IMG/VR virus record: IMGVR_UViG_3300019935_000001
Coordinates: 36,145-100,144 of that record
DNA from: a virus
Lineage: Duplodnaviria; Heunggongvirae; Uroviricota; Caudoviricetes
Length of the DNA stretch: 64,000 nucleotides
Reading direction: 5' to 3' (one strand)
In this document: piece after piece, positions 1 through 64,000 of the stretch
How the letters are laid out: every line of letters starts with the position of its first letter
Numbering within the stretch: the stretch's first letter is position 1
Translations under genes and position numbers: made by a program
Notes under the pieces: generated by a model
What the model was told of the DNA's origin: nothing
The model's database searches: none
Seen by the model: only the letters and a program-made list of their open reading frames with translations

Positions 1-191
1 TCGTCCGCAGTGTGCCAGTGACGCTCGGCGAAGAGGGCCTTGAGTTCATGGCAGAGCTCCACCGCGCAACTGCAGAGATCGAGAGCGGCAAAACACCGAG
101 CCGAATCCTTGCCGACATGATAGAGCACCCAACCCTTCCAGCTGAAAAGATTTTCAGTAGTCACTCGCTGCACCTCAGAATCGCGGCGTAA
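1..191 (+). CDS. 3' end of an unknown CDS running in from upstream (partial)
   Basis: Open plus-strand frame from the window edge to TAA at 189-191, with protein-like translation (..LEFMAELHRATAEIESGKTPSRILADMIEHP..). Convergent with the rep stop. Short, so weakly supported. Confidence 0.25.
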   Translation, partial: VRSVPVTLGEEGLEFMAELHRATAEIESGKTPSRILADMIEHPTLPAEKIFSSHSLHLRIAA

Positions 192-1305
192 CCCACCGAC
201 CGGTTTGGATTAGATTCAAGCAGACGTTGATTCCCTTCTGAACCGGCCACCACTCCATCGAACCAAACTTCAACGACCAGTCGATCTCCCTAAGCAAGGT
301 CTTCACCCGATCTGGAGCAATCCCCATTTTCTCAAGTCTGGTTTTCACCTGCAGACGAATGTGCGGAAACATCTTCCACGAATCGCGCGAATGCGCTCCT
401 GTTGTCGTATAACATATCTCCGTAGGAGATTTATTTACCTTAGTACTTTGTGTCCCAGATTTGCGACCCCCCTGGCTGTCACCTCTGACACCCCCGCTGT
501 GAGTATCTTTTGTCAGTTCGGGCTGACTTGTCAGAGCGTTTCTAAGCGCGTTCAAATGCCGAATTGCTGTATTGTCACTACTTCTCTGTTTGCGCTCGTT
601 CTGAGCTAAAGCAGAGCGTTCTGCGGGCACATTCTCGCCGGGTTTCGGCTGTAGATTTCGATCTGAACAACCTTCTTCACATGTGCTGTGCTGAAAATCA
701 TAGTCGCGGATAGTCGCGATATATTCTGGTTGTTCAATTTGATCTTTGTAGTAGTCGCGGATAGTCTCGCTAATATCGTCTGGTTGCTCGCATAGTCCCG
801 GATAGTCGCGGTATTCATTGATTTTATTGTTAGAGTCGCGAACAGTCGCGGGGCAATCTTTCTTTACCTTCCGAATCTCTTCAAACTCATGTGCCGTTAT
901 CTGCTTGCTGATCACCTCGCGGGGGGTCGCGGACTTTCGTATCTTTTCCATTTCCTTCATCGGTAGTCGCGGACCATAGATGTTAGGCAAACTCTCACCG
1001 TCTGTTCCATTTCTCGTGACCACCAAAAGATAACCACCTTCCCGAAGCTCTTTGATTAATCGCCAGATAGTTGACTCCGACTTGCCTGTCGCAACTTTAA
1101 GGTAAGTCGCGGAGGCTTCAGTCTTCATGCCTGGTTTAAGCGCTGCCAACCTGTAAAGATTCAGCCACAGGATTTTGGCGGCGTCTGACAAGCCTGATCT
1201 CAGAAGCACATGGTCAATTACAGATGTCGCAAGGATGCGATATTCGTATCGCTCGTTGAGATATTGAAGCTGCTTCTCTGAGCAGGGTTCACACGGTCTG
1301 GACAT
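175..1305 (-). CDS. Iteron-type replication initiator protein (winged-helix Rep); candidate origin iterons lie inside the gene, as in lambda O
   Basis: 376 aa. N-terminal wHTH-like region (YLKVATGKSESTIWRLIKELREGGYL). Good RBS (AAGGGGA) 7 nt before the ATG at 1305. The central region is encoded by reiterated AGTCGCGGATAGTCGCG DNA repeats that give TIRDY peptide repeats. Sits next to parAB and the parS sites. Confidence 0.55.
   Translation of the reverse strand: MSRPCEPCSEKQLQYLNERYEYRILATSVIDHVLLRSGLSDAAKILWLNLYRLAALKPGMKTEASATYLKVATGKSESTIWRLIKELREGGYLLVVTRNGTDGESLPNIYGPRLPMKEMEKIRKSATPREVISKQITAHEFEEIRKVKKDCPATVRDSNNKINEYRDYPGLCEQPDDISETIRDYYKDQIEQPEYIATIRDYDFQHSTCEEGCSDRNLQPKPGENVPAERSALAQNERKQRSSDNTAIRHLNALRNALTSQPELTKDTHSGGVRGDSQGGRKSGTQSTKVNKSPTEICYTTTGAHSRDSWKMFPHIRLQVKTRLEKMGIAPDRVKTLLREIDWSLKFGSMEWWPVQKGINVCLNLIQTGRWVTPRF
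695..980. repeat. Iteron array (about 9-10 copies of an AGTCGCG(G/A) core, spaced about one helical turn) inside the rep coding region; candidate plasmid origin
   Basis: Direct repeats at about 701, 711, 752, 762, 793, 803, 834, 844 and 965 (tagtcgcggatagtcgcg, gagtcgcgaacagtcgcgg and similar). The same GTCGCG core recurs as an inverted repeat at 1330-1348 and at 2428, 2447, 2489 and 3366 inside parB/parA. Confidence 0.55.
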
Positions 1306-1323
1306 TGCTGTTCCCCTTAAACG

Positions 1324-1348
1324 AAAAAAGGGTCGCGAAGCGCGACCC
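1324..1348 (-). terminator. GC hairpin (GGGTCGCG-AAG-CGCGACCC) followed by a U-run on the minus strand; terminator or attenuator between parS/parAB and rep, and a possible Rep operator
   Basis: Perfect 8-bp stem with an A6 run on the plus strand, i.e. a U6 run on the minus-strand RNA after the hairpin. The stem carries two inverted copies of the iteron core GTCGCG. Lies 18 nt upstream of the rep RBS. Confidence 0.5.
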
Positions 1349-1408
1349 TTTGGTGGTTGAGTAGTGTTGAGGCATTAAAAAAGGCCGCATTAAGCGACCT
1401 TTTCTTGT

Positions 1409-1600
1409 TTTGTCGTACCGGTACGACAAATGCGATTTTGGGTTATCTGGCGGGGGCGTACTGTATCTCATGGCCTCTTCTTCAATTCTGTCGTACCGGT
1501 ACGACAAACCTGCTTTGCCATACCTTTCTGATTTTGTCGTACCGGTACGACAAACGGTTTGTCATACCCTTTTTCTGTTTTGTCGTACCGGTACGACAAA
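1409..1600. repeat. parS-like centromere array: four copies of the perfect palindrome TTTGTCGTACCGGTACGACAAA
   Basis: Copies at 1409-1430, 1488-1508, 1533-1554 and 1579-1600, with conserved T-rich left flanks. Immediately downstream of the parB stop (1601). Confidence 0.7.
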
Positions 1601-2659
1601 TTACTTCACTTTGGCTTCTGCCAGCTCCAGTAAGACCTTCAGGCAGTCATCTACAGAGACATGCTCAAGCAGATCCTTGCGCAGAGAGATCGTAGGGGTG
1701 CCATTGCTGTCGTTGCGGACAGTGAAGCACTCCTGACCATTCACCTTCACAGTGTTGGTCTTTGAATTTGTCGTACCGGTACGACAATGCTCTGTCACCT
1801 TGGAAACGCTGATCTTCCCATCACGTATTTTATCTGCGATCTCAACCAGCTTTGGTATGTTCTGCTCATTGTCACTGCAAAGGCGAGAGAGCAGTTTAAC
1901 CATCTTCAGGCCAACACCTGACATTGGGCCAATAGCTTCTATCAGGCCCCCTGGTAACTTTGTGTATGCCAGATGTTCGCTAATAACCCGACGATCCCGC
2001 TCAAGAGCCACTGCCAGTGCAGACTGGCTTTTATAGACGCCATCGTTGAGCAGCTTGCTCCAGAACATGGCGTCAGCCCATGCTGATAAGCCATCACGCT
2101 TGTCATTCTCCAGCTGCTGGACACGAGCTGCCTCGGCATCAGTAAGTGTCCGGACATTGGCCGGTACTTTGATTCCAAGCTCCAGACAGGCTTTCCAGCG
2201 ACGACGGCCCGCGATCACTTCAAATGAACCCGGTTGGGACGTGTCGGGGCGCACGATGATCGGAACCTCAATGCCTTCGGCTATAGACTTAACGAACTCG
2301 TCCCAGTTGCCAAACTCAGACTCCGGGCGATTCGCATACTTCCAGGGTTTGATTTTTTCAGCAGGGATCAGCCGAACCAGAAATTTATCATCTGGCTTTT
2401 GTGTGGACTTATCGTAGGTAGTCGCGGGCCTCTTCTTTCCTGAACTGCCAGTCGCGGTAGATTTTTCAGCTGCCTTGTTTTTGGCAGCCCGCGACTCTTC
2501 TTTCTTTGGCGCAGGTGAATCCGTTTCCGCTGCAGGAATTTCCAGCGCAGACAGGTTCAGGCCACTAATATCTGCCTTCGGAGCTTGTCTGTCCCGGAAT
2601 TGTTCGGACTGTGCCAACATCGCACCCATTGCGCCTGTCAGCTTCTTGTCACCAGCCAT
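1601..2659 (-). CDS. parB: ParB partition protein (centromere-binding)
   Basis: 352 aa. ParB box VIAGRRRWKA. Overlaps and is coupled to the upstream ParA gene. Followed by the palindromic parS array. Confidence 0.85.
   Translation of the reverse strand: MAGDKKLTGAMGAMLAQSEQFRDRQAPKADISGLNLSALEIPAAETDSPAPKKEESRAAKNKAAEKSTATGSSGKKRPATTYDKSTQKPDDKFLVRLIPAEKIKPWKYANRPESEFGNWDEFVKSIAEGIEVPIIVRPDTSQPGSFEVIAGRRRWKACLELGIKVPANVRTLTDAEAARVQQLENDKRDGLSAWADAMFWSKLLNDGVYKSQSALAVALERDRRVISEHLAYTKLPGGLIEAIGPMSGVGLKMVKLLSRLCSDNEQNIPKLVEIADKIRDGKISVSKVTEHCRTGTTNSKTNTVKVNGQECFTVRNDSNGTPTISLRKDLLEHVSVDDCLKVLLELAEAKVK
1767..1787. repeat. Fifth parS-like palindrome, embedded in the 3' coding region of parB
   Basis: TTTGTCGTACCGGTACGACAA is identical to the intergenic copies and lies inside the parB C-terminal coding sequence. 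Confidence 0.65.
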
Positions 2660-2662
2660 TTA

Positions 2663-3826
2663 TTAATCCATCCCCCACACTCGGCAATAATCTTCAAAGA
2701 TCTCGCCGTATACCAGGTTGAAGTTATCGATTGCCCGCTTATAGGACTCACGGCTCGACAGAGGCTTGTTAAGGTCATAGACGCTTGTCAGTTGCTCACA
2801 CGCCTTCTCGACCTCTGTGGTCTGCACAATGGCGTTACTGAGGACGTATTCGCCGTATAATTCCCTGATGTCAGACTCGACCTTCCGGGCCGTCTGAGTG
2901 CCGCTGTGTTTCGTGATCAAGATACGCACGTAGTCCATCTTCTTGTCTACTGCATCGAACAGAACAGACAGGGAGTTGGAGAACATCACGAACGAAGCCA
3001 GGTCGTAGGTGGCCGGAGGCACTGGGATAACCATGGCGTCCGCTGCGATCAGAGCATTCGTTGTAAGAGCGCCCATGTTCGGCGGGCAGTCGATCAGAAT
3101 CAGGTCGTATATAGGGCGGAGGGCATCCACGACGCGCTTCAGGCGAAGTAGAGGCTCACCCATCTTGCGGGAATTGTTAACGTCCCGGTTCGGGAGAGCC
3201 AGGTCAAGATCCTGAATGCCCAGGTTAGCCGGAATCAGATGGACATTCGGAACGTAAGTCTGACGGATCACATTCTGCAGTGCTGAGTAGTCCTCAAGAA
3301 GCACTGGGTGAATGGTATCTTCAATTGTCAGTTCCAGGTCCGGGATGAATGGCCCCAGCGAGAAGGTCGCGGATGCTTGAGGGTCGAGATCGATAACCAG
3401 AACCTTCATGCCTTTGTTCGAGGCCATATAGTGAGCCTCATTGACAACGCTCGTGGTTTTGCCAACGCCACCCTTGAAGTTACTTGATGCCTTTACGATG
3501 GCACCAGTACCAGAGGGTTTCTGAAAGCCTGTACCAAGCTGTTCGCGCAGTTCCTGGATACGATGAAGGGTGTAGATCTTGCGACCGTTTGTGCCTTTCG
3601 GCGTGTCCTTGTCGTGTTCTCGGAGCCAAGGTACAGAGCGACCAATCATGGCTGCGGCTTCGGCAACACCATATGTCCGTGGCTCTTTCAGGGTCTTTGG
3701 GGAAACTATCGAGGCACGTAGCTCTTCGAGTTTTGCGCTCCCTTTACGATTGAAGTTGGCAAAAGTCTCGCCCGCGTTTTCCATGGCAAGCCGTGACTTT
3801 ACTGTATCGAAGAGGTCTTCTGACAT
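2663..3826 (-). CDS. parA: ParA partition ATPase, type Ia (extended N-terminal domain)
   Basis: 387 aa. Deviant Walker A KGGVGKTT. About 100-aa N-terminal extension typical of P1 ParA / F SopA-type autoregulatory ParA. Confidence 0.85.
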   Translation of the reverse strand: MSEDLFDTVKSRLAMENAGETFANFNRKGSAKLEELRASIVSPKTLKEPRTYGVAEAAAMIGRSVPWLREHDKDTPKGTNGRKIYTLHRIQELREQLGTGFQKPSGTGAIVKASSNFKGGVGKTTSVVNEAHYMASNKGMKVLVIDLDPQASATFSLGPFIPDLELTIEDTIHPVLLEDYSALQNVIRQTYVPNVHLIPANLGIQDLDLALPNRDVNNSRKMGEPLLRLKRVVDALRPIYDLILIDCPPNMGALTTNALIAADAMVIPVPPATYDLASFVMFSNSLSVLFDAVDKKMDYVRILITKHSGTQTARKVESDIRELYGEYVLSNAIVQTTEVEKACEQLTSVYDLNKPLSSRESYKRAIDNFNLVYGEIFEDYCRVWGMD

Positions 3827-4067
3827 TTGATGGTATCTCTGTACTTTGTCCTATATGGCAAATTTAAAGCCATAAGTAGGCAAAAGCAAGGTTTTCTCAA
3901 AAATATGGCAAAAGGGTTATTTTAGGGAAAATAAAAGGTGGCATCGAAATGCCACTTTTTAACTGCTAAGGCCCAAAATGCTAGTGAAGTTAGGCCTGGA
4001 ATGTTTGCTATAAAGGGCCTGTGTTTACAGTTGTCTACAAGGGATGACCTCTATGAAGCAGAAGCCG

Positions 4068-4502
4068 CTAGTCATTCGACTGGTAATACTCTCTTATCAA
4101 TTGGTCGATTTTGGCCTGCAACTCAGGGTCGTAACTGCGCTTCTTGGTACCAGATTGTCTAAGTGCATTTAGTACCGCCTGCGTTGAGCCAATTTCAAGG
4201 TCAGATTTGGGTAACAGGTTTACTGCATCGAGTGCTGAAGATACGCCGTCCAGGTATTCTCTAATACACAGGATGGCAAAATTTGCTGGGTCTATCTCGA
4301 TAGCTTTTGCCAGCCTGACTGCCTTGTCGATAGGGACTTTGTATTTACCCTGGCGAATCATTGCAATGTTGTTGCCAAGCTTGAAGCCTGCTGCTTCAGC
4401 TATTTCCTGATGTGGCGTCTCTGCAAAGTCATTGAAGACGGTCTTGTCTACAAGCTCAGCGACCGGACACTCAAGGTTTTCGTGCCGTGTTTTACGTCTC
4501 AT
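4068..4502 (-). CDS. HTH DNA-binding protein (Cro/CI-like putative regulator)
   Basis: 144 aa with a central HTH-like stretch (NNIAMIRQGKYKVPIDKAVRLAKAIEI). Divergent from the long AT-rich intergenic region 4503-5188. Confidence 0.45.
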   Translation of the reverse strand: MRRKTRHENLECPVAELVDKTVFNDFAETPHQEIAEAAGFKLGNNIAMIRQGKYKVPIDKAVRLAKAIEIDPANFAILCIREYLDGVSSALDAVNLLPKSDLEIGSTQAVLNALRQSGTKKRSYDPELQAKIDQLIREYYQSND

Positions 4503-4899
4503 TTCTCTGTCTCTCTGTAAAGGCGCATGTGTCCCTTTCGACCAAACCGGATGCCGTCCGAGTTTCCCCTTCCGTTTTGATCACGCTAAGCAAAAGTTTA
4601 TAGAATCAGCTGTTATAAGTAAATCAGCACCTACTAACAATAACGCTTAATTGTTAACGCGGATAGTTTGTCAGTTCTGCCTTATTAAATAGGCATTACA
4701 TTGCCTCGTCAAATTCTATAGGAAATATTCTTAATTTTGACTGATCATTCTGCTTAATATTTACTGACACTTACGAAGCTAAGGAGGGCTTAACTAAGTT
4801 TATAAGTTTGCTCTTACAATCTAACTATTAAACTTGTACTATCCCGTTTCGCTGATTTTTGTCAGCAAAATCGTTTGAAGACTGAGTATTGGATGTATC

Positions 4900-5100
4900 A
4901 TGAATCAAAAACCACAAGCATTGACTGCGGAGCAGTTCGTAGAGTTCCTCGAAATGGCTGTGATCTCCCACTCTGAAAGGATGGGCGCGAACACCATCTA
5001 CACGGTGAGAATCCCGGAGGGTGATGGACACTATGATGCTTCGCTCATTAACTGCTGTGACGGCTCCGACTTCATGATTCGCCATACGTCTGTTTGCTGA
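4900..5100 (+). CDS. Hypothetical small protein
   Basis: 66-aa ORF in the AT-rich intergenic region with a weak RBS. Followed by a G8 tract. Confidence 0.25.
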   Translation: MNQKPQALTAEQFVEFLEMAVISHSERMGANTIYTVRIPEGDGHYDASLINCCDGSDFMIRHTSVC

Positions 5101-5146
5101 GAACACCATGGGGGGGGCAATTTAGCTCCCTTATTTTTCGGTTTAG

Positions 5147-5170
5147 TATATAAGTCAGCTATTACTTATA
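5147..5170. promoter_or_regulatory. Palindromic promoter/operator element upstream of the cobT-like gene (TATATAAGTCAGCTATTACTTATA)
   Basis: Family member 20 nt before the ATG at 5189. Confidence 0.5.
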
Positions 5171-5188
5171 TTAAAGACGAGAGCGAAT

Positions 5189-7360
5189 ATGAACGGAAAG
5201 CAAAAACGTATACAGGTGATCAGAGAAGCGATGCTCAAGGTGGCCCGAATTATGGCCGGTCGTGGAATCAAGATCACTCAGGCGGGCACTGGTGCTTTTG
5301 TTCGGTATAACAGTCACACTGGCTGTATCGAAAGGATCAACATTCCGATGATCCCGGACGATGCCAGCGAAGATTTGATCCACGCAACGCATGGTTTCCT
5401 GGATCACGAGATCGGGCATGTGCTTTTTACTGAGTACGAATGCTTTGCAAAAGCGAACAGGGCCAAATGCGGCGTCTTGTTCAACATTGCGGAAGACACC
5501 TATGTTGAGCGAATGATGCAGTCCGAGTTCACAGGTTCAATCAGTAACCTGGGCAAGTCATGCCAAATCATGACTGAAAGGTACATTGAGCCGAAGCTCC
5601 GGGAGCTGCTGGCGCACACCGTTCCAACCGAAAAGGATTGGTGGGGGCTGTTATGTGCAACCTCTATCCGGGCAATAGCCGGGCAGGAGCACTTCATCGA
5701 TTACATGAACCAGGACGATAAGTGGGATCTGATCCCGAACTTCGGAAAGGTTCTGCGAAAGCACGAAGCTGAGATCAAGGCGATCAGTAGTTCACAGGAT
5801 TCGTATGAAGTGGCATTGAAGATCAAACAGGACATGCTGGCAGCTGAGCCCGAGGAGCAGGACAGTGAGCCAGACCAGTCCGGCGGTGACGATCAGCAGA
5901 GCGGTGGAGAAGGTAAAGCTGAAAAGCCGCAGGGTGACAGTGAAGGCGAAACCGATGATGGCACCCGAGCAGACGATACCTTCTCGAAAGGTGAAGGTGA
6001 AAGCTCTGGCGAAGAAGAAAAAGATGATTCTTCTTCATCTAGTAGCAACACACAACATAACAAAGACAGTGAAGATGATGACCAGTCAGACGAATCGGAT
6101 GCTGATAGCGATGACTCAAAGGGCGAGTCCGGCAGTGCTGGCTCCGATAGCGCTGAAGAAGGTGATGGTGAATCCGACGAAGGCCCTGGTGCCGGTGATA
6201 GTTCGGGGGATGGTTCAGACGATGATGAAGACTCTGAATCAGAAGGCAGATCAGGGGGTGCAGGCTCGTCAGCTGGCGGCGATGACGCAGGTGAAGGCGG
6301 CGATAGCGAGATTGATGCAGATGATGTGATTAATGACCCGATGGCTCCGTTGCTGACTGAATCAGAGGTGGAGAGCATGGGTGAAGACTTCGACGATGCG
6401 ATGACAAAGGTTATCGGCGAGATGTCAGCTGATGCACTTAGAGGCTCTGAAGAATATGTGCCGTTCACACGCGACTGGGACGTTATCGAGCCACTGAAGC
6501 TATCAAGAAACTACGATCCGAATCTGGCCGACAAGGTTGCTGATACAGTCAATTACATGGTTGGCACGATGGCGAAAAGTCTGGAGCGTGCATTTCGTGC
6601 AGCCAACCGATCCCGCTGGGAAGGCGGTAAGAAGTCTGGCCGTATTAACAGCGCCGCACTATCCCGATTACTGGCAAACGACCCACGGGTGATGCGTACC
6701 CGCCAGGAGATGAAGACTCGTGATGTAGCTGTTTCTCTATTGGTGGACTGCTCCGGCTCTATGAGTGGGAAGAAGATGGAGGTTGCGTGTCAGACTGCGT
6801 GGGCGCTGGGCGAGGTGCTATCAAAGCTGAATTTGCCTTGTGAGATACTGGGGTTCACAACCTGCAGAATCAAAAACCAGTTCGACCATTTGGAGAAGGA
6901 GCTGGCTGATGTATTCCGTGACGGTACAGGTCAGCAATTCAGCAGGTTCGAGCCGATCTATATACCTATATTCAAATCATTTGATGAGCGGTTTGGTACG
7001 GCAGCTAAAGCACGCCTTGCGGATGCCGCATACGAGGGTATGCGGCGGAAGATGAACTGCAATATTGATGGCGAATCTCTGCTGTACGCAGCCGAGCGCC
7101 TGCGGAAGCGCCCGGAGCCAGGAAAGGTAATGATTGTGTTGTCAGACGGAGCCCCGGCCGGTGTAGGTAAACAACTTGAAGCTCACCTGAAGAAGGTGGT
7201 CAAAGATCTCAATACCGAAGGCATCAACACTGTCGGGATCGGCATCATGAGTCAGGCGGTGAGATCTTACTACCCCCGCCATGTAATCCTGAACAAAGTA
7301 GAGGACCTCCCAAAGGCAGTTGTAGGGGAGCTGCGGGAGGCAATTCTGGCGAAAGACTGA
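5189..7360 (+). CDS. CobT-like protein with C-terminal VWA domain and long acidic low-complexity linker
   Basis: 723 aa. N-terminal CobT-like region. D/E/S-rich low-complexity segment (nt about 5850-6330). C-terminal VWA domain with MIDAS motif DCSGSMSG. Paired with a CobS-like AAA ATPase. Confidence 0.75.
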   Translation: MNGKQKRIQVIREAMLKVARIMAGRGIKITQAGTGAFVRYNSHTGCIERINIPMIPDDASEDLIHATHGFLDHEIGHVLFTEYECFAKANRAKCGVLFNIAEDTYVERMMQSEFTGSISNLGKSCQIMTERYIEPKLRELLAHTVPTEKDWWGLLCATSIRAIAGQEHFIDYMNQDDKWDLIPNFGKVLRKHEAEIKAISSSQDSYEVALKIKQDMLAAEPEEQDSEPDQSGGDDQQSGGEGKAEKPQGDSEGETDDGTRADDTFSKGEGESSGEEEKDDSSSSSSNTQHNKDSEDDDQSDESDADSDDSKGESGSAGSDSAEEGDGESDEGPGAGDSSGDGSDDDEDSESEGRSGGAGSSAGGDDAGEGGDSEIDADDVINDPMAPLLTESEVESMGEDFDDAMTKVIGEMSADALRGSEEYVPFTRDWDVIEPLKLSRNYDPNLADKVADTVNYMVGTMAKSLERAFRAANRSRWEGGKKSGRINSAALSRLLANDPRVMRTRQEMKTRDVAVSLLVDCSGSMSGKKMEVACQTAWALGEVLSKLNLPCEILGFTTCRIKNQFDHLEKELADVFRDGTGQQFSRFEPIYIPIFKSFDERFGTAAKARLADAAYEGMRRKMNCNIDGESLLYAAERLRKRPEPGKVMIVLSDGAPAGVGKQLEAHLKKVVKDLNTEGINTVGIGIMSQAVRSYYPRHVILNKVEDLPKAVVGELREAILAKD

Positions 7361-7372
7361 TTTACCTGTAAA

Positions 7373-7411
7373 AACAGAACAAGAAAGTTGAGTCCCCTTG
7401 CTCTGTTTTTT
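7373..7411 (+). terminator. Rho-independent terminator after the cobT-like gene
   Basis: Stem AACAGAACAAG / CTTGCTCTGTT followed by a T6-7 run. Confidence 0.55.
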
Positions 7412-7414
7412 ACA

Positions 7415-7446
7415 ATGTAAGCTCTTACTTAGCAATTAAGTAGTAA
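7415..7446. promoter_or_regulatory. Palindromic-family element variant upstream of the cobS-like gene (ATGTAAGCTCTTACTTAGCAATTAAGTAGTAA)
   Basis: TAAGCTCTTACTTA core plus TAAGTAGTAA. Followed by the leader GACACACTAGAGACGG. Confidence 0.4.
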
Positions 7447-7471
7447 CGACACACTAGAGACGGACAGAAGA

Positions 7472-8683
7472 ATGACGACCAAAGCTATCAACTGCGAAAT
7501 CTGTGGCGCATCGGTTCACACGATCAAAAAGCACCTGCGTGACGAGCACGAAGAGTGGACTCTGGAAAAGTATCAGGAAGAGTTCCCGGACGCTCCAATC
7601 TTCTCTGAGCTGGCGCTGCGGAAGATTGAAGAGGCCCGCAGTAGAACAAAAGCATCGGTCACGCAACTGGCAGAAGCTAATCCGGCTCAGCAGATCATCG
7701 AGCAGCAGAGCGTTAAGGTCGGAAAGATCGAGATGGGCAAAGCGTTCCGTCTGGGCAACACGAAAGCGACAGTCTCCCAAAAGTCTGGAAACCCGATCAT
7801 GATCACTCAGCTGCAGCGGGATAGCGTCAACTCGCCAGATATGATCCCGGAGTTCGATGATGGCTATATCTTCGACATTGAAGTCCTGAAAACGCTGTTG
7901 ATGGGCATCGAGCTGAGCATTCCTACTTACCTGTATGGTCATGCCGGTTTGGGAAAATCAACCATCTTTGAGCAGATTGCATCTGTCACCAACCGCCCGA
8001 TTCGTCGTGTGCAGCATACGGTGAATACAGAGGAATCTCACATCGTTGGTCAGTACGTTGTGAATCATGTGGAAGACCCGAAGACGGGCGAGCTGAAGGC
8101 GAAGACTGAGTTCCAGCTCGGCGATCTGCCGCTGGCGATGATGAACGGTGAGATCTTCCTTGCCGACGAGTACGACCGTGCCTATCCGTCTGTACTGTCT
8201 GTATACCAGGCAGTGCTGGAGGGTAAGCCCCTGCATATCAAGGATGCACCCGAAGAGCTGCGCGTGATCAAACCACATCCGCAATTCAGATTCGTAGCGA
8301 CCGGCAACACAAACGGCGCAGGTGACGACACCGGCTTGTATCAGGCTACGGTCGTACAGGACGCTGCGACATTTGAACGCTTTGGAATCGTTGAACGCAT
8401 CGACTACATGCCGAAGAAGCAGGAGGTTGCAATACTCCGAGCCAAGACCGGTTTGCTGGAAGAAGACGCCTCGGACATCGTGAAGTTTGCTACGCATATC
8501 CGGAAAGACGCCTTCCCGAACGAAGTGTCTCTGACCATCGGCCCGCGTGTGCTACTGAATATTGCCCGCGTCGGTATCGCCCGATTCAACACGCTGAAAG
8601 GTATCGAGGTTGCATACGCGAACCGACTGCCGGAAGCCGAGCGCCAGGCTGCTATGAACTATGCGCAGCGGATCTTCGGCTAA
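7472..8683 (+). CDS. CobS-like / MoxR-family AAA+ ATPase
   Basis: 403 aa. Walker A GHAGLGKST and MoxR-like architecture. Conserved leader ACACACTAGAGAC before the ATG. Confidence 0.75.
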   Translation: MTTKAINCEICGASVHTIKKHLRDEHEEWTLEKYQEEFPDAPIFSELALRKIEEARSRTKASVTQLAEANPAQQIIEQQSVKVGKIEMGKAFRLGNTKATVSQKSGNPIMITQLQRDSVNSPDMIPEFDDGYIFDIEVLKTLLMGIELSIPTYLYGHAGLGKSTIFEQIASVTNRPIRRVQHTVNTEESHIVGQYVVNHVEDPKTGELKAKTEFQLGDLPLAMMNGEIFLADEYDRAYPSVLSVYQAVLEGKPLHIKDAPEELRVIKPHPQFRFVATGNTNGAGDDTGLYQATVVQDAATFERFGIVERIDYMPKKQEVAILRAKTGLLEEDASDIVKFATHIRKDAFPNEVSLTIGPRVLLNIARVGIARFNTLKGIEVAYANRLPEAERQAAMNYAQRIFG

Positions 8684-8693
8684 GGAGCGCGTC

Positions 8694-9269
8694 ATGACAC
8701 GACCACAAAATGCACCAGGCTGTTACGGCGTGGGCATTGCCTCCATGAAGAGTCCTGTCTGTAAAGAATGCGCAGCTCGTGAGGGTTGCGCAGAACGAGC
8801 TGTAGAGAACCTGCAGCTCGCTTCCGAGACGGTTGATGTAACCGATTACCTCGCAGTACATGGCCTGGCGCCAAAGCATAAGGGCGAGATGCCCCGCCAC
8901 TATCTAGCAAAGGTGAAAGTCCGGAAGGCGACTCAGCAGGAGCTGAGCATGTTCACAACTATGCCCGCAAAGGCTCGATCCATTGCAGAGTCATTGGTGA
9001 AGAAGAACATCTGTCTTCACACGAGCCTATCAACGAACCAGAACCCCTTTAACACAAACAAACCTCAGTACCTGAAGCCCGTATTCGACATGATACTGAA
9101 CTCCGGGGCGGTGTCCCGCCGCTCGATTATCGACGCGATCCGCTTATCTGGCAGCTCTGCTGCAACTCAGCGATCTCAGCTGTCAACTGCAATAGGGCTA
9201 CTGGAAGGCACCGGAGTCCTGATCAGAGATGGCGCTGAAAATTACAAGGTAGCAAACCGTGACATTTAA
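8694..9269 (+). CDS. Hypothetical protein with N-terminal Cys cluster (zinc-ribbon-like) and C-terminal wHTH-like region
   Basis: Start moved to ATG 8694 (AGGAG RBS at 8682-8686). Cys pairs CYGVG..CKEC..C. Confidence 0.45.
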   Translation: MTRPQNAPGCYGVGIASMKSPVCKECAAREGCAERAVENLQLASETVDVTDYLAVHGLAPKHKGEMPRHYLAKVKVRKATQQELSMFTTMPAKARSIAESLVKKNICLHTSLSTNQNPFNTNKPQYLKPVFDMILNSGAVSRRSIIDAIRLSGSSAATQRSQLSTAIGLLEGTGVLIRDGAENYKVANRDI

Positions 9270-12200
9270 CCTGACGCACTACATTGGTTGCCGCACCCAC
9301 TTCAGTCTGGGCGAAAGCATCCTGTCCCCTAAGCGGGCCGTTAATGAGCTGTCCGGCATTGCGCCGAGCATGACGATTACCGACCTGAACTCTGTAAATG
9401 CTCTGCCGAAGTCCTACAAGGAGGCGAAGAGCGACGATTTGAATCTGAATTTTGGCGCTGTCTTTAAGGTCGTTGATGACCTGGAGTGGCGGAAGCCAAA
9501 GAAGGGTGAGAAAAAGACAGTTAACCATTTCTTCTCACCTCGACTGATCGCCAAGAATGTAGATGGCATGAAGGACATCATGCACTTGCTGTCCGTATCG
9601 AATGATGCAGACCACTTCTACATGACACCACAATGCTCCATTGAGGAGCTGATCGAGGCAGCTTCACGCGGCAACGTGTACGTGACCACCGGGGACACGG
9701 ATTCGCTGTTTGCGCACCCGGAATACAGAACAAAGCTAGTGCAGCTGGTACGCGCTCTGAAAGCGTCTGATTTGCTGTTTGAAGTCGTTCCAGTCTGCAC
9801 GGCATATTATGACCGTCTTAACGAAACGACGATCAGAGTTGCAGAGAGACTGTCTGCAGCCATGATCGTCACGCGACCGATCTATTACAGCTCCAGCATG
9901 AGCGGCACCCGCAACGCCATGTACTGCGTGAAGAATCGTAGCCAGGTAACAGAGCGCTGGCGCTCCGAGCCTGCAGTGAACAACCTGCACCCCCTGGTTG
10001 CTGCAGACATGGAGCAGGAGCTGAGCAACCTGATAGATCGAATGGTGCTGCGCGACCTGGATCGTGATGCTGTGACTGAAGCCCTGCACCGCGCTGTCGA
10101 TACCACCAACGCTCTGCCTGAAAAGCTGAACTACGCCTGGGAACCATATGACATCTGTCTACCTTCCATGAGTGATGATCCGTTTGGTGGGCTGGTAGAG
10201 ATCGTAAAGCAAGGCTGGACAGACCGGATCGAAAAGGTGGTATACGGGTTCCAACCAGATCAGAGCCAGCTACCGGAGTATCGGGAGCGCCTGAAGTACG
10301 AACTATCTGTCTTGAAGCGCATGGGCTTTGAGAACTACTTCCTTCTGGTGCATCAGGTGGTGTCGCAGGCTAAATCCATGAACATCATGGTAGGCCCGGG
10401 ACGAGGATCTGTAGGTGGATCACTCGTCGCATTTTTGATGGGGATCACCGATGTTGACCCTATCCGCTTTGGCCTGATCTTTGAACGATTCATCAACCCG
10501 GATCGACTCGACCTTCCTGATGCCGACCTCGACTTTATGTCCTCCCGCCGTGAAGACATCATTAAATGGTTGGTCAAAGAGTATGGCCAGGATTATGTGT
10601 GTGGCATCAGTAACTACGGTGAGCTTGGTGCATCTTCGGCACTAAGGAGCGCAGGTAAGATCCACGGCCTGACCGAAACCGATGTTTCATGCTCCAAACA
10701 GGTGCCGAAAGAGCACGGTTCCAGCAAGTCACTGGAAGAAGCGAGAGAAGAGGTTCCGGCAATCAAGGTCTTCGCAGATAAGCACCCGGAAGTGTGGGCA
10801 GACGCCTGCAACCTGCAGGGCATCTTCAACGTTTACGGCCAGCACGCTGCAGGTGTTGTAGTGGCCGGCGAACCCATCATTGAACGTGCTGTGGTTGAAG
10901 TCCGCAAAGGCGGTCAGCTCTGCAACTGGGACAAAAGCGTGGTCGAAGAGTTCGGCCTGGTTAAGCTCGATGTGTTGGGCCTGAGTAACCTGGATGTACT
11001 GCGCCTGGCAAAGGACTACATCAAAGAGCGTCATGGCGTAGCAATCGACTACGAGGATGTTCCGCTGGATGATCCGGACGTTCTGGCTGCATTCGGTGAG
11101 GGCAAGACAAACGCCGTGTTCCAGTTCGAGTCTGGCGGTATGAAGGGCCTGCTGAAGTCACTGGCAGAGTCCGGAAGCCTGACGTTTGAAGACATCGCAG
11201 CGGCAACCGCTCTATTCCGTCCGGGCCCAATAGACGCTGGCCTGATGGATCAGTATGTCGCCATCAAAAACGGCAACATGACAGAGACGTACCCGCATCC
11301 GATTTGTGAAGGCGCGCTGCGAGAAACATACGGGGTAATGGTCTATCAGGAGCAGGTAATGCAGATCGCTCGGGATCTGTCGGGCTTCTCGATGGCTGAA
11401 GCTGACAAGCTGCGTAAAGCGATCGGTAAGAAAGACGCCGACCTGATGGCATCAATGGGCGAGAAGTTCGTGCAGGGTGCTCAGGAGTCGGGCATGGCCG
11501 AAGTATCTGCACAGGCATTGTGGGATGACATCCTCGGCTTCGCGGCTTACTCCTTCAACAAGTCTCACTCTGTCGCCTACACGATGATCTCCTACCTGAC
11601 GATGTGGCTGAAGGTAAAGTACCCGGCAGAGTTCTTTGCCGCCTCAATGTCGATCCTGAAAGAAGAGAAGCTGCCTGGCCTGGTGCGTGACTGTACCGAA
11701 GCTGGCTTGATCGTAGTGCCCCCGGACATTAACCGCTCCACTGACAGGTTCGAGATTGGCTATGACGGTGCCAGACAGTGTGATTCTCTGATTATCCCGT
11801 TCCAGCGATTGAAGGGTCTATCCGAGAAGGCGAGCGCGGCGATTGTCGAGGCCCGTGAGAAGCGGAAAGAAGAGCAGGGCGATAGTCGCTTTGTTTCAAA
11901 GAATGACTTCCTGGGCTATGTGGTGAAGCGGGTGTGCAATGTCCGGGTACAAAGTGCCCTGGATGCGGTCGGTGCTTTCGCGGAAATCGAAGGTCAGATT
12001 CCAGCTCTGCACCCGGATCGAATCAAAGATCAGAAGACCCTGCTACCGGGACTGATCGCCAGCAATGTGAAGGCGGACAGAAAGATCGACCTGTCACCTT
12101 TCGTTCGGCGGGAGCTGGTCGGGCTGATGCAGGAAGCAAAAGACTGCTGCGAAACCTTCAAGGGTGAAACCGTTGTCGGCCCAGCAATGGCTAAAGGTCG

Positions 12201-12660
12201 CGTACCGAAATTCATGGTCGTGATGGATGCACCGAACTGGGGCGAGAAAGATGCTGGCGTCATGTTGAAGGGAAAAGCCAGCAGAGACGTGCTGACTGCC
12301 CTGGACGAAGCCGGGCTCAAGCCTAGCGAGGGTTACTTTACGGCTCTGTCGAAAATGATGAAGCCGAAAGGTGAGAAGCAGATACCACAGCAAATGCTGA
12401 TCGACTTTGGCCCTATCCTGGCGCAAGAGATCGAGCTGCTGAAGCCACCGGTGATTGTGGCGCTCGGAACGGCTGCGGCCCGCTTCCTTCTGCCTGATCT
12501 GAAAGGTGGTTGGGAAGAGATCGCAGGTACAAGCCACTACGATGCCAAGCGGGACTGCACGGTGGTGATCGGGTGCAACCCGTCAATGGTGTATTTCGAT
12601 CCCGACCGGATCAACATTATCGTGGACGCATTTGAAAAAGCACGGGAGATGACAGAATGA
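9259..12660 (+). CDS. dnaE: DNA polymerase III alpha-subunit-like replicative polymerase (DnaE family) with C-terminal UDG-superfamily-like domain
   Basis: 1133 aa. N-terminal PHP motif HYIGCRTHFSLGESIL. Palm/fingers region GRGSVGGSLVAFLMGITDVDPIRFGLIFERFINPDR. The last roughly 170 aa align to family-4/5 uracil-DNA glycosylases with altered motifs (MDAPN for GEGPG; NPS for HPS). GTG start. Confidence 0.85.
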   Translation: MTFNLTHYIGCRTHFSLGESILSPKRAVNELSGIAPSMTITDLNSVNALPKSYKEAKSDDLNLNFGAVFKVVDDLEWRKPKKGEKKTVNHFFSPRLIAKNVDGMKDIMHLLSVSNDADHFYMTPQCSIEELIEAASRGNVYVTTGDTDSLFAHPEYRTKLVQLVRALKASDLLFEVVPVCTAYYDRLNETTIRVAERLSAAMIVTRPIYYSSSMSGTRNAMYCVKNRSQVTERWRSEPAVNNLHPLVAADMEQELSNLIDRMVLRDLDRDAVTEALHRAVDTTNALPEKLNYAWEPYDICLPSMSDDPFGGLVEIVKQGWTDRIEKVVYGFQPDQSQLPEYRERLKYELSVLKRMGFENYFLLVHQVVSQAKSMNIMVGPGRGSVGGSLVAFLMGITDVDPIRFGLIFERFINPDRLDLPDADLDFMSSRREDIIKWLVKEYGQDYVCGISNYGELGASSALRSAGKIHGLTETDVSCSKQVPKEHGSSKSLEEAREEVPAIKVFADKHPEVWADACNLQGIFNVYGQHAAGVVVAGEPIIERAVVEVRKGGQLCNWDKSVVEEFGLVKLDVLGLSNLDVLRLAKDYIKERHGVAIDYEDVPLDDPDVLAAFGEGKTNAVFQFESGGMKGLLKSLAESGSLTFEDIAAATALFRPGPIDAGLMDQYVAIKNGNMTETYPHPICEGALRETYGVMVYQEQVMQIARDLSGFSMAEADKLRKAIGKKDADLMASMGEKFVQGAQESGMAEVSAQALWDDILGFAAYSFNKSHSVAYTMISYLTMWLKVKYPAEFFAASMSILKEEKLPGLVRDCTEAGLIVVPPDINRSTDRFEIGYDGARQCDSLIIPFQRLKGLSEKASAAIVEAREKRKEEQGDSRFVSKNDFLGYVVKRVCNVRVQSALDAVGAFAEIEGQIPALHPDRIKDQKTLLPGLIASNVKADRKIDLSPFVRRELVGLMQEAKDCCETFKGETVVGPAMAKGRVPKFMVVMDAPNWGEKDAGVMLKGKASRDVLTALDEAGLKPSEGYFTALSKMMKPKGEKQIPQQMLIDFGPILAQEIELLKPPVIVALGTAAARFLLPDLKGGWEEIAGTSHYDAKRDCTVVIGCNPSMVYFDPDRINIIVDAFEKAREMTE

Positions 12661-12905
12661 AGATCTATGTGAAAATTGTAGTAATGATCCTGCTGTTTGT
12701 GTCAATGGTATCATCTCTACAGCTCAGTATTGCCGTGGCCACGTTTGTGGCATCGGGTATTGTAAGCGGGTTGGTATTTGGCGTGATGCCGGGCGGTGAC
12801 AACCGATACCTTTGCAAGTTTATAGTGTTGTGCGCAGCTGTAATGGCTTACTGGGGCATGATTGTTACCTTGGTTATTCTCGCTTCTTTATACCTAAATA
12901 AATAA
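12657..12905 (+). CDS. Small integral membrane protein
   Basis: 82 aa, two to three hydrophobic helices. ATGA start/stop overlap with dnaE. Confidence 0.45.
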   Translation: MKIYVKIVVMILLFVSMVSSLQLSIAVATFVASGIVSGLVFGVMPGGDNRYLCKFIVLCAAVMAYWGMIVTLVILASLYLNK

Positions 12906-12922
12906 GTCAGAACTTACTTTTA
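12902..12922. promoter_or_regulatory. Copy of the genome-wide palindromic promoter/operator element (ATAAGTCAG-N2-CTTACTTTTA)
   Basis: Matches the TAAGTCAG..CTGACTTA family. Followed by a 12-bp-stem hairpin (12924-12960) and the conserved ACACAC..GAGAC leader of the 12987 gene. Confidence 0.5.
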
Positions 12923-12986
12923 ATCGACGCTGCTTTTTATTAGTATAAGCAGCGTCGATTGAGACAACACACACGAGAGACAAGCT

Positions 12987-13574
12987 ATGACCACAGATAT
13001 TTCAGATGCCGAGTTAGACGCTATCGCAGCCGAAGCTCTGGCGGAAGAAGGTCTTGAAGAGGTGGAAACTCCGGCTCCGAAAAGGCAAGCGAATCCAGTG
13101 AAGACGTTCATCAAGCAGAGCCAGCTGAAAGAAGACCTTACGTTCTCTCAGCATAACCTGAACGATGCAATGATGAACCAGGCTTCACTGTATTCGTTCT
13201 ATTCCTCCTGCTCAGCGAAGGCACAGCTGCAGGCTGACCGAATGAAAGTTGAAGTGGAGCGAGTAGAGGCGCAGATCGACAATGAGCTGCGCGAAGAAGC
13301 GAATCAGGATGGCAAGAAGGTAACTGAAGCGTTGCTGGCTAAGCAGATCCGCCTGGACCCACGTTATCAGAGGGCTGTTTCTAACCACAACGAAGCGAAG
13401 ATGGTTGCGTCAATGACAAAATCGACCACAGATGCCTTCGCTCAGCGCCGGGATATGCTGGTGCAGTTGGGCAAAGATCAGCGTGAAGAGCGCCTGGGTG
13501 AGTTGCGCGAACGAGCTAATCAGGAGCGGATGACAGACCTCAAAGACGCAGCAATGAGTAAAGTAGGGCGCTGA
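12987..13574 (+). CDS. Hypothetical coiled-coil protein
   Basis: 195 aa. Conserved leader CAACACACACGAGAGAC before ATGACC. Confidence 0.5.
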   Translation: MTTDISDAELDAIAAEALAEEGLEEVETPAPKRQANPVKTFIKQSQLKEDLTFSQHNLNDAMMNQASLYSFYSSCSAKAQLQADRMKVEVERVEAQIDNELREEANQDGKKVTEALLAKQIRLDPRYQRAVSNHNEAKMVASMTKSTTDAFAQRRDMLVQLGKDQREERLGELRERANQERMTDLKDAAMSKVGR

Positions 13575-13603
13575 TTGGTATAGAGCTGGTAACTACGTTG
13601 CCA

Positions 13604-13625
13604 GCTCTATAAATAAGTCAGATCT
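13604..13625. promoter_or_regulatory. Palindromic promoter/operator element (ATAAGTCAGATCTTACTTATAA)
   Basis: Member of the repeated TAAGTCAG/CTGACTTA family, 70 nt upstream of the SSB gene. Confidence 0.5.
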
Positions 13626-13695
13626 TACTTATAATTCGTTTTGTCACTGACTGACATACACGAAAACACAACACTACTGAACAAGGCTTAACACT

Positions 13696-14607
13696 ATGTC
13701 TAAAATGTCCATCAAAGACCTGATCGCTCAAAAACAGAAAGACATCTCCGCTAAGAAAGGTCGTGCTCGCACCTGGAAGCCGAAGCCGGGTAAATCCCGT
13801 GTTCGCATTCTGCCAAGCTGGCGCGGTCTGGACGATCCTCACTTCTTCCACGACTTCGGTGTTCACTTCGTTAAGAACGAAAAGAAAGAAACCGATGCAA
13901 TCTACCTGTGTACTGAAGCGACTTTCGGCAAAGAGTGTCCAGTATGTCAGGCGATTGGCCAGGGCATCAAAAACTCTAATGATGATGACCAGATCAAGCT
14001 GCTGAAGTCTGCGAACGCCGGTCAGCGTTACCTGATGAACGTACTGGTTCTGTCCGAAGATGACATTAAGAGCGAGCCGCAGATCATGGAAGTGGGCACC
14101 ACAGTGTTCGAGTCCATCTGTGAAATCATCTCTGAGTACGACGACATTACCAAGCTGGAAGGCGGTGTAGATCTGGTGATCACACGCGAAGGCTCCGGTC
14201 AGTTCGATACCAAGTACACAGTAATGCCTGCTCCGAAGTCTGTGAAGGTGCCGGAATCTGTGTATCAGAAAGTCCACAACCTGGATGAATACGTTGCTCA
14301 GGAGAACGAAGAGAGCCGTAACAAGGCTGTTGCTGCAGTAAGTCGTGCAGCTGGCTTCATGCTCGCAAGCGACGACTCATTCGGTGGCCCAGCTAATGCA
14401 CTGCCAGGCGGCAAAACAGCTGCACTGCCAGACGCTGAGATGGGCTCTGTAATGGACGACATCGATCTGGATGGCATCGAAGATGCTGAAGTTATCGAGT
14501 CTCCTGCTGCAGAAGCGGTGACTGAGCCGATGGGTACATCAAGCGAGGAGGTTGCAACCGACTTCGATGATGATGAACTGGACGATCTGCTGGCTGACTT
14601 GGGCTAA
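13696..14607 (+). CDS. Single-stranded DNA-binding protein, T4 gp32-like
   Basis: 303 aa. Zn-binding CPVCQ plus His. RVRILPSWRG and YLMNVLVL parallel gp32 AVIRFLPS and YWANILVV. Strongly acidic C-terminal tail DFDDDELDDLLADLG. Confidence 0.7.
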   Translation: MSKMSIKDLIAQKQKDISAKKGRARTWKPKPGKSRVRILPSWRGLDDPHFFHDFGVHFVKNEKKETDAIYLCTEATFGKECPVCQAIGQGIKNSNDDDQIKLLKSANAGQRYLMNVLVLSEDDIKSEPQIMEVGTTVFESICEIISEYDDITKLEGGVDLVITREGSGQFDTKYTVMPAPKSVKVPESVYQKVHNLDEYVAQENEESRNKAVAAVSRAAGFMLASDDSFGGPANALPGGKTAALPDAEMGSVMDDIDLDGIEDAEVIESPAAEAVTEPMGTSSEEVATDFDDDELDDLLADLG

Positions 14608-14621
14608 TCAAAGCTGAACAG

Positions 14622-14648
14622 AAGGGGCCGAAAGGCCCTTTCTTCTTC
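14622..14648 (+). terminator. Rho-independent terminator after the SSB gene
   Basis: GGGCC-GAAA-GGCCC hairpin followed by TTTCTTCTTC. Confidence 0.6.
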
Positions 14649-14659
14649 TGGAGACACCA

Positions 14660-15619
14660 ATGACTAAATCTTTCATGCTCATTGATGGAAACAGCCTTGG
14701 TTACGCTGCAGCAAATGCTTCACCGCTGAGCGCAAACGGCCAGCCGGTTCACGCCATTTTTCATACCCTGAAAATGATCCGCTCTGCCATCAACACCTGG
14801 AGCGACGAGTACCGCACTCCGCTCATTCTGTGGGACGGCAAAGAGTATTGGCGTAAAGACCTGTACCCGGAGTACAAGCAGCGCGATGACAACAACGAGA
14901 AGGCAAAAGCTGTCAGTGAAGACTACAAGCGCCAGCGCCCGGAGCTGATCAAGGCTCTGAAGATGCTGGGGCTGACCCAGATGATCGGTCGCAACTATGA
15001 GGCTGACGATCTGGCGGGCTATATCAGCCGTTTCTTTTCGGCAAAAGGGTACAAGGTGTTGCTGGTATCGGGCGACAAAGATTGGATTCAGCTGGTTAAC
15101 AGAAACGTGACCTGGTTCGATCCTATCAGAGATCGCAAATGCACCCGCAACACCATTGAAGATCTGACAGGCTTTGCATCCCCGGCAGACTTTCTGCAGG
15201 GCAAAGCTCTGATAGGTGACACCTCGGATAACATTCCGGGTATCGACGGTATCGGCCCTAAAGCTGCACCGTTGATCATGCAAGAGTTCGGCGGCGTTGA
15301 GGGTCTATTCGAGGCTTTCAATACGCACGGCGAGCTGGACAAGAAAGCAGGCACACTGCCTGAATCTATGAGCCGCTACCGCAAGAAGATTAACGCCTTC
15401 TGTAGCTCTCAGGAACTGCGCGACCGGTACGATCTGAATATTAAGCTGATGAACCTGCTTGATGTTCAGCTATCAATGAGCGATCTGACCACCGTTCAAT
15501 CCGAACCGAACATGTTGGCATTCCGGGAGTTCTGCGAGTACCACGCTTTCGCCTCCATTCTGCGCAATATGCGTGACTGGGAGCGCCTTTTCAAAAACAC
15601 ACTAGAGACGAAATCATGA
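14660..15619 (+). CDS. 5'-3' exonuclease / flap endonuclease (RNase H-like, PIN + H3TH)
   Basis: 319 aa. LIDGNSL, DKDWIQL and GIDGIGPKAA (H3TH) motifs typical of Pol I 5' nuclease / T4 RNase H. Confidence 0.8.
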   Translation: MTKSFMLIDGNSLGYAAANASPLSANGQPVHAIFHTLKMIRSAINTWSDEYRTPLILWDGKEYWRKDLYPEYKQRDDNNEKAKAVSEDYKRQRPELIKALKMLGLTQMIGRNYEADDLAGYISRFFSAKGYKVLLVSGDKDWIQLVNRNVTWFDPIRDRKCTRNTIEDLTGFASPADFLQGKALIGDTSDNIPGIDGIGPKAAPLIMQEFGGVEGLFEAFNTHGELDKKAGTLPESMSRYRKKINAFCSSQELRDRYDLNIKLMNLLDVQLSMSDLTTVQSEPNMLAFREFCEYHAFASILRNMRDWERLFKNTLETKS

Positions 15620-16671
15620 GTCAATTCGATGCCCTGTTCGACGCAATTGGTGAGAACGACGAGCGCCAGTCTGTATCCATTTACCTGGATTCCGGCGTAC
15701 CGGAGCTGAACCATGCAGTATCAGGCCGATACCGCGGTGGCTTCGCTGTCGGTCGCCTGTACGAGATCTTTGGCCCTGAATCATGCGGCAAGACTTTCCT
15801 GTCTACCATGCTGATGATCCAGGCTCAGAAGATGGATGGCTTTGCAGGCTTCTCCGATCACGAGCGCAGCTTTGAAGATGGACTGGCTCAGAAGCTGGGC
15901 CTCGAAACCGGCAAGGGTGCTGCATGGGCCTATCGTCGCCCGGACACCCTGGAAGAGTCCTTTGATACGGCTATCGAAGCGATGGCGACGATCCGTGAGA
16001 AGGGGCTGATCCCGGACGAAGCACCGATTGTATGGACGTTCGACTCCATTGCCTCAATGGTTCCGCACTCCGTCCTCTACGACAAGGAAGGCAAGCGCCG
16101 AAAACTGACCTCCCTGAACATGCGTGACAACCTGGGCCTGGCAAAGTCTCTGTCAGATGCGCTGAAACAGTTGTCGGTATTCGCTAACGACTATAACGCG
16201 CTCTGTCTGCTGCTGAATCAGATTCGATTAGATCCGGGAATTATGTTCGGTGATCCGAACGTAACGCCGGGCGGCAAAGCTGCAAAGTTCTACTGTTCAG
16301 GCCGTGTAAGTCTGGGCAAAAAGCACCTGAAAGAAGACAAGAAGGAAACTAAGAAGCTGACCGGTGCCATCGTTTCTGCCCGCACGGTGAAAAACAAAAT
16401 TGTGCACGAAGGCGAAGATGCTCAATGGCGTATGCAGTTCCTGTCCGGTGGTCAGACTATCGTGGACAAGATTGGTACTCTGCTGGACTACTGCATTCGT
16501 GAGAGCTTCATCAAACGTTCTGGTGCTTACCTGGAGTGGGACGGCAAGAAGATCTATGCGAGCCAGCTGAAAACTCAACTGGAGGCTGCTGATGATGGGT
16601 ACGAACAGCTGCTGGCCCTGCTGCCAGAAGACGTTGATCCTGAAGACGGCGATCTGCTGGATGATGTTTGA
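15616..16671 (+). CDS. RecA/UvsX-like recombinase
   Basis: 351 aa. Walker A GPESCGKT (RecA GPESSGKT). ATGA overlap with the FEN gene. Confidence 0.8.
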   Translation: MSQFDALFDAIGENDERQSVSIYLDSGVPELNHAVSGRYRGGFAVGRLYEIFGPESCGKTFLSTMLMIQAQKMDGFAGFSDHERSFEDGLAQKLGLETGKGAAWAYRRPDTLEESFDTAIEAMATIREKGLIPDEAPIVWTFDSIASMVPHSVLYDKEGKRRKLTSLNMRDNLGLAKSLSDALKQLSVFANDYNALCLLLNQIRLDPGIMFGDPNVTPGGKAAKFYCSGRVSLGKKHLKEDKKETKKLTGAIVSARTVKNKIVHEGEDAQWRMQFLSGGQTIVDKIGTLLDYCIRESFIKRSGAYLEWDGKKIYASQLKTQLEAADDGYEQLLALLPEDVDPEDGDLLDDV

Positions 16672-16674
16672 GCC

Positions 16675-16878
16675 ATGCACAAAGCCAAAAGGCTGGGGCG
16701 TCTACACGTAGTCCTGCGTGCTGAACGGGAACTCTGGTACGACACACTGGGTACCGGAGCCAGGGTTTACAAACTGCTTGGCCTTAGTTGGTATCGACAC
16801 AAGCAGTTCCGGTCCAAAGTGTGGGCAGTAACGCTGCCGTTTATTTCTCTGCACATCACCTGGTTGAAGTTCACCTAA
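16675..16878 (+). CDS. Hypothetical small basic protein
   Basis: 67-aa ORF immediately after recA-like gene. No clear RBS. Confidence 0.2.
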   Translation: MHKAKRLGRLHVVLRAERELWYDTLGTGARVYKLLGLSWYRHKQFRSKVWAVTLPFISLHITWLKFT

Positions 16879-16888
16879 CCAGACCAAT

Positions 16889-16935
16889 CTGCTGCTGACC
16901 TCAGACCTTTACAAGATTCTGAGGTCAGCAGCAGA
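16889..16935. repeat. Perfect 18-bp inverted repeat hairpin (TCTGCTGCTGACCTCAGA ... TCTGAGGTCAGCAGCAGA)
   Basis: 18/18 complementary arms with an 11-nt loop and no flanking U-run. A possible factor-dependent terminator or protein-binding palindrome between the recA-like operon and the IS element. Confidence 0.5.
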
Positions 16936-17075
16936 CCCTTTCCTCGTCCAAGTAGATGACTTGGCTGGTACGAGACATCTGGAAACGCGCAATGTCTCAG
17001 CTGCCTGCATGGTACTGTGAGCACCCTCCGATCAACGGTTACAAAGCGACTCATCATCGTTGCCAAGGCTGGAGG

Positions 17076-18368
17076 GTGTTCACCGTTCTGTGTCACCGTT
17101 TTATTCACAGGTCGACATACTGGTCGATTCTGTCAGGGAAGTGGATGCTCAGCTGAGACAGCGTGAGGTTCCAGTTCTGCACTGGATGCGTCCACTTCTC
17201 TGAGGCCCTCAATATGCCCGCATAGAGCAGCTTCAGCAGGCTGTTTTCATTGGCGAAGCCACCCTTGGTTTTGGTCAGTTTCCGGAACTGACGGTGCACG
17301 GCCTCAACTGCATTGGTCGTGTAGATCGCACGCCTTACCTGTTCCGGGTACTTGAAGTACACCGACAGGTTCTCCCACTTGCTACGCCATGACTTGATGA
17401 CCAGCGGGTACTGTTTCCCCCACTTTGCCTCCAGCTCGTCCAGCGCCTGCTCTGCGGCGTTTCGCGTCGCCGCCTTGTAGACGCATTTCAGATCCACCAT
17501 AAATGCCTTCTGATTCTTGCTGGCGACGTACTTCATGGAGTTGCGGATCTGGTGAACAATACACAGCTGTACTTCTGTTTCCGGATAGATGCTTTCGATC
17601 GCTTCAGGAAAGCCTTTCAGACCATCCACAGAGGCAATAAGGATGTCTTTCAGACCTCGATTCTGCAGATCTGTCAGGACGCTGAGCCAGTAATGTGCAC
17701 CTTCATTTTCAGACAGATAGAGTCCCAGCAGCTCCTTCTTACCTTCGATGGTTAGCCCAAGAATGGTGTACACCGCTTTGGAGATGAAACGACCATTCTC
17801 TTTCACTTTGTAGTGAATGGCATCCAGCCAGACAAAAGGGTATACCGGCTCCAGATCACGCTCTTGCCAGGCTTTAAGCTCCGGCACCAGGCGATCAGTT
17901 ACGGCGTTAATCATGCCGTTGGAGACGCTCATACCGTACATTTCACAGATATGGTCACGGATGTTCTGGTAACTGCTGCCTAATGCAAACAGAGACAGTA
18001 TCTTGCCTTCCATTTCATCAGTCAGACGGGTCTGATATTTCCTGACAGTCTGGGGCTCAAATGAGCCATTGCGATCTCTCGGCGTCTCCAGCTCGAACTC
18101 GCCAGCAGCGGTTTTGACTGTTTTCTTTGAGGTGCCATTTTTCCGATTGGCGGCCGGATTTTCTGCAAGGTGCTCATCAATCTCTGCACCCAATGCGGCT
18201 TCAGTGATCTGTTTGATCAGTGGTGTCAGGAGGCCATCCTTGCCATTGAGGTTCTGTCCAGATTGCAGCGCTTTGGCAAACGCCTGAATATCGATTTCGT
18301 ACTTGTCAGACATGATGTGTCGCTCCCCGTTTCACTCAGTGTAGGAAACGACACAGAACTCTGAACAC
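17076..18368 (-). mobile_element. IS256-family insertion sequence (about 1.29 kb)
   Basis: Mutator/IS256-type transposase flanked by imperfect terminal inverted repeats (17076 GTGTTCACCGTTCTGTGTCACC... vs reverse complement of 18368 GTGTTCAGAGTTCTGTGTCGTT...; 17 of the first 19 positions identical). No target-site duplication could be identified. Confidence 0.7.
17105..18313 (-). CDS. IS256-family (mutator-type) transposase
   Basis: 402 aa spanning nearly the whole element. Typical IS256 transposase conserved blocks (..WLDAIHYKVKENGR.., ..CIVHQIRNSMKYV.., YTTNAVE). Confidence 0.9.
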   Translation of the reverse strand: MSDKYEIDIQAFAKALQSGQNLNGKDGLLTPLIKQITEAALGAEIDEHLAENPAANRKNGTSKKTVKTAAGEFELETPRDRNGSFEPQTVRKYQTRLTDEMEGKILSLFALGSSYQNIRDHICEMYGMSVSNGMINAVTDRLVPELKAWQERDLEPVYPFVWLDAIHYKVKENGRFISKAVYTILGLTIEGKKELLGLYLSENEGAHYWLSVLTDLQNRGLKDILIASVDGLKGFPEAIESIYPETEVQLCIVHQIRNSMKYVASKNQKAFMVDLKCVYKAATRNAAEQALDELEAKWGKQYPLVIKSWRSKWENLSVYFKYPEQVRRAIYTTNAVEAVHRQFRKLTKTKGGFANENSLLKLLYAGILRASEKWTHPVQNWNLTLSQLSIHFPDRIDQYVDL

Positions 18369-18394
18369 TACCGCACCACTAAATTATGACCTTT

Positions 18395-18856
18395 TTATTG
18401 AGGAGAGCTGCTTGCGTCGAGCGTCTTTGTAGCGTAAGACAAAAACTTCTGCCCATTGCATTCAAAAAACACACCGTTTCCGATTGTTATTATATTAACC
18501 TTGCTGTTCCTTATTTCTGAAAACTTTGACCTTGCCTTAAATGAAAATAATCCTTGTGACTTTTTATACAATGTTGCTGCATAATGTGAAATCTCATATA
18601 TAGTTGATCTTATGCTTGCATCCATTATTTCATTATTAGATATAAGCGCATTGTTCGCCATACCTATTGTTCTTTTTTGTGATGTTTCAATAAGTATATC
18701 TAAATCAGTAGATTTGTTAGTTATTAATGATATTATCTCATGTAAGTCCAAACCTATTGAAACAGAATTTCCCTTTGTGTGTATTTTTCTTAATTCTGAA
18801 AAAAGTTCTGCAGCAGCAATAACTTTACTATCTAGCTCCATTATGGTGTAGTTCAT
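18395..18856 (-). CDS. AT-rich orphan gene, hypothetical protein (probable horizontally acquired cargo next to the IS)
   Basis: 153-aa ORF in a roughly 30% GC island (18380-18950), against about 50% GC elsewhere. No recognisable motif. Confidence 0.45.
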   Translation of the reverse strand: MNYTIMELDSKVIAAAELFSELRKIHTKGNSVSIGLDLHEIISLITNKSTDLDILIETSQKRTIGMANNALISNNEIMDASIRSTIYEISHYAATLYKKSQGLFSFKARSKFSEIRNSKVNIITIGNGVFFECNGQKFLSYATKTLDASSSPQ

Positions 18857-19214
18857 TCATAACCCTTGTTAAATATAGTGATAATTTGCATTTGAAAGCT
18901 AAAGCTATATATTGAACGATCGATCTTGAAAATGCTAGGAAAATCTGAAATCACATAACAACTGGTACATCTGAAGTTGAGTAAAGGAGGGCCGCTGGCT
19001 GTAGGTTGATCCAGCCCACAGTCTAATTCTGTGAGAGTTCGGCTAAATTGCCTGTAGACCGTCTGACTTTGTACACTTAGCGATCTTTTGTTCTAGTTAG
19101 AACGTTCATTCGGTTGTCCTGAGCCCCTTTGTACTACCAATCTTTCTCGGGCGACTCCCCTGAAACGATCATTCACAATCTGCTTGTAAATCAATGACAG
19201 AGCAAGGATGAACA

Positions 19215-19745
19215 ATGATTGATACCAATGTCAGAGCAGTAAAGCCGAGTGAGTCCGGGTGGTCGCTATCTGTTGACCGGGATCTCTGTGGGCACTGCGG
19301 GAAACAAAGCACCTGTGAGTCACTGGGCTCCTTGAACAGCTGGCGAGAACAGCATGGGCAAACTATTCGCCTGAAAGAGTGCGGCGGGTACTCATATCCG
19401 ATTCTGTTTGTAGATCCGACAGGCACCGATGGCGAGTTCAACACGATCCGCCTGGGTGAAGCCTGGGCTGGCCGCCTGAGTCCGGGGGTAGAGGTCACGC
19501 TGATAGATAAGCCGGGTAATGTGCTGGGCACAGCGGTGGTAGAGCGGGTACATACGGGAGACAAGGAGGAGGTGATTCGAGAGCACGCCTACCAGAACCA
19601 CCTGTATGTAGAGTCAGGCATGGGGCAGGAGGAGGCCGGTGCTGACCTGCTGAGAAGACTGCCGAGCATTTATGGCAACCTGATTATGAAAAGCAACACG
19701 CGAGCCACAGTAATCTACCTCAAGAACAAGGATCTATTAAAGTAA
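19215..19745 (+). CDS. Hypothetical protein
   Basis: 176 aa with a long 5' region and no family recognised. Confidence 0.45.
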   Translation: MIDTNVRAVKPSESGWSLSVDRDLCGHCGKQSTCESLGSLNSWREQHGQTIRLKECGGYSYPILFVDPTGTDGEFNTIRLGEAWAGRLSPGVEVTLIDKPGNVLGTAVVERVHTGDKEEVIREHAYQNHLYVESGMGQEEAGADLLRRLPSIYGNLIMKSNTRATVIYLKNKDLLK

Positions 19746-19908
19746 GGGCTTACTTATCAATATGAGCCGCATTATGATTCTGGACTCACTCAAAAACATC
19801 GGCGAAACGGGGCTTGTAGCCTTACTCGGTGCTTTCGCTTTTGGTAGTGAAATCATCGGTATTCTTTTCTAATTACCATTCGATTCCCCAAGGAAAAGCG
19901 TTTATTTC

Positions 19909-19944
19909 GTAAGTCAGAGCTTATAAACTTATGCTCTGACTTAC
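19909..19944. promoter_or_regulatory. Extended palindromic promoter/operator element (GTAAGTCAGAGC-TTATAAACTTAT-GCTCTGACTTAC)
   Basis: 11-bp inverted arms of the TAAGTCAG family. Followed by the ACACGCACACAGAGGGGAC leader of the sbcD-like gene. Confidence 0.5.
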
Positions 19945-19968
19945 ACACGCACACAGAGGGGACAGAAA

Positions 19969-21045
19969 ATGACCAAACCGTTCGGGGTTGCATCCGATGT
20001 GCATCTCCATAACTGGACCGCTTTTGCTGAGTCCACAGCAGATGGAGTTAACTCCCGTCTGCGCATCATTCTTAACGAGCTGATCCGTGCCGCCCAACAG
20101 ACTCTCAAGTCTGGCGGTAAGCGCATGGTAATCACCGGCGACCTGTTTCACGTTCGCGGCTCTATCACTCCATCCGTACTGAACCCGACACTGGACACTT
20201 TTCGTCAGATCATAGACATGGGCATCGAAGAGGTCGATGTGCTGGCCGGTAATCATGACCTGGAGTCGAAAGACAGCAACGCACTGACTAACGCCTGTGA
20301 AGCGCTGAGCCAGCTGTCGGAAGTCATGGTTGTATCAGCAACAAAGATCGTTGATCGCAATCGGGCGGTGTATGTCCCGTGGTACGACAACAGTGACGAT
20401 CTGCTGGCAGAGATTAACCGTGCAATCGGCGAGCTGCCGGAGCCTGTTGGCGAGTACGACCTGTTCATTCATGCACCGGTGGACGATGTGCTGCCGAACA
20501 TGCCGGGTCACGGGATCAACCCTGATGACCTGAAGAACCTGGGCTTCCGCTATGTTTTCTCCGGCCACTATCACAACCACAAAGAAGTGCGCGATGGCGT
20601 GTTCTCTGTCGGTGCAACAACTCACCAGACGTGGGGTGATGTCGATTCAAAGGCGGGCTTCCTGCTCGTGAATGACAGAGGCGTTAGCTACTGGCCGTCC
20701 GAAGCACCTGCATTCGTAGATCTGAGCGCTGCAACCGTAACTGATGACGTCGAAGCGTGGGATCTGTGTTCTGGCAATTATGTCCGGGTGAAGCTCGATC
20801 AGGTTACTCAGTCCGAAGTGGCCGAGATCAAGAGCTGGCTGATCGACGACATCGGGGCGAAGAACTGCATTATCCAGGCAACTCCGAAGAACAAGGTTGT
20901 CAGTCGCACCAGGTCGTCGAAAGGCGGAACGCTGCGTGAAAGCGTTGGTGACTTTGTAGGCTCGAAAAATATGACAGTTGAAAAGAAAGATGTGCTGGCA
21001 GTGTGCGAAGACATTCTGACGGCGACAGCAGGGGTGACAGTATGA
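19969..21045 (+). CDS. SbcD/Mre11-like nuclease (T4 gp47-like)
   Basis: 358 aa. Calcineurin-like phosphoesterase motifs DVHLH, GDLFH and GNHD. Confidence 0.8.
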   Translation: MTKPFGVASDVHLHNWTAFAESTADGVNSRLRIILNELIRAAQQTLKSGGKRMVITGDLFHVRGSITPSVLNPTLDTFRQIIDMGIEEVDVLAGNHDLESKDSNALTNACEALSQLSEVMVVSATKIVDRNRAVYVPWYDNSDDLLAEINRAIGELPEPVGEYDLFIHAPVDDVLPNMPGHGINPDDLKNLGFRYVFSGHYHNHKEVRDGVFSVGATTHQTWGDVDSKAGFLLVNDRGVSYWPSEAPAFVDLSAATVTDDVEAWDLCSGNYVRVKLDQVTQSEVAEIKSWLIDDIGAKNCIIQATPKNKVVSRTRSSKGGTLRESVGDFVGSKNMTVEKKDVLAVCEDILTATAGVTV

Positions 21046-21368
21046 TTCAGATTAATGGCGTGACGATTAGCGGTGATGTCTCCCGGATGGACATCATAGA
21101 GGGAAAGATCATCGTTGACGGCGCTCAGGTCAACGGTATCGAACCTCCGATTCAGATTACCGGCAATGTTTCAAATCTCAGATGCGACCAGAGCGTAGAG
21201 GTTAACGGCGATGTCGGTAACGTCAGTGCGGGCGGCTCTGTACGTTGCGGGAACGTTTCAGGCAGCGCTGGTGCTGGAGGGTCTGTACGTTGCGGAAACG
21301 TTACCGGTAACGTTAATGCAGGTGGCTCTGTCCGCGTTGGCAGTATTTCCGGGGGGATGAAGCTGTGA
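21042..21368 (+). CDS. Small repeat protein (GGSVRCGNV repeats) between the sbcD-like and sbcC-like genes
   Basis: About 108 aa. ATGA overlap with sbcD. Encoded by three imperfect tandem DNA repeats of about 46 bp (21228-21340). Beta-helix or bactofilin-like repeat pattern. Confidence 0.4.
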   Translation: MIQINGVTISGDVSRMDIIEGKIIVDGAQVNGIEPPIQITGNVSNLRCDQSVEVNGDVGNVSAGGSVRCGNVSGSAGAGGSVRCGNVTGNVNAGGSVRVGSISGGMKL

Positions 21369-23290
21369 AGTTCAAGAGCCTGAAAATCGAAAATTTTCTG
21401 ACAGTCGGGGTTATCGAAGCGGGCCTAGCCAATAAGGGGTTGGTGCTTGTACAGGGGGAGAACCGTGATGACACCAGTCAGGACAGCAATGGGTCGGGCA
21501 AGTCTTCATTCGTGGATGCACTGTGTTGGTGTCTTTATGGATCGACAGCCCGAGGTGTTTCGGGTGATGCCGTAATCAACGACACGGCGGGCAAGAACTG
21601 CCGGGTTGTGGCCTCTATCGAATTTGATGGCGAAGAGTACAAGATCTCCCGCCACCGCAAATACACCAAGATGCGCAACCGCCTGATCGTTGAAGGCCCA
21701 TCCGGCGATCTGACACTGGGCACAGATAAGCTGACGCAGGAGGTCGTGAATAAACTGGTCGGTGCCACTGCAGATGTCTTCTGTGCGTCCGTATACGCGG
21801 GCCAGGAAAACGTCCCGGATCTGCCGGGCATGACAGATGTGAACCTGAAAGCAATCGTCGAAGAAGCAGCCGGTATTAACCAGCTCGATGCCGCTCATAA
21901 GCTGGCCCGCGATAAGAAGAACGCCATTCAGCGTGATCTGGAGAACGATAATCGTGATCTCCAGTACAACGAGCAGAAGCTGCAGGATCTGAACAGCAAT
22001 CTCGCCACTACAGAAGCCCGGCTCAAGCAGTGGAAGAGCAACCACGAAGTTCGGGTTGAAGAGGCAAAGCGAAACCTTTTTTCGGTGAAAGTCGAAAAGG
22101 AAAAGCTGACGAGCGACGCGGAGACAGCCCGGACGGTTGAGGAGATCACTGCTGACCTGAATGCGTTGTCTGCACAGCTGACTGATCACGGGACTGCAAC
22201 TAAGCAGCGACAGATGCTTACTCAGGAGGCGGTTGCTGTCGAGAAGAAGGCGGCCGTTCAGGGTGCAAAAGTCGCCACAGTCACTACAGAGGTGAAGCGC
22301 CTGAAGAACAAGCTCGACGCTGTGACCGGAAAGCTCGGAGAGCCATGCTCTGAGTGTGGCCGTGATCACGACGAGTCAACCCTGGGTGTCGCTCACCAAA
22401 CTGTCAAATCTGAGCTGAAAAGCAAAGCGCTTGAAATGAAGAGCGAGAAAGCAGAGTTGGCGAGACTCACAGAAGCGTATCAGAGCGCTGTACAGCGCGT
22501 TTCAGAGTTCACCGATGCGATGACCGATGTTAGCGAGATAATCGCCGCACAGAGCGAACTGAGCGAAGAGAGAGCCGCTGCCAGCGCCCGTAACGCGAAG
22601 GTAGAGGCAGCGAGCGAAAAACTGGGCCAGTGCGCTCGCACCTACAAGGCCGTTCTGCACGAAAACAACCCTTATGCGGACTCCTATGCGGACATTGCCG
22701 AGCAAATCAGAAGTCAGTCTGCCCTGATCGATGATGCCCGGACTGCGATCAAGGCCAAGGAATACAAGCTCGAAGTCGCAGAAGAGGCTGTGCATGTGTT
22801 CGGCCCGGCGGGTGTACGTGCTCATATCCTGGACACAGTGACTCCGTTCCTGAACGACAAGACCTCTGAGTACCTGTCTGTGCTTTCCGACGGCAACATT
22901 CAGGCCGTATGGAACACGCTCGGGACAACTGCGAAGGGTGAGGTTCGGGAGAAGTTCAATATTGAAGTCACCAGCGAAACCGGTGGCGACTCCTTCAAGA
23001 AACTGTCAGGTGGTGAGAAGCGAAAAGTTCGCCTGGCAACGTCTATGGCCCTGCAAGATCTGGTAGCGAGCCGAGCAACAAAGCCTATCGACCTATTCAT
23101 TGCAGACGAGGTTGATGCAGCTATCGACGAATCCGGGTTGGAACGACTGATGACAATCCTGAAAAGCAAGGCCGAACAGGTTGGTACTGTTCTGGTGATT
23201 TCTCACTCGGACCTGAAGAGCTGGATCAGCAACAGTGTGACGGTTGTGAAAGAGAAGGGCATGGCGCGTCTGGAAGGGTATGCACTGTGA
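21365..23290 (+). CDS. SbcC/Rad50-like ATPase (T4 gp46-like)
   Basis: 641 aa. N-terminal Walker A NGSGKSS, long coiled coil with CxxC zinc hook (CSECG), C-terminal signature/Walker B region. Confidence 0.8.
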   Translation: MKFKSLKIENFLTVGVIEAGLANKGLVLVQGENRDDTSQDSNGSGKSSFVDALCWCLYGSTARGVSGDAVINDTAGKNCRVVASIEFDGEEYKISRHRKYTKMRNRLIVEGPSGDLTLGTDKLTQEVVNKLVGATADVFCASVYAGQENVPDLPGMTDVNLKAIVEEAAGINQLDAAHKLARDKKNAIQRDLENDNRDLQYNEQKLQDLNSNLATTEARLKQWKSNHEVRVEEAKRNLFSVKVEKEKLTSDAETARTVEEITADLNALSAQLTDHGTATKQRQMLTQEAVAVEKKAAVQGAKVATVTTEVKRLKNKLDAVTGKLGEPCSECGRDHDESTLGVAHQTVKSELKSKALEMKSEKAELARLTEAYQSAVQRVSEFTDAMTDVSEIIAAQSELSEERAAASARNAKVEAASEKLGQCARTYKAVLHENNPYADSYADIAEQIRSQSALIDDARTAIKAKEYKLEVAEEAVHVFGPAGVRAHILDTVTPFLNDKTSEYLSVLSDGNIQAVWNTLGTTAKGEVREKFNIEVTSETGGDSFKKLSGGEKRKVRLATSMALQDLVASRATKPIDLFIADEVDAAIDESGLERLMTILKSKAEQVGTVLVISHSDLKSWISNSVTVVKEKGMARLEGYAL

Positions 23291-23835
23291 GTGCAGATCA
23301 GATCATCAAGGGGATATTCCGGAGGCACGACATTTGCGTGTTGGGCGAGGATACCGTCGCCCAACTATGGCAGATGGTTGACGGCTTTGAGGGTGATGTG
23401 ACCGAGGAAATGGCAAAACACCTGTCTGAGGAGGTTCAGCAGGAGATAGATGATGTTCTGCAGGGGCTATCACACTGGATTGATGCACGCTTGGTAGGGC
23501 CTGACCCCGTTAGTGCTGCTATCAAAGGCTCCCGCGACAGTGTGCGGGTTCTGTCCCCGACAAAGAGAGACAGCTATCGGGTTGAAGTAGTGGACGCCAA
23601 GGATGGAGGCGCTATTGATCGGCTAACTCGCAGTACGAAGTGGTTGGCGACAAACACTGACATTTTGAATCGGATGAATCCGAAAATCAGAGGGTCACAG
23701 GCAACGGCGGTATTTGTAGATGAATTTAACGAGTGGGGAAGCGAGGATTCTGGCTGCTCTGAACAGGAGCGGCGGTCGAGTGCTCAGTCCAGAAGAGACG
23801 AACGGTACGGGGAAGCCTATGGTGCCTTCGCTTAA
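23287..23835 (+). CDS. Hypothetical protein ending in a YGAFA-COOH tail
   Basis: 182 aa. GTGA overlap with sbcC-like gene. C-terminal motif shared with two other proteins in the window. Confidence 0.45.
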   Translation: MSADQIIKGIFRRHDICVLGEDTVAQLWQMVDGFEGDVTEEMAKHLSEEVQQEIDDVLQGLSHWIDARLVGPDPVSAAIKGSRDSVRVLSPTKRDSYRVEVVDAKDGGAIDRLTRSTKWLATNTDILNRMNPKIRGSQATAVFVDEFNEWGSEDSGCSEQERRSSAQSRRDERYGEAYGAFA

Positions 23836-24295
23836 AGCATACAGCCAGGAAGATCTGGCAGCGATCGCTCAGTACCTGGAAGACAACCCGAGCGAGGAGT
23901 TTGAGGTCGAACCTCCATCCAGCGGAATCTACACGGTGAAAACGGAAAACGGCCAATACAGAAGGCGCCCATTTACCAAAAGCAGCGTTGGAGGGCTTCG
24001 CTGCGTTGGCGGATACCTGGGGACGAGAGGCGACACGATCTTCCAGTTTAGGCAGGGCATGGAGCACATCCCCGTTGAAGTCCACGGCGAGCGCAGCTGG
24101 GTTATGGAGATCGGCAGCAAAGAGACTGCCCGTGAAGGGATGGGGCCCTTTATCGAAAGCATGATGGCGAAGGTGATGGAGTACAGGGCCAATCTTGCAG
24201 CTCTTGCAGCTCGGAAAGCAGAGGAAGAGAGCGGGGTCGACCACAGCATGATGTCCCGCTACTCCGACCAGGAAGATTTTGGTGCGTTCGCCTGA
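23819..24295 (+). CDS. Hypothetical protein ending in an FGAFA-COOH tail
   Basis: Start placed at ATG 23819, overlapping the upstream stop. An alternative earlier in-frame ATG exists at 23720. About 158 aa. Confidence 0.4.
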   Translation: MVPSLKAYSQEDLAAIAQYLEDNPSEEFEVEPPSSGIYTVKTENGQYRRRPFTKSSVGGLRCVGGYLGTRGDTIFQFRQGMEHIPVEVHGERSWVMEIGSKETAREGMGPFIESMMAKVMEYRANLAALAARKAEEESGVDHSMMSRYSDQEDFGAFA

Positions 24296-24330
24296 GCGCA
24301 CCGTTGTACCAACACACATACGAGATGACC

Positions 24331-24924
24331 ATGATTATAAACGTACTGGGTTGTGACCCGGCTCTGAGTAACTTTGGCCTGGCGCAGGCACAGATCGATA
24401 CTGACACTGGCGAGATTAAGCCGCTCCGTCTGGATCTGGCGGAAACCGCCCCCTCCAAGAACAAAAAGGTTCGCAAGAACAATGACGACCTTGAGCGGTG
24501 TCGAAAACTGACCGAGGCGCTGAGAAAGAACAGTAACGGCGCTTCTGTTTGTTTTGTAGAAATGCCGGTCGGCAGTCAGTCAGCGAGAGCAATGGCCTCA
24601 TATGGTGCATGTATGGGCATTCTGTCGGGCAGTCCGCTTCCGCTGATTCAGCTGACACCAAAAGAAGTGAAAGAGGCTGCGGTCGGAAACCCGAACGCCT
24701 CAAAAGAAGAGATGATTGCCTGGGCCTATGAGAAGTACCCGGATCTGAACTGGATTAAAGGGGATAGCCGAAGCAAAAACCCTGGCAATCTCGCCAACAA
24801 GAATGAGCACCTTGCCGATGCTATCGCGACCCTGCACGCGGGCGTTAACCATGAAGACTTCCGGTCTGTTGTCTCTATCCTGCGAATGACGCAGAGCGGG
24901 GGGTTCGGTGAGTTCGCACATTAA
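24331..24924 (+). CDS. RuvC-like Holliday junction resolvase
   Basis: Start moved to the ATG after the conserved leader CACACATACGAG. MIINVLGCDPALSNFGLA matches the RuvC N-terminal catalytic Asp block. Confidence 0.7.
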   Translation: MIINVLGCDPALSNFGLAQAQIDTDTGEIKPLRLDLAETAPSKNKKVRKNNDDLERCRKLTEALRKNSNGASVCFVEMPVGSQSARAMASYGACMGILSGSPLPLIQLTPKEVKEAAVGNPNASKEEMIAWAYEKYPDLNWIKGDSRSKNPGNLANKNEHLADAIATLHAGVNHEDFRSVVSILRMTQSGGFGEFAH

Positions 24925-25003
24925 ACTGCGCATTTGAGATTGGAGGGTATTCGCCTGATCACGAAAAAGGGCGTGGGGAGGGGGCATCAGCTCCCTTCTT
25001 GGG

Positions 25004-25393
25004 CTATGACTTGTCGTTGACCCCGAAGAGACCTTTAAGGATGAAGCCAACCAGCCCGACGACGATTGTCATCGAGGTTAGCATAGCTAAGGCTACGGTC
25101 TCAGGTATGGGTAAGTTAAGCTTCACCTGATGGTTCATGTAATAGAGCAGGCCAAACACTACAACCACGCACCACCAACACATGAAAAGAAATACGTGTC
25201 TTGCGAGATCTTCTTTCAATCGATTGTTCGTATGCTGCCCTTCAGCATGAGCGCGTGTAAGCGCTGCATTCGCTTTGGCCTGCACATAGTTGTAATCATG
25301 CCCTTGCTCGTTAAGTACAGACCCTTCTGTTTCCTGGACCTGTCGAGGGCTGTTGGAGCCCGCTCTGCCTCCTGCAAATGGCCCTTCTGTCAC
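25004..25393 (-). CDS. Small membrane protein with two C-terminal TM helices; candidate toxin partner of the Panacea-domain protein
   Basis: 129 aa. Translationally coupled to the upstream Panacea gene by a 4-nt overlap. Hydrophobic helices FLFMCWWCVVVVFGLLYY and LAMLTSMTIVVGLVGFIL. Confidence 0.45.
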   Translation of the reverse strand: MTEGPFAGGRAGSNSPRQVQETEGSVLNEQGHDYNYVQAKANAALTRAHAEGQHTNNRLKEDLARHVFLFMCWWCVVVVFGLLYYMNHQVKLNLPIPETVALAMLTSMTIVVGLVGFILKGLFGVNDKS

Positions 25394-25920
25394 AGTCCTT
25401 TCACGCTCTTTGGGTTTTCTACAACTTTCTGAAAGTGGTCACGAATTAGGGCGTTTGGTATATTCGCAAACGGGCGATCTTTTCCACCATTCTTGTTCCA
25501 AACTTCGTCCCACGGTGTGTCAGCCCGGTGGGTTAGATCCACGAGATCCATAGCCTCCTGTTCACCATAAAGATCAAGAACGCCTCTGATGACCGTCATA
25601 TCATCCTGACTGAAATGGACGGAAGGGGGCCCAAATTCACGGATCTTGCTTGAGCCATGATGCTTGTATTCATGGTAGATGGCTTGAATCACAGGCCCGA
25701 ATTTCCAAGCCTGGGTGTCATCCATGTACAAAGCTCTTCCTCTCCAGCCAAGCATATAGCCGTGCGCAATGTACGTCAGTTTTTGCAGCTGAAGGTTTGA
25801 AAGGAAAATACTCTTCTGTGCTGCCACATGAAGCATCATCTGAGCCACATCGGTGGCATTGTGCAAAATGCCGGTTTCCTGCTCGACAGCGGAGCTGGCT
25901 GTGCTGGATGTATTTGTCAT
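25390..25920 (-). CDS. Panacea-domain (DUF4065, SocA/PanA-like) putative antitoxin
   Basis: 176 aa. LQKLTYIAHGYMLGWRGRALYMDDTQAWKFGPVIQAIYHEYKHHG matches the Panacea domain core (KLxYxAxG..W..GPV...Y..Y). Confidence 0.65.
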   Translation of the reverse strand: MTNTSSTASSAVEQETGILHNATDVAQMMLHVAAQKSIFLSNLQLQKLTYIAHGYMLGWRGRALYMDDTQAWKFGPVIQAIYHEYKHHGSSKIREFGPPSVHFSQDDMTVIRGVLDLYGEQEAMDLVDLTHRADTPWDEVWNKNGGKDRPFANIPNALIRDHFQKVVENPKSVKGL

Positions 25921-26321
25921 ACCTAACCCTCCGTTGTGTTGGGTTTTACTGTATATATTGACAGTGTTAGATCATTTGATTTTATGTTGGAGAGAGCCTG
26001 CGTGCAAATTTAATTGAGTTAAATTTATGACATCCGGCGTGTAGATTGAGGTTGCGCTGACAGAACAAGATAGAGGGGGTTATGATGCTGCAAGGGATTC
26101 AGTGGTCATATCGATACTGCGACATGATAAGAATATTGGCCGTGACGAATGGTTAATCGAAAAGACTTTTCTTTGACCCTTTCGTGTGAGCGCGAAGTAC
26201 GGATATTGATCTGTAGGGTCAGGCCCTAGTGGCCTGAATAGCTAGCTAGTCTAGCTACTGTGCAAGCCTGAGAAAAGCAGGCTGCAGATCTTCGCTTTAG
26301 CTGCTGCCAATCAGCGTAATT

Positions 26322-26567
26322 TTACTGGTAACAGTCCTCCTCGGGGCAATCGATTTCTCCTTCCCCGTCGCATTTTTCGCACTCAACCTCATAAAGAACC
26401 CCCTCTCCATCACATGAGTGACAGCTCTTGAGTCTCCCCTCATCATCCGGGTACAGCCCTGTGCCATTGCACTGGTGGCAATCCCGATCTAGCAAGCCTC
26501 CATTACAGTTATCGCAGTGAATTTTTCCTGTATCCATACATGTTGTGCATTTAATAGCTTTACACAC
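26322..26567 (-). CDS. Cys-rich mini-protein with five CxxCxGxG DnaJ-type zinc-finger repeats
   Basis: 81 aa: CTTCMDTGK, CDNCNGG, CHQCNGTG, CHSCDGEG, CEKCDGEG. Isolated within a 1.5-kb low-coding-density region. Confidence 0.4.
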   Translation of the reverse strand: MCKAIKCTTCMDTGKIHCDNCNGGLLDRDCHQCNGTGLYPDDEGRLKSCHSCDGEGVLYEVECEKCDGEGEIDCPEEDCYQ

Positions 26568-27354
26568 AGCGTTTGCCTCATAGTGAGTTGGTGATTTGAT
26601 CCCTCACTACGTCCAAGCTGCACGCGACTACCCTGAGACAGCCGAGGGTCAGTTTGGCAACTTGTGACGCAGAGGGGATACGACCTTCGCGTCAGTGCCA
26701 AAGCACCGGCCTTATTTATATGGGGGGTGGAACGTAGAATCCAAGAGGCTTTAGACTGAAAAGTGGCAGATCTAACCTGTATGGCGAGAAATGCCGCTTA
26801 ATTCGTAAGTTGAGACTACGGAATCAAAAATAAAACTATATTCAATATCGACCTCCGTCTCGTACAGAAAGCAGGAGTTTATGTACAAAGTAGACACCAC
26901 TATATCGGATACGAGCGGCCCCTGACTCTGCATCGGGAGATCGCTATTGCCGCACAGGTACGACCAATTGCAGGCGTGAACTTTAGTCGCTAGGTAACCA
27001 GCTAACCGGCGGCCTCTTTTTCCGAGCCAAAATGTAGTTATCCAGACAAACCCGGCGATGCAAGGCTCTTGTCTGGATGGGATAGATGGGATTAAAGAGA
27101 GAGCTTCAGAGAGAGCTTCAGAGAGCCGAAGAGGGAGCCGACTGAGTTTTTGCCATTCATTTAGTGCTTGAAAGCCGAAACGCCGGGCTCGCCTTATTCC
27201 CCTTGAGGTCGGCTTCTTGTTTGGCTGGTCGAATAGTGAAAGTCCCATCCTTGATTCCTACTTACAGATCGCAACAGACAAATCCTAGATTAGCATTCTG
27301 TAAATTCCAGTAAATTCCCAGCTTTTTAAGCTAAACCATAAATGAGCCTTTATA

Positions 27355-27377
27355 AATAAGTAGTAACTGACTTATAA
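27355..27377. promoter_or_regulatory. Palindromic promoter/operator element upstream of nrdA (ATAAGTAGTAACTGACTTATAAA)
   Basis: Member of the TAAGT..CTGACTTATA family. Followed by the leader CACACACATGGGAGAC. Confidence 0.45.
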
Positions 27378-27401
27378 ACTTTGTAACATGCTGCGCACTC
27401 A

Positions 27402-29669
27402 ATGAGTCACACACATGGGAGACAAACTTTGACCATCAATGTAGTAAAACGCGATGGCCGTATTGAGCCGCTGGATCTGGAAAAGATACACCGCGTTTTG
27501 AATTGGGCGGCCCTGGGTCTGAACGTATCCGTATCTGAAGTAGAGCTGCGCTCCCAGCTGCAGTTCATGGACGGAATCAAAACTGAAGACATCCATGCAA
27601 CACTGATCAAAACCGCTGCAGATCTGATCTCCGAAGAGGCTCCGGACTACCAGTGGCTCGCTGCGCGTCTGAAGATTTACCACATGCGCAAGCAAGCGTT
27701 CGGTCGTTTCACTCCACCGCAGCTGATTAACCACGTACAGGACAATACCCGCAAGGGCCTGTATGACCCGCACCTGCTTGAAGACTATGACCTGCTGGAA
27801 TGGGCAGCGATGGAATCTATGCTCGACCACGAGCGCGACATGACCTTTGCATACGGTGCCACTGTACAGCTGCGTGAGAAGTACCTGGTTCAGAACCGTG
27901 TAACCGGTCAACTGTACGAAAGCCCGCAGATTGCATACATGCTGATTGCTGCTGCGCTGCACTCTAAAGAAGACAAAGCGGTTCGTATGCAGAAGATTCG
28001 CCGCTTCTATGACGCTGCATCAATGCACAAGCTGTCATTGCCGACACCGATCATGGCCGGTGTACGTACTCCGACCCGTCAGTTCAGCTCCTGCGTGAAG
28101 ATTGAGATTGGTGACAGTCTTGATTCTATCAACGGTGGCGTTGGCGCAATCGTGAAGTACATCAGCCAGCGGGCCGGTATTGGCATTGGTGCCGGTGCTC
28201 TGCGTGGTAAGGGTGCAGAGATCCGCAACGGCGAGGCGTATCATACTGGCGCCATCCCGTTCTACAAGCACTTCCAGACTGCTGTTAAGTCCTGCTCCCA
28301 GGGCGGTGTCCGCGGTGGCTCTGCTACAGTCTTCTACCCGCTGTGGACATGGGAAATTGAGTCTCTGCTGGTACTGAAGAACAACCGGGGCACCGAAGAG
28401 AACCGTGTTCGCCACGTTGACTACGGTGTTCAGTTGAACCGCCTGATGTACGACCGCCTGATCAATGGCGAAAATATCACCCTGTTCAGCATGGAGCAGG
28501 TGCCGGATCTACTGGGTGCCTTCTACGCAGATCAGCCTGAGTTCGAGCGCCTGTATGTTCAGTACGAAAACGACCCGGACGTTCGCAAGCATTCGGTGCC
28601 AGCAGTAGAGCTGTTCGGCAGCCTGGCGGCAGAGCGAGCACAAACTGGCCGAATCTACATTCAGAATATTGACCACTGTAATACCCACGGCGCATTCGAT
28701 CCGACGGTGGCACCGGTCAAACAGTCCAACCTGTGCATGGAGATTGCACTGCCTACCAAGCCGCTGGATGCGTTCGACATGAGCAAGGGCGAGATTGCCC
28801 TGTGTACCCTGTTGGCGTTCAACCTGGGTGCGCTTGAGAGCCTGGACGAGCTGGAGGACCTGTCAGAAATTGCAGTGAACGCCCTCGACAACCTGCTCGA
28901 CTATCAGAACTACCCACACCCGGCTGCTCTGCACGCCAAAGGCCGCCGTGCCCTGGGTATCGGTATTTCCAATTTCGCATACTACCTGGCAAAGAATGGC
29001 TGCAAGTACAGCGATGGCTCCGGTATCGATCTGACTCACCGCACTATGGAGGCAATTCAGTATTACCTGCTGAAAGCGTCCAACAAACTGGCAGAAGAGC
29101 GTGGCGCATGTGATTTGTTCCACGAGACACGCTATGCAAATGGCGAGCTGCCGATTGATCATTACCGCAAAGACCTGGATGAAGTCTGCAAAACACCACT
29201 GATGATGCCGTGGGAAGGTCTGCGCGCTGGCATTAAGCAGTTCGGTTTGCGCAACAGTACCTTGACAGCTCTCATGCCGTGCGAAACCTCGTCTCAGATC
29301 ACCAACTCCACCAATGGCATTGAGCCGCCGCGTGGCTTTGTGAGTGTGAAGAGCAGCAAGGATGGCACATTCAAGCAGGTGGTGCCGGAGTACGAGCGGC
29401 TAAAAGGCCAGTACGAGTTGCTGTGGGACATTCCGAACAACACCGGCTACCTGAATCTGGTTGCAGTAATGAGTAAGTTCGTGGATCAGGCTATTTCTGC
29501 GAACACCAACTATGACCCGAAGCGCTTCCCCGGTGAAAAGGTTCCGATGCGCGCCATCGTTGGCGACATTCTGGTCGCCTATAAGTACGGCGTTAAGAAC
29601 CTGTACTACCACAACACCCGCGATGGTGCCGGTGAAGAAGTAGACGCCTGCGATAACTGCAAAGTCTGA
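27402..29669 (+). CDS. nrdA: Ribonucleoside-diphosphate reductase class Ia alpha subunit
   Basis: Very high similarity to E. coli NrdA from the N-terminal ATP-cone onward (KRDGRIEPLDLEKIHRVLNWAA..VELRSQLQFMDGIKT). The true start may be the TTG at 27429, directly after the conserved leader. Confidence 0.9.
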   Translation: MSHTHGRQTLTINVVKRDGRIEPLDLEKIHRVLNWAALGLNVSVSEVELRSQLQFMDGIKTEDIHATLIKTAADLISEEAPDYQWLAARLKIYHMRKQAFGRFTPPQLINHVQDNTRKGLYDPHLLEDYDLLEWAAMESMLDHERDMTFAYGATVQLREKYLVQNRVTGQLYESPQIAYMLIAAALHSKEDKAVRMQKIRRFYDAASMHKLSLPTPIMAGVRTPTRQFSSCVKIEIGDSLDSINGGVGAIVKYISQRAGIGIGAGALRGKGAEIRNGEAYHTGAIPFYKHFQTAVKSCSQGGVRGGSATVFYPLWTWEIESLLVLKNNRGTEENRVRHVDYGVQLNRLMYDRLINGENITLFSMEQVPDLLGAFYADQPEFERLYVQYENDPDVRKHSVPAVELFGSLAAERAQTGRIYIQNIDHCNTHGAFDPTVAPVKQSNLCMEIALPTKPLDAFDMSKGEIALCTLLAFNLGALESLDELEDLSEIAVNALDNLLDYQNYPHPAALHAKGRRALGIGISNFAYYLAKNGCKYSDGSGIDLTHRTMEAIQYYLLKASNKLAEERGACDLFHETRYANGELPIDHYRKDLDEVCKTPLMMPWEGLRAGIKQFGLRNSTLTALMPCETSSQITNSTNGIEPPRGFVSVKSSKDGTFKQVVPEYERLKGQYELLWDIPNNTGYLNLVAVMSKFVDQAISANTNYDPKRFPGEKVPMRAIVGDILVAYKYGVKNLYYHNTRDGAGEEVDACDNCKV

Positions 29670-29722
29670 TAACAACTGGGGGGGGGGCTTAGCGCCCCCA
29701 CCTTCCACACTAGAGAAGATCA

Positions 29723-30835
29723 ATGACCAACTACAGCACATTTCCACGCACCCGCAACGACCAGCTGAACGAACCAATGTTCTTTGGTCAGAATGTGAAT
29801 GTGGCCCGCTATGACCAGCAGCGTTACCCGCAATTTGAGAAGCTGATTGAAAAGCAGCTGTCGTTCTTCTGGCGCCCTGAAGAGGTTGACCTGAGTATGG
29901 ATAGAAAGGACTTTCTTTCAATGCCAGCTCACGAGCAGCACATCTTCCTGAGCAACCTGAAGTACCAGATATTGCTGGATTCTGTTCAGGGGCGTTCACC
30001 GAATATTGCTCTGCTGCCGGTCGTTTCCCTGCCAGAGCTTGAGACATGGATCGAAACCTGGTCTTTCAGTGAGACAGTTCACAGTCGTTCATATACGCAC
30101 ATTGTCCGCAACGTTCTGGATCACCCGGATCAGGTCTTCAACGACATCGTTGAAAACGAGGAAATCATCCGCCGTGCTGAGGCTGTAACTGCCCACTACG
30201 ACACGTTCATCACCATGGTTCAGGAGTACCAGCTGAAGGGCAAACCGGCTGATCGCAATCTACGCCGCGCCCTAATGACACTAATGGCTTCCGTGTTCAT
30301 CTTGGAAGGTTTGCGCTTCTACGTCAGCTTTGCCTGCTCATTCTCCTTTGCCGAGCGAGCGGTGATGGAGGGTAACGCCAAGATCATCAAGCTGATTGCC
30401 CGCGATGAATCACTGCATAAGCAGGGCAATCAGTTCATGTTCCAGTTCTGGCGCTCAGGTCGCGACGACCCTGAAATGAAGTCGGTCTATGAGGAACTGA
30501 AGGCAGACGGCACCTTCGACCGCCTGTTCGATGATGCGGTAAAGGAGGAGACCGAGTGGGCCGATTACCTGTTCAAAGATGGCTCTATGATTGGCTTGTC
30601 TGCGCCTATTTTGAAGTCCTACGTTGCACATATTGCGGACAACTGCCGTCGGCAGCTCGGCTTAGAGCGCCGTTACAATGGCGAGCATAATCCGCTGCCG
30701 TGGATGGGTGCGTGGCTGTACAGCGACAAGGTTCAGGTTGCGCCGCAGGAGACTGAGATCAGCTCATACCTGACCGGTGCCGTTGAGAACGACCTGAGTG
30801 AAGCTGACTTCAGCGGATTCTCCGTAAGCCTGTAA
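29723..30835 (+). CDS. nrdB: Ribonucleoside-diphosphate reductase class Ia beta subunit
   Basis: 370 aa, near-collinear with E. coli NrdB (EPMFFGQNVNVARYDQQRYPQFEKLIEKQLSFFWRPEEVD..). Confidence 0.9.
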   Translation: MTNYSTFPRTRNDQLNEPMFFGQNVNVARYDQQRYPQFEKLIEKQLSFFWRPEEVDLSMDRKDFLSMPAHEQHIFLSNLKYQILLDSVQGRSPNIALLPVVSLPELETWIETWSFSETVHSRSYTHIVRNVLDHPDQVFNDIVENEEIIRRAEAVTAHYDTFITMVQEYQLKGKPADRNLRRALMTLMASVFILEGLRFYVSFACSFSFAERAVMEGNAKIIKLIARDESLHKQGNQFMFQFWRSGRDDPEMKSVYEELKADGTFDRLFDDAVKEETEWADYLFKDGSMIGLSAPILKSYVAHIADNCRRQLGLERRYNGEHNPLPWMGAWLYSDKVQVAPQETEISSYLTGAVENDLSEADFSGFSVSL

Positions 30836-30890
30836 GTACCCTTTCTAAAAAACTTTGAAGCCCAGCGCTTAGTTGTTAGTATCTTCATTA

Positions 30891-30915
30891 GTAACTAAGC
30901 GCTGACTTACTAACT
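30891..30915. promoter_or_regulatory. Palindromic promoter/operator element variant (TAGTAACTAAGCGCTGACTTACTAA) inside an 11-bp-stem inverted repeat
   Basis: AGCGCTTAGTT ... AACTAAGCGCT inverted repeat plus CTGACTTAC half-site, 20-40 nt before the 30933 gene. Confidence 0.4.
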
Positions 30916-30932
30916 AAGACAGAAGAAAAATC

Positions 30933-31226
30933 ATGACTATCAACACACAACACCCTGACGAACTGGATCACATTATCGGCCAGATGCTGGACGAGAACAT
31001 GGGTCTGAGACGCCGACTGGCTTCAGCAGAGATCGCCGAAGAGGAGACACTTAATAAGCTGGTCCAGCTGCAGAAGCGCTACGACAGCGACACTCAGGGC
31101 CTGGCCGGTAGCGTTAATACTCTGGTGAACGAACTGAATGATCTGCGCGACAAGTTGGCTGTTGTGACTGCCCAGCGTGATGACGCTTTCCAGCAAATCT
31201 CCTTAATCGAAAGCACCGGAGCTTAA
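30933..31226 (+). CDS. Hypothetical coiled-coil protein
   Basis: 97 aa. Confidence 0.45.
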   Translation: MTINTQHPDELDHIIGQMLDENMGLRRRLASAEIAEEETLNKLVQLQKRYDSDTQGLAGSVNTLVNELNDLRDKLAVVTAQRDDAFQQISLIESTGA

Positions 31227-31228
31227 AC

Positions 31229-31549
31229 GTGAACCTCGAAGTAACCCCTTATTCCCTGATTGTTGTTCTTGTATGCGGAGCCCTGACCCTGGCGGCCTGG
31301 TACTCGGTTTACAAGGGTCGTATGAAGACCGCGATAGCGGTTGTCGTAGCGTGCCTGGTCTTCATGTGGGCGGCCCCGGTACGAATGACAGTCGATACCG
31401 ATGCAGTCAACGCACGAGCTGACCAGCAGATCATGCGTCAGCACAAAGAGAACCTGAAAGAACTGCCTCCTCGCATCGTTGTTGAGGAAGAGTCCTACGA
31501 AGAAATGCTGCGTCGCAAAGAGAAAGAAATCGCAGCGCCAACTGAATAA
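31229..31549 (+). CDS. Hypothetical membrane-anchored protein
   Basis: 106 aa. GTG start and N-terminal TM helix. Confidence 0.4.
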   Translation: MNLEVTPYSLIVVLVCGALTLAAWYSVYKGRMKTAIAVVVACLVFMWAAPVRMTVDTDAVNARADQQIMRQHKENLKELPPRIVVEEESYEEMLRRKEKEIAAPTE

Positions 31550-31573
31550 CCAACACACATAGAGATGACCACC

Positions 31574-32455
31574 ATGAAAAAGATTATTGCCCTGATTACC
31601 GTTGCCGCCACTGTAGCACTGGCAGGCTGCTCCCAGCCGGTTCCTCCTGCTCACAAAGGTAAGAAGCTAGATCCTACCGGCTATGCACCCGACATCTACC
31701 CGCCGGGCCGCGTCAACGGCTTTGGCCCGTTTTCACGGAGCCAGCTGATTTTGATCGAAACCGGCTCCCGCACCATGAAAGAGACAGTCACAGTGAAGCT
31801 GAAGGATCGTGCGGAGCTGACTTTTGATTTGCGCTTCCGTACTCGCATTGATGGCAGCGACACGGTGATTAACAGCATGTTCAACGACATCGTGCCGGTT
31901 AACAACCTGGTGACCCTGAACATGGTGTACGACACCTATGGCCGAATGATTGTCCGTAATAAGGCCCGTGAAGTGATCAACGATTACAGCCTGGAAGAGA
32001 TCAATCTGAACTACGACCGGATCAGCTCTGAAATGGCGATTGAGATTGAGAAATCGTTCAAGTCGATCCCACTAGAGATGTCTGATGTTGCCCTGGGCAA
32101 TATTCGTTGGCCTGAAGAGGTGACAGAGGCAATCAATGCCGCTCTGAAATCTAAGGCTGACATCGCCCGCATTGAGGCAGACAAGGCCAAAGAAATCGCC
32201 AGTGCACAATCACGAAAGGCCATTGCTGATGCTAACTACGCTGCCGACCAGTCCGAAGCTCGCTCTGTCCGTGACTACAACAAAACTGTGGGCGCCGGTA
32301 TCTCCGAGCAGTTCCTGCGATACAAGGCTCTGATGCTGCAGGAGAAGATGATTGCTCAGATGGGCAAGGACTCCGGCTCCAAGGTCGTCTACATGCCATA
32401 CGACGCTATGGGCACCATGGGTGCTCAAATGCAGATGTTCGGCAGCCAGAAGTAA
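31574..32455 (+). CDS. SPFH/band-7 (prohibitin-like) domain lipoprotein
   Basis: Start at MKKIIALITVAATVALAGCS (signal peptide plus lipobox LAGC) after the leader CACACATAGAGATGACC. SPFH-like central region with Ala/Gln-rich coiled-coil tail. Confidence 0.6.
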   Translation: MKKIIALITVAATVALAGCSQPVPPAHKGKKLDPTGYAPDIYPPGRVNGFGPFSRSQLILIETGSRTMKETVTVKLKDRAELTFDLRFRTRIDGSDTVINSMFNDIVPVNNLVTLNMVYDTYGRMIVRNKAREVINDYSLEEINLNYDRISSEMAIEIEKSFKSIPLEMSDVALGNIRWPEEVTEAINAALKSKADIARIEADKAKEIASAQSRKAIADANYAADQSEARSVRDYNKTVGAGISEQFLRYKALMLQEKMIAQMGKDSGSKVVYMPYDAMGTMGAQMQMFGSQK

Positions 32456-32545
32456 TACCCCTCGGGCGACCCCGGTCGCCCTCTTTCTGAAGCATCCGAA
32501 ACCGGGTGTTTCGAGAAAGAGAAAGACCACACACTGGAGACGACC

Positions 32546-33541
32546 ATGTTTGTTAAGAAATCAAGCCACCCCGACCACACGTATATGGCTATGGTTGAAC
32601 AGATCCTCACAGAGGGCGAAGTTCGAGAAGACCGCACAGGTACTGGCACCATTTCGTTGTTCGGCCCGCAGATGCAGTTCGACCTGCTCGATGGCTTCCC
32701 GCTGCTGACGACCAAAAAAGTGAGCTGGAAGAATATCTGGACTGAGCTGTTCTGGTTCCTGAAGGGCGACACCAACATCAAGTTCCTGAACGGTGAAGGC
32801 AACCACATCTGGGACGAGTGGACTAATGATGAAGGCGACCTCGGCCCTGTATACGGCGCGATGTGGCGTAACTGGCCAAGCGAGAATGGTCCGATAGATC
32901 AGATCAACCAGCTGATCAAAAACCTGCGTGATAACCCCCTGAGTCGCCGCCACGTTATCTCCGGCTGGAACCCGGCTCTGCTGCCAGACGAAAACGAAGA
33001 CCACGCTACAAACGTAGCCAACGGCCGCCAGGCTCTGCCGCCGTGTCACACGCTGTTCCAGTTCTACGTGCAGAAAATGAGCACAGCAGATCGCCTGCGC
33101 TACCTGAAAAACATGCTGGGTGTTGATCCGGAGGACTGCGAGCTGCTGAAGCAGGCCGGTGATGCCGCTATCAATCAGTGTGCCGATGAACATCTGGTTC
33201 CGACTCAAAAGCTGAACTGCAAGCTGTACCAGCGCAGCGCCGACATGTTCCTGGGTGTGCCGTACAACATTGGCAGCTATGCAATGCTGACCGGCCTGAT
33301 CGCAGAGATGTGTGACATGGGCCCGGGCAACTTTATCCCTTCTTTTGGTGATGCCCATGTGTACAGCAACCATATCGAGCAGCTGCACACTCAGGCCAAG
33401 CGCTCTGCGAAGCACCTGCCGTTCCTGGATATTGATGAACGTGTTCGTGGCTATGAGTCTATCGACGAGCTGCGCCTGGACGATCTGCGTGTTGTTGGCT
33501 ACCAGAGCCATCCGGCCATCAAAGGGGCAGTTGCTGTATGA
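32546..33541 (+). CDS. thyA: Thymidylate synthase (ThyA family, with roughly 50-aa small-domain insert)
   Basis: DRTGTGTISLFGPQMQFDL, PPCHTLFQFYV (catalytic Cys), LYQRSADMFLGVPYNIGSYA (Asn retained, implying dUMP specificity). The insert sits where L. casei-type TS carries one. Confidence 0.85.
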   Translation: MFVKKSSHPDHTYMAMVEQILTEGEVREDRTGTGTISLFGPQMQFDLLDGFPLLTTKKVSWKNIWTELFWFLKGDTNIKFLNGEGNHIWDEWTNDEGDLGPVYGAMWRNWPSENGPIDQINQLIKNLRDNPLSRRHVISGWNPALLPDENEDHATNVANGRQALPPCHTLFQFYVQKMSTADRLRYLKNMLGVDPEDCELLKQAGDAAINQCADEHLVPTQKLNCKLYQRSADMFLGVPYNIGSYAMLTGLIAEMCDMGPGNFIPSFGDAHVYSNHIEQLHTQAKRSAKHLPFLDIDERVRGYESIDELRLDDLRVVGYQSHPAIKGAVAV

Positions 33542-34098
33542 ACGTAACAGCCATGGCTGCGGTCGGGCCGAACTGGGAGCTGGGGTTCAAAGGGGATCTC
33601 ATTTACCGGAACAGCGATGACCTGATGATGTTCAAGGCATTCACGATGGGCAAGGTTGTTGTGGTTGGTCGCAAAACCTATGAGTCGATGCCACCGCTGA
33701 AGGGCCGGACAGTTATCTGTCTGACCCGAAGCAAGAGCGTTCAGCCAAAGCAGGATGGTGATCTGATTCTGCGCACACGCCGGGGCGGTAAGTCGCCTTG
33801 GCCGCAGATCAAAAAGATTGCTGAACGGGCAGGGCAGGATGTTGTTGTAGCTGGCGGTGCAGAGATCTATGCACTGATGGCCCAGAACGTCACCAGTTTG
33901 CTTCTGACGCTGTTTTCAGATGGTGCGACATACGCTGACACCTATTTCCCAAAAGACGCCTACAGTGAGCTGCTGGCGTTTAACAGCTCCAAATACATAT
34001 GGGGCGATCAAAGCGACGAGATCTATGCGACTCAGCTTTTTGAAAAGGGCCTGACAACTCAGCGGGCCACCGAATTACTTCAACCGATCTACTTTTGA
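33538..34098 (+). CDS. Dihydrofolate reductase
   Basis: 186 aa. ATGA overlap with thyA. MAAVGPNWELGFKGDLIYR..VVVGRKTYESMP is a DHFR-like N-terminus. The thyA-DHFR pairing matches T4 td-frd. Confidence 0.75.
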   Translation: MNVTAMAAVGPNWELGFKGDLIYRNSDDLMMFKAFTMGKVVVVGRKTYESMPPLKGRTVICLTRSKSVQPKQDGDLILRTRRGGKSPWPQIKKIAERAGQDVVVAGGAEIYALMAQNVTSLLLTLFSDGATYADTYFPKDAYSELLAFNSSKYIWGDQSDEIYATQLFEKGLTTQRATELLQPIYF

Positions 34099-34110
34099 GA
34101 GACAAACGAC

Positions 34111-34683
34111 ATGGCACGTAGCAAAGCCGATAGCTTCAACATGGTTAACGAGTTCCACACGCTGGCAGATCAACCGGTCGCAGGCAAAGGTGCTGCACAG
34201 ATCCCGGATCTTCGAGCGGTTCGATTCCGTGAGCACTTCAAGATAGAGGAGCTGATTGAAGGTCTTGAGGCTCTGACGGCAAAGGGTAGCGTAACTGCCC
34301 AGCGCACGATTGACCTGCTGCGCCAGGCACAGAGCAAATGGATGGAGCTGCAGGAAAGTGATCTCGATGTGGATCTGGTTGAGTACGCTGATAGCCTTGG
34401 TGATCTGCGATACGTTACGGACGGTGCGGCGCACTATTACAACATCGACATGAACAAGGTGATGCCGGCCATCCACACTGGCAACATGACCCGGTTCCCG
34501 CGCAACGAAGAAGAGCTGGCTGCAACTCTGCAGAAGGCTGAAGAGATGGGCGTAGAGGTCGATCACCACCTCTCCGAGGAACACGGTGTGTATGTTGTGA
34601 CCCGCAGAGACACCGGCAAAGTCTTCAAAAACGCAATGCACACGCTGCCAGACCTGACACCTATCCTGGGGGTTAATGGCTAA
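34111..34683 (+). CDS. MazG-like nucleoside triphosphate pyrophosphohydrolase (all-alpha NTP-PPase)
   Basis: EFH..LR..F..EELIEGLEAL ... DSLGDLRYVTDGAAHYYNID fits the MazG/HisE-like EExxE...D..Y pattern. Confidence 0.5.
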   Translation: MARSKADSFNMVNEFHTLADQPVAGKGAAQIPDLRAVRFREHFKIEELIEGLEALTAKGSVTAQRTIDLLRQAQSKWMELQESDLDVDLVEYADSLGDLRYVTDGAAHYYNIDMNKVMPAIHTGNMTRFPRNEEELAATLQKAEEMGVEVDHHLSEEHGVYVVTRRDTGKVFKNAMHTLPDLTPILGVNG

Positions 34684-35288
34684 TGGGTTTAGGACTCGCA
34701 GGTACGCATCGAACCGGCAAGACGACTCTGGCAAAGGCCGTAGCTGAAAAGCTCGGCCTTCCCTTCCTGCAGTCAGAGGTCGCCGGTGTACTGGATGACA
34801 TGGGTATTAGTGCAGACCAGCAGATGGACTTCAGAACACGAATGAAGGCCCAGTTTGCGATTCTGGAGCATCACTCAAAGCTATGGCGTGAAAGCCCCAC
34901 CTTCGTGGCGGACAGAACACCTCTGTGCTTCATGATGTACACGCTTTCAGACATTCAGCCGCAGGGTTGGGATCAGAGCGTTCTGGAGGATTATGTAGAG
35001 TCGTGCTTTCAGGTTGCCAACCGTCACTTCTCTACCATCGTCCTGCTGCAACCCGGCATCCCGGTTGTTAAAGCGAGCAAGAACACCGGGCGTCTCAGTG
35101 AGGCTCTGATGTTCAAACAGAACTATTTGGCCAAGGGACTCCTGTCAGACGAGCGCCTGTTGGCCAAAGCCAGTTTCATTCGGGAGAGCCTGATCGACCT
35201 GGAGAGCCGGGTCGATGCAGTCAGCGCCATGTACGCTGAGGACAGGAAGTTGGCCGCGATTTTCAGTACCCAACAAATTCTTCATTGA
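34683..35288 (+). CDS. P-loop NTPase, putative (deoxy)nucleotide kinase
   Basis: 201 aa. Walker A GTHRTGKTT. Located in the nucleotide-metabolism cluster. Confidence 0.5.
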   Translation: MGLGLAGTHRTGKTTLAKAVAEKLGLPFLQSEVAGVLDDMGISADQQMDFRTRMKAQFAILEHHSKLWRESPTFVADRTPLCFMMYTLSDIQPQGWDQSVLEDYVESCFQVANRHFSTIVLLQPGIPVVKASKNTGRLSEALMFKQNYLAKGLLSDERLLAKASFIRESLIDLESRVDAVSAMYAEDRKLAAIFSTQQILH

Positions 35289-35329
35289 CATCCATAGCTT
35301 ACTTATTGAGACACCAGTATCTGATCTTT

Positions 35330-35353
35330 AGAATGCTTTATATAAGTAAGCTA
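35330..35353. promoter_or_regulatory. Palindromic promoter/operator element (TATATAAGTAAGCTATTACTTACC)
   Basis: Family member located 35 nt upstream of the 35388 gene. Confidence 0.45.
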
Positions 35354-35387
35354 TTACTTACCAATACACGCATAGCAGAGATAAATC

Positions 35388-35837
35388 ATGACCGCACAAG
35401 CTATATGGGATGTACCGGATGTCGGCGAGGAGCTGAATAGGAAGGTGCTGGAGACGCTCGACTATCTGGAAAAGAAGAAGAGCAGCGGGGAAATACTGGA
35501 GCGGGACTTCTGTGTTGCCCTGCTAACGCTCAATCAAGTCGCTCTGGGCCTGTACGACCGGGATCTTGCGGAGTGGGTTAGCACGTACCTTTCTGAGAAT
35601 GGGCGTGTACTGAAGCCGATCACCGCCCGCCGTGTATTCGCAGCACCGGCTGCCACCTTTGTCGTTGAATACGAAACAGGCTCTGCTGAGCTGAGAATCT
35701 TCCGGGTTCAGGATGGCGCAGTGAAGCTGCTGAAGCACCTGGATTCATCTGACCAGATAGACGGCATCCGCATCGCCCATAGCAAGTACGTTCGCACAGT
35801 GCGGGAACTTTCAGACAAATATACGGAGGTTCGATAA
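35388..35837 (+). CDS. Hypothetical protein
   Basis: 149 aa. Confidence 0.5.
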   Translation: MTAQAIWDVPDVGEELNRKVLETLDYLEKKKSSGEILERDFCVALLTLNQVALGLYDRDLAEWVSTYLSENGRVLKPITARRVFAAPAATFVVEYETGSAELRIFRVQDGAVKLLKHLDSSDQIDGIRIAHSKYVRTVRELSDKYTEVR

Positions 35838-36448
35838 TGCGCGAACTGATTGTAAATGTTACCGATATTGAAACTACTGGCCTGAAGCAGGAAGACGGCC
35901 ATCGCATCATTGAGGTTGCGATGGCCCTGCTGAAGATCCAGTTCAACGACGACAACACCTTTGCTGGCTATAAGCGAGTAGGCAAAACCTGGTGTCAGCG
36001 AATCAATCCGTGCCGGAACATCGATGCAGCTGCACAGGCTGTTCACGGTATCAGCTTATCGAGTCTGCGCGGCGAGCCGGTCTGGGAAGATGTAGCCGGG
36101 CGTGTTGCAAAGATCCTGGCGGCGAGTGATGTCGCGGTGGCTCACAATGTTGAGTTTGATATGCCGTTCATTGCTCTGGAGCTGGTACGCATTGGCCAAG
36201 AGATCCCGGACTTCGAAACCTTCTGTACTTTGGAAGGCGGGCGATCTGCTACGGGCCTGGGCACAGTACCTAGCCTGCAGAAGCTATGTTGGGCCATGGG
36301 TGTGCCGTACAACCCGGATGAAGCCCACGCTGCTGATTACGATGTGGACTGCACAGTTGATGCGCTGGTCAAGGGTTTGAATCTGGGATACTTCAGCTTC
36401 GCTGATGTCCTGAACGAAAAGTATGGTGAAGCCAGTGCTGAAGTTTGA
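35837..36448 (+). CDS. DnaQ-like 3'-5' exonuclease (DEDDh, PolIII epsilon-like)
   Basis: Exo I DIETTGL, Exo II AHNVEFDMPF, Exo III HAADYDVDCTVDAL. Confidence 0.8.
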   Translation: MRELIVNVTDIETTGLKQEDGHRIIEVAMALLKIQFNDDNTFAGYKRVGKTWCQRINPCRNIDAAAQAVHGISLSSLRGEPVWEDVAGRVAKILAASDVAVAHNVEFDMPFIALELVRIGQEIPDFETFCTLEGGRSATGLGTVPSLQKLCWAMGVPYNPDEAHAADYDVDCTVDALVKGLNLGYFSFADVLNEKYGEASAEV

Positions 36449-36479
36449 AAGCCGCCGGGGCAGTTACCTGAATAACTGG

Positions 36480-36683
36480 ATGAGCTATTTGGGCCTTTGC
36501 TTCATGATGCCGCTAATGATCAGCAAGATCATTAGCTACGGACGCCAGGCTGGCGGAATGACCGGAGCGCTCAAGGGCATTTTGGCTGCGATTGTTGTTC
36601 TGGCTCTTTTGCCAACGATTTACCTTGCTATGGCTATTCTGGGGAAAGCCCCCAAGGAGCCTAAACGAAAGATGCCTGTTTAG
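36480..36683 (+). CDS. Small membrane protein (two TM helices)
   Basis: Start chosen at the internal ATG after the dnaQ-like stop. Weak RBS. Confidence 0.35.
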   Translation: MSYLGLCFMMPLMISKIISYGRQAGGMTGALKGILAAIVVLALLPTIYLAMAILGKAPKEPKRKMPV

Positions 36684-36761
36684 GCTTCGATCAGGTAATT
36701 GTAAAAGCAGTAATTTGGGGCGATAATGCACGGAGATTCAGATCGTTTGGTCACGGTTTGT

Positions 36762-36800
36762 CTCTATGTGTGTGGCGCGGCTCTTCGGGGTCGCGCCTTT
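36762..36800 (+). terminator. Rho-independent terminator
   Basis: GC-rich hairpin GGCGCGGCTCTTCGGGGTCGCGCC followed by TTTTATTT. Confidence 0.6.
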
Positions 36801-36828
36801 TATTTGCCCGTAGCACACTGGAGACGCC

Positions 36829-37470
36829 ATGACGACCCTTCTCAAAATGACCCACCCGTCACTCCGACAGCTTAAAAAGAGCCGCCCGGAGCTAAACGGT
36901 AAAATGCTCGGGCGCGGATCTTTTACCGTCGTTTACCCGCGTGACCAGCATTCTGTCTGGAAGCTGAGCATTGACCCCTATAACTACGGCCTAGCCACCA
37001 GTGACCTGAATCGTCAATCCGAGCATTTCATTGGCGCTGTAGATAATCGTGGCATTGTCGGCTATCTGGAAGAGCTGCCGATCTACCTGTACGCCGTTGA
37101 GCGCCTGTATCCGGTTAAGGACTGCAAGATCACCAATCACCTGGTTAAGGACTTCAGCAGGCGGTATGAGGTCGGCTCATTGCTCGATTGCCCGCGCCAT
37201 CCTCGTGATGACCATGCCGGGATAGCTCAGGGTATGGCACAGAACATGAGCACGCCTGGCAGTCTGCGCCATGCAATGACCCTACTGCACCGGTACATCA
37301 TGGACAACGACTGCTCCCTTGATCTCGGGAACCGGGCTAACTTTATGCGCCACCCGGACGGCCGCCTCATTCTCAGCGATCCGATCTATCACGAGACAAT
37401 GCTGGATGAATACATGGAGATTCTGAACCCGCCTGGGGATGAACTGTTCGACGACGAGAACTGGATATGA
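36829..37470 (+). CDS. Hypothetical protein
   Basis: 213 aa. Leader GCACACTGGAGACGCC before the ATG. Confidence 0.5.
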   Translation: MTTLLKMTHPSLRQLKKSRPELNGKMLGRGSFTVVYPRDQHSVWKLSIDPYNYGLATSDLNRQSEHFIGAVDNRGIVGYLEELPIYLYAVERLYPVKDCKITNHLVKDFSRRYEVGSLLDCPRHPRDDHAGIAQGMAQNMSTPGSLRHAMTLLHRYIMDNDCSLDLGNRANFMRHPDGRLILSDPIYHETMLDEYMEILNPPGDELFDDENWI

Positions 37471-37637
37471 ACCTGATCGATGCTGAGATCCTGAAGATCC
37501 TGCGTGAGCCTTATCACCGGTACTCGCACTGGTTCGTAGAGGCTGAGGTCACTGCATATGGTGTGAACTCCGAGACAACCTTGATGTTCAAAACTGAGGG
37601 CCGCGCAAAGGCTTGCAAGGTGGGTGATCAGGTTCAA
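37467..37637 (+). CDS. Hypothetical small protein (56 aa)
   Basis: ATGA overlap with the upstream gene. Not in the ORF track because it is under 60 aa. Confidence 0.35.
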
Positions 37638-37750
37638 ATCTGATCACCACGCGCCAACCGAGATTCACCATAGTCAGATCTCTATCATGTGCAACATCTG
37701 CTGAGCAACGAAGCAAACAGTAGCACTATGCACACATAGAGGATTGAAAG

Positions 37751-38533
37751 ATGACAACCACTTCTGTTGTAGCCGAAGCCGAAACTGATGCACTGTCCGC
37801 TATCCTGGAGATTCAGGATATGGAAATCGAGGACTCTCTGGAGTCTTTGATGGCCGCCGAAATGGCTGATGACACTCTGGCTGGTCTCGTAGATGCTGAA
37901 AAGGAGCAGTCTGCAGAACCGGAACCGGAGATCGACGAAGACCAGATTCTGGCAGAGATCGAGCTGGATGATGTGAAGACACAGGCTTATGAAGAGCAGG
38001 GCGCAAAAGCTACAGACGACCTCGACCCGGAGGCTGTAACTGCAGCCGAAGCGCAGGCACCTGTCGCTGTCAAAAAGAAGCGAGCGGTAAAGCGTACCAG
38101 CACAGCGTCAATGGCCAAGTCCGAAGCTATCGTGCATAAACTTGGCGAGAGCCGCTATGAAGTCTGCGTTCTGACAAATGAGATGGCAGACATGGACGAT
38201 GACACCCGGAAGGGGGCCATTGATGACTTTATTGTCAGCATAGACAGTCTACCGAAGAAGGTGGGCGAGAAGGTACTGAACCTGCTGTGTCACGTAGCGA
38301 ACGAAGATACGCTATCCACCTATACCGACATCGCCATCCAGATGCTGAAGGATGACGGCGAGCTGACCACAGAAACACTGCGCAACAAGTACCTCGATCG
38401 ACCGTATTCCATCGGAACGTCCGGTGCTCAATCGAGCCAGATGATGTCCTTGTTGCCAGCCATGGGTCTAGCCACCCGAAGCGGGCGAACCCTCACGAAG
38501 AACCCTAATTCTGTCCTAATTGATCTGCTCTAA
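37751..38533 (+). CDS. Hypothetical acidic protein
   Basis: 260 aa. Leader CACACATAGAGGATTG. Highly acidic N-terminal half. Confidence 0.5.
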   Translation: MTTTSVVAEAETDALSAILEIQDMEIEDSLESLMAAEMADDTLAGLVDAEKEQSAEPEPEIDEDQILAEIELDDVKTQAYEEQGAKATDDLDPEAVTAAEAQAPVAVKKKRAVKRTSTASMAKSEAIVHKLGESRYEVCVLTNEMADMDDDTRKGAIDDFIVSIDSLPKKVGEKVLNLLCHVANEDTLSTYTDIAIQMLKDDGELTTETLRNKYLDRPYSIGTSGAQSSQMMSLLPAMGLATRSGRTLTKNPNSVLIDLL

Positions 38534-38540
38534 TGTGTGC

Positions 38541-38565
38541 AGCGCCCTTCGGGGCGCTTTTTTAT
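38541..38565 (+). terminator. Rho-independent terminator
   Basis: AGCGCCCC-TTCG-GGGCGCT hairpin followed by a T6 run. Confidence 0.7.
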
Positions 38566-38706
38566 GACCGCCAGTAACTTACTGTTTTTAATAATGTTTT
38601 TGATTTTGGTTTCAAAAAGGTTGTAGCTTAGTTGCATTAATATCGGTGCTTTCGTTACAACTTTTGAACGCTGTACAGCGCTCTGTATTGCGTTCAGAAC
38701 GCATTT

Positions 38707-38728
38707 GATAAGTCAGTTATAACTTATC
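38707..38728. promoter_or_regulatory. Palindromic promoter/operator element (GATAAGTCAGTTATAACTTATC) plus a second partial copy at 38786-38806
   Basis: Sits in the AT-rich leader region before the long small-gene operon starting at 38826. Confidence 0.5.
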
Positions 38729-38825
38729 ACGCAATAAATTATTAATATAAATTTGTATGTTTTCTTTTGTTTGTACTAACTTACTTATATAATAAATTCT
38801 CTAACACACACAGAGACAGACCGAA

Positions 38826-39074
38826 ATGACCTATCGAAGTAATCCGCGACGCGCCGGGGTTGACGCTTCAGCTCGCAGACGCTCAGTTGCTAATGCGATT
38901 CGCGATGTTGTGACCAAAACATGCAGAGGCCCCGGATGCACCACCAGATCGTCTCAGACGATCTTCATTGGTGATTACTGCCCGTCCTGTCATGAGAAGC
39001 GACTGGCTGCTGAAGCGGCACGGGAAGAGCAATTGAAGCACTACTCAAGCCTTGGATTTGGAGACTTCGCATGA
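38826..39074 (+). CDS. Hypothetical Cys-containing small protein ending in an FGDFA-COOH tail
   Basis: 82 aa. Perfect conserved leader AACACACACAGAGACAGACCGAA before ATGACC. CPSC/CxxC pairs. Confidence 0.45.
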   Translation: MTYRSNPRRAGVDASARRRSVANAIRDVVTKTCRGPGCTTRSSQTIFIGDYCPSCHEKRLAAEAAREEQLKHYSSLGFGDFA

Positions 39075-39349
39075 GCAGCTGGCATGAGTACCGAAAAGTA
39101 GGCCCGAAGGTACGGATCAAACGCTTTGAACCGAGCATGGCGGACAAAGTAGTTAAGGGTGACACCAAAGACATCTACTACATCAAAACCCGTGAAGGCT
39201 ATCGTCTGGTCGACGAGGGTATGTATGTAGCGGACAAAGGCCGGGGCTACAAGCACCCTATGTCCGCAGAGGTTTATCGCTCTCTCTATGTACCTGCAGA
39301 GAACCTGGATGGTGTGAGTCTGGAAAACAGTAGCGCAGCCAGTTGCTGA
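39071..39349 (+). CDS. Hypothetical protein
   Basis: 92 aa. ATGA coupling. Confidence 0.45.
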   Translation: MSSWHEYRKVGPKVRIKRFEPSMADKVVKGDTKDIYYIKTREGYRLVDEGMYVADKGRGYKHPMSAEVYRSLYVPAENLDGVSLENSSAASC

Positions 39350-39398
39350 TCCGGTAGATTTGCCCGGTCCGAGAGTAGCCATAGAACGGAGTGAAGAT

Positions 39399-39869
39399 AT
39401 GCCCCTTAGTTTTCGCATAGCGAACGGAACGTCTGGCGTGTTTGGAAAGAAGCAGGCCAAAGAGCGAGCTGGAGAGATTTATCGCCAGCTGCAGACCCTG
39501 AAAGACCTGCAGAGCCGGTTAGGCAAGAGTAACGCTGAGTCCCTTGATGAGGTAACAGTGGACATGCAGGAGGAGCTAAACAACCTGTTGGAGCTTTGCC
39601 GCCCGGCTGTTCCGACTGAAGCAAAGGCTCAGTTAGTCGCCTTCGGTGAAGGCAAGAGCCTTGCCGACATCGCAGCAGAGGCAGATACAACCCGTCAGGC
39701 CGTATCACGCCGGATGCTCGGCACTGCTCAGACCCTGGCAGAATATGCAGCAATGATGGGCGTAGATCTGCCGATCACACGATTCGTTGAAGACATTCAA
39801 CCACGAGTTCCCGACTTCCTTGAGTTCATTGAAAAGCTGGAAGTCATGAAAGGAAACTGCAACAAATAA
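39399..39869 (+). CDS. Putative sigma-70 region-4-like HTH transcription factor
   Basis: The segment QLVAFGEGKSLADIAAEADTTRQAVSRRMLGTAQTLAE resembles sigma region 4.2 / ECF-type HTH. An ATG start with a GGAG RBS is preferred over the upstream TTG. Confidence 0.4.
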   Translation: MPLSFRIANGTSGVFGKKQAKERAGEIYRQLQTLKDLQSRLGKSNAESLDEVTVDMQEELNNLLELCRPAVPTEAKAQLVAFGEGKSLADIAAEADTTRQAVSRRMLGTAQTLAEYAAMMGVDLPITRFVEDIQPRVPDFLEFIEKLEVMKGNCNK

Positions 39870-39887
39870 CACACTGGAGACAAACAA

Positions 39888-40382
39888 ATGACCATTTCTG
39901 CTAACGCAAAGACCGTATCCGAGAAGGACTTTTCTGAACTGGCTGGGCGCTTAGGCGTACTGATTGATGAAGCGGCTGAAAAGGGTTGCTTCGCCCAGTT
40001 CACAATGATCGCCAAGAACGATGAAGACAGTGAGGCAGTAGCTGGCGGTGCCGCTGGCCCGATAGGTCTTGCGCTGGTCGCTCAGCAGGGCGAATCCGCT
40101 TTGTCTATGGCTCCAGCTCTGTGCAGCATCCTTCCTAATGTGCTGGAGGGTGGCGAAGACGTTGCCCTGACAGTGACCATCGGAGAAGACGAGGTTTCAT
40201 CTATCACAGCGCGGGCCAACATATGGAACCTGCGCCCTCTGATGCAGCAGTGCATGAGTGAAGGCGTGTTCCCGTTTGGCAGTAAAGAAGCCTTTTACAC
40301 TGTCATCAATACAGAAGGCGTAGCGGGTGCTAAGGCGATGCTTGAACAGGCTCTGACGAAGGCTGACAAGGTGGATGCGTAA
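39888..40382 (+). CDS. Hypothetical protein
   Basis: 164 aa. Leader ACACACTGGAGACAAAC. Confidence 0.5.
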   Translation: MTISANAKTVSEKDFSELAGRLGVLIDEAAEKGCFAQFTMIAKNDEDSEAVAGGAAGPIGLALVAQQGESALSMAPALCSILPNVLEGGEDVALTVTIGEDEVSSITARANIWNLRPLMQQCMSEGVFPFGSKEAFYTVINTEGVAGAKAMLEQALTKADKVDA

Positions 40383-40554
40383 ATTCCTGGTAATCTATCT
40401 GAAGCCCGGCATTGGTCAGCTGCAGAAGATTGTAGAGGCAACGAACTGGTACAGCGTTACCAACGAGGCCACTGAGCAATTGCAAATCACTGAATCGCAG
40501 ATATTGAGCATAGATGAAACGCCCCGGTCTATCCGGGAGTCGCAAGCATTTTGA
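40375..40554 (+). CDS. Hypothetical small protein (59 aa)
   Basis: ATGCGTAA start/stop overlap. Followed by a 9-bp-stem hairpin at 40561-40586. Confidence 0.3.
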   Translation: MRKFLVIYLKPGIGQLQKIVEATNWYSVTNEATEQLQITESQILSIDETPRSIRESQAF

Positions 40555-40596
40555 TCAGAGAAGGAGGGCGTTAAGCCCTCCTTTGAGGACAGACAG

Positions 40597-40851
40597 ATGG
40601 AACAGCACCTTTACCACGTTCAAATGACTCGTGATGTTACCGAATCCTGCACAGTGGCTGTGTGGGCCAGCAGCCCGGATCAGGCCGAAGACAAGGCGTA
40701 TATGGCAGCGACCGGTGCCGCCGATGATCGCACTGCACATGTCGGCCCCTGGAGCCTGAATGAAGGCAGTTGCGGGGCTGAAGCGCCATACATAGCTGAT
40801 TCGGGCGAGGACATTAAGCAGGTCAGCCGAGGCTCGTCCGTAGCCATGTGA
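40597..40851 (+). CDS. Hypothetical protein
   Basis: 84 aa. Confidence 0.4.
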   Translation: MEQHLYHVQMTRDVTESCTVAVWASSPDQAEDKAYMAATGAADDRTAHVGPWSLNEGSCGAEAPYIADSGEDIKQVSRGSSVAM

Positions 40852-40926
40852 TACTCACCTTAGTCAATTTGAGAGAATTACATTGTCAGAGCTGACTTAG
40901 CTTTTGCACACATACAGGAGCAAACT

Positions 40927-41247
40927 ATGACCACCTGCAATGTAACTTTCTCCACCGCCAGCGTGACGCTGGTTCTCAGCAATCGACCGTACAGCGGTCG
41001 TACCTCAATTATCGACATCAATGATCTCCTCGAAGCCATGTGCGAAGAGCAGGACGGGGCCAAGGCGACAGCCGGTGTCCTGGAGCGCATCACTATTGGC
41101 AACGACGGGGATCTCGTCCTCCACATGACATACGAGAGCCCAGAAGATCTGATGCTGGTCGATGTGGACGCGGACAAGATTCGGACGTTTTTAAATGAAG
41201 CCTGGGACGACGATGAAGAGTCATCTCTGGCTGCAGTGGGTTTGTGA
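40927..41247 (+). CDS. Hypothetical protein
   Basis: 106 aa. Leader CACACATACAGGAGCAAAC. A palindromic element copy lies at 40881-40901. Confidence 0.45.
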   Translation: MTTCNVTFSTASVTLVLSNRPYSGRTSIIDINDLLEAMCEEQDGAKATAGVLERITIGNDGDLVLHMTYESPEDLMLVDVDADKIRTFLNEAWDDDEESSLAAVGL

Positions 41248-41250
41248 ATT

Positions 41251-41766
41251 ATGAGCAGTAAAAAGAAGAAGCCACGCAATCGGAAGTACACACCTGGACG
41301 GCACATGATTCCGGGATTTCAGAAGGACATCGAGAAGTTCTGGGTTATGAGAACCTGGAACATGAATCAGCTGGCCTGGGGTGGCTTGAACCCGAACGTA
41401 TCGTATTACCAGATGCTGTGTGACCACCTGATTATCACACCGCAGTGCTGGACAGTCCTTGTTGCATCTCTGCAGAAGGATGAACACGGAAACACATGGA
41501 CCAACTTCGAGCAGTACAGCCTGAAAGAGCCGGTACTGCCCCGCCACATCCAAGATGCTCTGAGCGAGAAGCTGGAGAATCTGCACAAGGGTCGAAATGA
41601 GAAGCACCGGGTTGGTGCCGCTTGGTATGCAGTACCGAAGGCTGATGCTGATTTGCTGGCTGACTCGGTACGGATCGAAGAGAAGTTCCGGTCGGTGGGC
41701 GCTTTTGATCGCAAGCAGTCACCTGGCAAGCATGTGTCGAAGCCCTCAGTAGGGAAGGCGGCATGA
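41251..41766 (+). CDS. Hypothetical protein
   Basis: 171 aa. Confidence 0.45.
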   Translation: MSSKKKKPRNRKYTPGRHMIPGFQKDIEKFWVMRTWNMNQLAWGGLNPNVSYYQMLCDHLIITPQCWTVLVASLQKDEHGNTWTNFEQYSLKEPVLPRHIQDALSEKLENLHKGRNEKHRVGAAWYAVPKADADLLADSVRIEEKFRSVGAFDRKQSPGKHVSKPSVGKAA

Positions 41767-42023
41767 AGGGCTTTAAGCGTTACTTTTTCCAGCAGCGCAG
41801 AAACACCAGTGTGTGGAGAACGCTGCCCGTCATTGTCCGCAGCAGAGAAGATTTGGCGGCTTTGGTTCAGCACTGGTCTGTACTGGGCCAACGGGGCGGG
41901 TGGCAATACCGCGCGCTGATGACGTTGCCCGAGGACCTGACCCGCCAGGAGAACAAGAACCTGGAATTTATAGTCGAGGCCCGCGTTCATCGGGGTCATA
42001 TCGGATACAGCGAGGAGTCGTAA
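41763..42023 (+). CDS. Hypothetical protein
   Basis: 86 aa. ATGA coupling. Confidence 0.4.
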   Translation: MKGFKRYFFQQRRNTSVWRTLPVIVRSREDLAALVQHWSVLGQRGGWQYRALMTLPEDLTRQENKNLEFIVEARVHRGHIGYSEES

Positions 42024-42025
42024 CG

Positions 42026-42367
42026 ATGTTGTTTAGCCAGAAACAGGTGGCTGATTTCGTAGCAGAATGCACCGCCCTTCATACCCTGAATTGTCTTCCT
42101 GCCGATCCGGATGACACGCCTGACTTTGATGCTTTTGAGGTGCAGCTGGTCGTGTCTATGCAGGACGGCGACGGTGGCTTCTTCTGTGAGCCTGTGTCCG
42201 AACGGGAGGCTGCTGCCGAGATCTCCTCTGACCGGTTCGACGCTCTGATGTGGACGCTCTATGCCCACTGTCAGGACGGCGGCGTTGAGGCTCTGCACGA
42301 CTTTCACAGCAAAGCCGAAGCAGAGGAAATCTACAAGGCACTTCACGCCAAATTCGTGGCCGATTGA
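42026..42367 (+). CDS. Hypothetical protein
   Basis: 113 aa. Start at ATG 42026, not the long upstream ORF-track start at 41813. Confidence 0.4.
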   Translation: MLFSQKQVADFVAECTALHTLNCLPADPDDTPDFDAFEVQLVVSMQDGDGGFFCEPVSEREAAAEISSDRFDALMWTLYAHCQDGGVEALHDFHSKAEAEEIYKALHAKFVAD

Positions 42368-42443
42368 TAGCCACTTCTGATCTACCTGTTGCCGATTGAG
42401 AAAATACATTCATCGGCAACAACACACATAGAGACAGAGAATT

Positions 42444-42728
42444 ATGACCGCTAAGTTGATGACCCTTCCCCCGAAGGGTCGAACCATCTCTACACCGAAA
42501 GGTGGCTGGAAGAAGCAGACGTACTACGTGGTAAACGTGTCTGTGAATCGGAACAACCCGATCTTCCGGGCGATCTTCTACTCCGGATTCCTGGAGAAGG
42601 GCGGACTGCCCGGTGCCTACGCTGCAGCATGGGCGGGCGCTTGCGATGAAACACCGATCCATGAACTTCACTTCCTGGAAGTGGTTTCTGAGATCGACAT
42701 GGGTACTGACGTGGAGGATTCACTGTGA
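42444..42728 (+). CDS. Hypothetical protein
   Basis: 94 aa. Leader AACACACATAGAGACAGAG before ATGACC. Confidence 0.45.
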   Translation: MTAKLMTLPPKGRTISTPKGGWKKQTYYVVNVSVNRNNPIFRAIFYSGFLEKGGLPGAYAAAWAGACDETPIHELHFLEVVSEIDMGTDVEDSL

Positions 42729-43369
42729 GAAGTGTGAACCTGATTGTCAGAGAAGACCCTGCGACTGGTGCAACCGGCCTGATGTGCAAGGACGTTCGGG
42801 TTATCGATGCCCCGATGGTCGCTGTAACTGGCTCAACCATTGCTCACGACATCATTGAGCACCAGAACGGACTGAGAGCGATCGGCTCCATCGGTGACGA
42901 GCTGGAGGCGCTGGGTGGTCTGTGGTTCTGCCGGGGGCAACTATGTGATCTGGGCAACGGGTGGATGTCGAATACGCAGACCGTATCCGGCGATGTAGAC
43001 AACCTGTTCAGCCTGTATGCCAGCGGCGTTCCGGTTCGCTCCGAAGTTAAGCGCCTGCACCGTGCCCCGGACTACATCGAAGACGACATCGGCGAGATCC
43101 TGGCTCATGTGGGCGTCAGTGACTGTGAGCGGGATCAGTGGGGTGACTTCAAAGAGGCTGCTTTCCGGCTGATCAGCCGGGGCTACAACAAAGCTGTTCG
43201 CCGATTCAAAGATAACGCTATCGCCGCGCATAACCAGTTCTGCACGATTGAGATGGCAGTCAATGATCTACTGATCGGCGATCTGCACCTGGGCCAGGAG
43301 TTCACACTGGTGTACGGGGAAGGTCGAGCACGCACTTTCGGGGAGTACGAAGACAATGCCTGGTACTAA
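42725..43369 (+). CDS. Hypothetical protein
   Basis: 214 aa. GTGA coupling. Confidence 0.45.
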   Translation: MRSVNLIVREDPATGATGLMCKDVRVIDAPMVAVTGSTIAHDIIEHQNGLRAIGSIGDELEALGGLWFCRGQLCDLGNGWMSNTQTVSGDVDNLFSLYASGVPVRSEVKRLHRAPDYIEDDIGEILAHVGVSDCERDQWGDFKEAAFRLISRGYNKAVRRFKDNAIAAHNQFCTIEMAVNDLLIGDLHLGQEFTLVYGEGRARTFGEYEDNAWY

Positions 43370-43724
43370 TCGAAAACCTTGCAAGCGCCCGTGTGCTAAC
43401 TGCCCGTGGAAGAAGGACTCGGCTCGCGGCTATCTGGGAGGCAACAGTGTTGGTGTGTACGCAGACTCTATTCGATCTGACCGCCGCCTTGCCTGCCACA
43501 GCCGAGCCCCAGGGTCTGAGAGCCTGCCGTCCGAGCTTATCGCAGCGGCTGACGTATGCACGGGTTACGTTATGGCCCGAGTAAATGACTTCAAGAGTAG
43601 TGCCGATCCAGTGCTGCGCCAGCTTGAAGTGATGCACCGCGAAAGCAGTCACCGTGGTGAGATCTTCTCGTTTCCGGTTCATGAGGGTTTCGCGGGCCAC
43701 CACGGTTTGGAGATCGCAGTATGA
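43356..43724 (+). CDS. Hypothetical Cys-rich protein
   Basis: 122 aa. Confidence 0.4.
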   Translation: MPGTNRKPCKRPCANCPWKKDSARGYLGGNSVGVYADSIRSDRRLACHSRAPGSESLPSELIAAADVCTGYVMARVNDFKSSADPVLRQLEVMHRESSHRGEIFSFPVHEGFAGHHGLEIAV

Positions 43725-44032
43725 AGACACGTATCGAGAAGGTACTGAAGCGCGATGATGGCACCCGGGCAAAGATCGAAGTCTGGCTGTCTGCGGGCTA
43801 CCTGGAGAAGAGTGCGAAATACCATTACGAGGTCGAGTTTAAGCCACCACGCGCCCGAAACTGGCGACCGGTCTATGATCGCAGCGGCTACGACTATCGC
43901 AGGCTGTCGTATGAAGAGCGCCCGGCCTACATCCAAAAGATGAGCCTGGAGCATGTGACAGAAGAAGAGATCCACACCGCAATGCTGGAACTGTGGGAGC
44001 AACTGAAGCCGGGGGTACTCGACCATGATTAA
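43721..44032 (+). CDS. Hypothetical protein
   Basis: 103 aa. ATGA coupling. Confidence 0.4.
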   Translation: MKTRIEKVLKRDDGTRAKIEVWLSAGYLEKSAKYHYEVEFKPPRARNWRPVYDRSGYDYRRLSYEERPAYIQKMSLEHVTEEEIHTAMLELWEQLKPGVLDHD

Positions 44033-44210
44033 TCCGAACAAGTGGCCGACCCTTCCCACCACAAAACTCAAAGGCGGCGTTCGCCGTGGTGAGCTGGCAG
44101 TTACCTGCACTGGCATCGGCAAACCGAAGACCTGTACCAGCGGGCTGCTGAAGATCATCGAAAAGTCAGGTGCTGGCAGAAAGAAGGGGGTTGTTCGTTA
44201 TGAACCATGA
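44025..44210 (+). CDS. Hypothetical small protein
   Basis: 61 aa. ATGA coupling. Confidence 0.3.
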   Translation: MINPNKWPTLPTTKLKGGVRRGELAVTCTGIGKPKTCTSGLLKIIEKSGAGRKKGVVRYEP

Positions 44211-44637
44211 AGCAGGCATGAGCGGTGAAGAGCTGAAGGCAAAGTACGAAGAGCTGCAGCCGGGTGATCACTGGGCTGAGCACCCCGAGTTCTCGCTGGG
44301 GGCTTGGCGTGAGGAAGTCAGCGAAGAGAACACGCTGCAGGGATACTGGGACTGGGTGGCAGCGCAGGCTCATGAGGCCAACATGACCCGGATCGAGCAG
44401 CTGCTGGAGCAAGATGGCGACCGAATCGAAACGGTTTACTGCTCCAAGAAGCACCCGCATGGCTCTGCATATGTGGCCGTAACTGCTCAGGGCAGATGGC
44501 TTGTTGGTAGAGAACAGGCGTTGATTGATGTGTTCTATGGCTCTGCCCGTGTAGCGTATGACGCCTATTTCCGGAAGGCAGAGCAGGGCGATCACGGAGC
44601 CTGGAACATCTGCTATGTGCTGGAGGATCACTTGTGA
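44200..44637 (+). CDS. Hypothetical protein
   Basis: Start at ATG 44200 with an AAGGGGG RBS. Confidence 0.4.
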   Translation: MNHEAGMSGEELKAKYEELQPGDHWAEHPEFSLGAWREEVSEENTLQGYWDWVAAQAHEANMTRIEQLLEQDGDRIETVYCSKKHPHGSAYVAVTAQGRWLVGREQALIDVFYGSARVAYDAYFRKAEQGDHGAWNICYVLEDHL

Positions 44638-44763
44638 GTGCGGCGCTGGTGCCGACCTGACGAATGCCGAGGGGAGTCCCGAACCATCGCTTACTCCCCT
44701 TTTGAGTATTGCGACAATAGATCCCGTTGAAGCAACAACGCTATTACACACAGAGAGACGGAA

Positions 44764-45048
44764 ATGATGACCGACTTTACAGAGCTTTTTGAACGCGCAA
44801 AGACAGAGCAGACCCTGGAGATTATGGTTCGCGGCCGCTGCCGCAAAATGAAGGTGAGCTGCAATCTGTCAGATTACACTTACGCTACGCTGGCTAATTA
44901 CTATCGCGAAGACGCTTTCGCCTCTGTGCGCTGTATGCTCCAGGCCGCTGCAGATCGGCTGACCGAGATCCGTGAAGAGGCAAGCGCTGCTGCTCGCCGC
45001 GAAGCGCTTGCTAAAGATCTTGCGAAGCTGTCCGGGGCCAAATCATGA
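44764..45048 (+). CDS. Hypothetical protein
   Basis: 94 aa. Leader TTACACACAGAGAGACGGAA. Confidence 0.45.
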   Translation: MMTDFTELFERAKTEQTLEIMVRGRCRKMKVSCNLSDYTYATLANYYREDAFASVRCMLQAAADRLTEIREEASAAARREALAKDLAKLSGAKS

Positions 45049-45395
45049 AAGCAATTCTGATCGACCCGGAGGAGCGCACTGTTAGCGCTGTCGAACATGG
45101 TAACGAGCTGCGTGACTTCTATAGCTTGCTCGACTGTGAGCGAATCGAGTTCATAGATGTTGAACCTGGCATCTCTGTGATCGTTGATGGCGATGCGTTG
45201 CTCCGGGATGCGCCGCCGCCACCTTTTCTGTTCGACTATATGCGGGTACTCATTTTCGGCAAAGGCCTGATTGTCGGGATCTGCGGTAGCGATGTAGCAG
45301 AGTGCACGATGTCCATGTCAGATGCGTGGCTCAGGACATACTGGACAGATAGTGGCATCGCAGAGTGTGCCGCTGATTATCGGGGGCGGATCTGA
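45045..45395 (+). CDS. Hypothetical protein
   Basis: 116 aa. ATGA coupling. Confidence 0.4.
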   Translation: MKAILIDPEERTVSAVEHGNELRDFYSLLDCERIEFIDVEPGISVIVDGDALLRDAPPPPFLFDYMRVLIFGKGLIVGICGSDVAECTMSMSDAWLRTYWTDSGIAECAADYRGRI

Positions 45396-45580
45396 TGAAC
45401 CTGTTGTTTTCATATGGTGCTGACCGTGATAACGAGCTGAATGCGCAGGGTCATATTTTTCTGGGCGCAGGTGAAGACTCAAATGAAGGTGAGGTTCACG
45501 TGTTTCTAAAGGCCGGCGAAGAGCGACAGCTGCCGGGCGACAATATGGTCCTCAACCTGAGCGCCGAAGCCAATGACTGA
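45395..45580 (+). CDS. Hypothetical small protein
   Basis: 61 aa. TGATG coupling. Confidence 0.3.
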   Translation: MNLLFSYGADRDNELNAQGHIFLGAGEDSNEGEVHVFLKAGEERQLPGDNMVLNLSAEAND

Positions 45581-45830
45581 TGTGGTATGCGGTGTATTCA
45601 TTGAGTTCACAGAGAACGAGCACTCTGACAAGGAGCTGTCAGCTGGGCCTTTCTTTACCGGCACCCGAGCAGACTGCAGCAGCTGGCTGCACCGGAACTC
45701 TGAGCTGATGGAAAAACTGAAGGAAATGGCAATTGGCCTGACAGAGTACGGGTCAAACCAGAACTACAGCTGCGAAGATTTTGACATATTTATTGAGAAG
45801 GTAGATGAAAATGGAAAATGGCGTAGTTAA
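45573..45830 (+). CDS. Hypothetical protein
   Basis: 85 aa. Confidence 0.4.
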   Translation: MTDVVCGVFIEFTENEHSDKELSAGPFFTGTRADCSSWLHRNSELMEKLKEMAIGLTEYGSNQNYSCEDFDIFIEKVDENGKWRS

Positions 45831-46038
45831 TCGAGCGGGGCAGCCTTGGACAGGGCGAGAGGAGGAAGAGCTGCGTGATTTGTTCGATCAAGCTGAGAGC
45901 ATTACAAATATTGCTTCATGGCATAGACGCTCAATCGGAGCGATCACCAGCCGCCTTGCTCGTTTAAACCTGATTGAGCATAGTCGCCAGGGGTGGCTCC
46001 GCAAAGATACCAGCGAAGTCTATTATCGCTGGTTCTGA
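45805..46038 (+). CDS. Hypothetical protein
   Basis: 77 aa. Last gene of the small-gene operon. Confidence 0.35.
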   Translation: MKMENGVVNRAGQPWTGREEEELRDLFDQAESITNIASWHRRSIGAITSRLARLNLIEHSRQGWLRKDTSEVYYRWF

Positions 46039-46055
46039 CCCCGACAACCAATCCC

Positions 46056-46090
46056 CCCCCTAAAAGCCTGCATCATGCAGGCTTTTCTGT
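46056..46090. terminator. Bidirectional terminator hairpin (AAAAGCCTGCATCATGCAGGCTTTT) preceded by a C8 tract
   Basis: Perfect 9-bp stem flanked by A-runs and T-runs on both sides. Ends the 38826-46038 operon. Confidence 0.7.
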
Positions 46091-46480
46091 TGCTTTCTGA
46101 TACTGAGAGCAGACCTGTTGAATATGCTGCGCCATGAACGATGTAGAAAATGCCCTTTTTGACTCAGAAGTGTCCCCGGCCAGCCCCAAACTTATCATTG
46201 CTGATAGTTGGCCCTTGATATACCCCCGGAATACCCCCAGCGAGTGAAGAGTCATCGCTCGTATTTGCTCAGAAGAAGCGCCAGCTATAACCAGGTCAGC
46301 TTCAGCCTGCTGAATGTCTTCCGTTATCTGGTGAGTATCCAGATCCAGACCTGCATATGTCTTACCTCCTCTTTTTTTCATATTTGAGGAGAAGAGACAA
46401 GCGGTTGGAGTGTATAGCCGCTTCAGATGCTCCTGGTACGCCGCATGAAGCGTTGGATAGTACTCCACTGTTGAAGTCAC
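46073..46480 (-). CDS. Hypothetical protein
   Basis: 135-aa ORF with protein-like composition. No convincing RBS. The stop lies inside the terminator loop. Confidence 0.3.
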   Translation of the reverse strand: MTSTVEYYPTLHAAYQEHLKRLYTPTACLFSSNMKKRGGKTYAGLDLDTHQITEDIQQAEADLVIAGASSEQIRAMTLHSLGVFRGYIKGQLSAMISLGLAGDTSESKRAFSTSFMAQHIQQVCSQYQKATEKPA

Positions 46481-46853
46481 TTCATTAGCGTGGCTAGAGC
46501 CAGTGTCGCCATAGACTTTTTAAGCATCTGTATTGTCCCTTTGATTCAACGCAGGCCGTATAGTAATTGAATCAACGATCACTTACAAAGACAGTCAGAC
46601 CAGCATCTCTGCACTACATCGACAGACTCATCTGAAAGCATCGCTGTATCGTCCGCAGAACAGCGCACAGCAAGCGCACACAGAAGATACGAGCAATCAC
46701 ACTGCTCGGCTATTCGGGCGCTCAGAACGCAATACAGAAAGCCGATCCATTCCGCTACCAAAAGCACTGCAGGATACCCAGCTGCCAGCTCTGATCAGCC
46801 TGATCCCGCTTGAGAAAATACAAGCGTCACAACGACACACAAGGAGACAAATT

Positions 46854-47174
46854 ATGACCACCTTGAGAATCCCGGTTGAAGCTGCCCGGAAGTTGCTGAT
46901 GCACTGTGAAAAGATCGGATCGGATCAGCTCGCATTTCATGCGTCAGCAACAGACGGGGCATTCTTCAGCACGGAGCACGATAGTAACCCGCTGTATCAT
47001 GTGCCGGGCTACGAACCCGGCAGCAAGCATTGGCAGCAAGAGATAGAGGCAACGTTCGGTATCGAGCCTGTTTCTATCAATGTGCCACTGCAGCTGCTGC
47101 AGCGCCAGCTCGACAACCATGACACCGGCGTGTTCTCTGTGAGGATAGATCGGGAGAACTCAATCATCACCTAA
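46854..47174 (+). CDS. Hypothetical protein
   Basis: 106 aa. Leader GACACACAAGGAGACAAATT before ATGACC. Confidence 0.45.
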   Translation: MTTLRIPVEAARKLLMHCEKIGSDQLAFHASATDGAFFSTEHDSNPLYHVPGYEPGSKHWQQEIEATFGIEPVSINVPLQLLQRQLDNHDTGVFSVRIDRENSIIT

Positions 47175-47429
47175 CCTATAAGCAGCGCGATCTGCACCGG
47201 TTGTAAATGACCTGATTTTGTAGACCGCGCTGCAACCGAGCACTAACCCGGATACACCCGAAACCGGTACCAGGCTATCACTCCCGTATAACCCCCATAC
47301 AACCAAATTTAACCTGATCACCGAGAGATCCTCCCCCGCTGTCCATTCAAGGAAAACTCTGACCCCCAGATCAATCAGACACCACATGATTTTTCACGCT
47401 ACCAATTAAACCAAAATGCCTACCGACAC

Positions 47430-47760
47430 GAGCATTACCCCTCTATAGGGAACCTTCATGCCCGCTATGGGAATTTACGTGGTCAAATGAGCCAAATTGT
47501 TTACCAGCACCATCAACACCAATTCCGCTCAAACCCTCATAAACGCTGACACTCCGGCCATTTCTCTCACCACCAACCATACATAGAGCACCATAGAGCC
47601 CCTATAGACACATACCATAGAGAAACACACGCCTATAGAGGCAACTATACCCATAGGGACACATACACACGCTCGCACAGGACATACGAACATAGAGGCT
47701 CACGCTCGTATAGAGGAGACATAGACCGGTATGGAGACACGCAGGGTACATGTAAGAAAA
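47430..47760. repeat. Degenerate tandem array (about 12 copies) of C-ATAGAG / C-TATAGG motifs interspersed with ACACAC, in a 1.1-kb non-coding island
   Basis: ctctatagggaa, gctatgggaa, catagagca, ccatagagcc, cctatagaca, ccatagagaaacacac, cctatagaggc, cccatagggacacatacacac, catagaggc, gtatagaggagac, atagacc, tatggagacac. The units resemble the conserved leader ACACACATAGAGAC. Confidence 0.6.
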
Positions 47761-48068
47761 AGCGTTGGAGCCGGATCGCCAGCTTGCCTCTGTCAACCTT
47801 CAAAATATTTTGCTTATGGATAAGCCAGAGGTTCTTGAGTGGTTGACCATGGCCTGCATGCTGACAGGGTGTCCTGTTTACAGAAGGTTCCCCAGCAGAG
47901 CCAGTGTTTGAATCAAGGCTCATGGCTGCCATGTCGGTATCTGTGAGGTTATCCATGGCCAGACCAATCACCGGCGGCTTCCCTACAGGATATGACCCAT
48001 AGAGAGGATCAGGTGACCTGTGTATGGCTGGCAGCCCCTTATCGGTTATGTCCATAGTATTTTGCTCA

Positions 48069-48086
48069 TATAAGTCAGAGCGCTGG
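48069..48086. promoter_or_regulatory. Palindromic-family promoter/operator half element (ATATAAGTCAGAGCGCTG)
   Basis: TAAGTCAG half-site, 200 nt upstream of the 48286 gene. More ATAGAG/ATAGTA units lie nearby. Confidence 0.35.
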
Positions 48087-48285
48087 GTAGGTTTACCAGA
48101 GGCTTGCCCATGGTTGACCTGCTCCAATTGAGCCTATGGGTCACATCCGGATCAGCTTCAGGACGCCATGATTTCGACTGGGGTAGCTGAGCAAAGCCTG
48201 ACGATGCCATGAGCCATCGCTTAGTAGACCAGCAACTCATCTGTACTATTACTGCATTAGTTAAGCACGGACAAGGACCGTAAGT

Positions 48286-48576
48286 ATGAAACAAGAAGCG
48301 ATGATTGAACTGATGACTGTGGCTGTGGCGCAAGAGCTGATGGAAGCTGCAGAGGGATTACTGGTGGAGTATGCAGAGGGTAAGGACGTTCTGCACTCTA
48401 GCCCGCGCAGTAAGATCCGTCGCCTATCGCGTGCATCCATGTTTGTAGATGCACTGCCGGGTATGGATGGGGCTGCAGTCGGACACATGATCAATGAGCT
48501 GGACGATCTGGGAGTGATCGACCGCATGGAGGGCTGTTCAAAGGAACGTGTCGCTGAAGGACTCGTGCTTAGCTAA
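48286..48576 (+). CDS. Hypothetical protein
   Basis: 96 aa. Confidence 0.4.
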   Translation: MKQEAMIELMTVAVAQELMEAAEGLLVEYAEGKDVLHSSPRSKIRRLSRASMFVDALPGMDGAAVGHMINELDDLGVIDRMEGCSKERVAEGLVLS

Positions 48577-48925
48577 ACCAAATTCTCAGTGTGTGTGAAT
48601 ACTTTTGCCCGGCCATGTGTCGGGCTTTTTAGTTTCACTGCATCATTGTTCTTATAGGCTCCTGCTGCTTTCGTGAACCTCGCGAGCCTGCATCAACGCT
48701 GACTTCTGCACTGGAGACGTCATCCTCTGGTGTATGAACTACACCTAATACTCGAAATACTTCCTTGCCTAATGCAACCCCCTCTTGTGGCAGAGGGACA
48801 CGGGTCAACTCAACTAGCTGGCCGGAGTTATCTGGGAATGCGAGACGTATCTTTACCATCAGTGTAATGCCTGTTTCAGAGTGACATAATGCGAACAGTG
48901 TAACGTGACATGAGAGGAGTAGTAC

Positions 48926-49213
48926 ATGAGTCACAGCAATCATCCGCTGTACCCAAAGATGAAGGGCCTTGTTTATCACCGTCTTGAAGCCATTACGGCC
49001 AAGACAACACCTGACTGTATAGCAGCGGGGCACAAGGACATCTGGGACTGGGTAATGAAGGACACCGACAGCATCGCCTTCGCCATGCTGATTCGGGAGA
49101 TCCCTGGCATTCTGTCTGAGAAGCAGAGCCAGATCCTCCTGGACGGGCTGGCAGAGGAATACGCCGGGGTAGAGAACTGGGTGGCGTTCGTTGACCAGGA
49201 GTGTCAGGACTAA
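48926..49213 (+). CDS. Hypothetical protein
   Basis: 95 aa. RBS GAGAGGAG. Confidence 0.4.
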   Translation: MSHSNHPLYPKMKGLVYHRLEAITAKTTPDCIAAGHKDIWDWVMKDTDSIAFAMLIREIPGILSEKQSQILLDGLAEEYAGVENWVAFVDQECQD

Positions 49214-49220
49214 CCAGGGA

Positions 49221-49240
49221 GCCGCAGGGATGCGGTTTTG
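49221..49240 (+). terminator. Rho-independent terminator
   Basis: CCGCA-GGGA-TGCGG hairpin followed by TTTTG. Confidence 0.55.
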
Positions 49241-49502
49241 CCTTCAAATCGGGTAGGTTTACCTTGGCAACACCTCCCAAGACCCTCGCTTCACTGCAGG
49301 CAAAGACAGTCTTCCTAAACGTGGCTACGTGCACGTATGAGGTCGTCACAGGATTACCTGCATCATTTGCTGTCTGACAGATCAAGTCCCGTCATATGGC
49401 CCCCTATGTGGCTTCTGAGAGGTCTTCCAGCCGCCAGATCTGATTCGCTATAGCAGTGTTGATAAAATGTAAGCTCAAACTTACAAACACATAGAAACTG
49501 CT

Positions 49503-49745
49503 ATGAACATGACCAGCATCGACCCTCGCTCTGAGGTGGCAAGATCAACCACGAATCTGGTGGCCCGGATTGACCTGTTGGATCAGGTCAGCTTCGATAC
49601 CGACGATTTCGAGACATCCAAGCTCCTGTCAGAGGGCGATAGTCCTGACCACCTGCTGTACGACCATTTCCCCTATCTGTATCGAAGCCAGGGCCATTTG
49701 GAAGATCCGGAGCGTATAGGGCGCTTGGTGAGTGTGGTCACTTGA
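49503..49745 (+). CDS. Hypothetical protein
   Basis: 80 aa. Preceded by a palindromic-family element (49467-49487) and leader ACAAACACATAGAAAC. Confidence 0.4.
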   Translation: MNMTSIDPRSEVARSTTNLVARIDLLDQVSFDTDDFETSKLLSEGDSPDHLLYDHFPYLYRSQGHLEDPERIGRLVSVVT

Positions 49746-50200
49746 TGGAGCAGGGTGCAGGGATGCACCTGGTAAGGCCAGACAGGGTAGGTGAACCAGA
49801 GGAGTGAGGCAGGTCAACCTTCGGCAATTAGGGCAGCCACAGGTTCGCCAGGATTTGCCATGGCAACATTTTTTTTATAAGGCTCGCCAAACCAGGAATG
49901 GTTCGAGGTCTAAAACGGGAAAGGTGCGAAACAGAGGTGCACCTGCGGGCGTCCCGTGATCGGGCGCGGGCGTGCGGGGGCATCGCGTGTCTGCATCGGG
50001 GCGTGTGATCCGTACCCGTCTGCGATCAGGCGTGCGGCGCGTTTGTGTGTGGGGTCGGTGTCTGCTGTATCGTTTCGTGTTCTCCGTGTTGCCGTTGACT
50101 TAGGAGCTATTCTACAGCATTCGGTTTTCAGCGCAACACTTTTTTAATAAAAATTTGTTGCGCCGCTTTTTAGCAACAGGGGCTTGGCCCCCTTGCCCTT
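49746..50200. other. GC-rich structured non-coding island (twin GGTGCA/TGCACC hairpins, TTGCCATGGCAA palindrome, GGGCGTG-type direct repeats, GCGCAACAC...GTGTTGCGC hairpin)
   Basis: No convincing ORF. Hairpins at 49757-49776 and 49922-49944 share the same stem. About four units of (G/C)ATCGGGCGTG lie between 49950 and 50040. An 8-bp-stem hairpin with a 17-nt AT loop lies at 50133-50164. Candidate ncRNA, second origin or regulatory array. Confidence 0.4.
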
Positions 50201-50328
50201 TAGAGAACGTTCCAGTCAAATGCGAACGTTTCGTAATTATGTACCTCTTCGCTGATGCGGTGCCAGTAAACGAAGTGATCCCAGAGCGTCGCTACCTGCG
50301 CCTCTCGCATCCCGGTTGCTTCCGCAAT

Positions 50329-50490
50329 CTACTCTGTCGTTTCCAGCGGCCCCCAGATCAGTGCCCGGTGCGCTGCTTTAATTCGCTCCTCTTTGATCCC
50401 GGTGCGCTCCGCGATCATAACCGCGTAACGATCAACAACTGTATCTGAAGCGTAAAGGAAGTGGCGAACGCCTTTTTTCAGAGTGGTCAT
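50329..50490 (-). CDS. Small protein (53 aa), possible HTH regulator
   Basis: Not in the ORF track. Minus-strand ATG preceded by a perfect conserved leader (ACACAACACACATATAGAGACAGAAT-ATGACC). Translation MTTLKKGVRHFLYASDTVVDRYAVMIAERTGIKEERIKAAHRALIWGPLETTE. Confidence 0.4.
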   Translation of the reverse strand: MTTLKKGVRHFLYASDTVVDRYAVMIAERTGIKEERIKAAHRALIWGPLETTE

Positions 50491-50730
50491 ATTCTGTCTC
50501 TATATGTGTGTTGTGTCCGGGCACCGTGCCCCGACTGCATGTGCATATTAATAAGCTCTGACTTACTTTGCAACTCTTTTTAGATAAATAAAAAACAAAA
50601 AAATATTAAAAAAGTGTTGCGTTAAAAAATGGATTCGGTACTATACATCACATCGGCGACACGGGGAGCACATAGCCCGGCCCGATGTCAAACGTGACCA
50701 AAAAACTGAATCAGACAGAGAGTAGAAATT

Positions 50731-51354
50731 ATGACTACTAAAGCAGCAGCTCCAAAACAGACTATCGCTCAGAAACTGGAAGCACTGAATACGGCACTGG
50801 AACGCGAAATGCAGTTGCAGAAAGCACGACAGGAAACAGCAGCAGAGAAGCTGGAAAGCGTTCAAGACCCGGAAAGCGTGAAGGAACAAAGCTCAATTAT
50901 CAGCAACGCTAATCAGCGCATTAAGCGAGTGAGCAAAGTTCAAAAAGGCAGCGATGAATTTAAAAAGACTCTGCTGAAGCACTTCCAGAATATTACAGAC
51001 CTGGTTGCACCCTCTGACATCTACGCATGGGATACCGCTTTGCTGTACATCAAAGCCGCCGAAAACAAAGCAGACATTAAAGATTGCCTGTGTGACTTTT
51101 TTGTTCCATTCAAGCGTAGCCTGACTATCACCGGATCAGAGATTAAAGACCATCTGGCACGCCCTAGCAGCAGCGTTAAGGGATCTGCAAGCCGATGGAC
51201 CAGTGCACCGGCTTGGGCACTGGAAAAGCTCGGAGCGGCTACCATAGAGCGTAACACGCGAGGCACTGTAGCGGCGGTGACTCTGAACCCACGTAGCAAG
51301 CTGATTAAAGCGCTTGTGGAGGGCGCATACATCGGCAATCTGGCCGAAGCGTAA
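50731..51354 (+). CDS. Hypothetical protein
   Basis: 207 aa. Divergent from the small minus-strand gene. The shared AT-rich region carries a palindromic-family element (50547-50569) and a GTGTTGCG motif. Confidence 0.5.
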   Translation: MTTKAAAPKQTIAQKLEALNTALEREMQLQKARQETAAEKLESVQDPESVKEQSSIISNANQRIKRVSKVQKGSDEFKKTLLKHFQNITDLVAPSDIYAWDTALLYIKAAENKADIKDCLCDFFVPFKRSLTITGSEIKDHLARPSSSVKGSASRWTSAPAWALEKLGAATIERNTRGTVAAVTLNPRSKLIKALVEGAYIGNLAEA

Positions 51355-51439
51355 CACCGGACAAACAGCGCTCTTTCGGGGGCGCTTCTCTGATTACAGT
51401 TCAAGCCCCGGATCATCTGTCAATAGTTTAGATTTTGAA

Positions 51440-51790
51440 CAATATTTGTGACCCTGATGGCGCCATTATGCCAGGGGTTTGGGGGACACCCTTATACTAA
51501 GGATTCGACCTGTGGGGACAGTGAAACGTTGGGAGCCTGCACCAGGTAAGGCTTTGGGGATCTGGGACAGTTGGGTCGTTGGGAGGTTTGGATTGTGAGA
51601 GGTTGGGGGACGCTGGAAGAAGGAAATCCAACAGGAACATTGGAAATCCCCCTTCCTTATATATGCCGTCTTACACTTTGCCCCGTGGGAGCAGCCCCTG
51701 GAGCCCAAGCGGGACTCGGCTTCGCCTCGCCGCTGGCATATTGGGAGCCTGAAGGTCTTCGCTGGAATCGACCACTCGATCTTTGAACAG
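51440..51790. repeat. G-rich repeat island (TTGGGGA / TTGGGAG / GGGGACA units about 10 times; GGAAATCC twice) with no convincing ORF
   Basis: ggggtttgggggacaccc, tgtggggacag, gttgggagc, ctttggggatctgggacagttgggtcgttgggaggtttggattg, ggttgggggacgc, ggaaatccaacaggaacattggaaatccccc. Confidence 0.45.
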
Positions 51791-51830
51791 TGAGGCCGCG
51801 ATCTGCTGAATCTGAGCCGTGCTCAGGCTG

Positions 51831-52076
51831 TCAATCGCCAGCTTTGGCATTGTTCTTTCTTCCCTGGACAATCAGGCCACCGAGCCCCAGTACCGCTGTT
51901 GCTCCCCACAGCAACTTGATGTGAAACCACGCATCCTTGACCTCGCCGAGTGTGAAGGGCTGGGGTGTGCCGTATAGCTCTGCACTGATGAACTCTTTGA
52001 CTGTGGGGTATTCCGCCATCATGAAGCCCGCGACTGTGGCCGTGAGGGATGCACCGACGTACAACAAAACGTGCAT
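51831..52076 (-). CDS. Small membrane protein (two TM helices)
   Basis: 81 aa. Upstream on the minus strand: palindromic element ATATAAGTCAGAACTGACTTATAG (52097-52120), then leader CAACAGGAGACGGTAAAAC before the ATG. Confidence 0.45.
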   Translation of the reverse strand: MHVLLYVGASLTATVAGFMMAEYPTVKEFISAELYGTPQPFTLGEVKDAWFHIKLLWGATAVLGLGGLIVQGRKNNAKAGD

Positions 52077-52168
52077 GTTTTACCGTCTCCTGTTGAATAT
52101 AAGTCAGAACTGACTTATAGTAGGCTTGTTCCGTTCGGAACGTTCAAAACTGTACTACTCTGTCTGTA

Positions 52169-52197
52169 GCCACCTGAATAAGGTGGCCCATTTTTTC
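52169..52197 (+). terminator. Rho-independent terminator
   Basis: GCCACCT-GAATA-AGGTGGC hairpin followed by CCATTTTTTC. Confidence 0.65.
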
Positions 52198-52235
52198 TGC
52201 TTTTGTGCCGTCTCAGTTGCCTGAGAAAGGCGTGA

Positions 52236-52829
52236 TCAGGGCGACTCGCCTTTCTCACCAATCAAAGGGTGCACATGTCGATAGTATGATGACCTGCTGA
52301 TCTCAAATTCACTGCACACATTGGCAATGGACTCGTCCGGGTTAGCAGAAACATACGCCGCAATTGCGCGACGTCGCTCCTTTGATAGAACTTTGGGGCG
52401 CCCACCCACGCGTCCCCTTGCTCTCGCAGATTCCAGACCAGCTTTGGTTCTTTCCTTCAATCGACTCACTTCAAGCTCTGCGAGCGCAGCGAACATATGG
52501 AAGATGAACTGGCCTGTTGGTGTGGTGGTATCGAACTTTTCCGTGGTCGATACAAAGTGAAGCTCTCTTCGTTTAAGCTCCATGGTTGTAGACACAAGAT
52601 CAATGAGCGAACGCCCCAACCGATCCAGTTTCCAAACGACGATGGCGTCCCCGGGTCTTGCAAACTCCAGCATTTCATCAAAGACCTGTCGTGACCAGGT
52701 AGAGCTGGTGCCCGTCACCTTCTCTACGAATACTTTCTCAACGCCTTCTCGCTCGAAGGCATCCAGCTGCAAAAGCAACTTCTGGTCGTCAGAAGATACC
52801 CTTCCGTACCCGAGCTTCACACGCCGCAC
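52236..52829 (-). CDS. Small serine recombinase (resolvase / DNA invertase family)
   Basis: 197 aa. Catalytic-Ser motif YGRVSSDDQ. Resolvase-type N-terminal catalytic domain with a short C-terminal HTH. Confidence 0.85.
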   Translation of the reverse strand: MRRVKLGYGRVSSDDQKLLLQLDAFEREGVEKVFVEKVTGTSSTWSRQVFDEMLEFARPGDAIVVWKLDRLGRSLIDLVSTTMELKRRELHFVSTTEKFDTTTPTGQFIFHMFAALAELEVSRLKERTKAGLESARARGRVGGRPKVLSKERRRAIAAYVSANPDESIANVCSEFEISRSSYYRHVHPLIGEKGESP

Positions 52830-53362
52830 CTTTTGAAGATCATCATTTGGGCCAGTTCTTCATTGGTGTATCGGCTCAGTAGCAGGTCCGTTGCGGCCGT
52901 TGTTGTTTGGGCAGTGCCTGTCTCTATCATTTTGAGGCTCAAATCGTGAAATAAAATGGTTGTCTCGGGATGCCAGGTAAAGGATCGCAGAGCTTTGGTG
53001 ATGCCGCTCCTCATCTCGATCAATGCAAAAGACATTACCAGGCGTTCACCCGGTTCTGGCTCTTCGATGCTTCTATCGCTGTCTGGTATCCGCTTCGGGT
53101 CGAATGGGCAACAGAACCATACCGAGCGTCCCTTTCTGTCCCGAAACTGAAACATGATGATCATAGCGCCGCCCCGAATCAACAGTCCGATGTCTACCGG
53201 GCTTTCGCGAAATGTACGAATCTCTGCTGGTGTCAGATCAGGAAGTCCTGCAACAAACAGGTTGTTTCCGTGATCCAGGAGGTGCAGCTGGGAGAACTCT
53301 GGCAATGGCGGGATGATGCCGGGCCACTTCTTACCCAGCTCTATCTTGGTGTAGTCGTCCAT
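52817..53362 (-). CDS. Hypothetical protein co-transcribed upstream of the serine recombinase
   Basis: 181 aa. Overlaps the recombinase start by 13 nt. Leader ACAGACAGAGACAGAGAAAACACC before the ATG. Confidence 0.5.
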   Translation of the reverse strand: MDDYTKIELGKKWPGIIPPLPEFSQLHLLDHGNNLFVAGLPDLTPAEIRTFRESPVDIGLLIRGGAMIIMFQFRDRKGRSVWFCCPFDPKRIPDSDRSIEEPEPGERLVMSFALIEMRSGITKALRSFTWHPETTILFHDLSLKMIETGTAQTTTAATDLLLSRYTNEELAQMMIFKRCGV

Positions 53363-53592
53363 GGTGTTTTCTCTGTCTCTGTCTGTACTACAGCCTGATT
53401 AGTCTCAGGCTTGACTGTGCACTGTCTCAAAAACGGTAACAGCACCACTCAATTGAAACATAGTTTTTGAGACGGGAAAAGAAACAGGTTTCAGCTACCT
53501 ATCCATGTATTTCGACTGCCTACTTAATTTGTTTCAAAAACGATCGTTTTTGAGACACGCTTGGCGGCAAATTCATACAGGGAGCGGAAGGG
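53363..53592. promoter_or_regulatory. Divergent control region with three copies of an inverted motif TGTCTCAAAAAC / GTTTTTGAGAC
   Basis: Copies at about 53417-53430 and 53461-53474, with a composite TGTTTCAAAAACGATCGTTTTTGAGACACG at 53531-53560. Sits between the recombinase operon and the DGQHR operon. Candidate operators or res-like recombinase sites. Confidence 0.5.
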
Positions 53593-55095
53593 ATGTTGTA
53601 CCGGATTATTGTCGCCAAGGGTGCTAACTATGGCCGGGTGCTGGGAGCCCACGTTTCAGATTCCGCTGCAGGTCGTGCCCTGGGCAAAAACAAGCAGGAG
53701 TTTGGAACAGGCTCGGTACTACTAATCGAAACAGACGAGCGACTGGTGCAGGGTGTGTGTTACCCGGATGTTGCCGATCAGGGTATTGCCGATCATCACC
53801 ATAAGTCAGGTATGCGCCTGATGGAACTGGTCATTAAAAACCGGGCCACCGGTGAAGTGCCGGATTGGGTGATTGCCAGCATCATAGATGAAGGCTGGAC
53901 GATGGATTCGCTGAGCCAAGAGTTTGGGCCGCTGGTTCACCAGAAAATGGAGCAGGAGCGCCGCGAGCACCAGAAGCGGGCAGAGCGCTCTGCAATGATT
54001 CACGCAGGTCGCCTCTGGATGAAGAAAGAGATCGATGACCACGTTATCGAGCTGCCAGCCATTACAGGAACCCAAGCTCGCCGCCAATTCTTCACCGTTC
54101 AGATGACTCTGCAGCAGGTTGACCGGCTTTTGACTGCAGATCACAACGATCTGGCCCCTGAAGATCGCAGCCAGCGCAAACTGAACCCGGCACGGGGCAA
54201 AAAGCTGGGCGGGTACATTGTTGGGAACCACGACAGCTACGTTCTGCCGGCCATCACCGTCTGTATCGATCCGGATATGACCTTTGACCCGATTGAAGGG
54301 TTCGGCGGGGCAGTTGGCACCCTGAAAATACCGGTAACGTCTCTGGTCTATATCATTGACGGCCAGCACCGGCGTGAAGGTATCCGGTGGGCCTTGTCCG
54401 CTCAGTCGCTCCGCTGGCAGATGCAGAAGGAGACGATTGCGGTCACCATTTACTACGATGAAGGGCCTGAACGGCGTCAGCAGATGTTCTGTGACATCAA
54501 CTATCCAGCTGTCCGGGTGTCATCCTCTTTGAACATGCTCTACGACCGCCGAAACTCACTGAACCACTGGATTCTCGATATTTTGGCTAAAAATCAGTCA
54601 ATTTGGGGTCGAATTGAGCTGGATAGCGCGAGCGTAGGTGCCCAAAGTTCCAAATTGTGGGCCGTAGTCGCCATGAAGAAGGCTCTCCTCACGGTTTTGG
54701 GGTTGTCAGAAGTGCAATTTTTCACCAAAACCGATGAAAATCGGGCCGAAATGGAAAAGGTGGTCGATAGGTTCTTCGACACTCTGGCAGAATATCTGCC
54801 GCGCTGGGGCATGGTGATAGACCCGGATTGCTCCGCTCCGGACATCAGGAGCGACTATATTGTTGGCCACGCTGTTTTCCTGCAGGCGCTAGCTATCGTT
54901 GCCCGCAAAGCCCAGGAAGAAGAGGGCGGCTGGCAGAAGCTGTCCGGGCTGGCCAAGCTCGACGTAGCGCGAGATTCAGAAGTGTGGGAAGGTAAATGTG
55001 TCGTCAATGGAAGGATGAACCGGTCGGCAGCCGGGGCCAACGCCACTGCGGCAGAAATTTGTAGCCAGATTGGCATAGAAATGGACTGGAGTTGA
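53593..55095 (+). CDS. DGQHR-domain protein (DndB/DpdB-like ParB-Srx fold) with about 150-aa N-terminal extension
   Basis: 500 aa. Signature VYIIDGQHRREGIRWAL followed by FCDINYPAVRVSSSLNMLYD, matching the DGQHR family blocks (iDGQHR ... F.d.N.....s.sl..l.d). Confidence 0.7.
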   Translation: MLYRIIVAKGANYGRVLGAHVSDSAAGRALGKNKQEFGTGSVLLIETDERLVQGVCYPDVADQGIADHHHKSGMRLMELVIKNRATGEVPDWVIASIIDEGWTMDSLSQEFGPLVHQKMEQERREHQKRAERSAMIHAGRLWMKKEIDDHVIELPAITGTQARRQFFTVQMTLQQVDRLLTADHNDLAPEDRSQRKLNPARGKKLGGYIVGNHDSYVLPAITVCIDPDMTFDPIEGFGGAVGTLKIPVTSLVYIIDGQHRREGIRWALSAQSLRWQMQKETIAVTIYYDEGPERRQQMFCDINYPAVRVSSSLNMLYDRRNSLNHWILDILAKNQSIWGRIELDSASVGAQSSKLWAVVAMKKALLTVLGLSEVQFFTKTDENRAEMEKVVDRFFDTLAEYLPRWGMVIDPDCSAPDIRSDYIVGHAVFLQALAIVARKAQEEEGGWQKLSGLAKLDVARDSEVWEGKCVVNGRMNRSAAGANATAAEICSQIGIEMDWS

Positions 55096-55098
55096 GAT

Positions 55099-55344
55099 AT
55101 GGACACAATAGGCCGAATGGTGTCGCAGTGGGCGACTGAAGATAAGGAACAGATCAATGCGCTGGTTGAGCAGCATGGGGATCTGGTAGTGGAAGTCACC
55201 GGTGCCGACGATGGTTGTGTTTATGCCACCGCGGGCACCTATCGTCTGTCTCTGAACCCGGAGGCTGTCAACGAAGAGGTAGACAACAAGTCTATTAGCG
55301 ACATTCGCCACCTGATCCTGAAAGTGTACCCAACGGTCGATTAG
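55099..55344 (+). CDS. Hypothetical small protein, middle gene of the DGQHR-ATPase module
   Basis: 81 aa. 3-nt spacing to both neighbours. Confidence 0.4.
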   Translation: MDTIGRMVSQWATEDKEQINALVEQHGDLVVEVTGADDGCVYATAGTYRLSLNPEAVNEEVDNKSISDIRHLILKVYPTVD

Positions 55345-55345
55345 A

Positions 55346-56185
55346 TTGGTAACAATGAAAATCAGAAGACTGAAGATCAACAACTTCCGGGCATTCGGCC
55401 AGTTTGAATGCGAGTTCGAGCCTGGGATCACCGTTCTGACAGGGCTGAACAGCTCAGGAAAAACAGCGGTTCTGAAAGCCATCATCGTGGCAGCTGGCCA
55501 GGACAGAAAGATTCAGACTTCTGATATTCGCCAGACTCGTTCCTCTGCAGGTTCGGGTCTGATCTCTACAGAGCACCACCTTCCTGTGAACATTGAGGTG
55601 TGGGAAGACAGCGACACAGACCCGATCCTGGTCGCATCCCGTCAAAAGCTGAAAGGCAGAACCTCTCAAGCCGGATACATTGGCCCAATCTGCTACTACG
55701 ACAGTGGCAGGCGGAATATCGACAATCCCTCACCTGAATCCCTGGCCCTGGCCAGACAGGCACTGGACATCGTTCTGGAGCCTGTTGGCTGGAGCAACGT
55801 GCGGTACATTCCCGGTATCGATCAGATCTGTGCAGACCATGACGCTCAGGGTACAGCCCCAGTGGCCGCAATAGGTGGAATCGGAAGTGTCATTGATATG
55901 GTGGCCGGGATCGCCCAGCAGGGCAGCCAGCTGGCTTTGATCGACGGGATAGATTTACACCTGCACCCCAAATGGCAGCAGATGATCCTGCCTGGTCTGG
56001 CAGCGGCCTTTCCCGATCTGCAGCTTATCGTGACGACTCACAGCCCATTAGTGCTGTCTACTGTGAGCCGGAGTCAGATCCGGGTGCTTCCAGATTTCGG
56101 AAATGGAGAGTGCGCAACCGTCCCAGCATGTGAGACGCTGGGCAAAGCCTGCGACGACCTGCTCACTGAGGCGATGGGAAATTAA
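55346..56185 (+). CDS. AAA_21/ABC-type (SMC/RecF-like head) ATPase, 279 aa, with Walker-B Glu replaced by Gly
   Basis: N-terminal IRRLKINNFRAFG..LTGLNSSGKT (Walker A). LALIDGIDLHLHP (Walker B, with D-G where AAA_21 has D-E). H-loop TTHSPLVL. Confidence 0.65.
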   Translation: MVTMKIRRLKINNFRAFGQFECEFEPGITVLTGLNSSGKTAVLKAIIVAAGQDRKIQTSDIRQTRSSAGSGLISTEHHLPVNIEVWEDSDTDPILVASRQKLKGRTSQAGYIGPICYYDSGRRNIDNPSPESLALARQALDIVLEPVGWSNVRYIPGIDQICADHDAQGTAPVAAIGGIGSVIDMVAGIAQQGSQLALIDGIDLHLHPKWQQMILPGLAAAFPDLQLIVTTHSPLVLSTVSRSQIRVLPDFGNGECATVPACETLGKACDDLLTEAMGN

Positions 56186-56299
56186 CCAAACAGATTACAG
56201 CAGGCCAGCGGCTTGACGGCAGCTGCGCTCAAGAATTGTTAATACTTTCACCCCAACCAAAAACCTGCATGGCAGAGTACATTCCGAATATAGAGTCCT

Positions 56300-56503
56300 C
56301 TATCGACCATCGTCAGTGCTCACTTTTTTCTTGCTGGACGAGTCAAGTATCTCTTGGCTCAGTACCGACGTAAATGCACTATAGAAGTCCGCTTCAAACT
56401 TGCTCATGTTTGTATCAGCGTCAATGTCCTTTACATTGACACCAACAATAGGCCTGCTTGCAAAAAACTCAAATTTCATCTTTACCTTCCTTTGGTTTGA
56501 CAA
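56300..56503 (-). CDS. Hypothetical small protein downstream of pemK
   Basis: 67 aa. RBS AAGGAAGG before the ATG. Confidence 0.3.
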   Translation of the reverse strand: MSNQRKVKMKFEFFASRPIVGVNVKDIDADTNMSKFEADFYSAFTSVLSQEILDSSSKKKVSTDDGR

Positions 56504-56520
56504 AACAAGCCTCTATGCTC

Positions 56521-56892
56521 CTACTCAGCTAGATATTTTTCAAGTATCTCTGGTATACCCAGGCTTATAGCCAGCTTCAGAAGGGACTCTTCCAGAACCT
56601 CCGGCTCTGCCTTTACTGCGAACTCAACCTTCCGAGCCTTCCAGTCAAAGGTCTGTGGCATGTTGGAAACAACAACGCAGGCCTGGTCCAGATTGTTGAC
56701 CTTCACCTCTTCAGTGCCACCGTAAATCGAAGTGCTCACCGGCAGCACAGTGGCGCGTCCGGATTTGTTTTGTTCCTTTGTTGAGATAACAAGTGCGGGC
56801 CTGCGCTTGCCAATCTCTTTTCCTGCCTTCGGGTCAAACGTCACGATTACTAAATCGCCCTGACCCGGGATGTATCGACTTACCGATCCCAT
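56521..56892 (-). CDS. pemK: PemK/Kid/MazF-family endoribonuclease toxin
   Basis: 123 aa. GDLVIVTFDPKAGKEIGKRRPALVIS parallels Kid GEIWLVSLDPTAGHEQQGTRPVLIVT. Confidence 0.8.
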   Translation of the reverse strand: MGSVSRYIPGQGDLVIVTFDPKAGKEIGKRRPALVISTKEQNKSGRATVLPVSTSIYGGTEEVKVNNLDQACVVVSNMPQTFDWKARKVEFAVKAEPEVLEESLLKLAISLGIPEILEKYLAE

Positions 56893-57167
56893 TCTGTCTC
56901 CACAGTTTCAAATAGATCGTCAGCCCGAAGGTTAGCCGGAGTCATCCCCGCAATCAGTTCATCCTGAGTGAAGGGAAGTTTATACCTCGGCTTCGCGCGC
57001 GGCGTGACAGCCTTAATGATGATCTCAGTACCTTGCGCCGCGATTTCTACTTCAGCGCCTTTTGTGATACCGGCTCTTTTCATCAGCGCAGCGGGCAGCC
57101 TAATAGCAGAGCTGTTGCCCCACTGACTGACCTGGCCAATGACCCTTCGGGTTTCTCGTGTCGCCAT
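56880..57167 (-). CDS. pemI: PemI/Kis/MazE-family antitoxin (AbrB/SpoVT fold)
   Basis: 95 aa. WGNSSAIRLPAA swapped-hairpin motif. Overlaps pemK by 13 nt. Confidence 0.75.
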   Translation of the reverse strand: MATRETRRVIGQVSQWGNSSAIRLPAALMKRAGITKGAEVEIAAQGTEIIIKAVTPRAKPRYKLPFTQDELIAGMTPANLRADDLFETVETEWDR

Positions 57168-57254
57168 GAAAATTCTTGCCCATCTGGTTAATGCGGAAAA
57201 TAGCCCCTGCCAGCGAACAACGCTTCAGGCTATTAATCGGGTCTTTTTAGATCG

Positions 57255-57285
57255 CCCGACTTGTATATACAAGTATATACGTTTT
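57255..57285. promoter_or_regulatory. Palindromic operator candidates upstream of pemI (TTGTATATACAA and GTATATAC)
   Basis: Perfect 12-bp palindrome plus an adjacent 8-bp palindrome in the pemIK promoter region. TA complexes typically autoregulate through such sites. Confidence 0.5.
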
Positions 57286-57295
57286 GATCTTCGGA

Positions 57296-58270
57296 TCAAG
57301 AAGAGGTTGATTCTTCCGCATCCGGTATGCGCTGCTCCAGATTCTTGATGGTTGCCAGGTGAGCCCGGATTTCTTCCTTCAATTGATCGACAGTTTCTCT
57401 GGCCTGATCCCGCTGGTTTGCTGCGATGTCGAGCCGGGTGTTCAGGCTGCTGATCTGCTCGCTCTGGCTATCGATACGCTCACTGAGACTTTTCTTAACC
57501 ATCTCGTGACCAGATGTCAGCTCAGCAAGTAGGGTCGCATGAGCGTCTTTGGTTTCGGCAAGGACTTGGCTGTGCATCTCTCTCAGCTCCTCCTTCTGGT
57601 CGGTCATGGCCATCTGGCGCTCTGTCTCCAGGGATCTGCAGTGCAGCTCGTGCTTTCCTGTTAGGTCTGCCAATTCATTCCGCGCTACCTGAAGCTGGGC
57701 CTCAGCGGTCTGTGCCCTGGCCTGCACCTTGTCGTGCCGCTCGCCCACTGTTTTGAGTTGCCCCTGCAGCTCGCTTATGGTGCGGAGATTGCCGCTCTCT
57801 GTACGTTGGAGCGCCTGCACTGCTGCCTCCCGCTCCTCTAACGTTTTGCCAAGGCTGTCTACTTTCGCCTCCAGCTCTGACACTGCATCAGCTGCATCAG
57901 AAAGCTCTGCCTCTGCACTCTCTTGCCTCTCGCGTGCATCCTTGACGGCCTCCGTTGTACGCCGCTCAGCGGTCATCACGGCGATATGGTTGACCCGGAC
58001 TGCCATCGCTCGCATCTGATCGCCCATGCCAGTGACCACTTCCTCAAGCGTCTCCATCACATCGACCGGAAGTTCATGCACCAGTTCAGCTTCTGCAGCT
58101 TCGCTGACCTCCCCAGTTTCGTGACCTTCCCAGATAGCCTTGATGCGCTGGACGTTTCCTCCACCCATGTGGTTTCGGATACCAAAAGCGGTGACGCGCT
58201 TACCCTCTTGCTGCAGCCGGACTCCGGCCTCCACGATCATGTCATCTGTAAATTCCGCTGGCCGTGCCAT
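57296..58270 (-). CDS. kfrA: KfrA-like plasmid protein (N-terminal DNA-binding domain plus long coiled coil)
   Basis: 324 aa. N-terminus MARPAEFTDDMIVEAGVRLQQEGKRVTAFGIRNHMGGGNVQRIKAIWEGH resembles the KfrA_N domain. The remainder is Ala/Glu/Gln-rich coiled coil. Confidence 0.6.
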   Translation of the reverse strand: MARPAEFTDDMIVEAGVRLQQEGKRVTAFGIRNHMGGGNVQRIKAIWEGHETGEVSEAAEAELVHELPVDVMETLEEVVTGMGDQMRAMAVRVNHIAVMTAERRTTEAVKDARERQESAEAELSDAADAVSELEAKVDSLGKTLEEREAAVQALQRTESGNLRTISELQGQLKTVGERHDKVQARAQTAEAQLQVARNELADLTGKHELHCRSLETERQMAMTDQKEELREMHSQVLAETKDAHATLLAELTSGHEMVKKSLSERIDSQSEQISSLNTRLDIAANQRDQARETVDQLKEEIRAHLATIKNLEQRIPDAEESTSS

Positions 58271-58330
<60 letters not shown>

Positions 58331-58355
58331 GTGTAATGCCGACGGGAGAGGACAG

Positions 58356-59069
58356 CTAATTCCCTTGAGAGCGGCTTCTTTCTATCCTTCTACTGCGCTC
58401 TATCTCCCAATCATCAACAGGGTCTGACTTTGCCCAAGCATCAAACAGCTTTCGCTGCTTCTTGCTGATTCGAATCCCATACTTCTCTGACATATAAAAA
58501 TATGTCCGGGCTATATCCCCACGAATGTGGGGGGCTGGCTCAACAATTCTGGACTTGAAGTCAACTTCAACATCGCATGCGCCATATACGCGACGCTCAC
58601 CCGCGATCATTCCATATCGGTAGTTTGACCGATCACCATTAACTTCACCGATGGCCGGTACTAAATTGTACATGTCAGCCTCCATTTTCTTGAACCGGGC
58701 ATCTTTCCGACAGGCTTTTCGCCCCCCTTCTTGCCAACACTGTAATTGGTGACCAAATTCCCATGCAGGCACCAAATGCTCCCACTCTATCCGGGCCGCC
58801 CTCTTCGCTTGCTTTCGAGGTGTATAACCGCAGCTTTCCCAGTTTGGGGTCAGGTGTTTTCTGGAGCTCCCAGGCTTGTTCTTTAGGGAGTAATCACAGC
58901 CACAGTAGAACGAAACTTGATGGTCAGCATATATCTGCTTGGCGAGAATCTTTTTAGACTTAGAAAACGAGGGGTCTGCAGCTACCACTGAAGGTAGAGC
59001 AAACAAAATAATGCAGGTAACAATCTTAATCTTCATCCAGCAGCCTTCCCTTATCCGCTCATTAGACAA
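58356..59069 (-). CDS. endA: Secreted endonuclease I (EndA/Vvn/Dns family)
   Basis: Signal peptide [19 protein letters not shown] (translation probably starts at this Met, nt 59036). Endonuclease-I hallmarks [19 protein letters not shown]. Confidence 0.8.
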
Positions 59070-59114
59070 TCCTGTGCTGCAGTATAACCAAACGCGAATG
59101 TACTTCGAGCGGGC

Positions 59115-59142
59115 ACAAAAAAGGGGCCTCGCAAGGCCCCGT
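59115..59142 (-). terminator. Rho-independent terminator between the palindromic element and endA
   Basis: GGGGCCT-CGCA-AGGCCCC hairpin with a U7 run on the minus strand. Confidence 0.65.
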
Positions 59143-59204
59143 CAGGAATCGTAATGGCAAATCAGAAACGCATAGCAACAAACATCTGTGGTCGCAGGAC
59201 TAAA

Positions 59205-59226
59205 TATAAGTCAGTTCTGACTTAGT
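59205..59226. promoter_or_regulatory. Palindromic promoter/operator element (ATATAAGTCAGTTCTGACTTAG)
   Basis: Perfect 8-bp arms TAAGTCAG/CTGACTTA. Confidence 0.5.
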
Positions 59227-59248
59227 TTCAAGCGACTTTTGTTGCCTA

Positions 59249-59722
59249 TCAATCTATCGAGAACGTCGAGGAGTCAGACGAACCCCCTGGTCCGCTGCCA
59301 GAGCAACTACCAGTCCAACCAGAAGCCCCCAGGGTACATGAAGATTCGCTGGAGCTGCCGGATTCGCTAGCTCGACTGCTGGAGCTATTAGAGGATGGCA
59401 TTATCCCGGCTGCAACGGAAGCAGTATCCATAACATCATCTTCACGCTGGCTGCGACGCTCCTCCCGCCCCCGGCGGCGTGCCCTCGCCTGTTGCAATTC
59501 GGCCTGGCGAGACGCTTCTGCCTTGCGAGCTTTGCGGCCCTTTCGGCTAAAGCGGGACAGTATGAAGCTATTGAGAGCCTGACGCTTCGCACCTGTCTTG
59601 TAACACCAGTCCGGATCGGCCTTGTCCTTTCGACTGATGATCCACAGCGCGGTAGCGGCGATAACCCAGAGGCCAACCATGAAGTAAGGCAGTACAGAAC
59701 CTGGATTAAGTACGGTTTCCAT
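59249..59722 (-). CDS. Hypothetical membrane-anchored protein with basic and Ser-rich tail
   Basis: 157 aa with N-terminal TM helix. Confidence 0.4.
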   Translation of the reverse strand: METVLNPGSVLPYFMVGLWVIAATALWIISRKDKADPDWCYKTGAKRQALNSFILSRFSRKGRKARKAEASRQAELQQARARRRGREERRSQREDDVMDTASVAAGIMPSSNSSSSRASESGSSSESSCTLGASGWTGSCSGSGPGGSSDSSTFSID

Positions 59723-59734
59723 ATTATTTCCCTC

Positions 59735-60058
59735 TTAATGAAATGAGCCTGGCAGTTGGCCCAAGGCACCATACTTGTCGTTGAACCAGCGGGCGACACG
59801 AGCCACCGCCGGCTTATCAAGGCGCTTATTGCCAGAGTAGCTCTTCACGGCCTGCTCCAGCAGGTGCATCAGGGACTGCTCCTGGGCAAATTCATCGGGC
59901 GCCAGAGGGTCAGGCATTAGCACGACTGGACACTGACCGTACTTTTCAGCGTATTGTTTCGCAATGGCATCGACTGGGTGCGTCTGCGCCTCCTGGGATT
60001 CTGGCATGTGCGCCGGTGCTGTTTCGATTGCTTGTGGGTTTTCAATTTCGTTGCTCAT
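59735..60058 (-). CDS. Hypothetical protein
   Basis: Start moved to the internal ATG (60058) after the upstream gene stop. RBS GAGAGAAAG. Confidence 0.35.
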   Translation of the reverse strand: MSNEIENPQAIETAPAHMPESQEAQTHPVDAIAKQYAEKYGQCPVVLMPDPLAPDEFAQEQSLMHLLEQAVKSYSGNKRLDKPAVARVARWFNDKYGALGQLPGSFH

Positions 60059-60068
60059 AGGCTTTCTC

Positions 60069-60638
60069 TCAGCTTCTAACTTTGCGAGCAGCCAACTGCT
60101 GCATCGCTGATTTCTTGGTGGATTTCTTGACCATGCCAATCACCTTGTCCCGGTGGGGCTTATGTGCCAGGTTGAGCAGGGGCACGTTGCCCAGCTCGGC
60201 GACCCGGACCTGAAAGGCGATCTCTTTCGGAGTGGCTGCGGTCAGGGTAGAAATAGAATAGGCCCCGTCAGCCGACCAGATCACGATCATTCGTGAAGGG
60301 GCCAGTGTCTCAGGGCCAAAGGTTCGCGCAACGGCAACCCGAGCCAGGCTCCGGTCGGATTCGGACATCTCAACCATGCCAGGGATCATGCGGATTGCCT
60401 TCTGGTGTGTACTGGGCGAATCAGCACTCAGAGACAGGAGGTGACTACCCTCCCCGTCTGGAATAATGAAGTGGCCTTCCTGTACCGCGGCTTCCATAGC
60501 AGCTTCGCTCATTCGATCAGAACCAGCCCGCAACTGGTAACCACGCTTGCGCATTCGCTCGGCAAAGTGCGCCATCAGCTTTACCAGCTTGTCTGGCGAG
60601 CCCTTACTGCTCGCCACGGTGTAGAAGGCCCCACTCAT
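60069..60638 (-). CDS. Hypothetical protein (possible Rossmann/SLOG-like fold)
   Basis: 189 aa. No confident family assignment. Confidence 0.4.
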   Translation of the reverse strand: MSGAFYTVASSKGSPDKLVKLMAHFAERMRKRGYQLRAGSDRMSEAAMEAAVQEGHFIIPDGEGSHLLSLSADSPSTHQKAIRMIPGMVEMSESDRSLARVAVARTFGPETLAPSRMIVIWSADGAYSISTLTAATPKEIAFQVRVAELGNVPLLNLAHKPHRDKVIGMVKKSTKKSAMQQLAARKVRS

Positions 60639-60919
60639 GCGCCCAGGTCGCCAGCAATGAGCCGTTCGATCTGCTCAGGCGTCAGGTTGCTCATGGCACG
60701 CTTCACCTGCTCTTGGCGTTGCCGCTCTTTGGCCTTTGATACCTTCAGGCGGGTAACGTGGCGGCGGGCAGCCTCACCCATCTTCTGGGAGTCAGCGATA
60801 CCGACCAGGAAGTTAAATACCTCGTCATTGGACGGAAAGCCCCAGGCTTCCCGCAGCTCGCCAACCTTGGCTCGGTTGGCTTCGGTGATTCGCAGAGAGG
60901 TGCGGTTCTCCTTGCTCAT
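60635..60919 (-). CDS. Hypothetical protein
   Basis: 94 aa. Coupled with its neighbours. Confidence 0.4.
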   Translation of the reverse strand: MSKENRTSLRITEANRAKVGELREAWGFPSNDEVFNFLVGIADSQKMGEAARRHVTRLKVSKAKERQRQEQVKRAMSNLTPEQIERLIAGDLGA

Positions 60920-61149
60920 TTCACCACCTTCACCAGCTGATCGAAGCCGCCGATGAACTCGTCATCAACGAAGACTGCAGGGAACGTACTGAAGCCCGGT
61001 GTCTTCTGCTGCAGCTCTTCCAGCTGATAGTCTGAGCCCAGCTGCAGGTATGTGTAGTCGAGGTCGCGGATGTCGCAGACCTGCTTTGCATTGTCACAGT
61101 ACGGGCAAGAGGTCTTGCCGTAGATTTCAATCTTCATATGGTTCCTCAA
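60916..61149 (-). CDS. Glutaredoxin (NrdH/Grx-like)
   Basis: 77 aa. Active-site CPYC near the N-terminus (KIEIYGKTSCPYCDNAK). Confidence 0.75.
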   Translation of the reverse strand: MRNHMKIEIYGKTSCPYCDNAKQVCDIRDLDYTYLQLGSDYQLEELQQKTPGFSTFPAVFVDDEFIGGFDQLVKVVK

Positions 61150-62858
61150 ACGGCCTGGAAGCCGTACTTCTGAAAGTTGAAAGGTGCCTTGACGACGTTT
61201 TCGGCAAAGCCCGGTGTAGAGTTGACGATCTCCCGGCGGGCCATTGCGTGGCCTTTCAGGTGCTTGTTGTCGCCATCTTCAAAGTCGATGATGAAGCAGA
61301 CATTCGGGCCAGACTTCTTCGCTCGAAGGCCACGACCGATACGCTGGCGCATTGCCACTTCTGCTTTGCCACCACCGGCCAGAATCACCATTCCGACAGC
61401 AGGCACATCGACACCGACATCCAGGATGGTCGAACCGATCAGGACATCGATCCTTCCGGCTCCCAGATTGTCCAGGGAAGACTGGCGGCTATCCTGCCTG
61501 TGCTCACCACTGATGAACTCGGCGTTCAGCCCGGCTGCTTTCAGCATCTTCAGGAGGCGTTTGCCGTGGGCTGTGTGCTGGATCAGGATCATCACTGGCA
61601 GGCCGTACTTCTTAGCCCGCTGAGCTTCGGAAACGATGAAGGCATTCCGGCCGTCACTCTCAACCACACCGACCTTATAAGCCCGCTGCCAGGGTGTACC
61701 CCGGAACAGGGTTTTAGGTTTTTCAGCGCTGTGGTAGTAGAAATACGGTTTGGCCAGGATGCCTTTGTCGATCAGGTCTTTCTCGCTGATCTGAATGCCG
61801 ATAGGTCCGGTAACGGCCATAAGGCGCATGTTGGCCTCTTCGTCATCCTTCATGAACGGAGTGGCAGTCAGGGCCATCCTGTAAACAGCGTTATGGCACT
61901 GATTCAGGATGTCGTAGAAGCCGTTACCGGATACCTCGTGCGCTTCCTCCAGGGTCACAAACTCCATGGAGCGAAGGAACTCGATAGTTTCGGCACGGCG
62001 ATCAGCCTGACGTTGGACGGCGGCCTTGGCCTTTTTGGCAATCTCTTCGTGCGGGTACTTCGAGCGAACCTTCTTTTCGATGGACTGACGGTACGCTTTG
62101 ATCTGATCCCGAATGTGCTGAGGGGCAATCTTCAGGGCCTGATCGGACGTTGGCAGGTTTTTCTTCTTGAAAATGGTTTCGACAGTCTCTGTGACCTCTT
62201 TTTCGATGGCCTCCAGCTGCTTATCGACCTCCTTTTCAAAAGTCTTCTTCTCCAGTCGTGATGTCAGCGTATCCACGATGGCGAAGTTGATACCGGCCGG
62301 TTCCGGGTTCCACGTTCCGTCACCCAGGATGCCGATCGGTCGATTCTGCTCGCCCATTTGAGCGGCCATCTGGTACATCAGGGACTTCCGGGTCGTGATA
62401 AACAGAGTCGGTCGGTAGATGCGAGCACATGCAAGGCGGAAGATGCGGGACTTACCACCACCGGTGGCCACCCGGGCGATCATCGCCTTCAGATTCACCA
62501 GACGGCGAACCGTATCGAGCTGATATGCGTAGTTCGGATTCTCCGGGAAGTTATCGACCTTCGGGTTTTCCGGCCCCAGGGGCTCGGGAACCGACTTTCT
62601 GACAACCTTCGTGCGAACGCCGCGGGTTTCCAGCTTCTTTTTGATGTAGCGAACGAAGCCCGCCGGGAACGAATCCGTTTTCATCTGATAGAACGAGCTG
62701 TGACCGTCCCAGGAGCCGTTACTGAACATACTTGTGTGCTCGGCACCGGCCACCTTGTACGTCAGCAGATCACTGACGAGCAGACGCACATCGCGATCTG
62801 GGTTAACCAGCTTGGCGACAACTGCGTTGTGCTTGATTGTGGCGATTTTTCCTTTCAT
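61146..62858 (-). CDS. Superfamily-2 DEAH-box DNA helicase (UvsW-like)
   Basis: 570 aa. Motif I TGGGKS, motif II LEEAHE, motif III LTATP. C-terminal helicase domain. Confidence 0.8.
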   Translation of the reverse strand: MKGKIATIKHNAVVAKLVNPDRDVRLLVSDLLTYKVAGAEHTSMFSNGSWDGHSSFYQMKTDSFPAGFVRYIKKKLETRGVRTKVVRKSVPEPLGPENPKVDNFPENPNYAYQLDTVRRLVNLKAMIARVATGGGKSRIFRLACARIYRPTLFITTRKSLMYQMAAQMGEQNRPIGILGDGTWNPEPAGINFAIVDTLTSRLEKKTFEKEVDKQLEAIEKEVTETVETIFKKKNLPTSDQALKIAPQHIRDQIKAYRQSIEKKVRSKYPHEEIAKKAKAAVQRQADRRAETIEFLRSMEFVTLEEAHEVSGNGFYDILNQCHNAVYRMALTATPFMKDDEEANMRLMAVTGPIGIQISEKDLIDKGILAKPYFYYHSAEKPKTLFRGTPWQRAYKVGVVESDGRNAFIVSEAQRAKKYGLPVMILIQHTAHGKRLLKMLKAAGLNAEFISGEHRQDSRQSSLDNLGAGRIDVLIGSTILDVGVDVPAVGMVILAGGGKAEVAMRQRIGRGLRAKKSGPNVCFIIDFEDGDNKHLKGHAMARREIVNSTPGFAENVVKAPFNFQKYGFQAV

Positions 62859-62913
62859 TTCGGGCCTGTCTGGTGTCTGGACGCCTTGCCATTGGAAAGG
62901 CTTATAGAAATAA

Positions 62914-62937
62914 TAGTAAGTCAGTCCTTACTTATAG
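62914..62937. promoter_or_regulatory. Palindromic promoter/operator element (TAGTAAGTCAGTCCTTACTTATAG) in a divergent region
   Basis: Between the minus-strand helicase start (62858) and the plus-strand gene at 62962. Confidence 0.5.
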
Positions 62938-62961
62938 TAAACACATTGTATCGAGTGACAT

Positions 62962-63648
62962 ATGGAAAAACTACATCTCACCTACGCAGACCCAGCTGAT
63001 CTCCAAGAAAATCCATGGAATCCGAACGAAATGGACGCCATCAATGAGGGAAAGCTGGAGAACTCTATCGACGAGCTGGGCTTTGTAAGCCCAATCAAGG
63101 TACGAGAGCTGGAAGACGGCACTCTGCAGATCATTGGCGGCCAGCACCGGAGCCGCTACGCCCTGCGCAACAACATGAATCAGGTGCCAGTGATCAACTT
63201 TGGCCGAATCAGCGACGACATGGCCCAGAAGATTGGCCTCGTGGATAACGGCCGCTATGGCGAAGACAACCTGGACAAATTGAACGCCTTGTTCGTTGAG
63301 GCCGGTTGGTCGCAGGACGAAATCATCAACATCATGCCGATGGATGAATCCGACTTTGAAAACATCTTTGCCCACTCCACCGAAGAGCTGGATCTGGATG
63401 ACCTGATGGGCGGGATCGAAGACGAGGAGCAGGATGCGGAAGCCGCGGTCATCGACACCGACATGCCAGCTGTGAAAACGCACCAGATCATGCGCTTCAA
63501 GGTGCCAGTTGAAGACGCCCCGGCCATCCAGGCTTTCATTTCCCGACTCCAGCGCGAGCAGGGGTTCACCGATTCTGACCAGCTGACCAACGCAGGCGAT
63601 GCCCTGGTGTATGGCCTTGGTACCCACCCGGAGTTCGACCGTGATTAA
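62962..63648 (+). CDS. ParB-like nuclease (ParB/Srx-fold) domain protein
   Basis: 228 aa. N-terminal ParB-N-like block ..IKVRELEDGTLQIIGGQHRSRYAL.. and an acidic C-terminal half. Confidence 0.55.
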   Translation: MEKLHLTYADPADLQENPWNPNEMDAINEGKLENSIDELGFVSPIKVRELEDGTLQIIGGQHRSRYALRNNMNQVPVINFGRISDDMAQKIGLVDNGRYGEDNLDKLNALFVEAGWSQDEIINIMPMDESDFENIFAHSTEELDLDDLMGGIEDEEQDAEAAVIDTDMPAVKTHQIMRFKVPVEDAPAIQAFISRLQREQGFTDSDQLTNAGDALVYGLGTHPEFDRD

Positions 63649-63713
63649 CCAGAACTATTTCACTGGCTGGCGCCATCAGTGCAGCGACGATACTGACCAT
63701 GGGGTGTGCGACT

Positions 63714-64000
63714 ATGACTGAGCAGAAAGTAGCTGAAGCCGTCGATCTGCCAATCGAATGGTGGGACATCGACCGGCTGAAGCCATACACCAAAAACGCC
63801 AAGAACCACCCGAAGAAGCAGGTTCAGCAACTGGCCAATTCGATGCGCGAGTTTGGCTTTGCTGCCAACAAAGCAATCGAGGTGGAGCCGGATGGCACGA
63901 TCATCAACGGCCACGGCCGCCGTCTGGGTGCATACGAAGCTGAGCTGAAGAAGGTGCCAATCGTCGTGCGCTCCGATCTGACTCCAACTCAGATTAAGGC
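63714..64000 (+). CDS. Second ParB-like N-terminal domain protein, partial (runs off window end)
   Basis: ..IDRLKPYTKNAKNHPKKQVQQLANSMREFGFAANKAIEVEPDGTIINGHGRRLGAYEA..VPIVV is typical of the ParB/KorB N-terminal domain, which is often fused to DNA methyltransferases. The C-terminus is not visible. Confidence 0.5.
   Translation, partial: MTEQKVAEAVDLPIEWWDIDRLKPYTKNAKNHPKKQVQQLANSMREFGFAANKAIEVEPDGTIINGHGRRLGAYEAELKKVPIVVRSDLTPTQIK

Follow-up and report, generated by a model that had tools for sequence, protein, structure and literature searches.

A conserved palindrome precedes lytic gene blocks in a siphophage-like phage-plasmid and may be a global repressor operator

A palindrome of about 20 bases, TAAGTCAG-NN-CTGACTTA, precedes nearly all of the lytic gene blocks of a phage-plasmid. 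The window, by which we mean the whole 64,000-nucleotide stretch that was analysed, belongs to a nickie/RHEph10/SSU5-like siphophage; as it also carries a plasmid module (RepA, ParAB and a parS-like repeat) we call it a phage-plasmid. The motif is symmetric, conserved in relatives and associated across them with a gene for a helix-turn-helix (HTH) protein. On balance we lean towards a global operator that serves a lysogeny repressor and works in part as a transcription roadblock, with the HTH protein encoded at 4068-4502 as the candidate.

Copies of the palindrome and their distribution

In the form TAAGT(C/A)AG-NN-CT(G/T)ACTTA there are some 16-20 copies in the window, where about 0.2 are expected. 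Scoring with the 18-bp core TAAGTMAG-NN-CTKACTTA finds 16 intergenic sites with at most three mismatches (0.2 expected) and five sites with four mismatches (1.3 expected); at five mismatches the matches are indistinguishable from noise. Intergenic positions account for 22 of the 23 core matches with up to four mismatches, in a window that is 19% non-coding. The full 22-mer, allowing three mismatches, has six matches and none in 100 shuffles, and the 8-mer TAAGTCAG/CTGACTTA occurs 17 times in the window, 16 of them in the intergenic 19% (binomial P = 5e-11). The palindrome reported by a first-pass annotation is therefore real.

Most of the positions given by that annotation are good sites (5147, 7415, 12902, 19909, 27355, 30891, 38707, 40881, 50547, 52097, 59205 and 62914). 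Those at 13604 and 35330 exist, but are better placed at 13612 and 35341; the copies at 38786 and 49467 are present but weak (four mismatches), and 48069 is a lone half-site only. Missing from the list were the copy at 19739-19756 and a weak pair at 4620 and 4667. Most sites (19-66 nt) conform to the proposed distance of 20-110 nt from a start codon; 50548 (about 165 nt), 48071 and 59207 (136 nt, with a terminator between) do not. Both described hairpins are found, at 12921-12961 (dG -23.4 kcal/mol, z = -6) and 59123-59140. The ACACAC..GAGAC leader exists as well, but does not belong to the element: it is this genome's general ribosome-binding context, and genes inside operons, where no palindrome is present, have it too.

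Table 1. Palindrome copies, candidate reader and plasmid module in the window
Position	Strand	Feature	Context
175..3826	-	Plasmid module without palindromes: RepA-like gene, parB, parA	parS-like repeat (46-bp x 2.5) at 1485-1600
4068..4502	-	144-aa Cro/CI-type (XRE-like) HTH protein	candidate repressor
4620..4684	.	Two degenerate copies (4620-4637, 4667-4684)	3 mismatches each; 118-165 nt upstream of HTH gene 4068-4502
5151..5168	.	Copy TAAGTCAGCTATTACTTA	1 mismatch to core; intergenic; 20 nt 5' of cobT-like gene (ATG at 5189)
7414..7431	.	Copy AATGTAAGCTCTTACTTA	upstream of cobS-like AAA gene; overlaps -10 box and start region of TTGAGT-17-TACAAT (7388-7416)
12903..12920	.	Copy TAAGTCAGAACTTACTTT	abuts 12921-12961 hairpin, then gene 12987
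13614..13631	.	Copy TAAGTCAGATCTTACTTA	upstream of gp32-like SSB gene; right end continues into TATAAT
19739..19756	.	Copy AAAGTAAGGGCTTACTTA	1 mismatch; overlaps stop codon of gene 19332-19745
19910..19943	.	Perfect half-sites TAAGTCAG and CTGACTTA, 18 bp apart	upstream of sbcD
27357..27374	.	Copy TAAGTAGTAACTGACTTA	precedes nrdA
30892..30909	.	Copy TAACTAAGCGCTGACTTA	precedes gene 30933
35343..35360	.	Copy TAAGTAAGCTATTACTTA	upstream of 35388 and dnaQ; starts 9 nt past -10 box of TTGAGA-17-TAGAAT (35306-35334)
38709..38726	.	Copy TAAGTCAGTTATAACTTA	heads small-ORF block
38770..38787	.	Weak copy, 4 mismatches	right half CTTACTTA continues into TATAAT
40882..40899	.	Copy ATTGTCAGAGCTGACTTA	upstream of gene 40927
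48071..48078	.	Lone half-site TAAGTCAG	within long non-coding stretch
49466..49483	.	Weak copy AATGTAAGCTCAAACTTA, 4 mismatches	a resembling variant also near 4800-4820
50548..50565	.	Copy TTAATAAGCTCTGACTTA	
52100..52117	.	Perfect copy	exactly in spacer of TTGAAT-17-TATAGT (52093-52121, +); 23 nt upstream of minus-strand gene 51831-52076
59207..59224	.	Perfect core	in spacer of TTGAAA-17-TATATT (59231-59203, -)
62917..62934	.	Copy	between divergent helicase (-) and ParB_N-like (+) genes

The motif precedes lytic-type units, including replication and nucleotide-metabolism genes, and no palindromes occur within the window in RepA/ParAB, IS, SocA, resolvase, DndB-like/AAA or MazEF. It extends beyond the window, where it precedes terminase-small-like, portal and capsid genes. 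The motif therefore marks the whole lytic programme and not one temporal class, contrary to the single temporal regulon suggested earlier. Some sites have no obvious gene start downstream of them: one is 5 nt past the capsid stop codon, ahead of a terminator, and 19 fall between convergent ORFs.

Conservation and architecture of the site

Over 100 IMG/VR stretches have diverged versions of the motif in orthologous places, as do an Aeromonas plasmid, SSU5-like elements and the Rhizobium phage RHEph10, which has 30 sites. The core AGT(C/A)A-N4-T(G/T)ACT is common to the Rhizobium, enterobacterial and Aeromonas elements. The site at 62917 keeps its position in more than ten distant relatives and in RHEph10, and is half-conserved in SSU5. 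Phage nickie lacks the motif, the HTH gene and the rep/par genes.

In a symmetry analysis of 153 gene-oriented instances, out of 217 unique family sites, the half-sites and their flanks (a-w-w-R, core, Y-w-w-t) are symmetrically conserved and the central NN is free. At positions 6 (C/A) and 13 (G/T) the variants occur in free combination, hybrids such as TCAG..CTTA are common, and in lineage L330 all five sites are non-complementary hybrids. Watson-Crick excess is absent at flank offsets 1 and 3.

The register between palindrome and sigma-70-like hexamers is variable. Where good hexamers are present, the palindrome lies in the promoter spacer (52093 and 59231) or at about -8 to +20 of the expected start (7388, 35306 and 62886); the register varies in relatives too (e.g. 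L079:79 and L013:2457). Relatives also have the palindrome placed after the -10 box and ahead of the Shine-Dalgarno sequence. The window shows no excess of sigma-70-like promoters (8, 8 and 18 found, 13-15 expected). About 25 of 125 sites in the IMG/VR relatives lie 11-18 nt before an ATG, as do at least 10 of the 30 in RHEph10 at 9-17 nt before annotated starts, e.g. TTGATTGAggagacagcATG. In relatives the Shine-Dalgarno often starts directly 3' of the palindrome, so transcription must start within or upstream of it.

Because the flanks are symmetric, the half-site variants uncompensated, the sigma-70 register variable and the ribosome-binding site adjoining, the palindrome looks like a site at which a dimeric protein binds double-stranded DNA, and not like a promoter of its own. 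This favours the palindromic operator that the first-pass annotation had offered as its alternative. Its other proposal, in which the sigma-region-4-like ORF at 39399-39869 would read a promoter class of its own, is not supported: the motif is conserved in very distant relatives, whereas this ORF, an unlikely reader, has no detectable homologue among 5.8 billion proteins except a version of itself that is 99% identical. Nor were RNA polymerase or sigma genes found in the window, and in relatives the start cannot be downstream of the palindrome.

A candidate reader and the rival explanations

The HTH protein encoded at 4068-4502 is homologous to RHEph10 gp041 (E = 7e-15) and to CYRAN_45, a 'putative repressor' of the phage-plasmid Cyrano. 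In the Cyrano lysogen CYRAN_45 is transcribed 10-fold over the prophage background, and it is listed as the master repressor (PMC9928086). Homologues of the window protein have sub-threshold matches to HTH_3/HTH_26; the window protein matches no Pfam family, and AlphaFold modelled it poorly from the single sequence (pLDDT 59). The gene is syntenic in 74 of 80 relatives' loci, with a homologue no more than about 1 kb upstream of cobT. Homologues are confined to motif-bearing lineages, namely the RHEph10 group, SSU5-like elements, the contig L339, which carries the exact motif, and the Aeromonas plasmid pKAM329_1, which has a site 60 nt upstream of the HTH gene. The nickie group has none.

We infer that this protein binds the palindromes, and that it does so as a repressor in a lysogenic context. 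The palindromes would be operators for one phage-encoded dimeric HTH repressor, of which the Cro/CI-type protein, encoded beside the rep/par module and divergently from the cobT-dnaE operon, is the most likely candidate. Some 20 copies in the window, with others beyond it, would overlap or directly follow the weak core promoters of almost every lytic unit, from replication, recombination and nucleotide metabolism to small early ORFs, packaging, portal and capsid. At the few copies located at gene ends, bound protein would act as a roadblock against read-through transcription. In the plasmid-prophage state the occupied sites would hold the lytic programme off, and the plasmid-maintenance and cargo genes, being without sites, would stay on.

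Some observations sit uneasily with a repressor. A recognisable -35 box is missing at most window sites, as would be expected of an activator-dependent promoter class resembling that of P1 Lpa, in which a phage activator or sigma-like factor replaces -35 recognition, the gene-proximal TA opens a -10 hexamer (TAnnnT) and transcription starts about 11 nt past the palindrome. In P1, Lpa binds a 9-bp inverted repeat at 11 late promoters (PMC10695390), and RHEph10 has a sigma factor of its own, gp045. The gene-proximal hexamer is TATAAT, TATAGT or TATATT at several strong sites (13614, 52100, 62917, 5151 and L203:18234), a perfect TATAAT continues from two Aeromonas sites, and only lytic genes are marked. 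We nevertheless consider such a class unlikely. The flank signal is mirror-symmetric and gives no direction, the 9-18 nt between palindrome and ATG in relatives leave no space for a downstream start, canonical promoters put the palindrome in the spacer or past the -10 box, and some copies are at gene ends or in convergent contexts. The window has neither a sigma/RNA polymerase gene nor a homologue of gp045. Depth of conservation is a further consideration: immunity repressors and the operators they bind usually change more quickly than the core has, and the predicted recognition helix differs under the same motif (GNNIAMIRQG in the window, PSMVNMWKAG in L339). It is therefore conceivable that the reader is a better-conserved protein, or a positive factor, and an essential lytic factor would fit.

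The abutment on the Shine-Dalgarno, seen in many relatives, and the copies within longer hairpins (63891, 104326 and 57396 in RHEph10) leave room for a role at the RNA level, where a 5'-UTR hairpin by the ribosome-binding site would stabilise the mRNA, be a site of processing or act as operator for a translational repressor. Covarying flanks lengthen some copies into longer hairpins, flank offsets 2 and 4 show a modest excess of Watson-Crick pairs, and nickie has structure-conserved hairpins at equivalent positions. This account looks improbable, since the stem is conserved in sequence beyond complementarity with the loop free, positions 6/13 often clash (C-U and A-G), in L330 at every site, the halves are equally conserved with symmetric flanks, palindromes occur within untranscribed promoter spacers and an Rfam match is absent. 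More improbable still are dispersed centromere or silencing sites of the ParB family, read by the plasmid ParB (1601-2659) or by the ParB_N-like protein (62962-63648). The gene for the latter is invariably preceded by a copy, kept in more than ten relatives. ParB-family precedents are KorB (12 OB sites on RK2) and N15 SopB (four dispersed sopC sites), which bind dispersed palindromes and affect transcription. However, the plasmid ParB has its own centromere-like repeat of a 22-bp palindrome beside parB, at 1485-1600, and the ParB_N-like protein is equally conserved in the motif-less nickie (43% identity) and has a ParB_N/nuclease-type domain only, with no recognisable HTH.

Comparison with known systems

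The design of many sites for a single repressor is already known in other temperate phages. In Cluster A mycobacteriophages such as L5 and Bxb1 a single repressor has 20-30 short sites across early and late regions, mostly in short intergenic gaps, some in promoters and others ('stoperators') blocking elongation, and the motif drifts among lineages along with the repressor (PMC6550527). The palindromes resemble these in number, shortness, mostly intergenic placement, coverage of early and late regions and a promoter or presumed elongation-blocking position. The L5 sites, however, are asymmetric, 13-14 bp long, monomer-bound and oriented with transcription, whereas here we find an 18-26 bp dyad without orientation and a candidate of the Cro/CI type that is unrelated to L5 gp71.

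P1, also a plasmid prophage, controls the early functions among its 45 transcription units with one repressor on scattered sites (PMC10695390). The dispersed sites, here for a putative repressor, and the conserved inverted repeat are shared features, and no homology to P1 C1 or Lpa was found. The C1 operators are asymmetric 17-mers, and the early (C1) and late (Lpa) genes of P1 have different motifs, whereas one palindrome marks both classes here. The Streptomyces phage phiC31 also has conserved inverted repeats at many intergenic lytic positions: its highly conserved 17-bp repeats (CIRs) are bound by the c repressor and confined to the early region. Host phylum, sequence and repressor family all differ from ours.

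As proposed here, in lambda, 434 and P22 a dimeric HTH protein reads a dyad of about 17-18 bp with half-site centres one helical turn apart, and the repressor gene diverges from the lytic operon with operators between. The lambdoid phages have 3+3 operators at two promoters plus antitermination, whereas at least 20 autonomous sites are present here. Palindromic sites are also scattered over plasmids or phage-plasmids for RK2 KorB/KorA and N15 SopB, and coordinate many operons, as would the palindromes; those readers are of the ParB family, whereas here phyletic distribution and a separate parS speak against the ParB candidates. If one repressor does govern early and late genes alike, the temporal order of the lytic programme would need additional regulators.

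A palindrome repeated before lytic gene blocks

The palindrome is a genuine repeated element. We scored its 18-bp core as TAAGTMAG-NN-CTKACTTA, permitting the common A/T variant at positions 6 and 13, and took expected counts from a first-order Markov model of intergenic DNA. At three mismatches or fewer the window holds 16 intergenic sites, where 0.2 are expected. Five further sites have four mismatches (1.3 expected), and at five mismatches the matches are indistinguishable from noise. Of the 23 core matches at four mismatches or fewer, 22 are intergenic. The longer 22-mer TATAAGTCAG-NN-CTGACTTATA has six matches at three mismatches or fewer in the window and none in 100 shuffles, and the half-site 8-mer TAAGTCAG/CTGACTTA occurs 17 times, 16 of them in the 19% of the window outside gene calls (binomial P = 5e-11). 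The half-site forms TAAGTCAG, TCAGTCAA, TAAATCAA and TCAGTAAA differ at operator positions 2, 4 and 8.

Most of the positions listed in the first-pass annotation are correct, with the exception of 13604 and 35330, which are off by 8-11 nt. Those at 38786 and 49467 are weak copies and that at 48069 is a half-site alone, while a good site (19739) and two degenerate ones (4620 and 4667) were absent from the list. The ACACAC..GAGAC leader that was said to follow most copies does exist, but it is the general ribosome-binding context of this genome, and CACAC-N-(A/G)GAGAC-N5-8-ATG is also present at palindrome-free internal operon genes, e.g. 15616, 32546, 39888 and 42444. More broadly, many starts (also e.g. 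31574, 44764 and 46854) show the translation-initiation context CACAC(A)-N1-4-(A/G)GAGAC-N5-8-ATG, which consists of a CA-rich, enhancer-like stretch plus an extended Shine-Dalgarno sequence.

Sites precede the lytic-type units cobT, cobS, gene 12987, ssb, sbcD and nrdA, and also genes 30933, 35388/dnaQ, 38826 and 40927, the helicase operon and the ParB_N-like operon. No site was found within the window's RepA/ParAB, IS256-family element, SocA/Panacea, resolvase, DndB-like/AAA or MazEF genes. The Logan contig L203 prolongs the window rightwards with terminase, portal and capsid genes. Here too the motif precedes terminase-small-like, portal and capsid genes, and one copy is found 5 nt past the capsid stop codon, ahead of a terminator. 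The single temporal regulon that had been suggested from the genes in the window therefore does not fit. A minority of sites lie at gene ends (19739 in the window, L203:19189, and 19 convergent cases in the family set), and these would fit a roadblock role.

Features of the window discussed in the text, with coordinates and strand
Feature	Coordinates	Description
Tandem repeat	1485-1600	46 bp x 2.5, adjoining the parB stop codon; perfect 22-bp palindrome TTTGTCGTACCGGTACGACAAA in each unit
HTH gene	4068-4502 (-)	144-aa helix-turn-helix protein of Cro/CI type
Palindrome at -10 box	7388	Palindrome overlaps the -10 box
Cys-rich protein	8694-9269
DnaE (Pol III alpha)	9259-12660	C-terminal uracil-DNA-glycosylase-like domain, residues 984-1110
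Hairpin	12921-12961	Before gene 12987; 15-bp stem, TAGTAT in loop, dG -23.4 kcal/mol, z = -6
IS256-family insertion sequence	17076-18368	Between the recA-like operon and sbcD
Mutator-family transposase of this element	17105-18313 (-)
Terminal inverted repeats of this element	17076-17094, 18350-18368	19 nt
Palindrome-free cargo block	25390-25920 (-), 52236-52820 (-), 53593-56185 (+), 56521-57083 (-), 58356-59069 (-)	SocA/Panacea antitoxin-like, serine resolvase, DndB-like and AAA ATPase, MazEF, periplasmic Endonuclease I
Palindromes after -10 box	35306, 62886	Palindrome begins 3-9 nt past the -10 box
Sigma-region-4-like ORF	39438-39869
Palindromes in spacer	52093-52121 (+), 59231-59203 (-)	Palindrome lies exactly in the 17-bp spacer
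Perfect-palindrome loci	52093-52200 (+), 59231-59112 (-)	Intrinsic terminators at 52169-52187 and 59140-59123
Coiled-coil gene	57296-58270 (-)	324 aa
Microsatellite	58283-58322	(AACT)10 / AACTAACCAACT x 3.3, just upstream of the coiled-coil gene

Phage-plasmid relatives and conservation of the core

Megablast of two 8-kb pieces of the window found no nucleotide-level relatives in the phage collection, and relatives were identified via proteins. The window encodes CobT, CobS, DnaE with a UDG-like tail, a gp32-like SSB, FEN, RecA/UvsX, SbcCD and RuvC, together with NrdAB, ThyA, DHFR, DnaQ and a divergent helicase/ParB_N-like pair. Its gene order is that of Pseudomonas phage nickie and Rhizobium phage RHEph10, and more distantly that of the SSU5 phage-plasmids; DnaE is 47% identical to its nickie counterpart. 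An ENA contig, L207, prolongs the window leftwards. Compared with nickie, an extra module on the minus strand separates the ligase side from cobT; it carries a RepA-like initiator, ParB, ParA and the 144-aa HTH protein. The tandem repeat beside parB is likely to be the parS/centromere of this plasmid ParAB system. Because of this module and the parS-like repeat we conclude that the window belongs to a phage-plasmid. The same family includes circular plasmids of Aeromonas, 111-118 kb in length, and a link between RHEph10, nickie and the phage-plasmid groups AB and SSU5 has been described previously (PMC7969092). Two contigs with weak ParA matches (L110 and L019) proved to be unrelated phages.

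Some of the gene content is of separate interest. In the Aeromonas plasmid three separate genes, dnaE, one of NUMOD4 (homing-endonuclease) type and one of the UDG family, correspond to the DnaE-UDG region. The IS256-family element is 81% identical to an IS from a Photobacterium plasmid, and in the cargo block the DndB-like gene and the AAA ATPase are a possible defence pair.

The palindrome is widespread among the relatives. An exact-pattern scan of IMG/VR returned 112 stretches with the motif, and several contigs of ~116 kb hold 5-9 copies each; the proteins of the motif-bearing contigs share 35-50% identity with those of the window. At two mismatches or fewer the 112 stretches contain 233 sites, versus one after shuffling. 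The short divergent helicase/ParB_N-like intergenic region has kept its palindrome in more than 10 relatives. A separate exact-pattern scan of genome contigs gave scattered single matches (Bradyrhizobium and others), which look unrelated or due to chance.

Several lineages have their own version of the element. RHEph10 has T(A/C)A(A/G)T(A/C)AA-TA-TT(G/T)A(C/T)T(G/T)A, with 30 sites in 88 kb where 0.05 are expected, some of them at orthologous positions before cobT, cobS, the helicase/ParB pair and portal. In the Aeromonas plasmid pKAM329_1 the version is T(A/C)AGTAAA-NN-TT(G/T)ACTG(A/T), SSU5-like elements retain TAAGTAAG-type copies, and other lineages carry TCAGTCA..TGACTGA upstream of cobT. 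Across all lineages compared the core AGT(C/A)A-N4-T(G/T)ACT is invariant. The palindrome is absent from nickie.

Further inverted repeats were noted in this group. At the spot in nickie (L201/L202) orthologous to the hairpin before gene 12987, and in ~10 other intergenic regions, inverted repeats lie ~35 nt before the ATG, e.g. GTGCGCTC-TATAAAC-TGAGCGCAC. These nickie intergenic repeats are GC-rich and variable in sequence, and stand on both sides of a -10-like hexamer. The hairpin and the nickie repeats are a previously undescribed element that is conserved in structure. A second palindrome, GAAAACAAnTTGTTTAA, is abundant in SSU5-type phage-plasmids, i.e. SSU5 (L206) and Cyrano (L210). Many small early genes have it between their Shine-Dalgarno sequence and a GATAAT -10 box. 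The putative repressor gene CYRAN_45 has GGTAAGCACTTACC at its start.

A probable site on duplex DNA and its candidate readers

Is the palindrome read as DNA or as RNA? In order to examine its symmetry we used the 153 gene-oriented instances among 217 unique family sites. In these, conservation is mirror-symmetric over both halves and the four flanking positions, and the central NN is free. Positions 6 and 13 vary independently: non-pairing C..T and A..G hybrids are frequent in the window, and in lineage L330 hybrids are the sole form found. Mirror-symmetric conservation together with freely formed hybrids points to a dimeric protein on duplex DNA. Judged from these alignments, the pattern is the signature of such a protein reading half-sites one helical turn apart; the dyad, the half-site centres ~10 bp apart and the independently varying half-sites are as in the operator of a dimeric HTH protein. 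The first-pass suggestion of a palindromic operator for a dimeric global regulator is thus favoured by the symmetry and by the uncompensated half-site variants.

The opposite possibility, that the repeats act as hairpins in the 5'-UTR of the mRNA, draws on a subset of RHEph10 copies that are embedded in longer hairpins. This subset is also consistent with the Watson-Crick excess in the flanks, which is modest at offsets 2 and 4 and nil at offsets 1 and 3. However, the non-complementary hybrids are frequent, so stem complementarity is not maintained, and no Rfam family matches the window; we regard an RNA-level role as decidedly unlikely. An intrinsic terminator is opposed by the same hybrids, and no T-run follows the core.

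The other main class of explanation is that the palindrome specifies promoters, as was first proposed. With a 17-bp spacer, a -35 box (at least 4/6 matches) was found at just two of ~26 oriented sites, the family matrix has no directional -10 or -35 signal, and sigma-70-like promoter matches in the window are no commoner than in shuffles. We also tried the half-site CTGACT as a -35 box; there is no signal for a -10 box 17 bp downstream. At the five window sites with recognisable hexamers, and in relatives, the palindrome overlaps the predicted core promoter or start. Its register varies: it may lie in the spacer, overlap the -10 box or begin after it. The first and last of these arrangements recur in relatives, with TTGACA-tg-palindrome-TACTAT at L079:79 and TTGACT-N19-TATAAT-g-palindrome at L013:2457. 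In about 25 of 125 IMG/VR sites the palindrome is 11-18 nt before the ATG, often with the Shine-Dalgarno sequence directly after it, and at least 10 of the 30 RHEph10 sites are 9-17 nt before annotated start codons (e.g. gp171 TTGATTGAggagacagcATG, cobT and dnaB). On the IMG/VR contig L339, which carries the exact motif, 11 nt separate the end of the cobT copy from the ATG. Where the palindrome abuts the Shine-Dalgarno sequence, this layout means that transcription must start in or upstream of it, and so the palindrome of those relatives cannot be a promoter with its start downstream. It is predicted to sit where operators classically do, after the -10 box and ahead of the ribosome-binding site. 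A promoter element like those that Lpa activates in P1 has some probability, if a small one, given the variable register to -10-like hexamers, the Shine-Dalgarno sequences directly after the palindrome in relatives and the failure to find an Lpa homologue. A promoter for a T7- or N4-like RNA polymerase would be asymmetric, whereas the motif is symmetric, and no RNA polymerase domain was detected in the ORFs of the window.

The two perfect palindromes occupy the spacers of the window's best sigma-70-like promoters, and ~50-70 nt beyond each is an intrinsic terminator. These loci are candidates for small RNAs of ~70-85 nt or attenuated leaders, with no match in Rfam.

Which protein might read the sites? 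The sigma-region-4-like ORF that was put forward earlier has no detectable homologue: a word-index search of 5.8 billion proteins returned only a 99%-identical copy of itself. It is therefore a poor fit to a motif that spans orders of bacteria. The ORFs of the window yielded neither an RNA polymerase domain nor a sigma domain. RHEph10 encodes a sigma-70 region-2 sigma factor, gp045 (L209 12595-13230), between cobS and dnaE, with no counterpart in the window, nickie or SSU5. The Cys-rich protein was rejected as a reader, being equally present in the motif-less nickie. It is most improbable that the palindromes are ParB-type sites (parS or KorB-type), as the plasmid ParB has its own parS-like repeat beside parB and the ParB_N-like protein is also present in nickie. 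Nor is the palindrome known to fit the consensus of any of the host factors LexA, IHF, Fis, CRP and NrdR.

The HTH protein is the sole DNA-binding candidate examined that is distributed like the motif. By tblastn its homologues are confined to the RHEph10 group (gp041, E = 7e-15) and SSU5-like elements, with none in the nickie group. A scan of IMG/VR for close relatives gave no result, but a 3-sequence alignment used as query did recover homologues: one lies within ~1 kb upstream of cobT in 74 of 80 IMG/VR cobT loci, including that of L339, where two palindrome copies stand between the HTH gene and cobT. A copy also precedes the HTH gene of pKAM329_1, by 60 nt, and in the window the HTH-cobT intergenic region has two degenerate copies upstream of the HTH gene and a strong one upstream of cobT. 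In the Cyrano lysogen, expression of the homologue CYRAN_45 is 10-fold over the prophage background, and this protein is regarded as the master repressor (PMC9928086). This phyletic and syntenic association, together with the lysogen expression in Cyrano, makes the HTH protein the leading candidate.

Homologues of the HTH protein match Cro/C1-type HTH domains at sub-threshold scores, and the word-index protein search with the window HTH returned only near-identical copies of the query. The window protein shares no homology with SSU5_121, which is annotated as a repressor; a comparison with solved structures gave nothing significant, and its single-sequence AlphaFold model is poor (pLDDT 59). 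Two lineages with the same motif have different predicted recognition helices. A further caveat is that operator conservation this deep is unusual for immunity systems.

A proposed design of many operators and one repressor

We lean towards the palindrome being a global operator for a phage-plasmid repressor. One repressor bound at many scattered sites would silence the whole lytic programme of the plasmid prophage, and copies bound at gene ends or between convergent ORFs would act as transcription roadblocks. Less probable, and in our view unlikely, is that the palindrome is not an immunity operator but is recognised by a conserved transcription factor essential to the lytic cycle, or else has a dual use. 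With such a dual use it could be a symmetric site that specifies promoters in both directions, with the transcript forming a 5'-terminal hairpin before the ribosome-binding site. If true, an 18-bp unit would couple transcription control with mRNA stability or translation over the whole lytic programme, and either form would cover a phage-plasmid supergroup of alpha- and gammaproteobacterial hosts.

The design expected of a global operator has precedents. Phage phiC31 has conserved inverted repeats in a many-operators, one-repressor arrangement. In L5 and other cluster A mycobacteriophages the operators and stoperators are asymmetric and number 20-30 (PMC6550527), and P1 uses C1 and, in addition, has 11 late promoters that depend on Lpa and contain a 9-bp inverted repeat (PMC10695390). 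In each, one repressor likewise serves many scattered sites. However, L5 stoperators are asymmetric and oriented with transcription, whereas the element here is palindromic and orientation-free, and is not of the same family. The element differs in several ways: it is a symmetric dyad, marks early and late units alike and belongs to the SSU5/RHEph10/Aeromonas/nickie-like supergroup. We found no description of such a motif in the literature on this supergroup, and a full-text search with the motif strings gave primer-type noise only.

In enterobacteria and environmental Proteobacteria, phage-plasmids of the SSU5, RHEph10 and Aeromonas types often serve as carriers of cargo genes, and their lysis-lysogeny control is essentially uncharacterised. 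The core AGT(C/A)A-N4-T(G/T)ACT and the syntenic HTH gene by cobT provide a testable model for how elements of ~110 kb may silence ~20-30 lytic transcription units. As a sequence signature the motif can locate promoters of phage-plasmids in the supergroup, its lineage-specific changes offer a way to predict immunity groups, and it sets temperate members apart from virulent derivatives; nickie, for one, lacks the motif, the HTH gene and the plasmid genes. The palindrome would be a further example of the known many-operators, one-repressor design rather than a new principle or mechanism, and it supplies a testable regulatory model for a widespread and little-studied group of phage-plasmids.

Follow-up and report, generated by a model that had tools for sequence, protein, structure and literature searches.

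In this study, we describe a sequence block of ~26 nt that recurs immediately in front of about 20 genes in a 64,000-nt stretch of a viral genome (hereafter the window) and relate it to a candidate small RNA gene that carries the same block in reverse. On the strength of in silico analysis, we lean slightly towards reading the block as a standard, unstructured start region with a weak Shine-Dalgarno (SD) sequence, which a phage antisense RNA would recognise as its shared target. Since about 20 early genes share the block and a mirror-image RNA gene is conserved with it, one RNA could plausibly silence all of them together; if true, a single phage RNA would be their joint off-switch. What appears to be new here is the reverse copy of the block inside a conserved, predicted RNA gene flanked by promoter and terminator.

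A conserved block at the starts of early genes

The block is composed of a CA repeat, a weak GAG/GGAG SD sequence, an A-rich spacer and the ATG followed by GACC(A), with the consensus (A)CACACA-N1-3-(A/G)GAGAC-N3-10-ATG-ACC immediately 5′ of start codons (Table 1). We counted 19 strong copies, where fewer than two are expected by chance, and one weak copy (start 35388). The 14-mer ACACACATAGAGAC gave nine matches at up to two mismatches (0.37 expected), and a looser plus-strand search for ACAC-N1-5-GAGAC gave 21 (1.8 expected). Orientation is single and the distance to the start codon is fixed, the last CACA lying 11-15 nt from it at the strong sites (18 nt once); internal spacing varies, from 1 to 3 nt between CA repeat and GAGAC and from 3 to 10 nt between GAGAC and ATG. 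All plus-strand starts listed in a preliminary description of the window were confirmed at their positions, far above chance. Of the three minus-strand starts also assigned a block there, 50490 has it complete, whereas 52076 and 53362 have the GGAGAC/AGAGAC part only and no CA repeat. The start at 15616 was absent from that list; its block lies within the preceding exonuclease gene, at the 3′ end. An independent gene call backs the Band_7 gene start at 31574.

The block is class-specific rather than general, being confined to about 20 non-structural (early) genes. The replicon is a phage-plasmid of ~103 kb that encodes ParAB, DnaE, NrdAB, ThyA and SbcCD. None of the 12 genes examined past the window end, which include the terminase, a major-capsid-like gene and structural genes next to them, has the block, and GGAGAAG...ATGCCA stands in its place; before the window start, it is present on the DNA ligase gene and one small gene. 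It is also kept in three to four syntenic metagenomic relatives (38-66% protein identity; 42-45% GC versus 52% here), which retain CACACA-(A/T)AGAG ahead of partly the same genes, among them nrdB and thyA in L310 and L317. The set of block-bearing genes is only partly conserved, and in L310, L317 and L320 a good block is found on fewer genes (1-5 of ~30 sampled).

The view that this is a translation-start element more conserved than a normal ribosome-binding site (RBS) is supported by these data. GAGAC had been read as an SD sequence, which holds for its GAG/GGAG part, but the SD is weak: the median pairing energy of block starts to ACCUCCUUA is -2.9 kcal/mol, mostly via GAG alone. Start regions with the block are 71% A+C and far less structured than the others (mean folding energy -3.2 versus -7.4 kcal/mol, p = 2e-5), so the suggestion of a CA-rich translational enhancer stays compatible, alongside the antisense reading. 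The A+C-rich, unstructured block probably helps ribosome loading by itself too. A palindrome, TAAGTCAG-N-CTGACTTA, beside TATAAT-like boxes lies 5′ of many block genes; it is conserved, distinct from the block and placed at a variable distance of 0-32 nt upstream. GC hairpins are also often found directly upstream of the block.

It had been proposed that most genes begin Met-Thr. Only 21 of the 77 genes do (27%, against 5.2% Thr overall), but such starts are truly associated with the block, being present in 14 of the 22 genes preceded by CACAC and in 7 of the remaining 55 (Fisher p = 1.8e-5). Even where GACC(A) falls within the untranslated spacer (24331, 31574, 32546), it is retained close to the start; the conserved signal is therefore nucleotides, not threonine.

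Table 1. Positions in the window of start blocks, the candidate small RNA and reverse-orientation copies (anti-blocks)
Feature	Position	Strand	Sequence	Duplex with anti-block RNA (kcal/mol)	Remarks
AAA-ATPase/porphyrin-like gene block	7449..7477	+	ACACACTAGAGAC-N10-ATGACG	-27.2	
Start block	12964..12992	+	ACAACACACACGAGAGAC-AAGCT-ATGACC	-35.6	
UvsX-like gene block	15596..15621	+	AACACACTAGAGAC-GAAATC-ATGAGT	-25.1	
SbcD-like gene block	19943..19974	+	ACTTA-CACACGCACACAGAGGGGAC-AGAAA-ATGACC		Palindrome arm directly 5′
RuvC-like gene block	24308..24336	+	ACCAACACACATACGAGATGACC-ATGATT		GACC in spacer
nrdA block	27408..27434	+	CACACACATGGGAGAC-AAACT-TTGACC	-36.6	
nrdB block	29705..29728	+	CCACACTAGAGAAG-ATCA-ATGACC		GC hairpin directly 5′
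Band_7 gene block	31548..31579	+	AACCAACACACATAGAGATGACCACC-ATGAAA		GACC in spacer
thyA block	32526..32551	+	ACCACACACTGGAGACGACC-ATGTTT		
Degenerate start block	35360..35393	+	ACCAATACACGCATAGCAGAGATAAATC-ATGACC	-31.4	
Promoter of candidate small RNA, sigma70-like	36699..36727	+	TTGTAA-N17-GATAAT		
Candidate antisense small RNA, ~72 nt	36734..36805	+			Inferred 5′ end; hairpin, single-stranded stretch, terminator
Anti-block segment	36748..36773	+	TGGTCACGGTTTGTCTCTATGTGTGT		Reverse complement of ACACACATAGAGAC-AAACC-GTGACCA
Intrinsic terminator of candidate small RNA	36774..36805	+	GGCGCGGCTCTTCGGGGTCGCGCC then TTTTATTT		
213-aa gene block	36814..36834	+	CACACTGGAGAC-GCC-ATGACG		Just 3′ of small RNA
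260-aa gene block	37731..37756	+	CACACATAGAGGATTGAAAG-ATGACA		
Second anti-block	38526..38566	+	TGCTCTAATGTGTGC		Overlaps stop codon of gene 37751-38533
Start block	38803..38831	+	AACACACACAGAGAC-AGACCGAA-ATGACC	-37.3	Best duplex
Start block	39869..39893	+	AACACACTGGAGAC-AAACAA-ATGACC		
Start block	40907..40932	+	CACACATACAGGAGC-AAACT-ATGACC		
Start block with exact 14-mer	42417..42449	+	CAACAACACACATAGAGAC-AGAGAATT-ATGACC		
Start block	44746..44772	+	ACACACAGAGAGAC-GGAAATG-ATGACC		Independent gene call: start at 44767
Start block	46828..46859	+	CACAACGACACACAAGGAGAC-AAATT-ATGACC		
Third anti-block	48583..48632	+	TTCTCAGTGTGTGTG		7 nt past stop of gene 48286-48576
Weaker start block	49486..49508	+	AACACATAGAAAC-TGCT-ATGAAC		ATGACC 6 bases 3′
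53-aa ORF block	50485..50516	-	ACACAACACACATATAGAGAC-AGAAT-ATGACC		After hairpin; ORF also found by independent caller

A candidate small RNA gene complementary to the block

Between the block genes lies a single exact reverse-orientation copy of the block, extended to 26 nt, which complements the entire block including the GACC that follows ATG. It is part of a candidate small RNA gene with its own promoter-like sequence, a 5′ hairpin with the loop UUGGUC, a single-stranded UAUGUGUGU and an intrinsic terminator, the latter top-ranked in the 30-50 kb region. Promoter-like sites are otherwise scarce in the surrounding 20 kb (4 found versus 13.6 expected). The locus is kept in all four phages compared (window, L310, L317 and L320) with the same fold, and the three relatives share the promoter layout TTGnnn-N17-(G/A)ATAAT. 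All four also retain the loop UU(G/A)GUC as well as the seed CUCU(A)UGUGUG, and a covariance model scores 71-88 bits in them. Within the stems 94.5% of cells are paired, and both sides have changed in a compensatory manner in 8 of 14 pairs. The covariation score of 0.774 compares with 0.372 in shuffles, none of 500 attaining the observed value; it comes from an alignment of only four distinct homologues that was fitted to the model. Slid controls scored much lower. No Rfam family matched the RNA, independent gene callers left the gap empty, and no conserved ORF is found at the locus, a minus-strand ORF being 24 aa, 42 aa or absent across the phages.

Among the 77 start regions, 18 pair with the 26-mer anti-block at -25 kcal/mol or stronger, versus 0.4% of random windows, a statistic that is partly circular because the small RNA holds the reverse complement of the motif. 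The complementarity would account for the otherwise odd conservation at +4 to +7: GGTCA in the small RNA matches ATGACC in the window, and in the AT-rich relatives AGTCA/AGTCT corresponds to ATGACT. The window's small RNA fits its start regions better than heterologous RNAs do; no such clear advantage of the cognate RNA is seen at the start regions of L310, L317 and L320.

Shorter anti-blocks occur at two gene ends. The second is followed directly by the terminator AGCGCCCTTCGGGGCGCT-TTTTTT and has a syntenic counterpart in L310 (18709-18755), while the third lies 9 nt 5′ of the terminator GCCCGGCCATGTGTCGGGC-TTTTT. Three of the five strongest plus-strand terminators of the 30-50 kb region have an anti-block 0-9 nt upstream. 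Read on the plus strand, the block of the 53-aa ORF likewise appears as an anti-block then a hairpin, here without a T run.

Proposed mechanism and alternative readings

Under the antisense model, the block would be kept uniform as the shared target of an RNA transcribed from this locus. First contact would be made by the RNA loop UUGGUC and the single-stranded CUCUAUGUGUGU with GACC(A) and ACACACAUAGAG of the mRNA, after which pairing would spread over the SD sequence and start codon and exclude the 30S subunit from all block mRNAs simultaneously. Early genes might thereby be silenced in the plasmid-prophage state, or turned off late in infection, and the shorter anti-blocks at two mRNA 3′ ends may enlarge the antisense pool. 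Production of the RNA, its pairing in trans and the repressive outcome are three steps that we infer from this arrangement. One RNA would have to titrate at least 20 mRNAs, which counts against the model. A hairpin followed by a block is also common in the forward direction (29723, 50490), so inversion of a start module could have given rise to the reverse copy. Action of the anti-block could also be confined to cis, on the adjoining gene (36814-36826), although that gene has no block in L317.

A possible, though rather doubtful, alternative is that the block is purely an extended RBS acting in cis, in which an A+C-rich, unstructured CA-repeat leader, probably read by ribosomal protein S1, offsets the weak SD for uniform, strong early initiation, with no trans factor and with the terminator-side reverse copies incidental. 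The low structure, the composition, the mostly GAG-only pairing and a GAGAC-ATG spacing that suits an SD role all agree with it. CA multimers and the CAA-rich TMV omega leader, a translational enhancer in E. coli, are unstructured A+C-rich sequences next to the start that boost initiation when the SD is weak, and block start regions share that composition and lack of structure. CA repeats likewise enhance translation in E. coli, as Martin-Farmer and Janssen reportedly found in 1999. However, such enhancers are defined by composition, whereas in the block the exact ACACACATAGAGAC, the spacing and positions +4 to +7 are all conserved. Unexplained by this reading are GACC(A) at or beside the start, retained though untranslated, the confinement to one gene class, and the conserved reverse copy with promoter, terminator and covarying stems in four phages. 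It can nevertheless coexist with the antisense model.

The remaining alternatives appear less probable still. Recognition of the block by a phage protein, as an operator for a DNA-binding regulator or for a RegA-like repressor or activator of translation that acts on RNA, is improbable in our estimate. A sequence specificity beyond ribosome needs in a single gene class would fit, as would the many small ORFs of 38-50 kb that have no assigned function. T4 offers a precedent in the translational repressor RegA, one protein acting on many early mRNAs, and in the endoribonuclease RegB, which recognises GGAG within the SD. The likeness lies in a single phage factor that acts on numerous early mRNAs at their start regions; yet RegA and RegB are proteins whose AU-rich or GGAG targets are loosely defined, no homologue of either was seen here, and the factor proposed would be an RNA. 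No RegA-like or other RNA-binding domain appeared in the Pfam/PHROG results, which cover part of the small ORFs. Conserved reverse-complement copies right before terminators are not predicted by a protein operator, and a DNA-level site would not need a single orientation 11-15 nt from start codons. The earlier suggestion of a RegA-type factor thus stands as far as a dedicated phage trans-acting factor is plausible, while the evidence favours an antisense RNA over a RegA-like protein. We hold it very improbable that the block is a gene-shuffling junction, a short shared homology for recombination of early cassettes with no regulatory role, likened to the promoter-early stem-loops of T4-type phages. 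It flanks many small, poorly conserved ORFs at 38-50 kb, often with GC hairpins just 5′, and the set of block genes is only partly conserved across relatives; but the block, at 14-26 nt and with spacing that varies, is a short substrate for homologous exchange, the conserved core genes nrdA, nrdB, thyA, SbcD-like and ligase also carry it at orthologous positions, and the small RNA gene would be unexplained. That the block is a promoter, used by a single-subunit RNA polymerase of the phage or by a host polymerase in modified form, and gives very short leaders or leaderless mRNAs is barely credible. CACAC(T)ATAGAGAC is superficially like SP6/K11 from -8 to +6 (K11/SP6 ...CACTATAG(A/G)...), and the distance to ATG permits transcript starts near it. 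ACTTATTAATAAA, where a transcript might begin, often precedes the CA repeat in L317 and L319. The likeness to T7, SP6 and K11 is local only (CACAC(T)ATAGAGA against -8 to +6), and the block has neither a conserved -17 to -9 specificity region nor fixed internal spacing. The 82 of ~103 kb examined contained no polymerase-sized ORF and no single-subunit polymerase domain. About 14 nt are conserved with variable gaps rather than a rigid 23-bp promoter, the 3-10 nt spread to ATG is ill-suited to precise leaderless starts, one copy (15616) lies within a translationally overlapping gene pair, and a distinct promoter-like palindrome is found upstream. These points speak against the T7/SP6-like promoter proposed earlier.

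Comparison with known phage elements

The closest analogues appear to be the P1 c4 RNA and the start-associated sequences (SAS) of mycobacteriophages. The c4 antisense RNA of P1/P7 pairs in trans around the ribosome-binding site and blocks translation (Citron and Schuster 1990, reviewed in PMC12197685). The candidate RNA resembles it as a small phage-plasmid RNA with complementary bases shown in loops and a possible immunity-type role. However, c4 targets a single operon (icd/ant) by way of two short boxes, whereas the candidate RNA would address at least 20 separate start regions with matches of up to 26 nt, and the two have no sequence or Rfam relationship.

SAS are 13-bp asymmetric repeats, present in 11-19 copies per genome and set in one orientation 3-9 bp 5′ of mostly ATG start codons. 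They contain the SD core, are conserved past any 16S pairing and are found at non-structural genes only, with an upstream inverted repeat carrying a promoter at about half of the copies; their function is still described as unknown (PMC3203893; PMC11373665, Adephagia study 2024). The block matches them in copy number, position, orientation, SD core, conservation past 16S pairing, gene class and upstream inverted repeat. The sequences are unrelated (GGGATAGGAGCCC versus ACACACATAGAGAC), as are phage lineage and host phylum. Unlike in SAS, conservation of the block reaches the second codon and a conserved complementary small RNA gene accompanies it, nothing comparable having been described for SAS. 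No reverse SAS was found in Pixie or TM4; one is present in an intergenic gap of Anaya.

The start block and the genes that carry it

Curation of the window yielded 19 strong copies and one weak copy of the block, (A)CACACA-N1-3-(A/G)GAGAC-N3-10-ATG-ACC, each immediately ahead of a start codon, and 2-3 additional copies lie in the flanks outside it. The core 14-mer was found nine times, exactly or nearly so, where 0.37 occurrences would be expected, and ACAC-N1-5-GAGAC 21 times on the + strand (1.8 expected). At the strong sites the start codon follows the last CACA by 11-15 nt (once 18 nt) and GAGAC by 3-10 nt; the block of the gene starting at 15616 sits within the end of the preceding gene. 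Gene starts were taken partly from our own gene caller, with independent calls used as a cross-check wherever present. Among the minus-strand copies given in the preliminary description, that at 50490 has the whole block, and the remaining sites do not. Nor do most genes begin with Met-Thr, as had been proposed, the figure being 27%. Met-Thr is nevertheless tightly tied to the block (14/22 genes with it versus 7/55 without, p = 1.8e-5; threonine makes up 5.2% overall). Because GACC also sits in the untranslated spacer at 24331, 31574 and 32546, it is the nucleotides, not threonine, that are conserved. The earlier view that conservation goes beyond a normal ribosome-binding site is borne out, as neither the CA repeat nor GACC is able to pair with the 3′ end of 16S rRNA; pairing of the block with that end is limited to GAG or GGAG and was set aside as an account of it.

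Most genes that lack the block are either translationally coupled to the gene before them or members of other classes. Upstream of the window, the ligase gene and one small gene carry it. On L313, sequence of the same phage beyond the window end, it was seen in none of the 12 genes examined, among them terminase, capsid-like and adjacent structural genes, and the structural genes there do not have the CA repeat. Across the approximately 82 of 103 kb of the replicon examined, the block is restricted to non-structural genes. Three structural genes on L313 share another start, GGAGAAG..A-ATGCCAC (Met-Pro), which may be a second, late-class start signature.

Over the whole window, GAGAC is rarer than in dinucleotide shuffles (59 versus 88.6 on the + strand; 38 versus 61.9 on the minus strand). 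Since this deficit persists despite some 20 start-block copies, GAGAC is avoided outside gene starts on both strands, possibly because internal Shine-Dalgarno-like or RNA-target sites are disfavoured, or because a GTCTC/GAGAC restriction site is. As a separate observation, GC-rich hairpins with a poor or absent T run often stand immediately 5′ of the block, one of them containing a G10 run (29678-29687); partial termination, stabilisation of the RNA by a hairpin at its 5′ end, or RNA processing are possible roles.

Positions of the features discussed, in window coordinates unless a contig is named
Feature	Position	Strand	Remark
Sigma70-like promoter of the candidate small RNA	36699-36727	+	TTGTAA-N17-GATAAT
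Candidate small RNA	36734-36805	+	about 72 nt
Terminator of the candidate small RNA	36774-36805	+	
Second anti-block	38526-38540	+	overlaps stop of gene 37751-38533; directly before terminator
Third anti-block	48583-48597	+	7 nt past stop of gene 48286-48576; precedes terminator
Upstream palindrome, starts of 14 clear copies	5151, 7418, 12903, 13614, 19910, 27357, 30896, 35343, 38709, 49470, 50552, 52100, 59207, 62917		
GGAGAAG..A-ATGCCAC starts	L313 17295-17315, 18264-18284, 19236-19256		same phage, beyond window end
GC-rich hairpins	29678-29704; 42385-42416		
GC-rich hairpin	50517-50535	minus	
GC-rich hairpins, relative	L310 8290-8310, 11610-11630		
Weak covariance-model matches	L091 1163-1226; L074 1022-1087; L107 2383-2451; L096 1112-1175		DnaE phages
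ParA and ParB	1601-3826	minus	
Second ParB-like protein	62962-63648		
DnaE-type polymerase	9259-12660		
IS200/IS605-type transposase-like ORF	17105-18313	minus	PHROG 2331
SocA/Panacea-domain antitoxin	25390-25920	minus	
DndB-like protein	53593-55095		
SMC/AAA ATPase	55346-56185		
MazE/PemK-type toxin-antitoxin pair	56521-57167	minus	

A candidate antisense RNA

The sole exact copy of the block out of gene orientation lies on the minus strand at 36760-36773. Read on the + strand, this locus consists of TTGTAA-N17-GATAAT, about 7 nt, AGAUUCAGAUCGUUUGGUCACGGUUUGUCUCUAUGUGUGU, and then GGCGCGGCUCUUCGGGGUCGCGCC-UUUUAUUU. Promoter and terminator were each picked up independently by a consensus scan, in which this terminator has the top rank and promoter-like sites are otherwise scarcer than expected (4 versus 13.6). 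Reverse-complemented, the 26 nt ahead of the terminator read ACACACATAGAGAC-AAACC-GTGACCA, a full prototype block that includes spacer, start codon and the GACCA after it. The locus is also present in three syntenic metagenomic relatives (L310, L317 and L320), with the layout TTGnnn-N17-(G/A)ATAAT, and a search by DNA pattern gave just one extra copy, on L340, identical to that of L320. Independent gene callers leave the gap empty in all three relatives, and a minus-strand ORF starting at the reverse block would be 24 aa, 42 aa or absent; the micro-ORF at 36680-36754 (minus strand) was accordingly rejected, as it is not conserved. These features are those of a discrete small RNA gene with a putative promoter and terminator of its own and no conserved ORF.

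All four RNAs are predicted to share a common fold, namely a 5′ hairpin with the loop UU(G/A)GUC (UUGGUC in the window), a single-stranded CUCU(A)UGUGUG and the terminator, and both loop and single-stranded seed are exposed in each. RNAalifold returned 14 pairs, 7 with compensatory changes; in the alignment fitted to the model, pairing covers 94.5% of cells and both sides change in 8/14 pairs. The covariation score was 0.774 versus 0.372 in shuffles (0/500 reach 0.774) and slid controls collapse, for a sample of four sequences and an alignment that leans towards structure. The covariance model scores the four loci at 71-88 bits. No Rfam family matched the small RNA at its gathering score, the best matches by E-value being far below the cut-offs, and an Rfam scan of the window returned no match.

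When the 26-mer was paired with start regions, 18/77 reached -25 kcal/mol or lower, compared with 0.4% of random 40-nt windows, a comparison that is partly circular. All but one of these 18 (the exception being 9259) carry a curated block, strong or weak. Complementarity runs from the block through the spacer to +7, and GGUC in the loop is complementary to the conserved GACC. RNA and targets also shift together, with GGTCA facing ATGACC here and AGTCA or AGTCT facing ATGACT in the AT-rich relatives, and likewise CTCTATGTGTG occurring with the commonest CACATAGAG here and CTCTTGTGTG with CACAAGAG blocks in the relatives. In a 4x4 test, the window's RNA was the best partner for the window's starts (-33.9 versus -30.8, -27.9 and -23.2 kcal/mol); for the relatives, where good blocks precede fewer genes, the cognate RNA was not clearly best.

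Two further anti-blocks, reverse complements of the block on the + strand, lie at predicted 3′ ends of mRNAs. Both are shorter than that of the small RNA, and no minus-strand start codon lies behind either of them; L310 holds a syntenic equivalent of the one at 38526-38540. Between 30 and 50 kb, an anti-block stands 0-9 nt upstream of three out of the five strongest + strand terminators.

On balance we lean slightly towards reading the block as a standard initiation region of early genes that also serves as the common target of a phage antisense RNA. Loop and seed of the small RNA would kiss the start-block mRNA first, and the duplex would then zipper across the Shine-Dalgarno sequence and AUG, thereby excluding the 30S subunit. 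A phage-plasmid could use this to keep leaky early genes silent while it is carried as a plasmid, or to turn them off late. More tentatively, with somewhat less than even confidence, we propose that in this DnaE phage-plasmid lineage one 72-nt RNA and two mRNA anti-block 3′ ends shut the ribosome-binding step of about 20 unrelated early genes, which would share their initiation region of roughly 26 nt for this purpose; if true, an entire gene class would be under an RNA-based switch for immunity or timing that works on translation.

Alternative readings and known systems

The -25 to -1 region of block starts is 71% A+C, and the mean folding energy from -30 to +20 is -3.2 kcal/mol for block genes versus -7.4 kcal/mol for other genes (p = 2e-5). 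The median duplex with the anti-Shine-Dalgarno sequence reaches -2.9 kcal/mol, and more than half of the block sites pair via GAG only. Being A+C-rich, weakly folded and mostly limited to GAG pairing, the block forms an open start region whose Shine-Dalgarno sequence is weak. Such unstructured sequence adjoining the start site fits a CA-rich translational enhancer, and the same openness would give a pairing partner ready access. A purely cis-acting enhancer appears unlikely to us as the whole explanation, and an enhancer role may hold alongside the antisense model. We regard a protein target as improbable. No gene for a RegA-like repressor of the kind suggested was found among the scanned proteins or precomputed Pfam tables, which cover only part of the small ORFs at 38-50 kb. 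Sequence inspection also led us to reject CsrA sites, as GGA is missing from most block copies, and Hfq A-R-N or A-N repeats, which are in register in only some. That the block is a shuffling junction we consider very improbable.

Least probable is that the block itself is a promoter, a possibility raised from its likeness to the initiating region of T7-type promoters. The rigid arrangement of about 23 bp (-17 to +6) does not fit, the internal gap varying between 1 and 3 nt, and no polymerase-sized ORF or domain of a single-subunit RNA polymerase appears in the ORF lists and domain tables covering approximately 82 of 103 kb. Conservation is slight upstream of the CA repeat, and a different conserved element, the palindrome TAAGTCAG-N2-4-CTGACTTA, lies 0-32 nt upstream of many block genes. 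Its pattern matches 16 times versus 1.75 expected, often flanked by TATAAA or TATAAT-like boxes. The 14 clear copies are mostly intergenic and upstream of early genes; the palindrome also precedes the capsid-like gene on L313 and the ORF after the terminase gene, and is kept in L310 and L317. The palindrome mirrors the extended form of the start-associated sequences (SAS) in Cluster K mycobacteriophages, whose current interpretation is a SigA-like promoter combined with an operator-like inverted repeat (PMC11373665), and by this analogy it is probably a promoter or operator. A similar palindrome in the DnaE phages L091 and L107 supplies a TTGACT -35 box.

In anatomy, the SAS and extended SAS of Cluster K are the closest system; SAS have been known since 2011 and their role is still unexplained (PMC3203893, PMC11373665). 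Like them, the block is an asymmetric repeat of at least 13 bp with more than 10 copies per genome, lies a few bases upstream of starts in one orientation relative to the gene, contains a Shine-Dalgarno core with conservation beyond 16S pairing, and precedes non-structural genes only. It shows neither the SAS consensus GGGATAGGAGCCC nor homology to it. Because sequence, lineage and host differ, we treat the block as an analogue of SAS, not a member. The same architecture, often including an inverted repeat with a probable promoter upstream, has arisen independently in an unrelated phage-plasmid. Mycobacterium phage Anaya has one reverse SAS with 1 mismatch (59870-59882, GGCCTCCTATCCC on the + strand), in a stretch of 385 bp without genes that separates gp96 from gp97. 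No reverse copy with up to 3 mismatches occurs in Pixie or TM4, so a reverse partner as a general feature of Cluster K SAS is not supported.

The nearest mechanistic precedent for the small RNA is c4 of the phage-plasmids P1 and P7, and the nearest in logic is T4 RegA. As with c4, the predicted RNA has a conserved fold exposing complementary bases, and complementarity to both ribosome-binding site and start codon; it differs in having no homology to a described RNA family in Rfam. The small RNAs of PAK_P3 were dismissed as a precedent, since according to the paper they are not anti-ribosome-binding-site regulators. The RNA would be the first concrete, testable partner for such a block, being conserved and complementary throughout, bases after ATG included. 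If true, the proposal would offer a testable model for mycobacteriophage SAS. Confirmation would establish natural class-wide translational control by a single phage antisense RNA and bear on the silencing or timing of lytic genes in phage-plasmids, on how gene starts and small RNA genes are annotated in metagenomic phages, and on synthetic designs in which many genes are regulated via one standard 5′ region.

Relatives, gene content and cargo

Judged by its genes, the window belongs to a large phage that also resembles a plasmid, on a source contig of 102,745 bp. Besides partition proteins and the polymerase, it encodes an HTH Rep-like protein, a resolvase, MazEF and a SocA-type antitoxin; a CobT-like protein and an AAA ATPase; gp32-like SSB, UvsX-like, SbcCD-like and RuvC-like proteins; and NrdA/NrdB, ThyA, DHFR, MazG-like and DnaQ-like proteins. 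Look-ups of the end genes placed the terminase, a major-capsid-like gene and further structural genes in the approximately 10 kb past the window end, and ligase, primase and a DnaB-like helicase in the approximately 8 kb ahead of its start. A tRNA search found none in the window.

Megablast searches of deposited phages and plasmids found no relative at the DNA level. Comparison of DnaE proteins puts the Pseudomonas phage nickie group first among named relatives (47% identity), followed by a Rhizobium phage group (about 42%) and SSU5-like phage-plasmids (36%). A DnaE probe of phages and IMG/VR returned only relatives of at most 52% identity, from these same groups, and the repeated block was not seen at their loci, nickie-like ones included; in genome_contigs the probe was swamped by bacterial DnaE. 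Searching IMG/VR with the exact 14-mer or CACAC-N3-GAGAC-N4-8-ATGACC gave single chance-level matches per contig and no close relative, and alignment of the 213-aa protein, whose gene starts at 36829 just downstream of the small RNA, gave no match in metagenome_contigs or viral_contigs. The syntenic relatives, reached via protein look-ups, have GC contents of 45% (L310), 43% (L317 and L319) and 42% (L320); L319 and L320 stem from a single sample and could belong to one phage. Their identity to the window is 61-66% for the Band_7 protein and 38-51% for the 213-aa protein. They keep CACACA-(A/T)AGAG(A/G) before nrdB, thyA, the 213-aa and 260-aa genes and several small genes, with ATGACT in place of ATGACC in the AT-rich ones.

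The covariance model also gave weak matches (19-26 bits) in four DnaE phages of a group of about 60% GC. These lie on the DnaE strand some 9 kb upstream of dnaE and are mutually syntenic. All four combine a stem-loop with (U)UCCUC-N-UGUGUG and a terminator, and in all but one a promoter-like site precedes them. The matches may be remote homologues of the anti-block RNA that carry a canonical anti-Shine-Dalgarno core. Under the more tentative proposal above, such look-alike RNAs in distant phages would suggest that the start-block/antisense principle predates this lineage.

The Band_7 (stomatin/HflC-like) gene, which starts at 31574 behind a block, also occurs with 47-70% identity in the unrelated phages L309, L311 (P22-like in gene content) and L318 (lambdoid-like), and from this distribution appears to be a mobile cargo gene; on inspection, which covered L309 alone of the three, no such block was seen. 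Defence or addiction cargo occupies the segments 53593-57167 and 25390-25920. An island of low GC content (about 45%) at 16700-19900 separates the recombinase gene from the SbcD-like gene and holds the IS200/IS605-type transposase-like ORF and an adjoining 153-aa ORF, both inserted there. Finally, a tandem (GTTA/TTAG)n repeat at about 58283-58315 (minus strand) lies directly upstream of a 324-aa minus-strand gene starting at 58270.

Follow-up and report, generated by a model that had tools for sequence, protein, structure and literature searches.

A replicative C-family polymerase of an SSU5-type phage-plasmid carrying a diverged family-4 uracil-DNA glycosylase-fold domain in place of the OB and tau-binding domains

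What does a domain resembling uracil-DNA glycosylases (UDGs) do at the C-terminus of a replicative DNA polymerase, and what does it replace there? The question is raised by a DnaE-like gene in the window, i.e. the whole stretch of DNA that was analysed (64 kb). It encodes the C-family (DnaE-type) replicase of a phage-plasmid of the SSU5 type; the 1133 amino acids come from one uninterrupted open reading frame (ORF list), laid out as follows.

9259..12660, + strand: dnaE-like gene, GTG start, stop included (ORF list)
9259..12660, + strand: domain order PHP, Pol3 core, fingers, HhH, linker, UDG-like domain
9289..9720, + strand: PHP domain, residues 11-154 (Pfam PF02811, 31.5 bits), weakly conserved
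10195..11490, + strand: polymerase core and fingers, residues 313-744 (PF07733, 233.8 bits; PF17657, 178.8 bits)
11704..11991, + strand: (HhH)2 / beta-binding-domain region, residues 816-911 (PF14579, 41.7 bits), ending in VGAF
11992..12093, + strand: linker, residues 912-945, with the motif R921..D-Q925-K-T-L-L-P-G-L932 at nt 12028-12054
12094..12657, + strand: diverged family-4 UDG-fold domain, residues 946-1133

Pfam placed the PHP domain at residues 11-154, DNA_pol3_alpha at 313-574, the finger domain at 577-744 and HHH_6 at 816-911, and a match to phrog_405 ('DNA polymerase') spans residues 9-1130. The score of 620.8 bits with TIGR00594 (NCBIfam, cut-off 434.35) identifies a C-family DnaE-type polymerase, and the score of 660.9 bits with PRK05673, for which the equivalog cut-off is 1002, sets it apart from the cellular replicative DnaE1. 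The active-site motifs are PDADLDF (420-426), HAAGVVV (529-535) and KLDVLGL (569-575), the first and last of which we take to hold the Asp triad D401, D403 and D555 of E. coli alpha. At the N-terminus of the PHP domain, the sequence reads THYIGCRTHFS, compared with the canonical HxHxHS, and a phmmer search of the PDB with the N-terminal 314 residues gave no match. The (HhH)2 region was aligned to residues 795-856 of E. coli alpha and 852-944 of Taq alpha, with both alignments ending at GAF.

Beyond this point the protein departs from cellular DnaE. As the preliminary description had suggested, it has no OB domain and no tau-binding domain: neither PF01336 (OB) nor PF20914 matches anywhere in the polymerase (Pfam), and the alignment to PRK05673 (NCBIfam) does not go beyond profile position 886 of 1146. 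Only 221 residues lie C-terminal to the HhH, and these are fully used by the 34-residue linker and the UDG fold, which thus sits straight after HhH and linker, in the slot of the OB fold in cellular DnaE. A domain descended from family-4 UDGs has therefore replaced both the OB fold and the tau-binding domain. In Taq PolIII alpha, the OB domain is reported to lie beside the single-stranded template (Wing, Bailey and Steitz 2008; PDB 3E0D). In relatives, the OB slot is filled by a canonical family-4 UDG (P0149, 82 bits; P0150, 73 bits) or, in one case (P0239), by a gp32-like ssDNA-binding domain; all alternative modules in this slot are DNA- or ssDNA-binding.

The UDG-like nature of the last ~170 residues, proposed in the same description, was borne out by PF03167, which scored 31.6 bits with the full protein and 35.2 bits with the isolated C-terminus against a gathering cut-off of 24.3, and by the suggested structural comparison with UDGs, in which the predicted alpha/beta fold with its four-stranded parallel beta-sheet superposes on solved UDGs. 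The domain start, given there as 12151, had to be moved about 20 residues upstream, to about residue 946 (nt 12094). Fold matches of the domain in BFVD were stand-alone phage UDGs and PolA-UDG fusions. Both cut-offs for family-4 enzymes were missed (TIGR00758, 41.0 vs. 125.3 bits; NF040953, 35.3 vs. 250 bits). The domain has a UDG-superfamily fold, with family 4 the closest by fold and sequence.

The motifs of the active site were located in a mixed alignment with canonical enzymes.

12211..12237, + strand: motif A region FMVVMDAPN, residues 985-993
12331..12369, + strand: GYFTALSKMMKPK, residues 1025-1037, corresponding to vYiTNivKCRPP
12562..12588, + strand: motif B region VVIGCNPSM, residues 1102-1110

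The alignment agrees with the earlier reading of motif A as MDAPN in place of GE(A/G)PG and of motif B as having Asn instead of His (here C-N-P-S). The accompanying label 'MUG/TDG-like' is apt for the single Asn of motif B and fails for descent, which by fold and sequence is from family 4. D990 stands where GE(A/G)PG has Glu, and P992 is retained; among 219 sequences, canonical controls included, Asp was counted 193 times and Pro 196 times; the consensus of the family reads x-D-x-P-[NST]. Within GYFTALSKMMKPK, Y1026, T1028 and K1032 are retained, the uracil-reading Asn is replaced by Ala1029 and an Fe-S Cys by Met1033. The stacking Phe of P-F-x-G is M1002. In motif B, N1107 stands where HP(S/A) has His, followed by the retained P1108; over the 219 sequences this position is Asn in 148, Ser in 36 and Thr in 14, with His confined to the canonical controls and four others. 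Of the four [4Fe-4S] ligand positions, only the first two still have Cys (the neighbouring C963 and C964), with Met and Phe at positions three and four; among the sequences collected, ~55-60% keep three of the four Cys.

Each of the four uracil-contacting positions of canonical family-4 enzymes is altered, and in the family the Asn has become Ala, Ser, Thr or Gly, the Phe Met or Leu, and the His Asn. Since the uracil-specific contacts have all changed, strict uracil specificity has probably been lost. The scaffold of the pocket followed a different course. Ranked over 197 columns in 152 non-redundant family members, Y1026 (rank 1), P1108 (3), T1028 (5), K1032 (7), P992 (10), D990 (12) and N1107 (26) are among the most conserved positions, whereas the uracil contacts are relaxed, with the former Phe position at rank 49 and position 1029 at rank 95. 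This pattern, described here for the first time, indicates at the level of the alignment that the pocket is remodelled, not decayed. The Glu-to-Asp change in motif A can occur in a site that is otherwise canonical, as P0150 has the motif A Asp together with HPA and KC. Folding alone may explain why many of the residues (Pro, Gly, Tyr, Thr) are conserved, which counts against inspection of bases by the domain.

The domain differs from stand-alone family-4 UDGs (T. thermophilus 1ui0, T. maritima 1l9g/1vk2, S. tokodaii 4zby) in its attachment to a polymerase, in lacking the four Fe-S Cys, and in having MDAPN for GE(A/G)PG, Met for the Phe of PF, Ala for the Asn of TN, and NP for HP(S/A). UdgX of M. 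smegmatis, a family-4 derivative that bonds covalently with the AP site, keeps GEQPG, HPS and the Fe-S cluster and has a KRRIH insertion loop with His109; the KRRIH motif was not noticed on reading through the present protein and the mixed alignment.

Homologues were gathered by a family-profile search. The DnaE-UDG fusion family comprises at least 125 clusters at 50% identity, with 986 plasmid and 31 phage records, among them SSU5 and Y. pestis and Salmonella plasmids. That homologous phage-plasmid DnaE proteins might share the fusion had been put forward for checking, and the matches in SSU5, Yersinia and Salmonella show that they do: SSU5 gp052 and the pMT1- and pHCM2-type replicons have the same architecture, PHP-Pol3-(HhH)2-PF03167. 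The C-terminal module is ~29.5% identical to that of dnaE from SSU5 and the Y. pestis and Salmonella plasmids (E ~1e-18; tblastn, 5e-19 for SSU5 and 2e-18 for Y. pestis plasmids). The architecture itself is not new, as DnaE with a UDG domain replacing the OB fold and CTD was already reported from Y. pestis and S. enterica plasmids (Timinskas et al. 2014; NAR 42:1393; PMC3919608). No functional work on the C-family fusion was found in the literature searched.

The window polymerase belongs to a separate, more UDG-like branch than SSU5, keeping P992 and a UDG detectable by Pfam, while the SSU5 subgroup, which is common in the clinic, has degenerated further, with Ala at P992 and a UDG that escapes Pfam. 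Its nearest matches are Aeromonas plasmids (46% identity) and metagenomic fragments (70-72%). Megablast of the gene against phages gave no match, and that of a 20-kb stretch against plasmids retrieved nothing beyond an IS256 element and a short segment of the dnaE core; with so small a yield, the replicon is absent from those collections. The derived signature combines D-x-P, T-[SATG] and N-P with newly conserved K, Y and D positions; it is kept in members only ~40% identical to the window protein, in several bacterial orders and ~1000 plasmids, and also in split genes, versions of which NCBI annotates as 'uracil-DNA glycosylase family protein'. Maintenance of the signature across such diverged members points to purifying selection on specific residues.

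There is also a sister architecture in which PolIII alpha carries a fully canonical UDG. The metagenomic proteins P0149, P0150, P0139 and P0153 share the domain order of the window polymerase and, like it, have no OB fold. Their UDGs keep GEAPG or TDSPT, KCRPP, HPA and all four Cys, unlike that of the window polymerase, and are nearer to stand-alone family-4 enzymes than to the derived class; their PHP domains score strongly, with 86-131 bits against 31.5 in the window polymerase. The derived class was monophyletic in 88 of 100 neighbour-joining (NJ) bootstraps; a joint clade with the canonical PolIII alpha-UDG class appeared in one of 100, with distances saturated.

In the linker, Q925-K-T-L-L (Q-x-E-L-[LM] in the family) lies 18 residues past GAF, and the internal clamp motif of E. 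coli alpha, 920-QADMF-924, is in the equivalent place (PMC3201878). Conservation over 79 sequences is 71/79 for Q925, 68/79 for L/F/M928 and 71/79 for L/M/I929, and Q-x-x-[LMFI]-[LMFI] follows GAF in 138 of 199 long members. In a phmmer search of the PDB with the HhH-linker stretch, no alignment ran across the clamp-binding motif of E. coli or Taq, so we infer the assignment as a candidate internal beta-clamp-binding site from pattern and position. In the predicted model the linker has a pLDDT of ~80, i.e. it is not disordered as would be usual for a peptide that binds the clamp.

Two further genes of the window bear on the replisome.

13696..14607, + strand: phage single-strand DNA-binding protein (SSB; phrog_1192, E 8e-65)
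35837..36448, + strand: DnaQ/RNase T-type 3'-5' exonuclease (PF00929, 73.6 bits)

The exonuclease is probably a proofreading subunit acting in trans, and the C-terminal tail of the SSB is acidic (..DFDDDELDDLLADLG). The replication module is conserved and syntenic with SSU5 (CobT-like, CobS-like, dnaE, SSB, exonuclease, recombinase), and ParA, ParB and Rep are encoded within the 64-kb window. ThyA, DHFR and a MazG-like hydrolase are encoded there as well, so that ordinary thymine is expected in the DNA.

How, then, might the UDG fold serve the polymerase? The explanation we lean towards, at slightly less than an even chance, is that it is a DNA-binding, base-inspecting module for the template strand, taking the place of the OB fold. 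Sitting where the OB fold normally is, the domain would meet the single-stranded template shortly before it enters the polymerase active site, bind the strand and flip bases into the remodelled pocket, i.e. inspect the template by reading ahead. Processivity would come from the host beta clamp through the Q-x-E-L-L motif of the linker, and proofreading from the separately encoded DnaQ-like exonuclease. Whether the domain would excise bases or only bind and sense them is, within this explanation, about equally probable either way. In favour of the explanation are the place of the domain in the chain, the DNA-binding modules that fill this slot in relatives, the conserved scaffold of the pocket, the monophyly of the class, the examples of P0150 and YerA41 PolA, and the syntenic replication module; against it stand the four altered uracil contacts, the lost Fe-S ligands, the low family-4 scores, the dead UDG domains of N4-like PolA, the degenerate SSU5 subgroup and the ordered linker. 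A narrower version, which we propose tentatively and consider rather doubtful, gives the derived domain a new specificity, such that it would flip, and then excise or sense, a template base other than or besides uracil, e.g. another deaminated or 5-substituted one, and so tie template inspection directly to a C-family replicase.

Such a module would be comparable to the UDGs fused to A-family polymerases in phages and, in poxviruses, to the D4/E4 UDG of the B-family holoenzyme. In the phage enzymes the UDG is N-terminal on a family A polymerase, compared with C-terminal on family C here; in the poxvirus holoenzyme (E9/F8 - A20/A22 - D4/E4), D4 is of family-1 type and a separate subunit, joined via A20 to a B-family polymerase. 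In SP15-like PolA from phiLo and YerA41, the UDG domain touches the 5' template overhang and excises dU by reading ahead of the active site (Missoury et al. 2025); the UDG of YerA41 PolA does so with very degenerate motifs (GYVN / MYSLM). SPO1-like enzymes are active as well. The UDG domain of N4-like PolA has lost its catalytic residues, a precedent for dead UDG domains on polymerases.

An unlikely alternative is that the domain holds the polymerase on DNA irrespective of sequence, as a processivity appendage with neither base inspection nor catalysis. Exactly this role has been proposed for polymerase-fused UDG domains, e.g. in SPO1 and T5 PolA (Kazlauskas and Venclovas), and for vaccinia D4 with A20 the holding of the polymerase on DNA has been shown. 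The loss of the uracil-specific contacts fits it, the conserved basic residues K1032, K1035, K1082 and R941 could contact the backbone, and no clamp or clamp-loader gene was present among the window ORFs scanned, although these cover 64 kb of a genome of ~100 kb or larger. Backbone binding has, however, no need of the acidic D990 at the catalytic position or of the polar N1107 in motif B, which are strongly conserved nonetheless, and the clamp-like motif of the linker suggests that the beta clamp supplies processivity. We judge it less likely still that the domain acts as a hub for protein contacts, standing in for the tau-binding CTD and tethering the polymerase to the acidic tail of the SSB, to the replicative helicase (61146-62858) or to the DnaQ-like exonuclease: the top-conserved columns are DNA- and base-pocket motifs, with no obvious alternative surface, and the precedent, 3ufm, is of family 1, not family 4.

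That the domain is a relic, an active ancestral UDG fusion gone dead and kept for the stability of the polymerase fold, appears improbable. Canonical PolIII alpha-UDG fusions exist and could be ancestral, N4-like PolA provides the precedent, and Fe-S ligands have been lost progressively, down to a CC remnant in the window protein; the upkeep of a distinct derived signature in distant members, ~1000 plasmids and split genes argues against it. Chance or low-complexity similarity and a frameshift fusion or assembly artefact, for which nothing spoke, were rejected in view of the single ORF, the PF03167 score above threshold, the coverage by phrog_405 and the superposition on UDGs; explanations of this kind retain a negligible probability.

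SSU5-type phage-plasmids are common in Klebsiella, E. coli, Acinetobacter, Enterobacter, Salmonella and Y. pestis, with 986 plasmid records carrying the module, and all those with the module replicate by this unusual DnaE. If the domain is a mere DNA or protein tether, it would explain how SSU5-type replicons dispense with tau. If it has a new specificity, the D-x-P / N-P class would be a new UDG family in ~1000 clinical phage-plasmids. If it inspects the template, the coupling of a UDG fold to the replicase would have arisen separately in three polymerase families (A, B and C), here with a new active-site signature; and if it does so by reading ahead, the C-family would be the third polymerase family with an integrated scanner, after A (phiLo/YerA41) and B (poxvirus; the archaeal uracil pocket).

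The dnaE-like gene is a single unbroken ORF (9259..12660, +) coding for 1133 residues, in which Pfam profiles delineate the following order of domains.

Domains of the DnaE-like protein (residues, Pfam)
11-154, PHP
313-574, PolIII alpha core
577-744, fingers
816-911, (HhH)2
984-1110, UDG superfamily, 31.6 bits

The UDG score lies above the Pfam gathering score of 24.3 bits, and the C-terminal 233 residues on their own reached 35.2 bits. In a phmmer search of all PDB sequences, the tail matched the T. thermophilus family-4 UDG 1ui0 (E 9.2e-10), in an alignment that reproduced the block-by-block pairs with family-4/5 UDGs set out in the preliminary description; the NCBIfam family-4 UDG models also matched the tail (E 1e-10), but far under their own cut-offs. 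With 620.8 bits for TIGR00594 (cut-off 434), the protein belongs to the PolIII alpha superfamily, and it has intact polymerase active-site motifs (PDADLDF 420-426, KLDVLGL 569-575). Its alignment to the NCBIfam cellular DnaE equivalog ends at profile position 886/1146 and profile scans gave no OB or C-terminal-domain match, bearing out the earlier suggestion that the OB and tau-binding domains are missing. The PHP domain is weak (31.5 bits, Pfam; 9289-9720, +; N-terminus THYIGCRTHFS), and phmmer found no PDB match for the N-terminal region containing it. These results confirm the original observation of a UDG-like tail, support its structural interpretation, and establish that the domain has the UDG fold, descends from family 4 and replaces the OB and C-terminal domains.

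To analyze the pocket, stand-alone family-4 UDGs were aligned together with the query plus 20 relatives, and 219 UDG-domain sequences were then tallied. Motifs A and B, correctly described as non-canonical, follow a derived, conserved signature across the derived relatives: GE(A/G)PG has become x-D-x-P-[N/S/T] (D in 193 and P in 196 of the 219), and HP(S/A) has become N-P (N 148, S 36, T 14). Met, Leu or Phe stands at the position of the stacking Phe in P-F-x-G, and the uracil-reading Asn of Y-I-T-N is Ser, Ala, Thr or Gly in 198 sequences, with Asn in canonical controls only. The KCRPP cysteine is absent throughout the derived class; the remaining three Fe-S cysteines are kept in ~55-60% of the collected sequences (Cys1 124/219, Cys2 122/219, Cys4 129/219), the query retaining only two adjacent ones at the first two positions (KDCCE, 12139-12153). 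When 197 columns were ranked by conservation over 152 derived sequences (60%-non-redundant), the pocket scaffold stood high (Y1026 rank 1, P1108 3, T1028 5, K1032 7, P992 10, D990 12, N1107 26) and the uracil-specific positions were relaxed (1029 rank 95, 1002 rank 49). By these alignments, the pocket is remodelled and under selection, not in random decay, though several of the conserved residues could serve folding alone.

In four relatives (P0149, P0150, P0139, P0153), PolIII alpha ends in a canonical family-4 UDG, with GEAPG (TDSPT in P0150), KCRPP, HPA and all four cysteines present. They share with the query the order PHP-Pol3-finger-HhH-UDG and the absence of an OB domain, but their PHP domains are strong (86-131 bits). 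The two C-family classes parallel the A-family, where SPO1-/SP15-like PolA retain the UDG catalytic residues and N4-like PolA lack them. The derived class was monophyletic in 88/100 NJ bootstraps; with distances saturated, a clade joining it to the canonical PolIII alpha fusion turned up in 1/100.

Other arrangements also occur. The gene, unsplit in the window, is split in two in many relatives at a point corresponding to ~11450-11490 (residues ~732-744); the ~390-aa product (HhH + UDG) has a conserved start, 'MK(I/V)K..L.DGM', with FNKSH beginning at residue 33-35 in 59/75 cases, is found on contigs up to 100-216 kb and is named 'uracil-DNA glycosylase family protein' or 'helix-hairpin-helix domain-containing protein' at NCBI. 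Some members carry inteins: a LAGLIDADG intein in P0078 (residues 726-1133, at LRK^C...HN^CMGKKD) maps to ~11410-11420, ~20 residues upstream of the split point in other members, and that of P0150 lies in the Pol3 domain (residues ~367-763). In the metagenomic P0226, an S1 domain precedes HhH-UDG.

When 1.84 billion cluster representatives were searched exhaustively with the C-terminal 233 residues, 372 clusters matched at E <= 1e-3 (125 at E <= 1e-10), mostly ~1100-aa proteins matched C-terminally, and a profile search gave 1171 proteins at E <= 1e-5. The fusion is common among phage-plasmid homologues: tblastn located the module in 31 phage records (including Pseudomonas nickie/ZY21, Rhizobium RHEph10, Stenotrophomonas and SSU5-like phages) and 986 plasmid records, mainly non-mobilizable replicons of ~100-115 kb from Klebsiella, Escherichia, Acinetobacter, Enterobacter, Yersinia and Salmonella. 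The architecture is abundant in databases and already published, for plasmids of Y. pestis and S. enterica (Timinskas et al., 2014; PMC3919608); literature searches turned up no functional work on a C-family polymerase-UDG fusion. Plasmid sequences match the query gene at no more than 46% identity and metagenomic fragments at 70-72%, which makes it a new lineage within a widely distributed family.

The linker that joins HhH to the UDG fold carries a conserved motif, R921..D-Q925-x-E-L-[L/M]-P-G-L, at the place of the internal clamp-binding motif of E. coli alpha (920-QADMF-924; PMC3201878). Because the E. coli and Taq alpha sequences align with the query only as far as GAF, before this motif, we infer a candidate clamp-binding motif from pattern and position.

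The window is an SSU5-type phage-plasmid encoding Rep, ParB, ParA, a CobT-like and CobS-like pair, dnaE, SSB, 5'-3' exonuclease, RecA/UvsX-like recombinase, SbcD/SbcC, RuvC, NrdA/NrdB, ThyA, DHFR, MazG-like hydrolase, DnaQ/RNase T exonuclease and helicase. It shares with SSU5 the order CobT-like, CobS-like, small ORF, dnaE, SSB, exonuclease, recombinase; the SSU5 pair (SSU5_049, SSU5_050) is annotated 'porphyrin biosynthesis'.

Selected features of the window
5189-7360, +, CobT-like (VWA), upstream of dnaE
7472-8683, +, CobS-like (AAA+), directly upstream of dnaE
12657-12905, +, very hydrophobic 82-aa ORF, ATG overlapping the dnaE stop codon (ATGA)
17105-18313, -, IS256-family transposase (phrog_2331, E 6e-150), between recombinase and SbcD genes
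25390-25920, -, SocA/Panacea-domain antitoxin-like gene (PF13274, 59.5 bits)
27402-30835, NrdA/NrdB, upstream of the nucleotide-metabolism cluster
32546-35288, +, nucleotide-metabolism cluster: ThyA (331.8 bits), DHFR, MazG-like PRA-PH pyrophosphohydrolase, small P-loop protein (weak AAA-type Pfam matches, below cut-off)
35837-36448, +, DnaQ/RNase T-type exonuclease (PF00929, 73.6 bits)
62962-63648, +, second ParB_N-domain gene, besides the ParA/ParB pair at 1601-3826

The product of the 82-aa ORF is probably a small membrane protein, its translation coupled to that of dnaE. The separate DnaQ-type exonuclease, together with the weak PHP domain where that of the canonical class is strong, suggests proofreading in trans. 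The presence of ThyA and DHFR speaks for DNA with ordinary thymine. The ORFs scanned in the window, which is only part of the genome, included no classical dUTPase and no clamp, clamp loader, AP endonuclease or ligase. A Photobacterium plasmid carries an element with 81% DNA identity to the IS256 one, a hint of a marine Vibrionaceae-like host.

The OB fold of Taq PolIII alpha lies beside the single-stranded template. The UDG-like domain would occupy this place on the template, to which it would bind and from which it would flip bases into the remodelled pocket, acting as a read-ahead module. Such template inspection, which we favour tentatively at somewhat below even chances, fits the modules at this position in relatives, all of which bind ssDNA or DNA: the cellular OB fold, the canonical UDG and, in the metagenomic P0239, a gp32-like ssDNA-binding domain after HhH (a fusion, or a call merged with a neighbouring SSB gene). 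In the PolA proteins of YerA41 and phiLo, cryo-EM and assays showed that the UDG domain, located as in Mpox E4, reads template dU at five nucleotides ahead of the active site and makes abasic sites (Missoury et al., 2025; bioRxiv 10.1101/2025.03.26.645540).

Catalysis by the derived domain is a candidate activity, for which speak an Asp conserved in the catalytic position, the intermediate P0150 and the YerA41 domain, active in spite of degenerate motifs (10.1101/2025.03.26.645540); every uracil contact is changed, however, the Fe-S ligands are lost, and N4-like PolA set a precedent for loss of the catalytic residues. Polymerase-fused UDG domains have been proposed as intrinsic processivity factors by analogy to vaccinia D4-A20 (Kazlauskas and Venclovas, 2011; PMC3201878), and we regard a non-specific processivity appendage as unlikely here. 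A protein-interaction hub in place of the tau-binding domain appears distinctly unlikely, a relic, given the selection apparent in the pocket, improbable, and an artefact practically negligible. What this conserved and re-specified pocket does on a C-family polymerase is amenable to testing.
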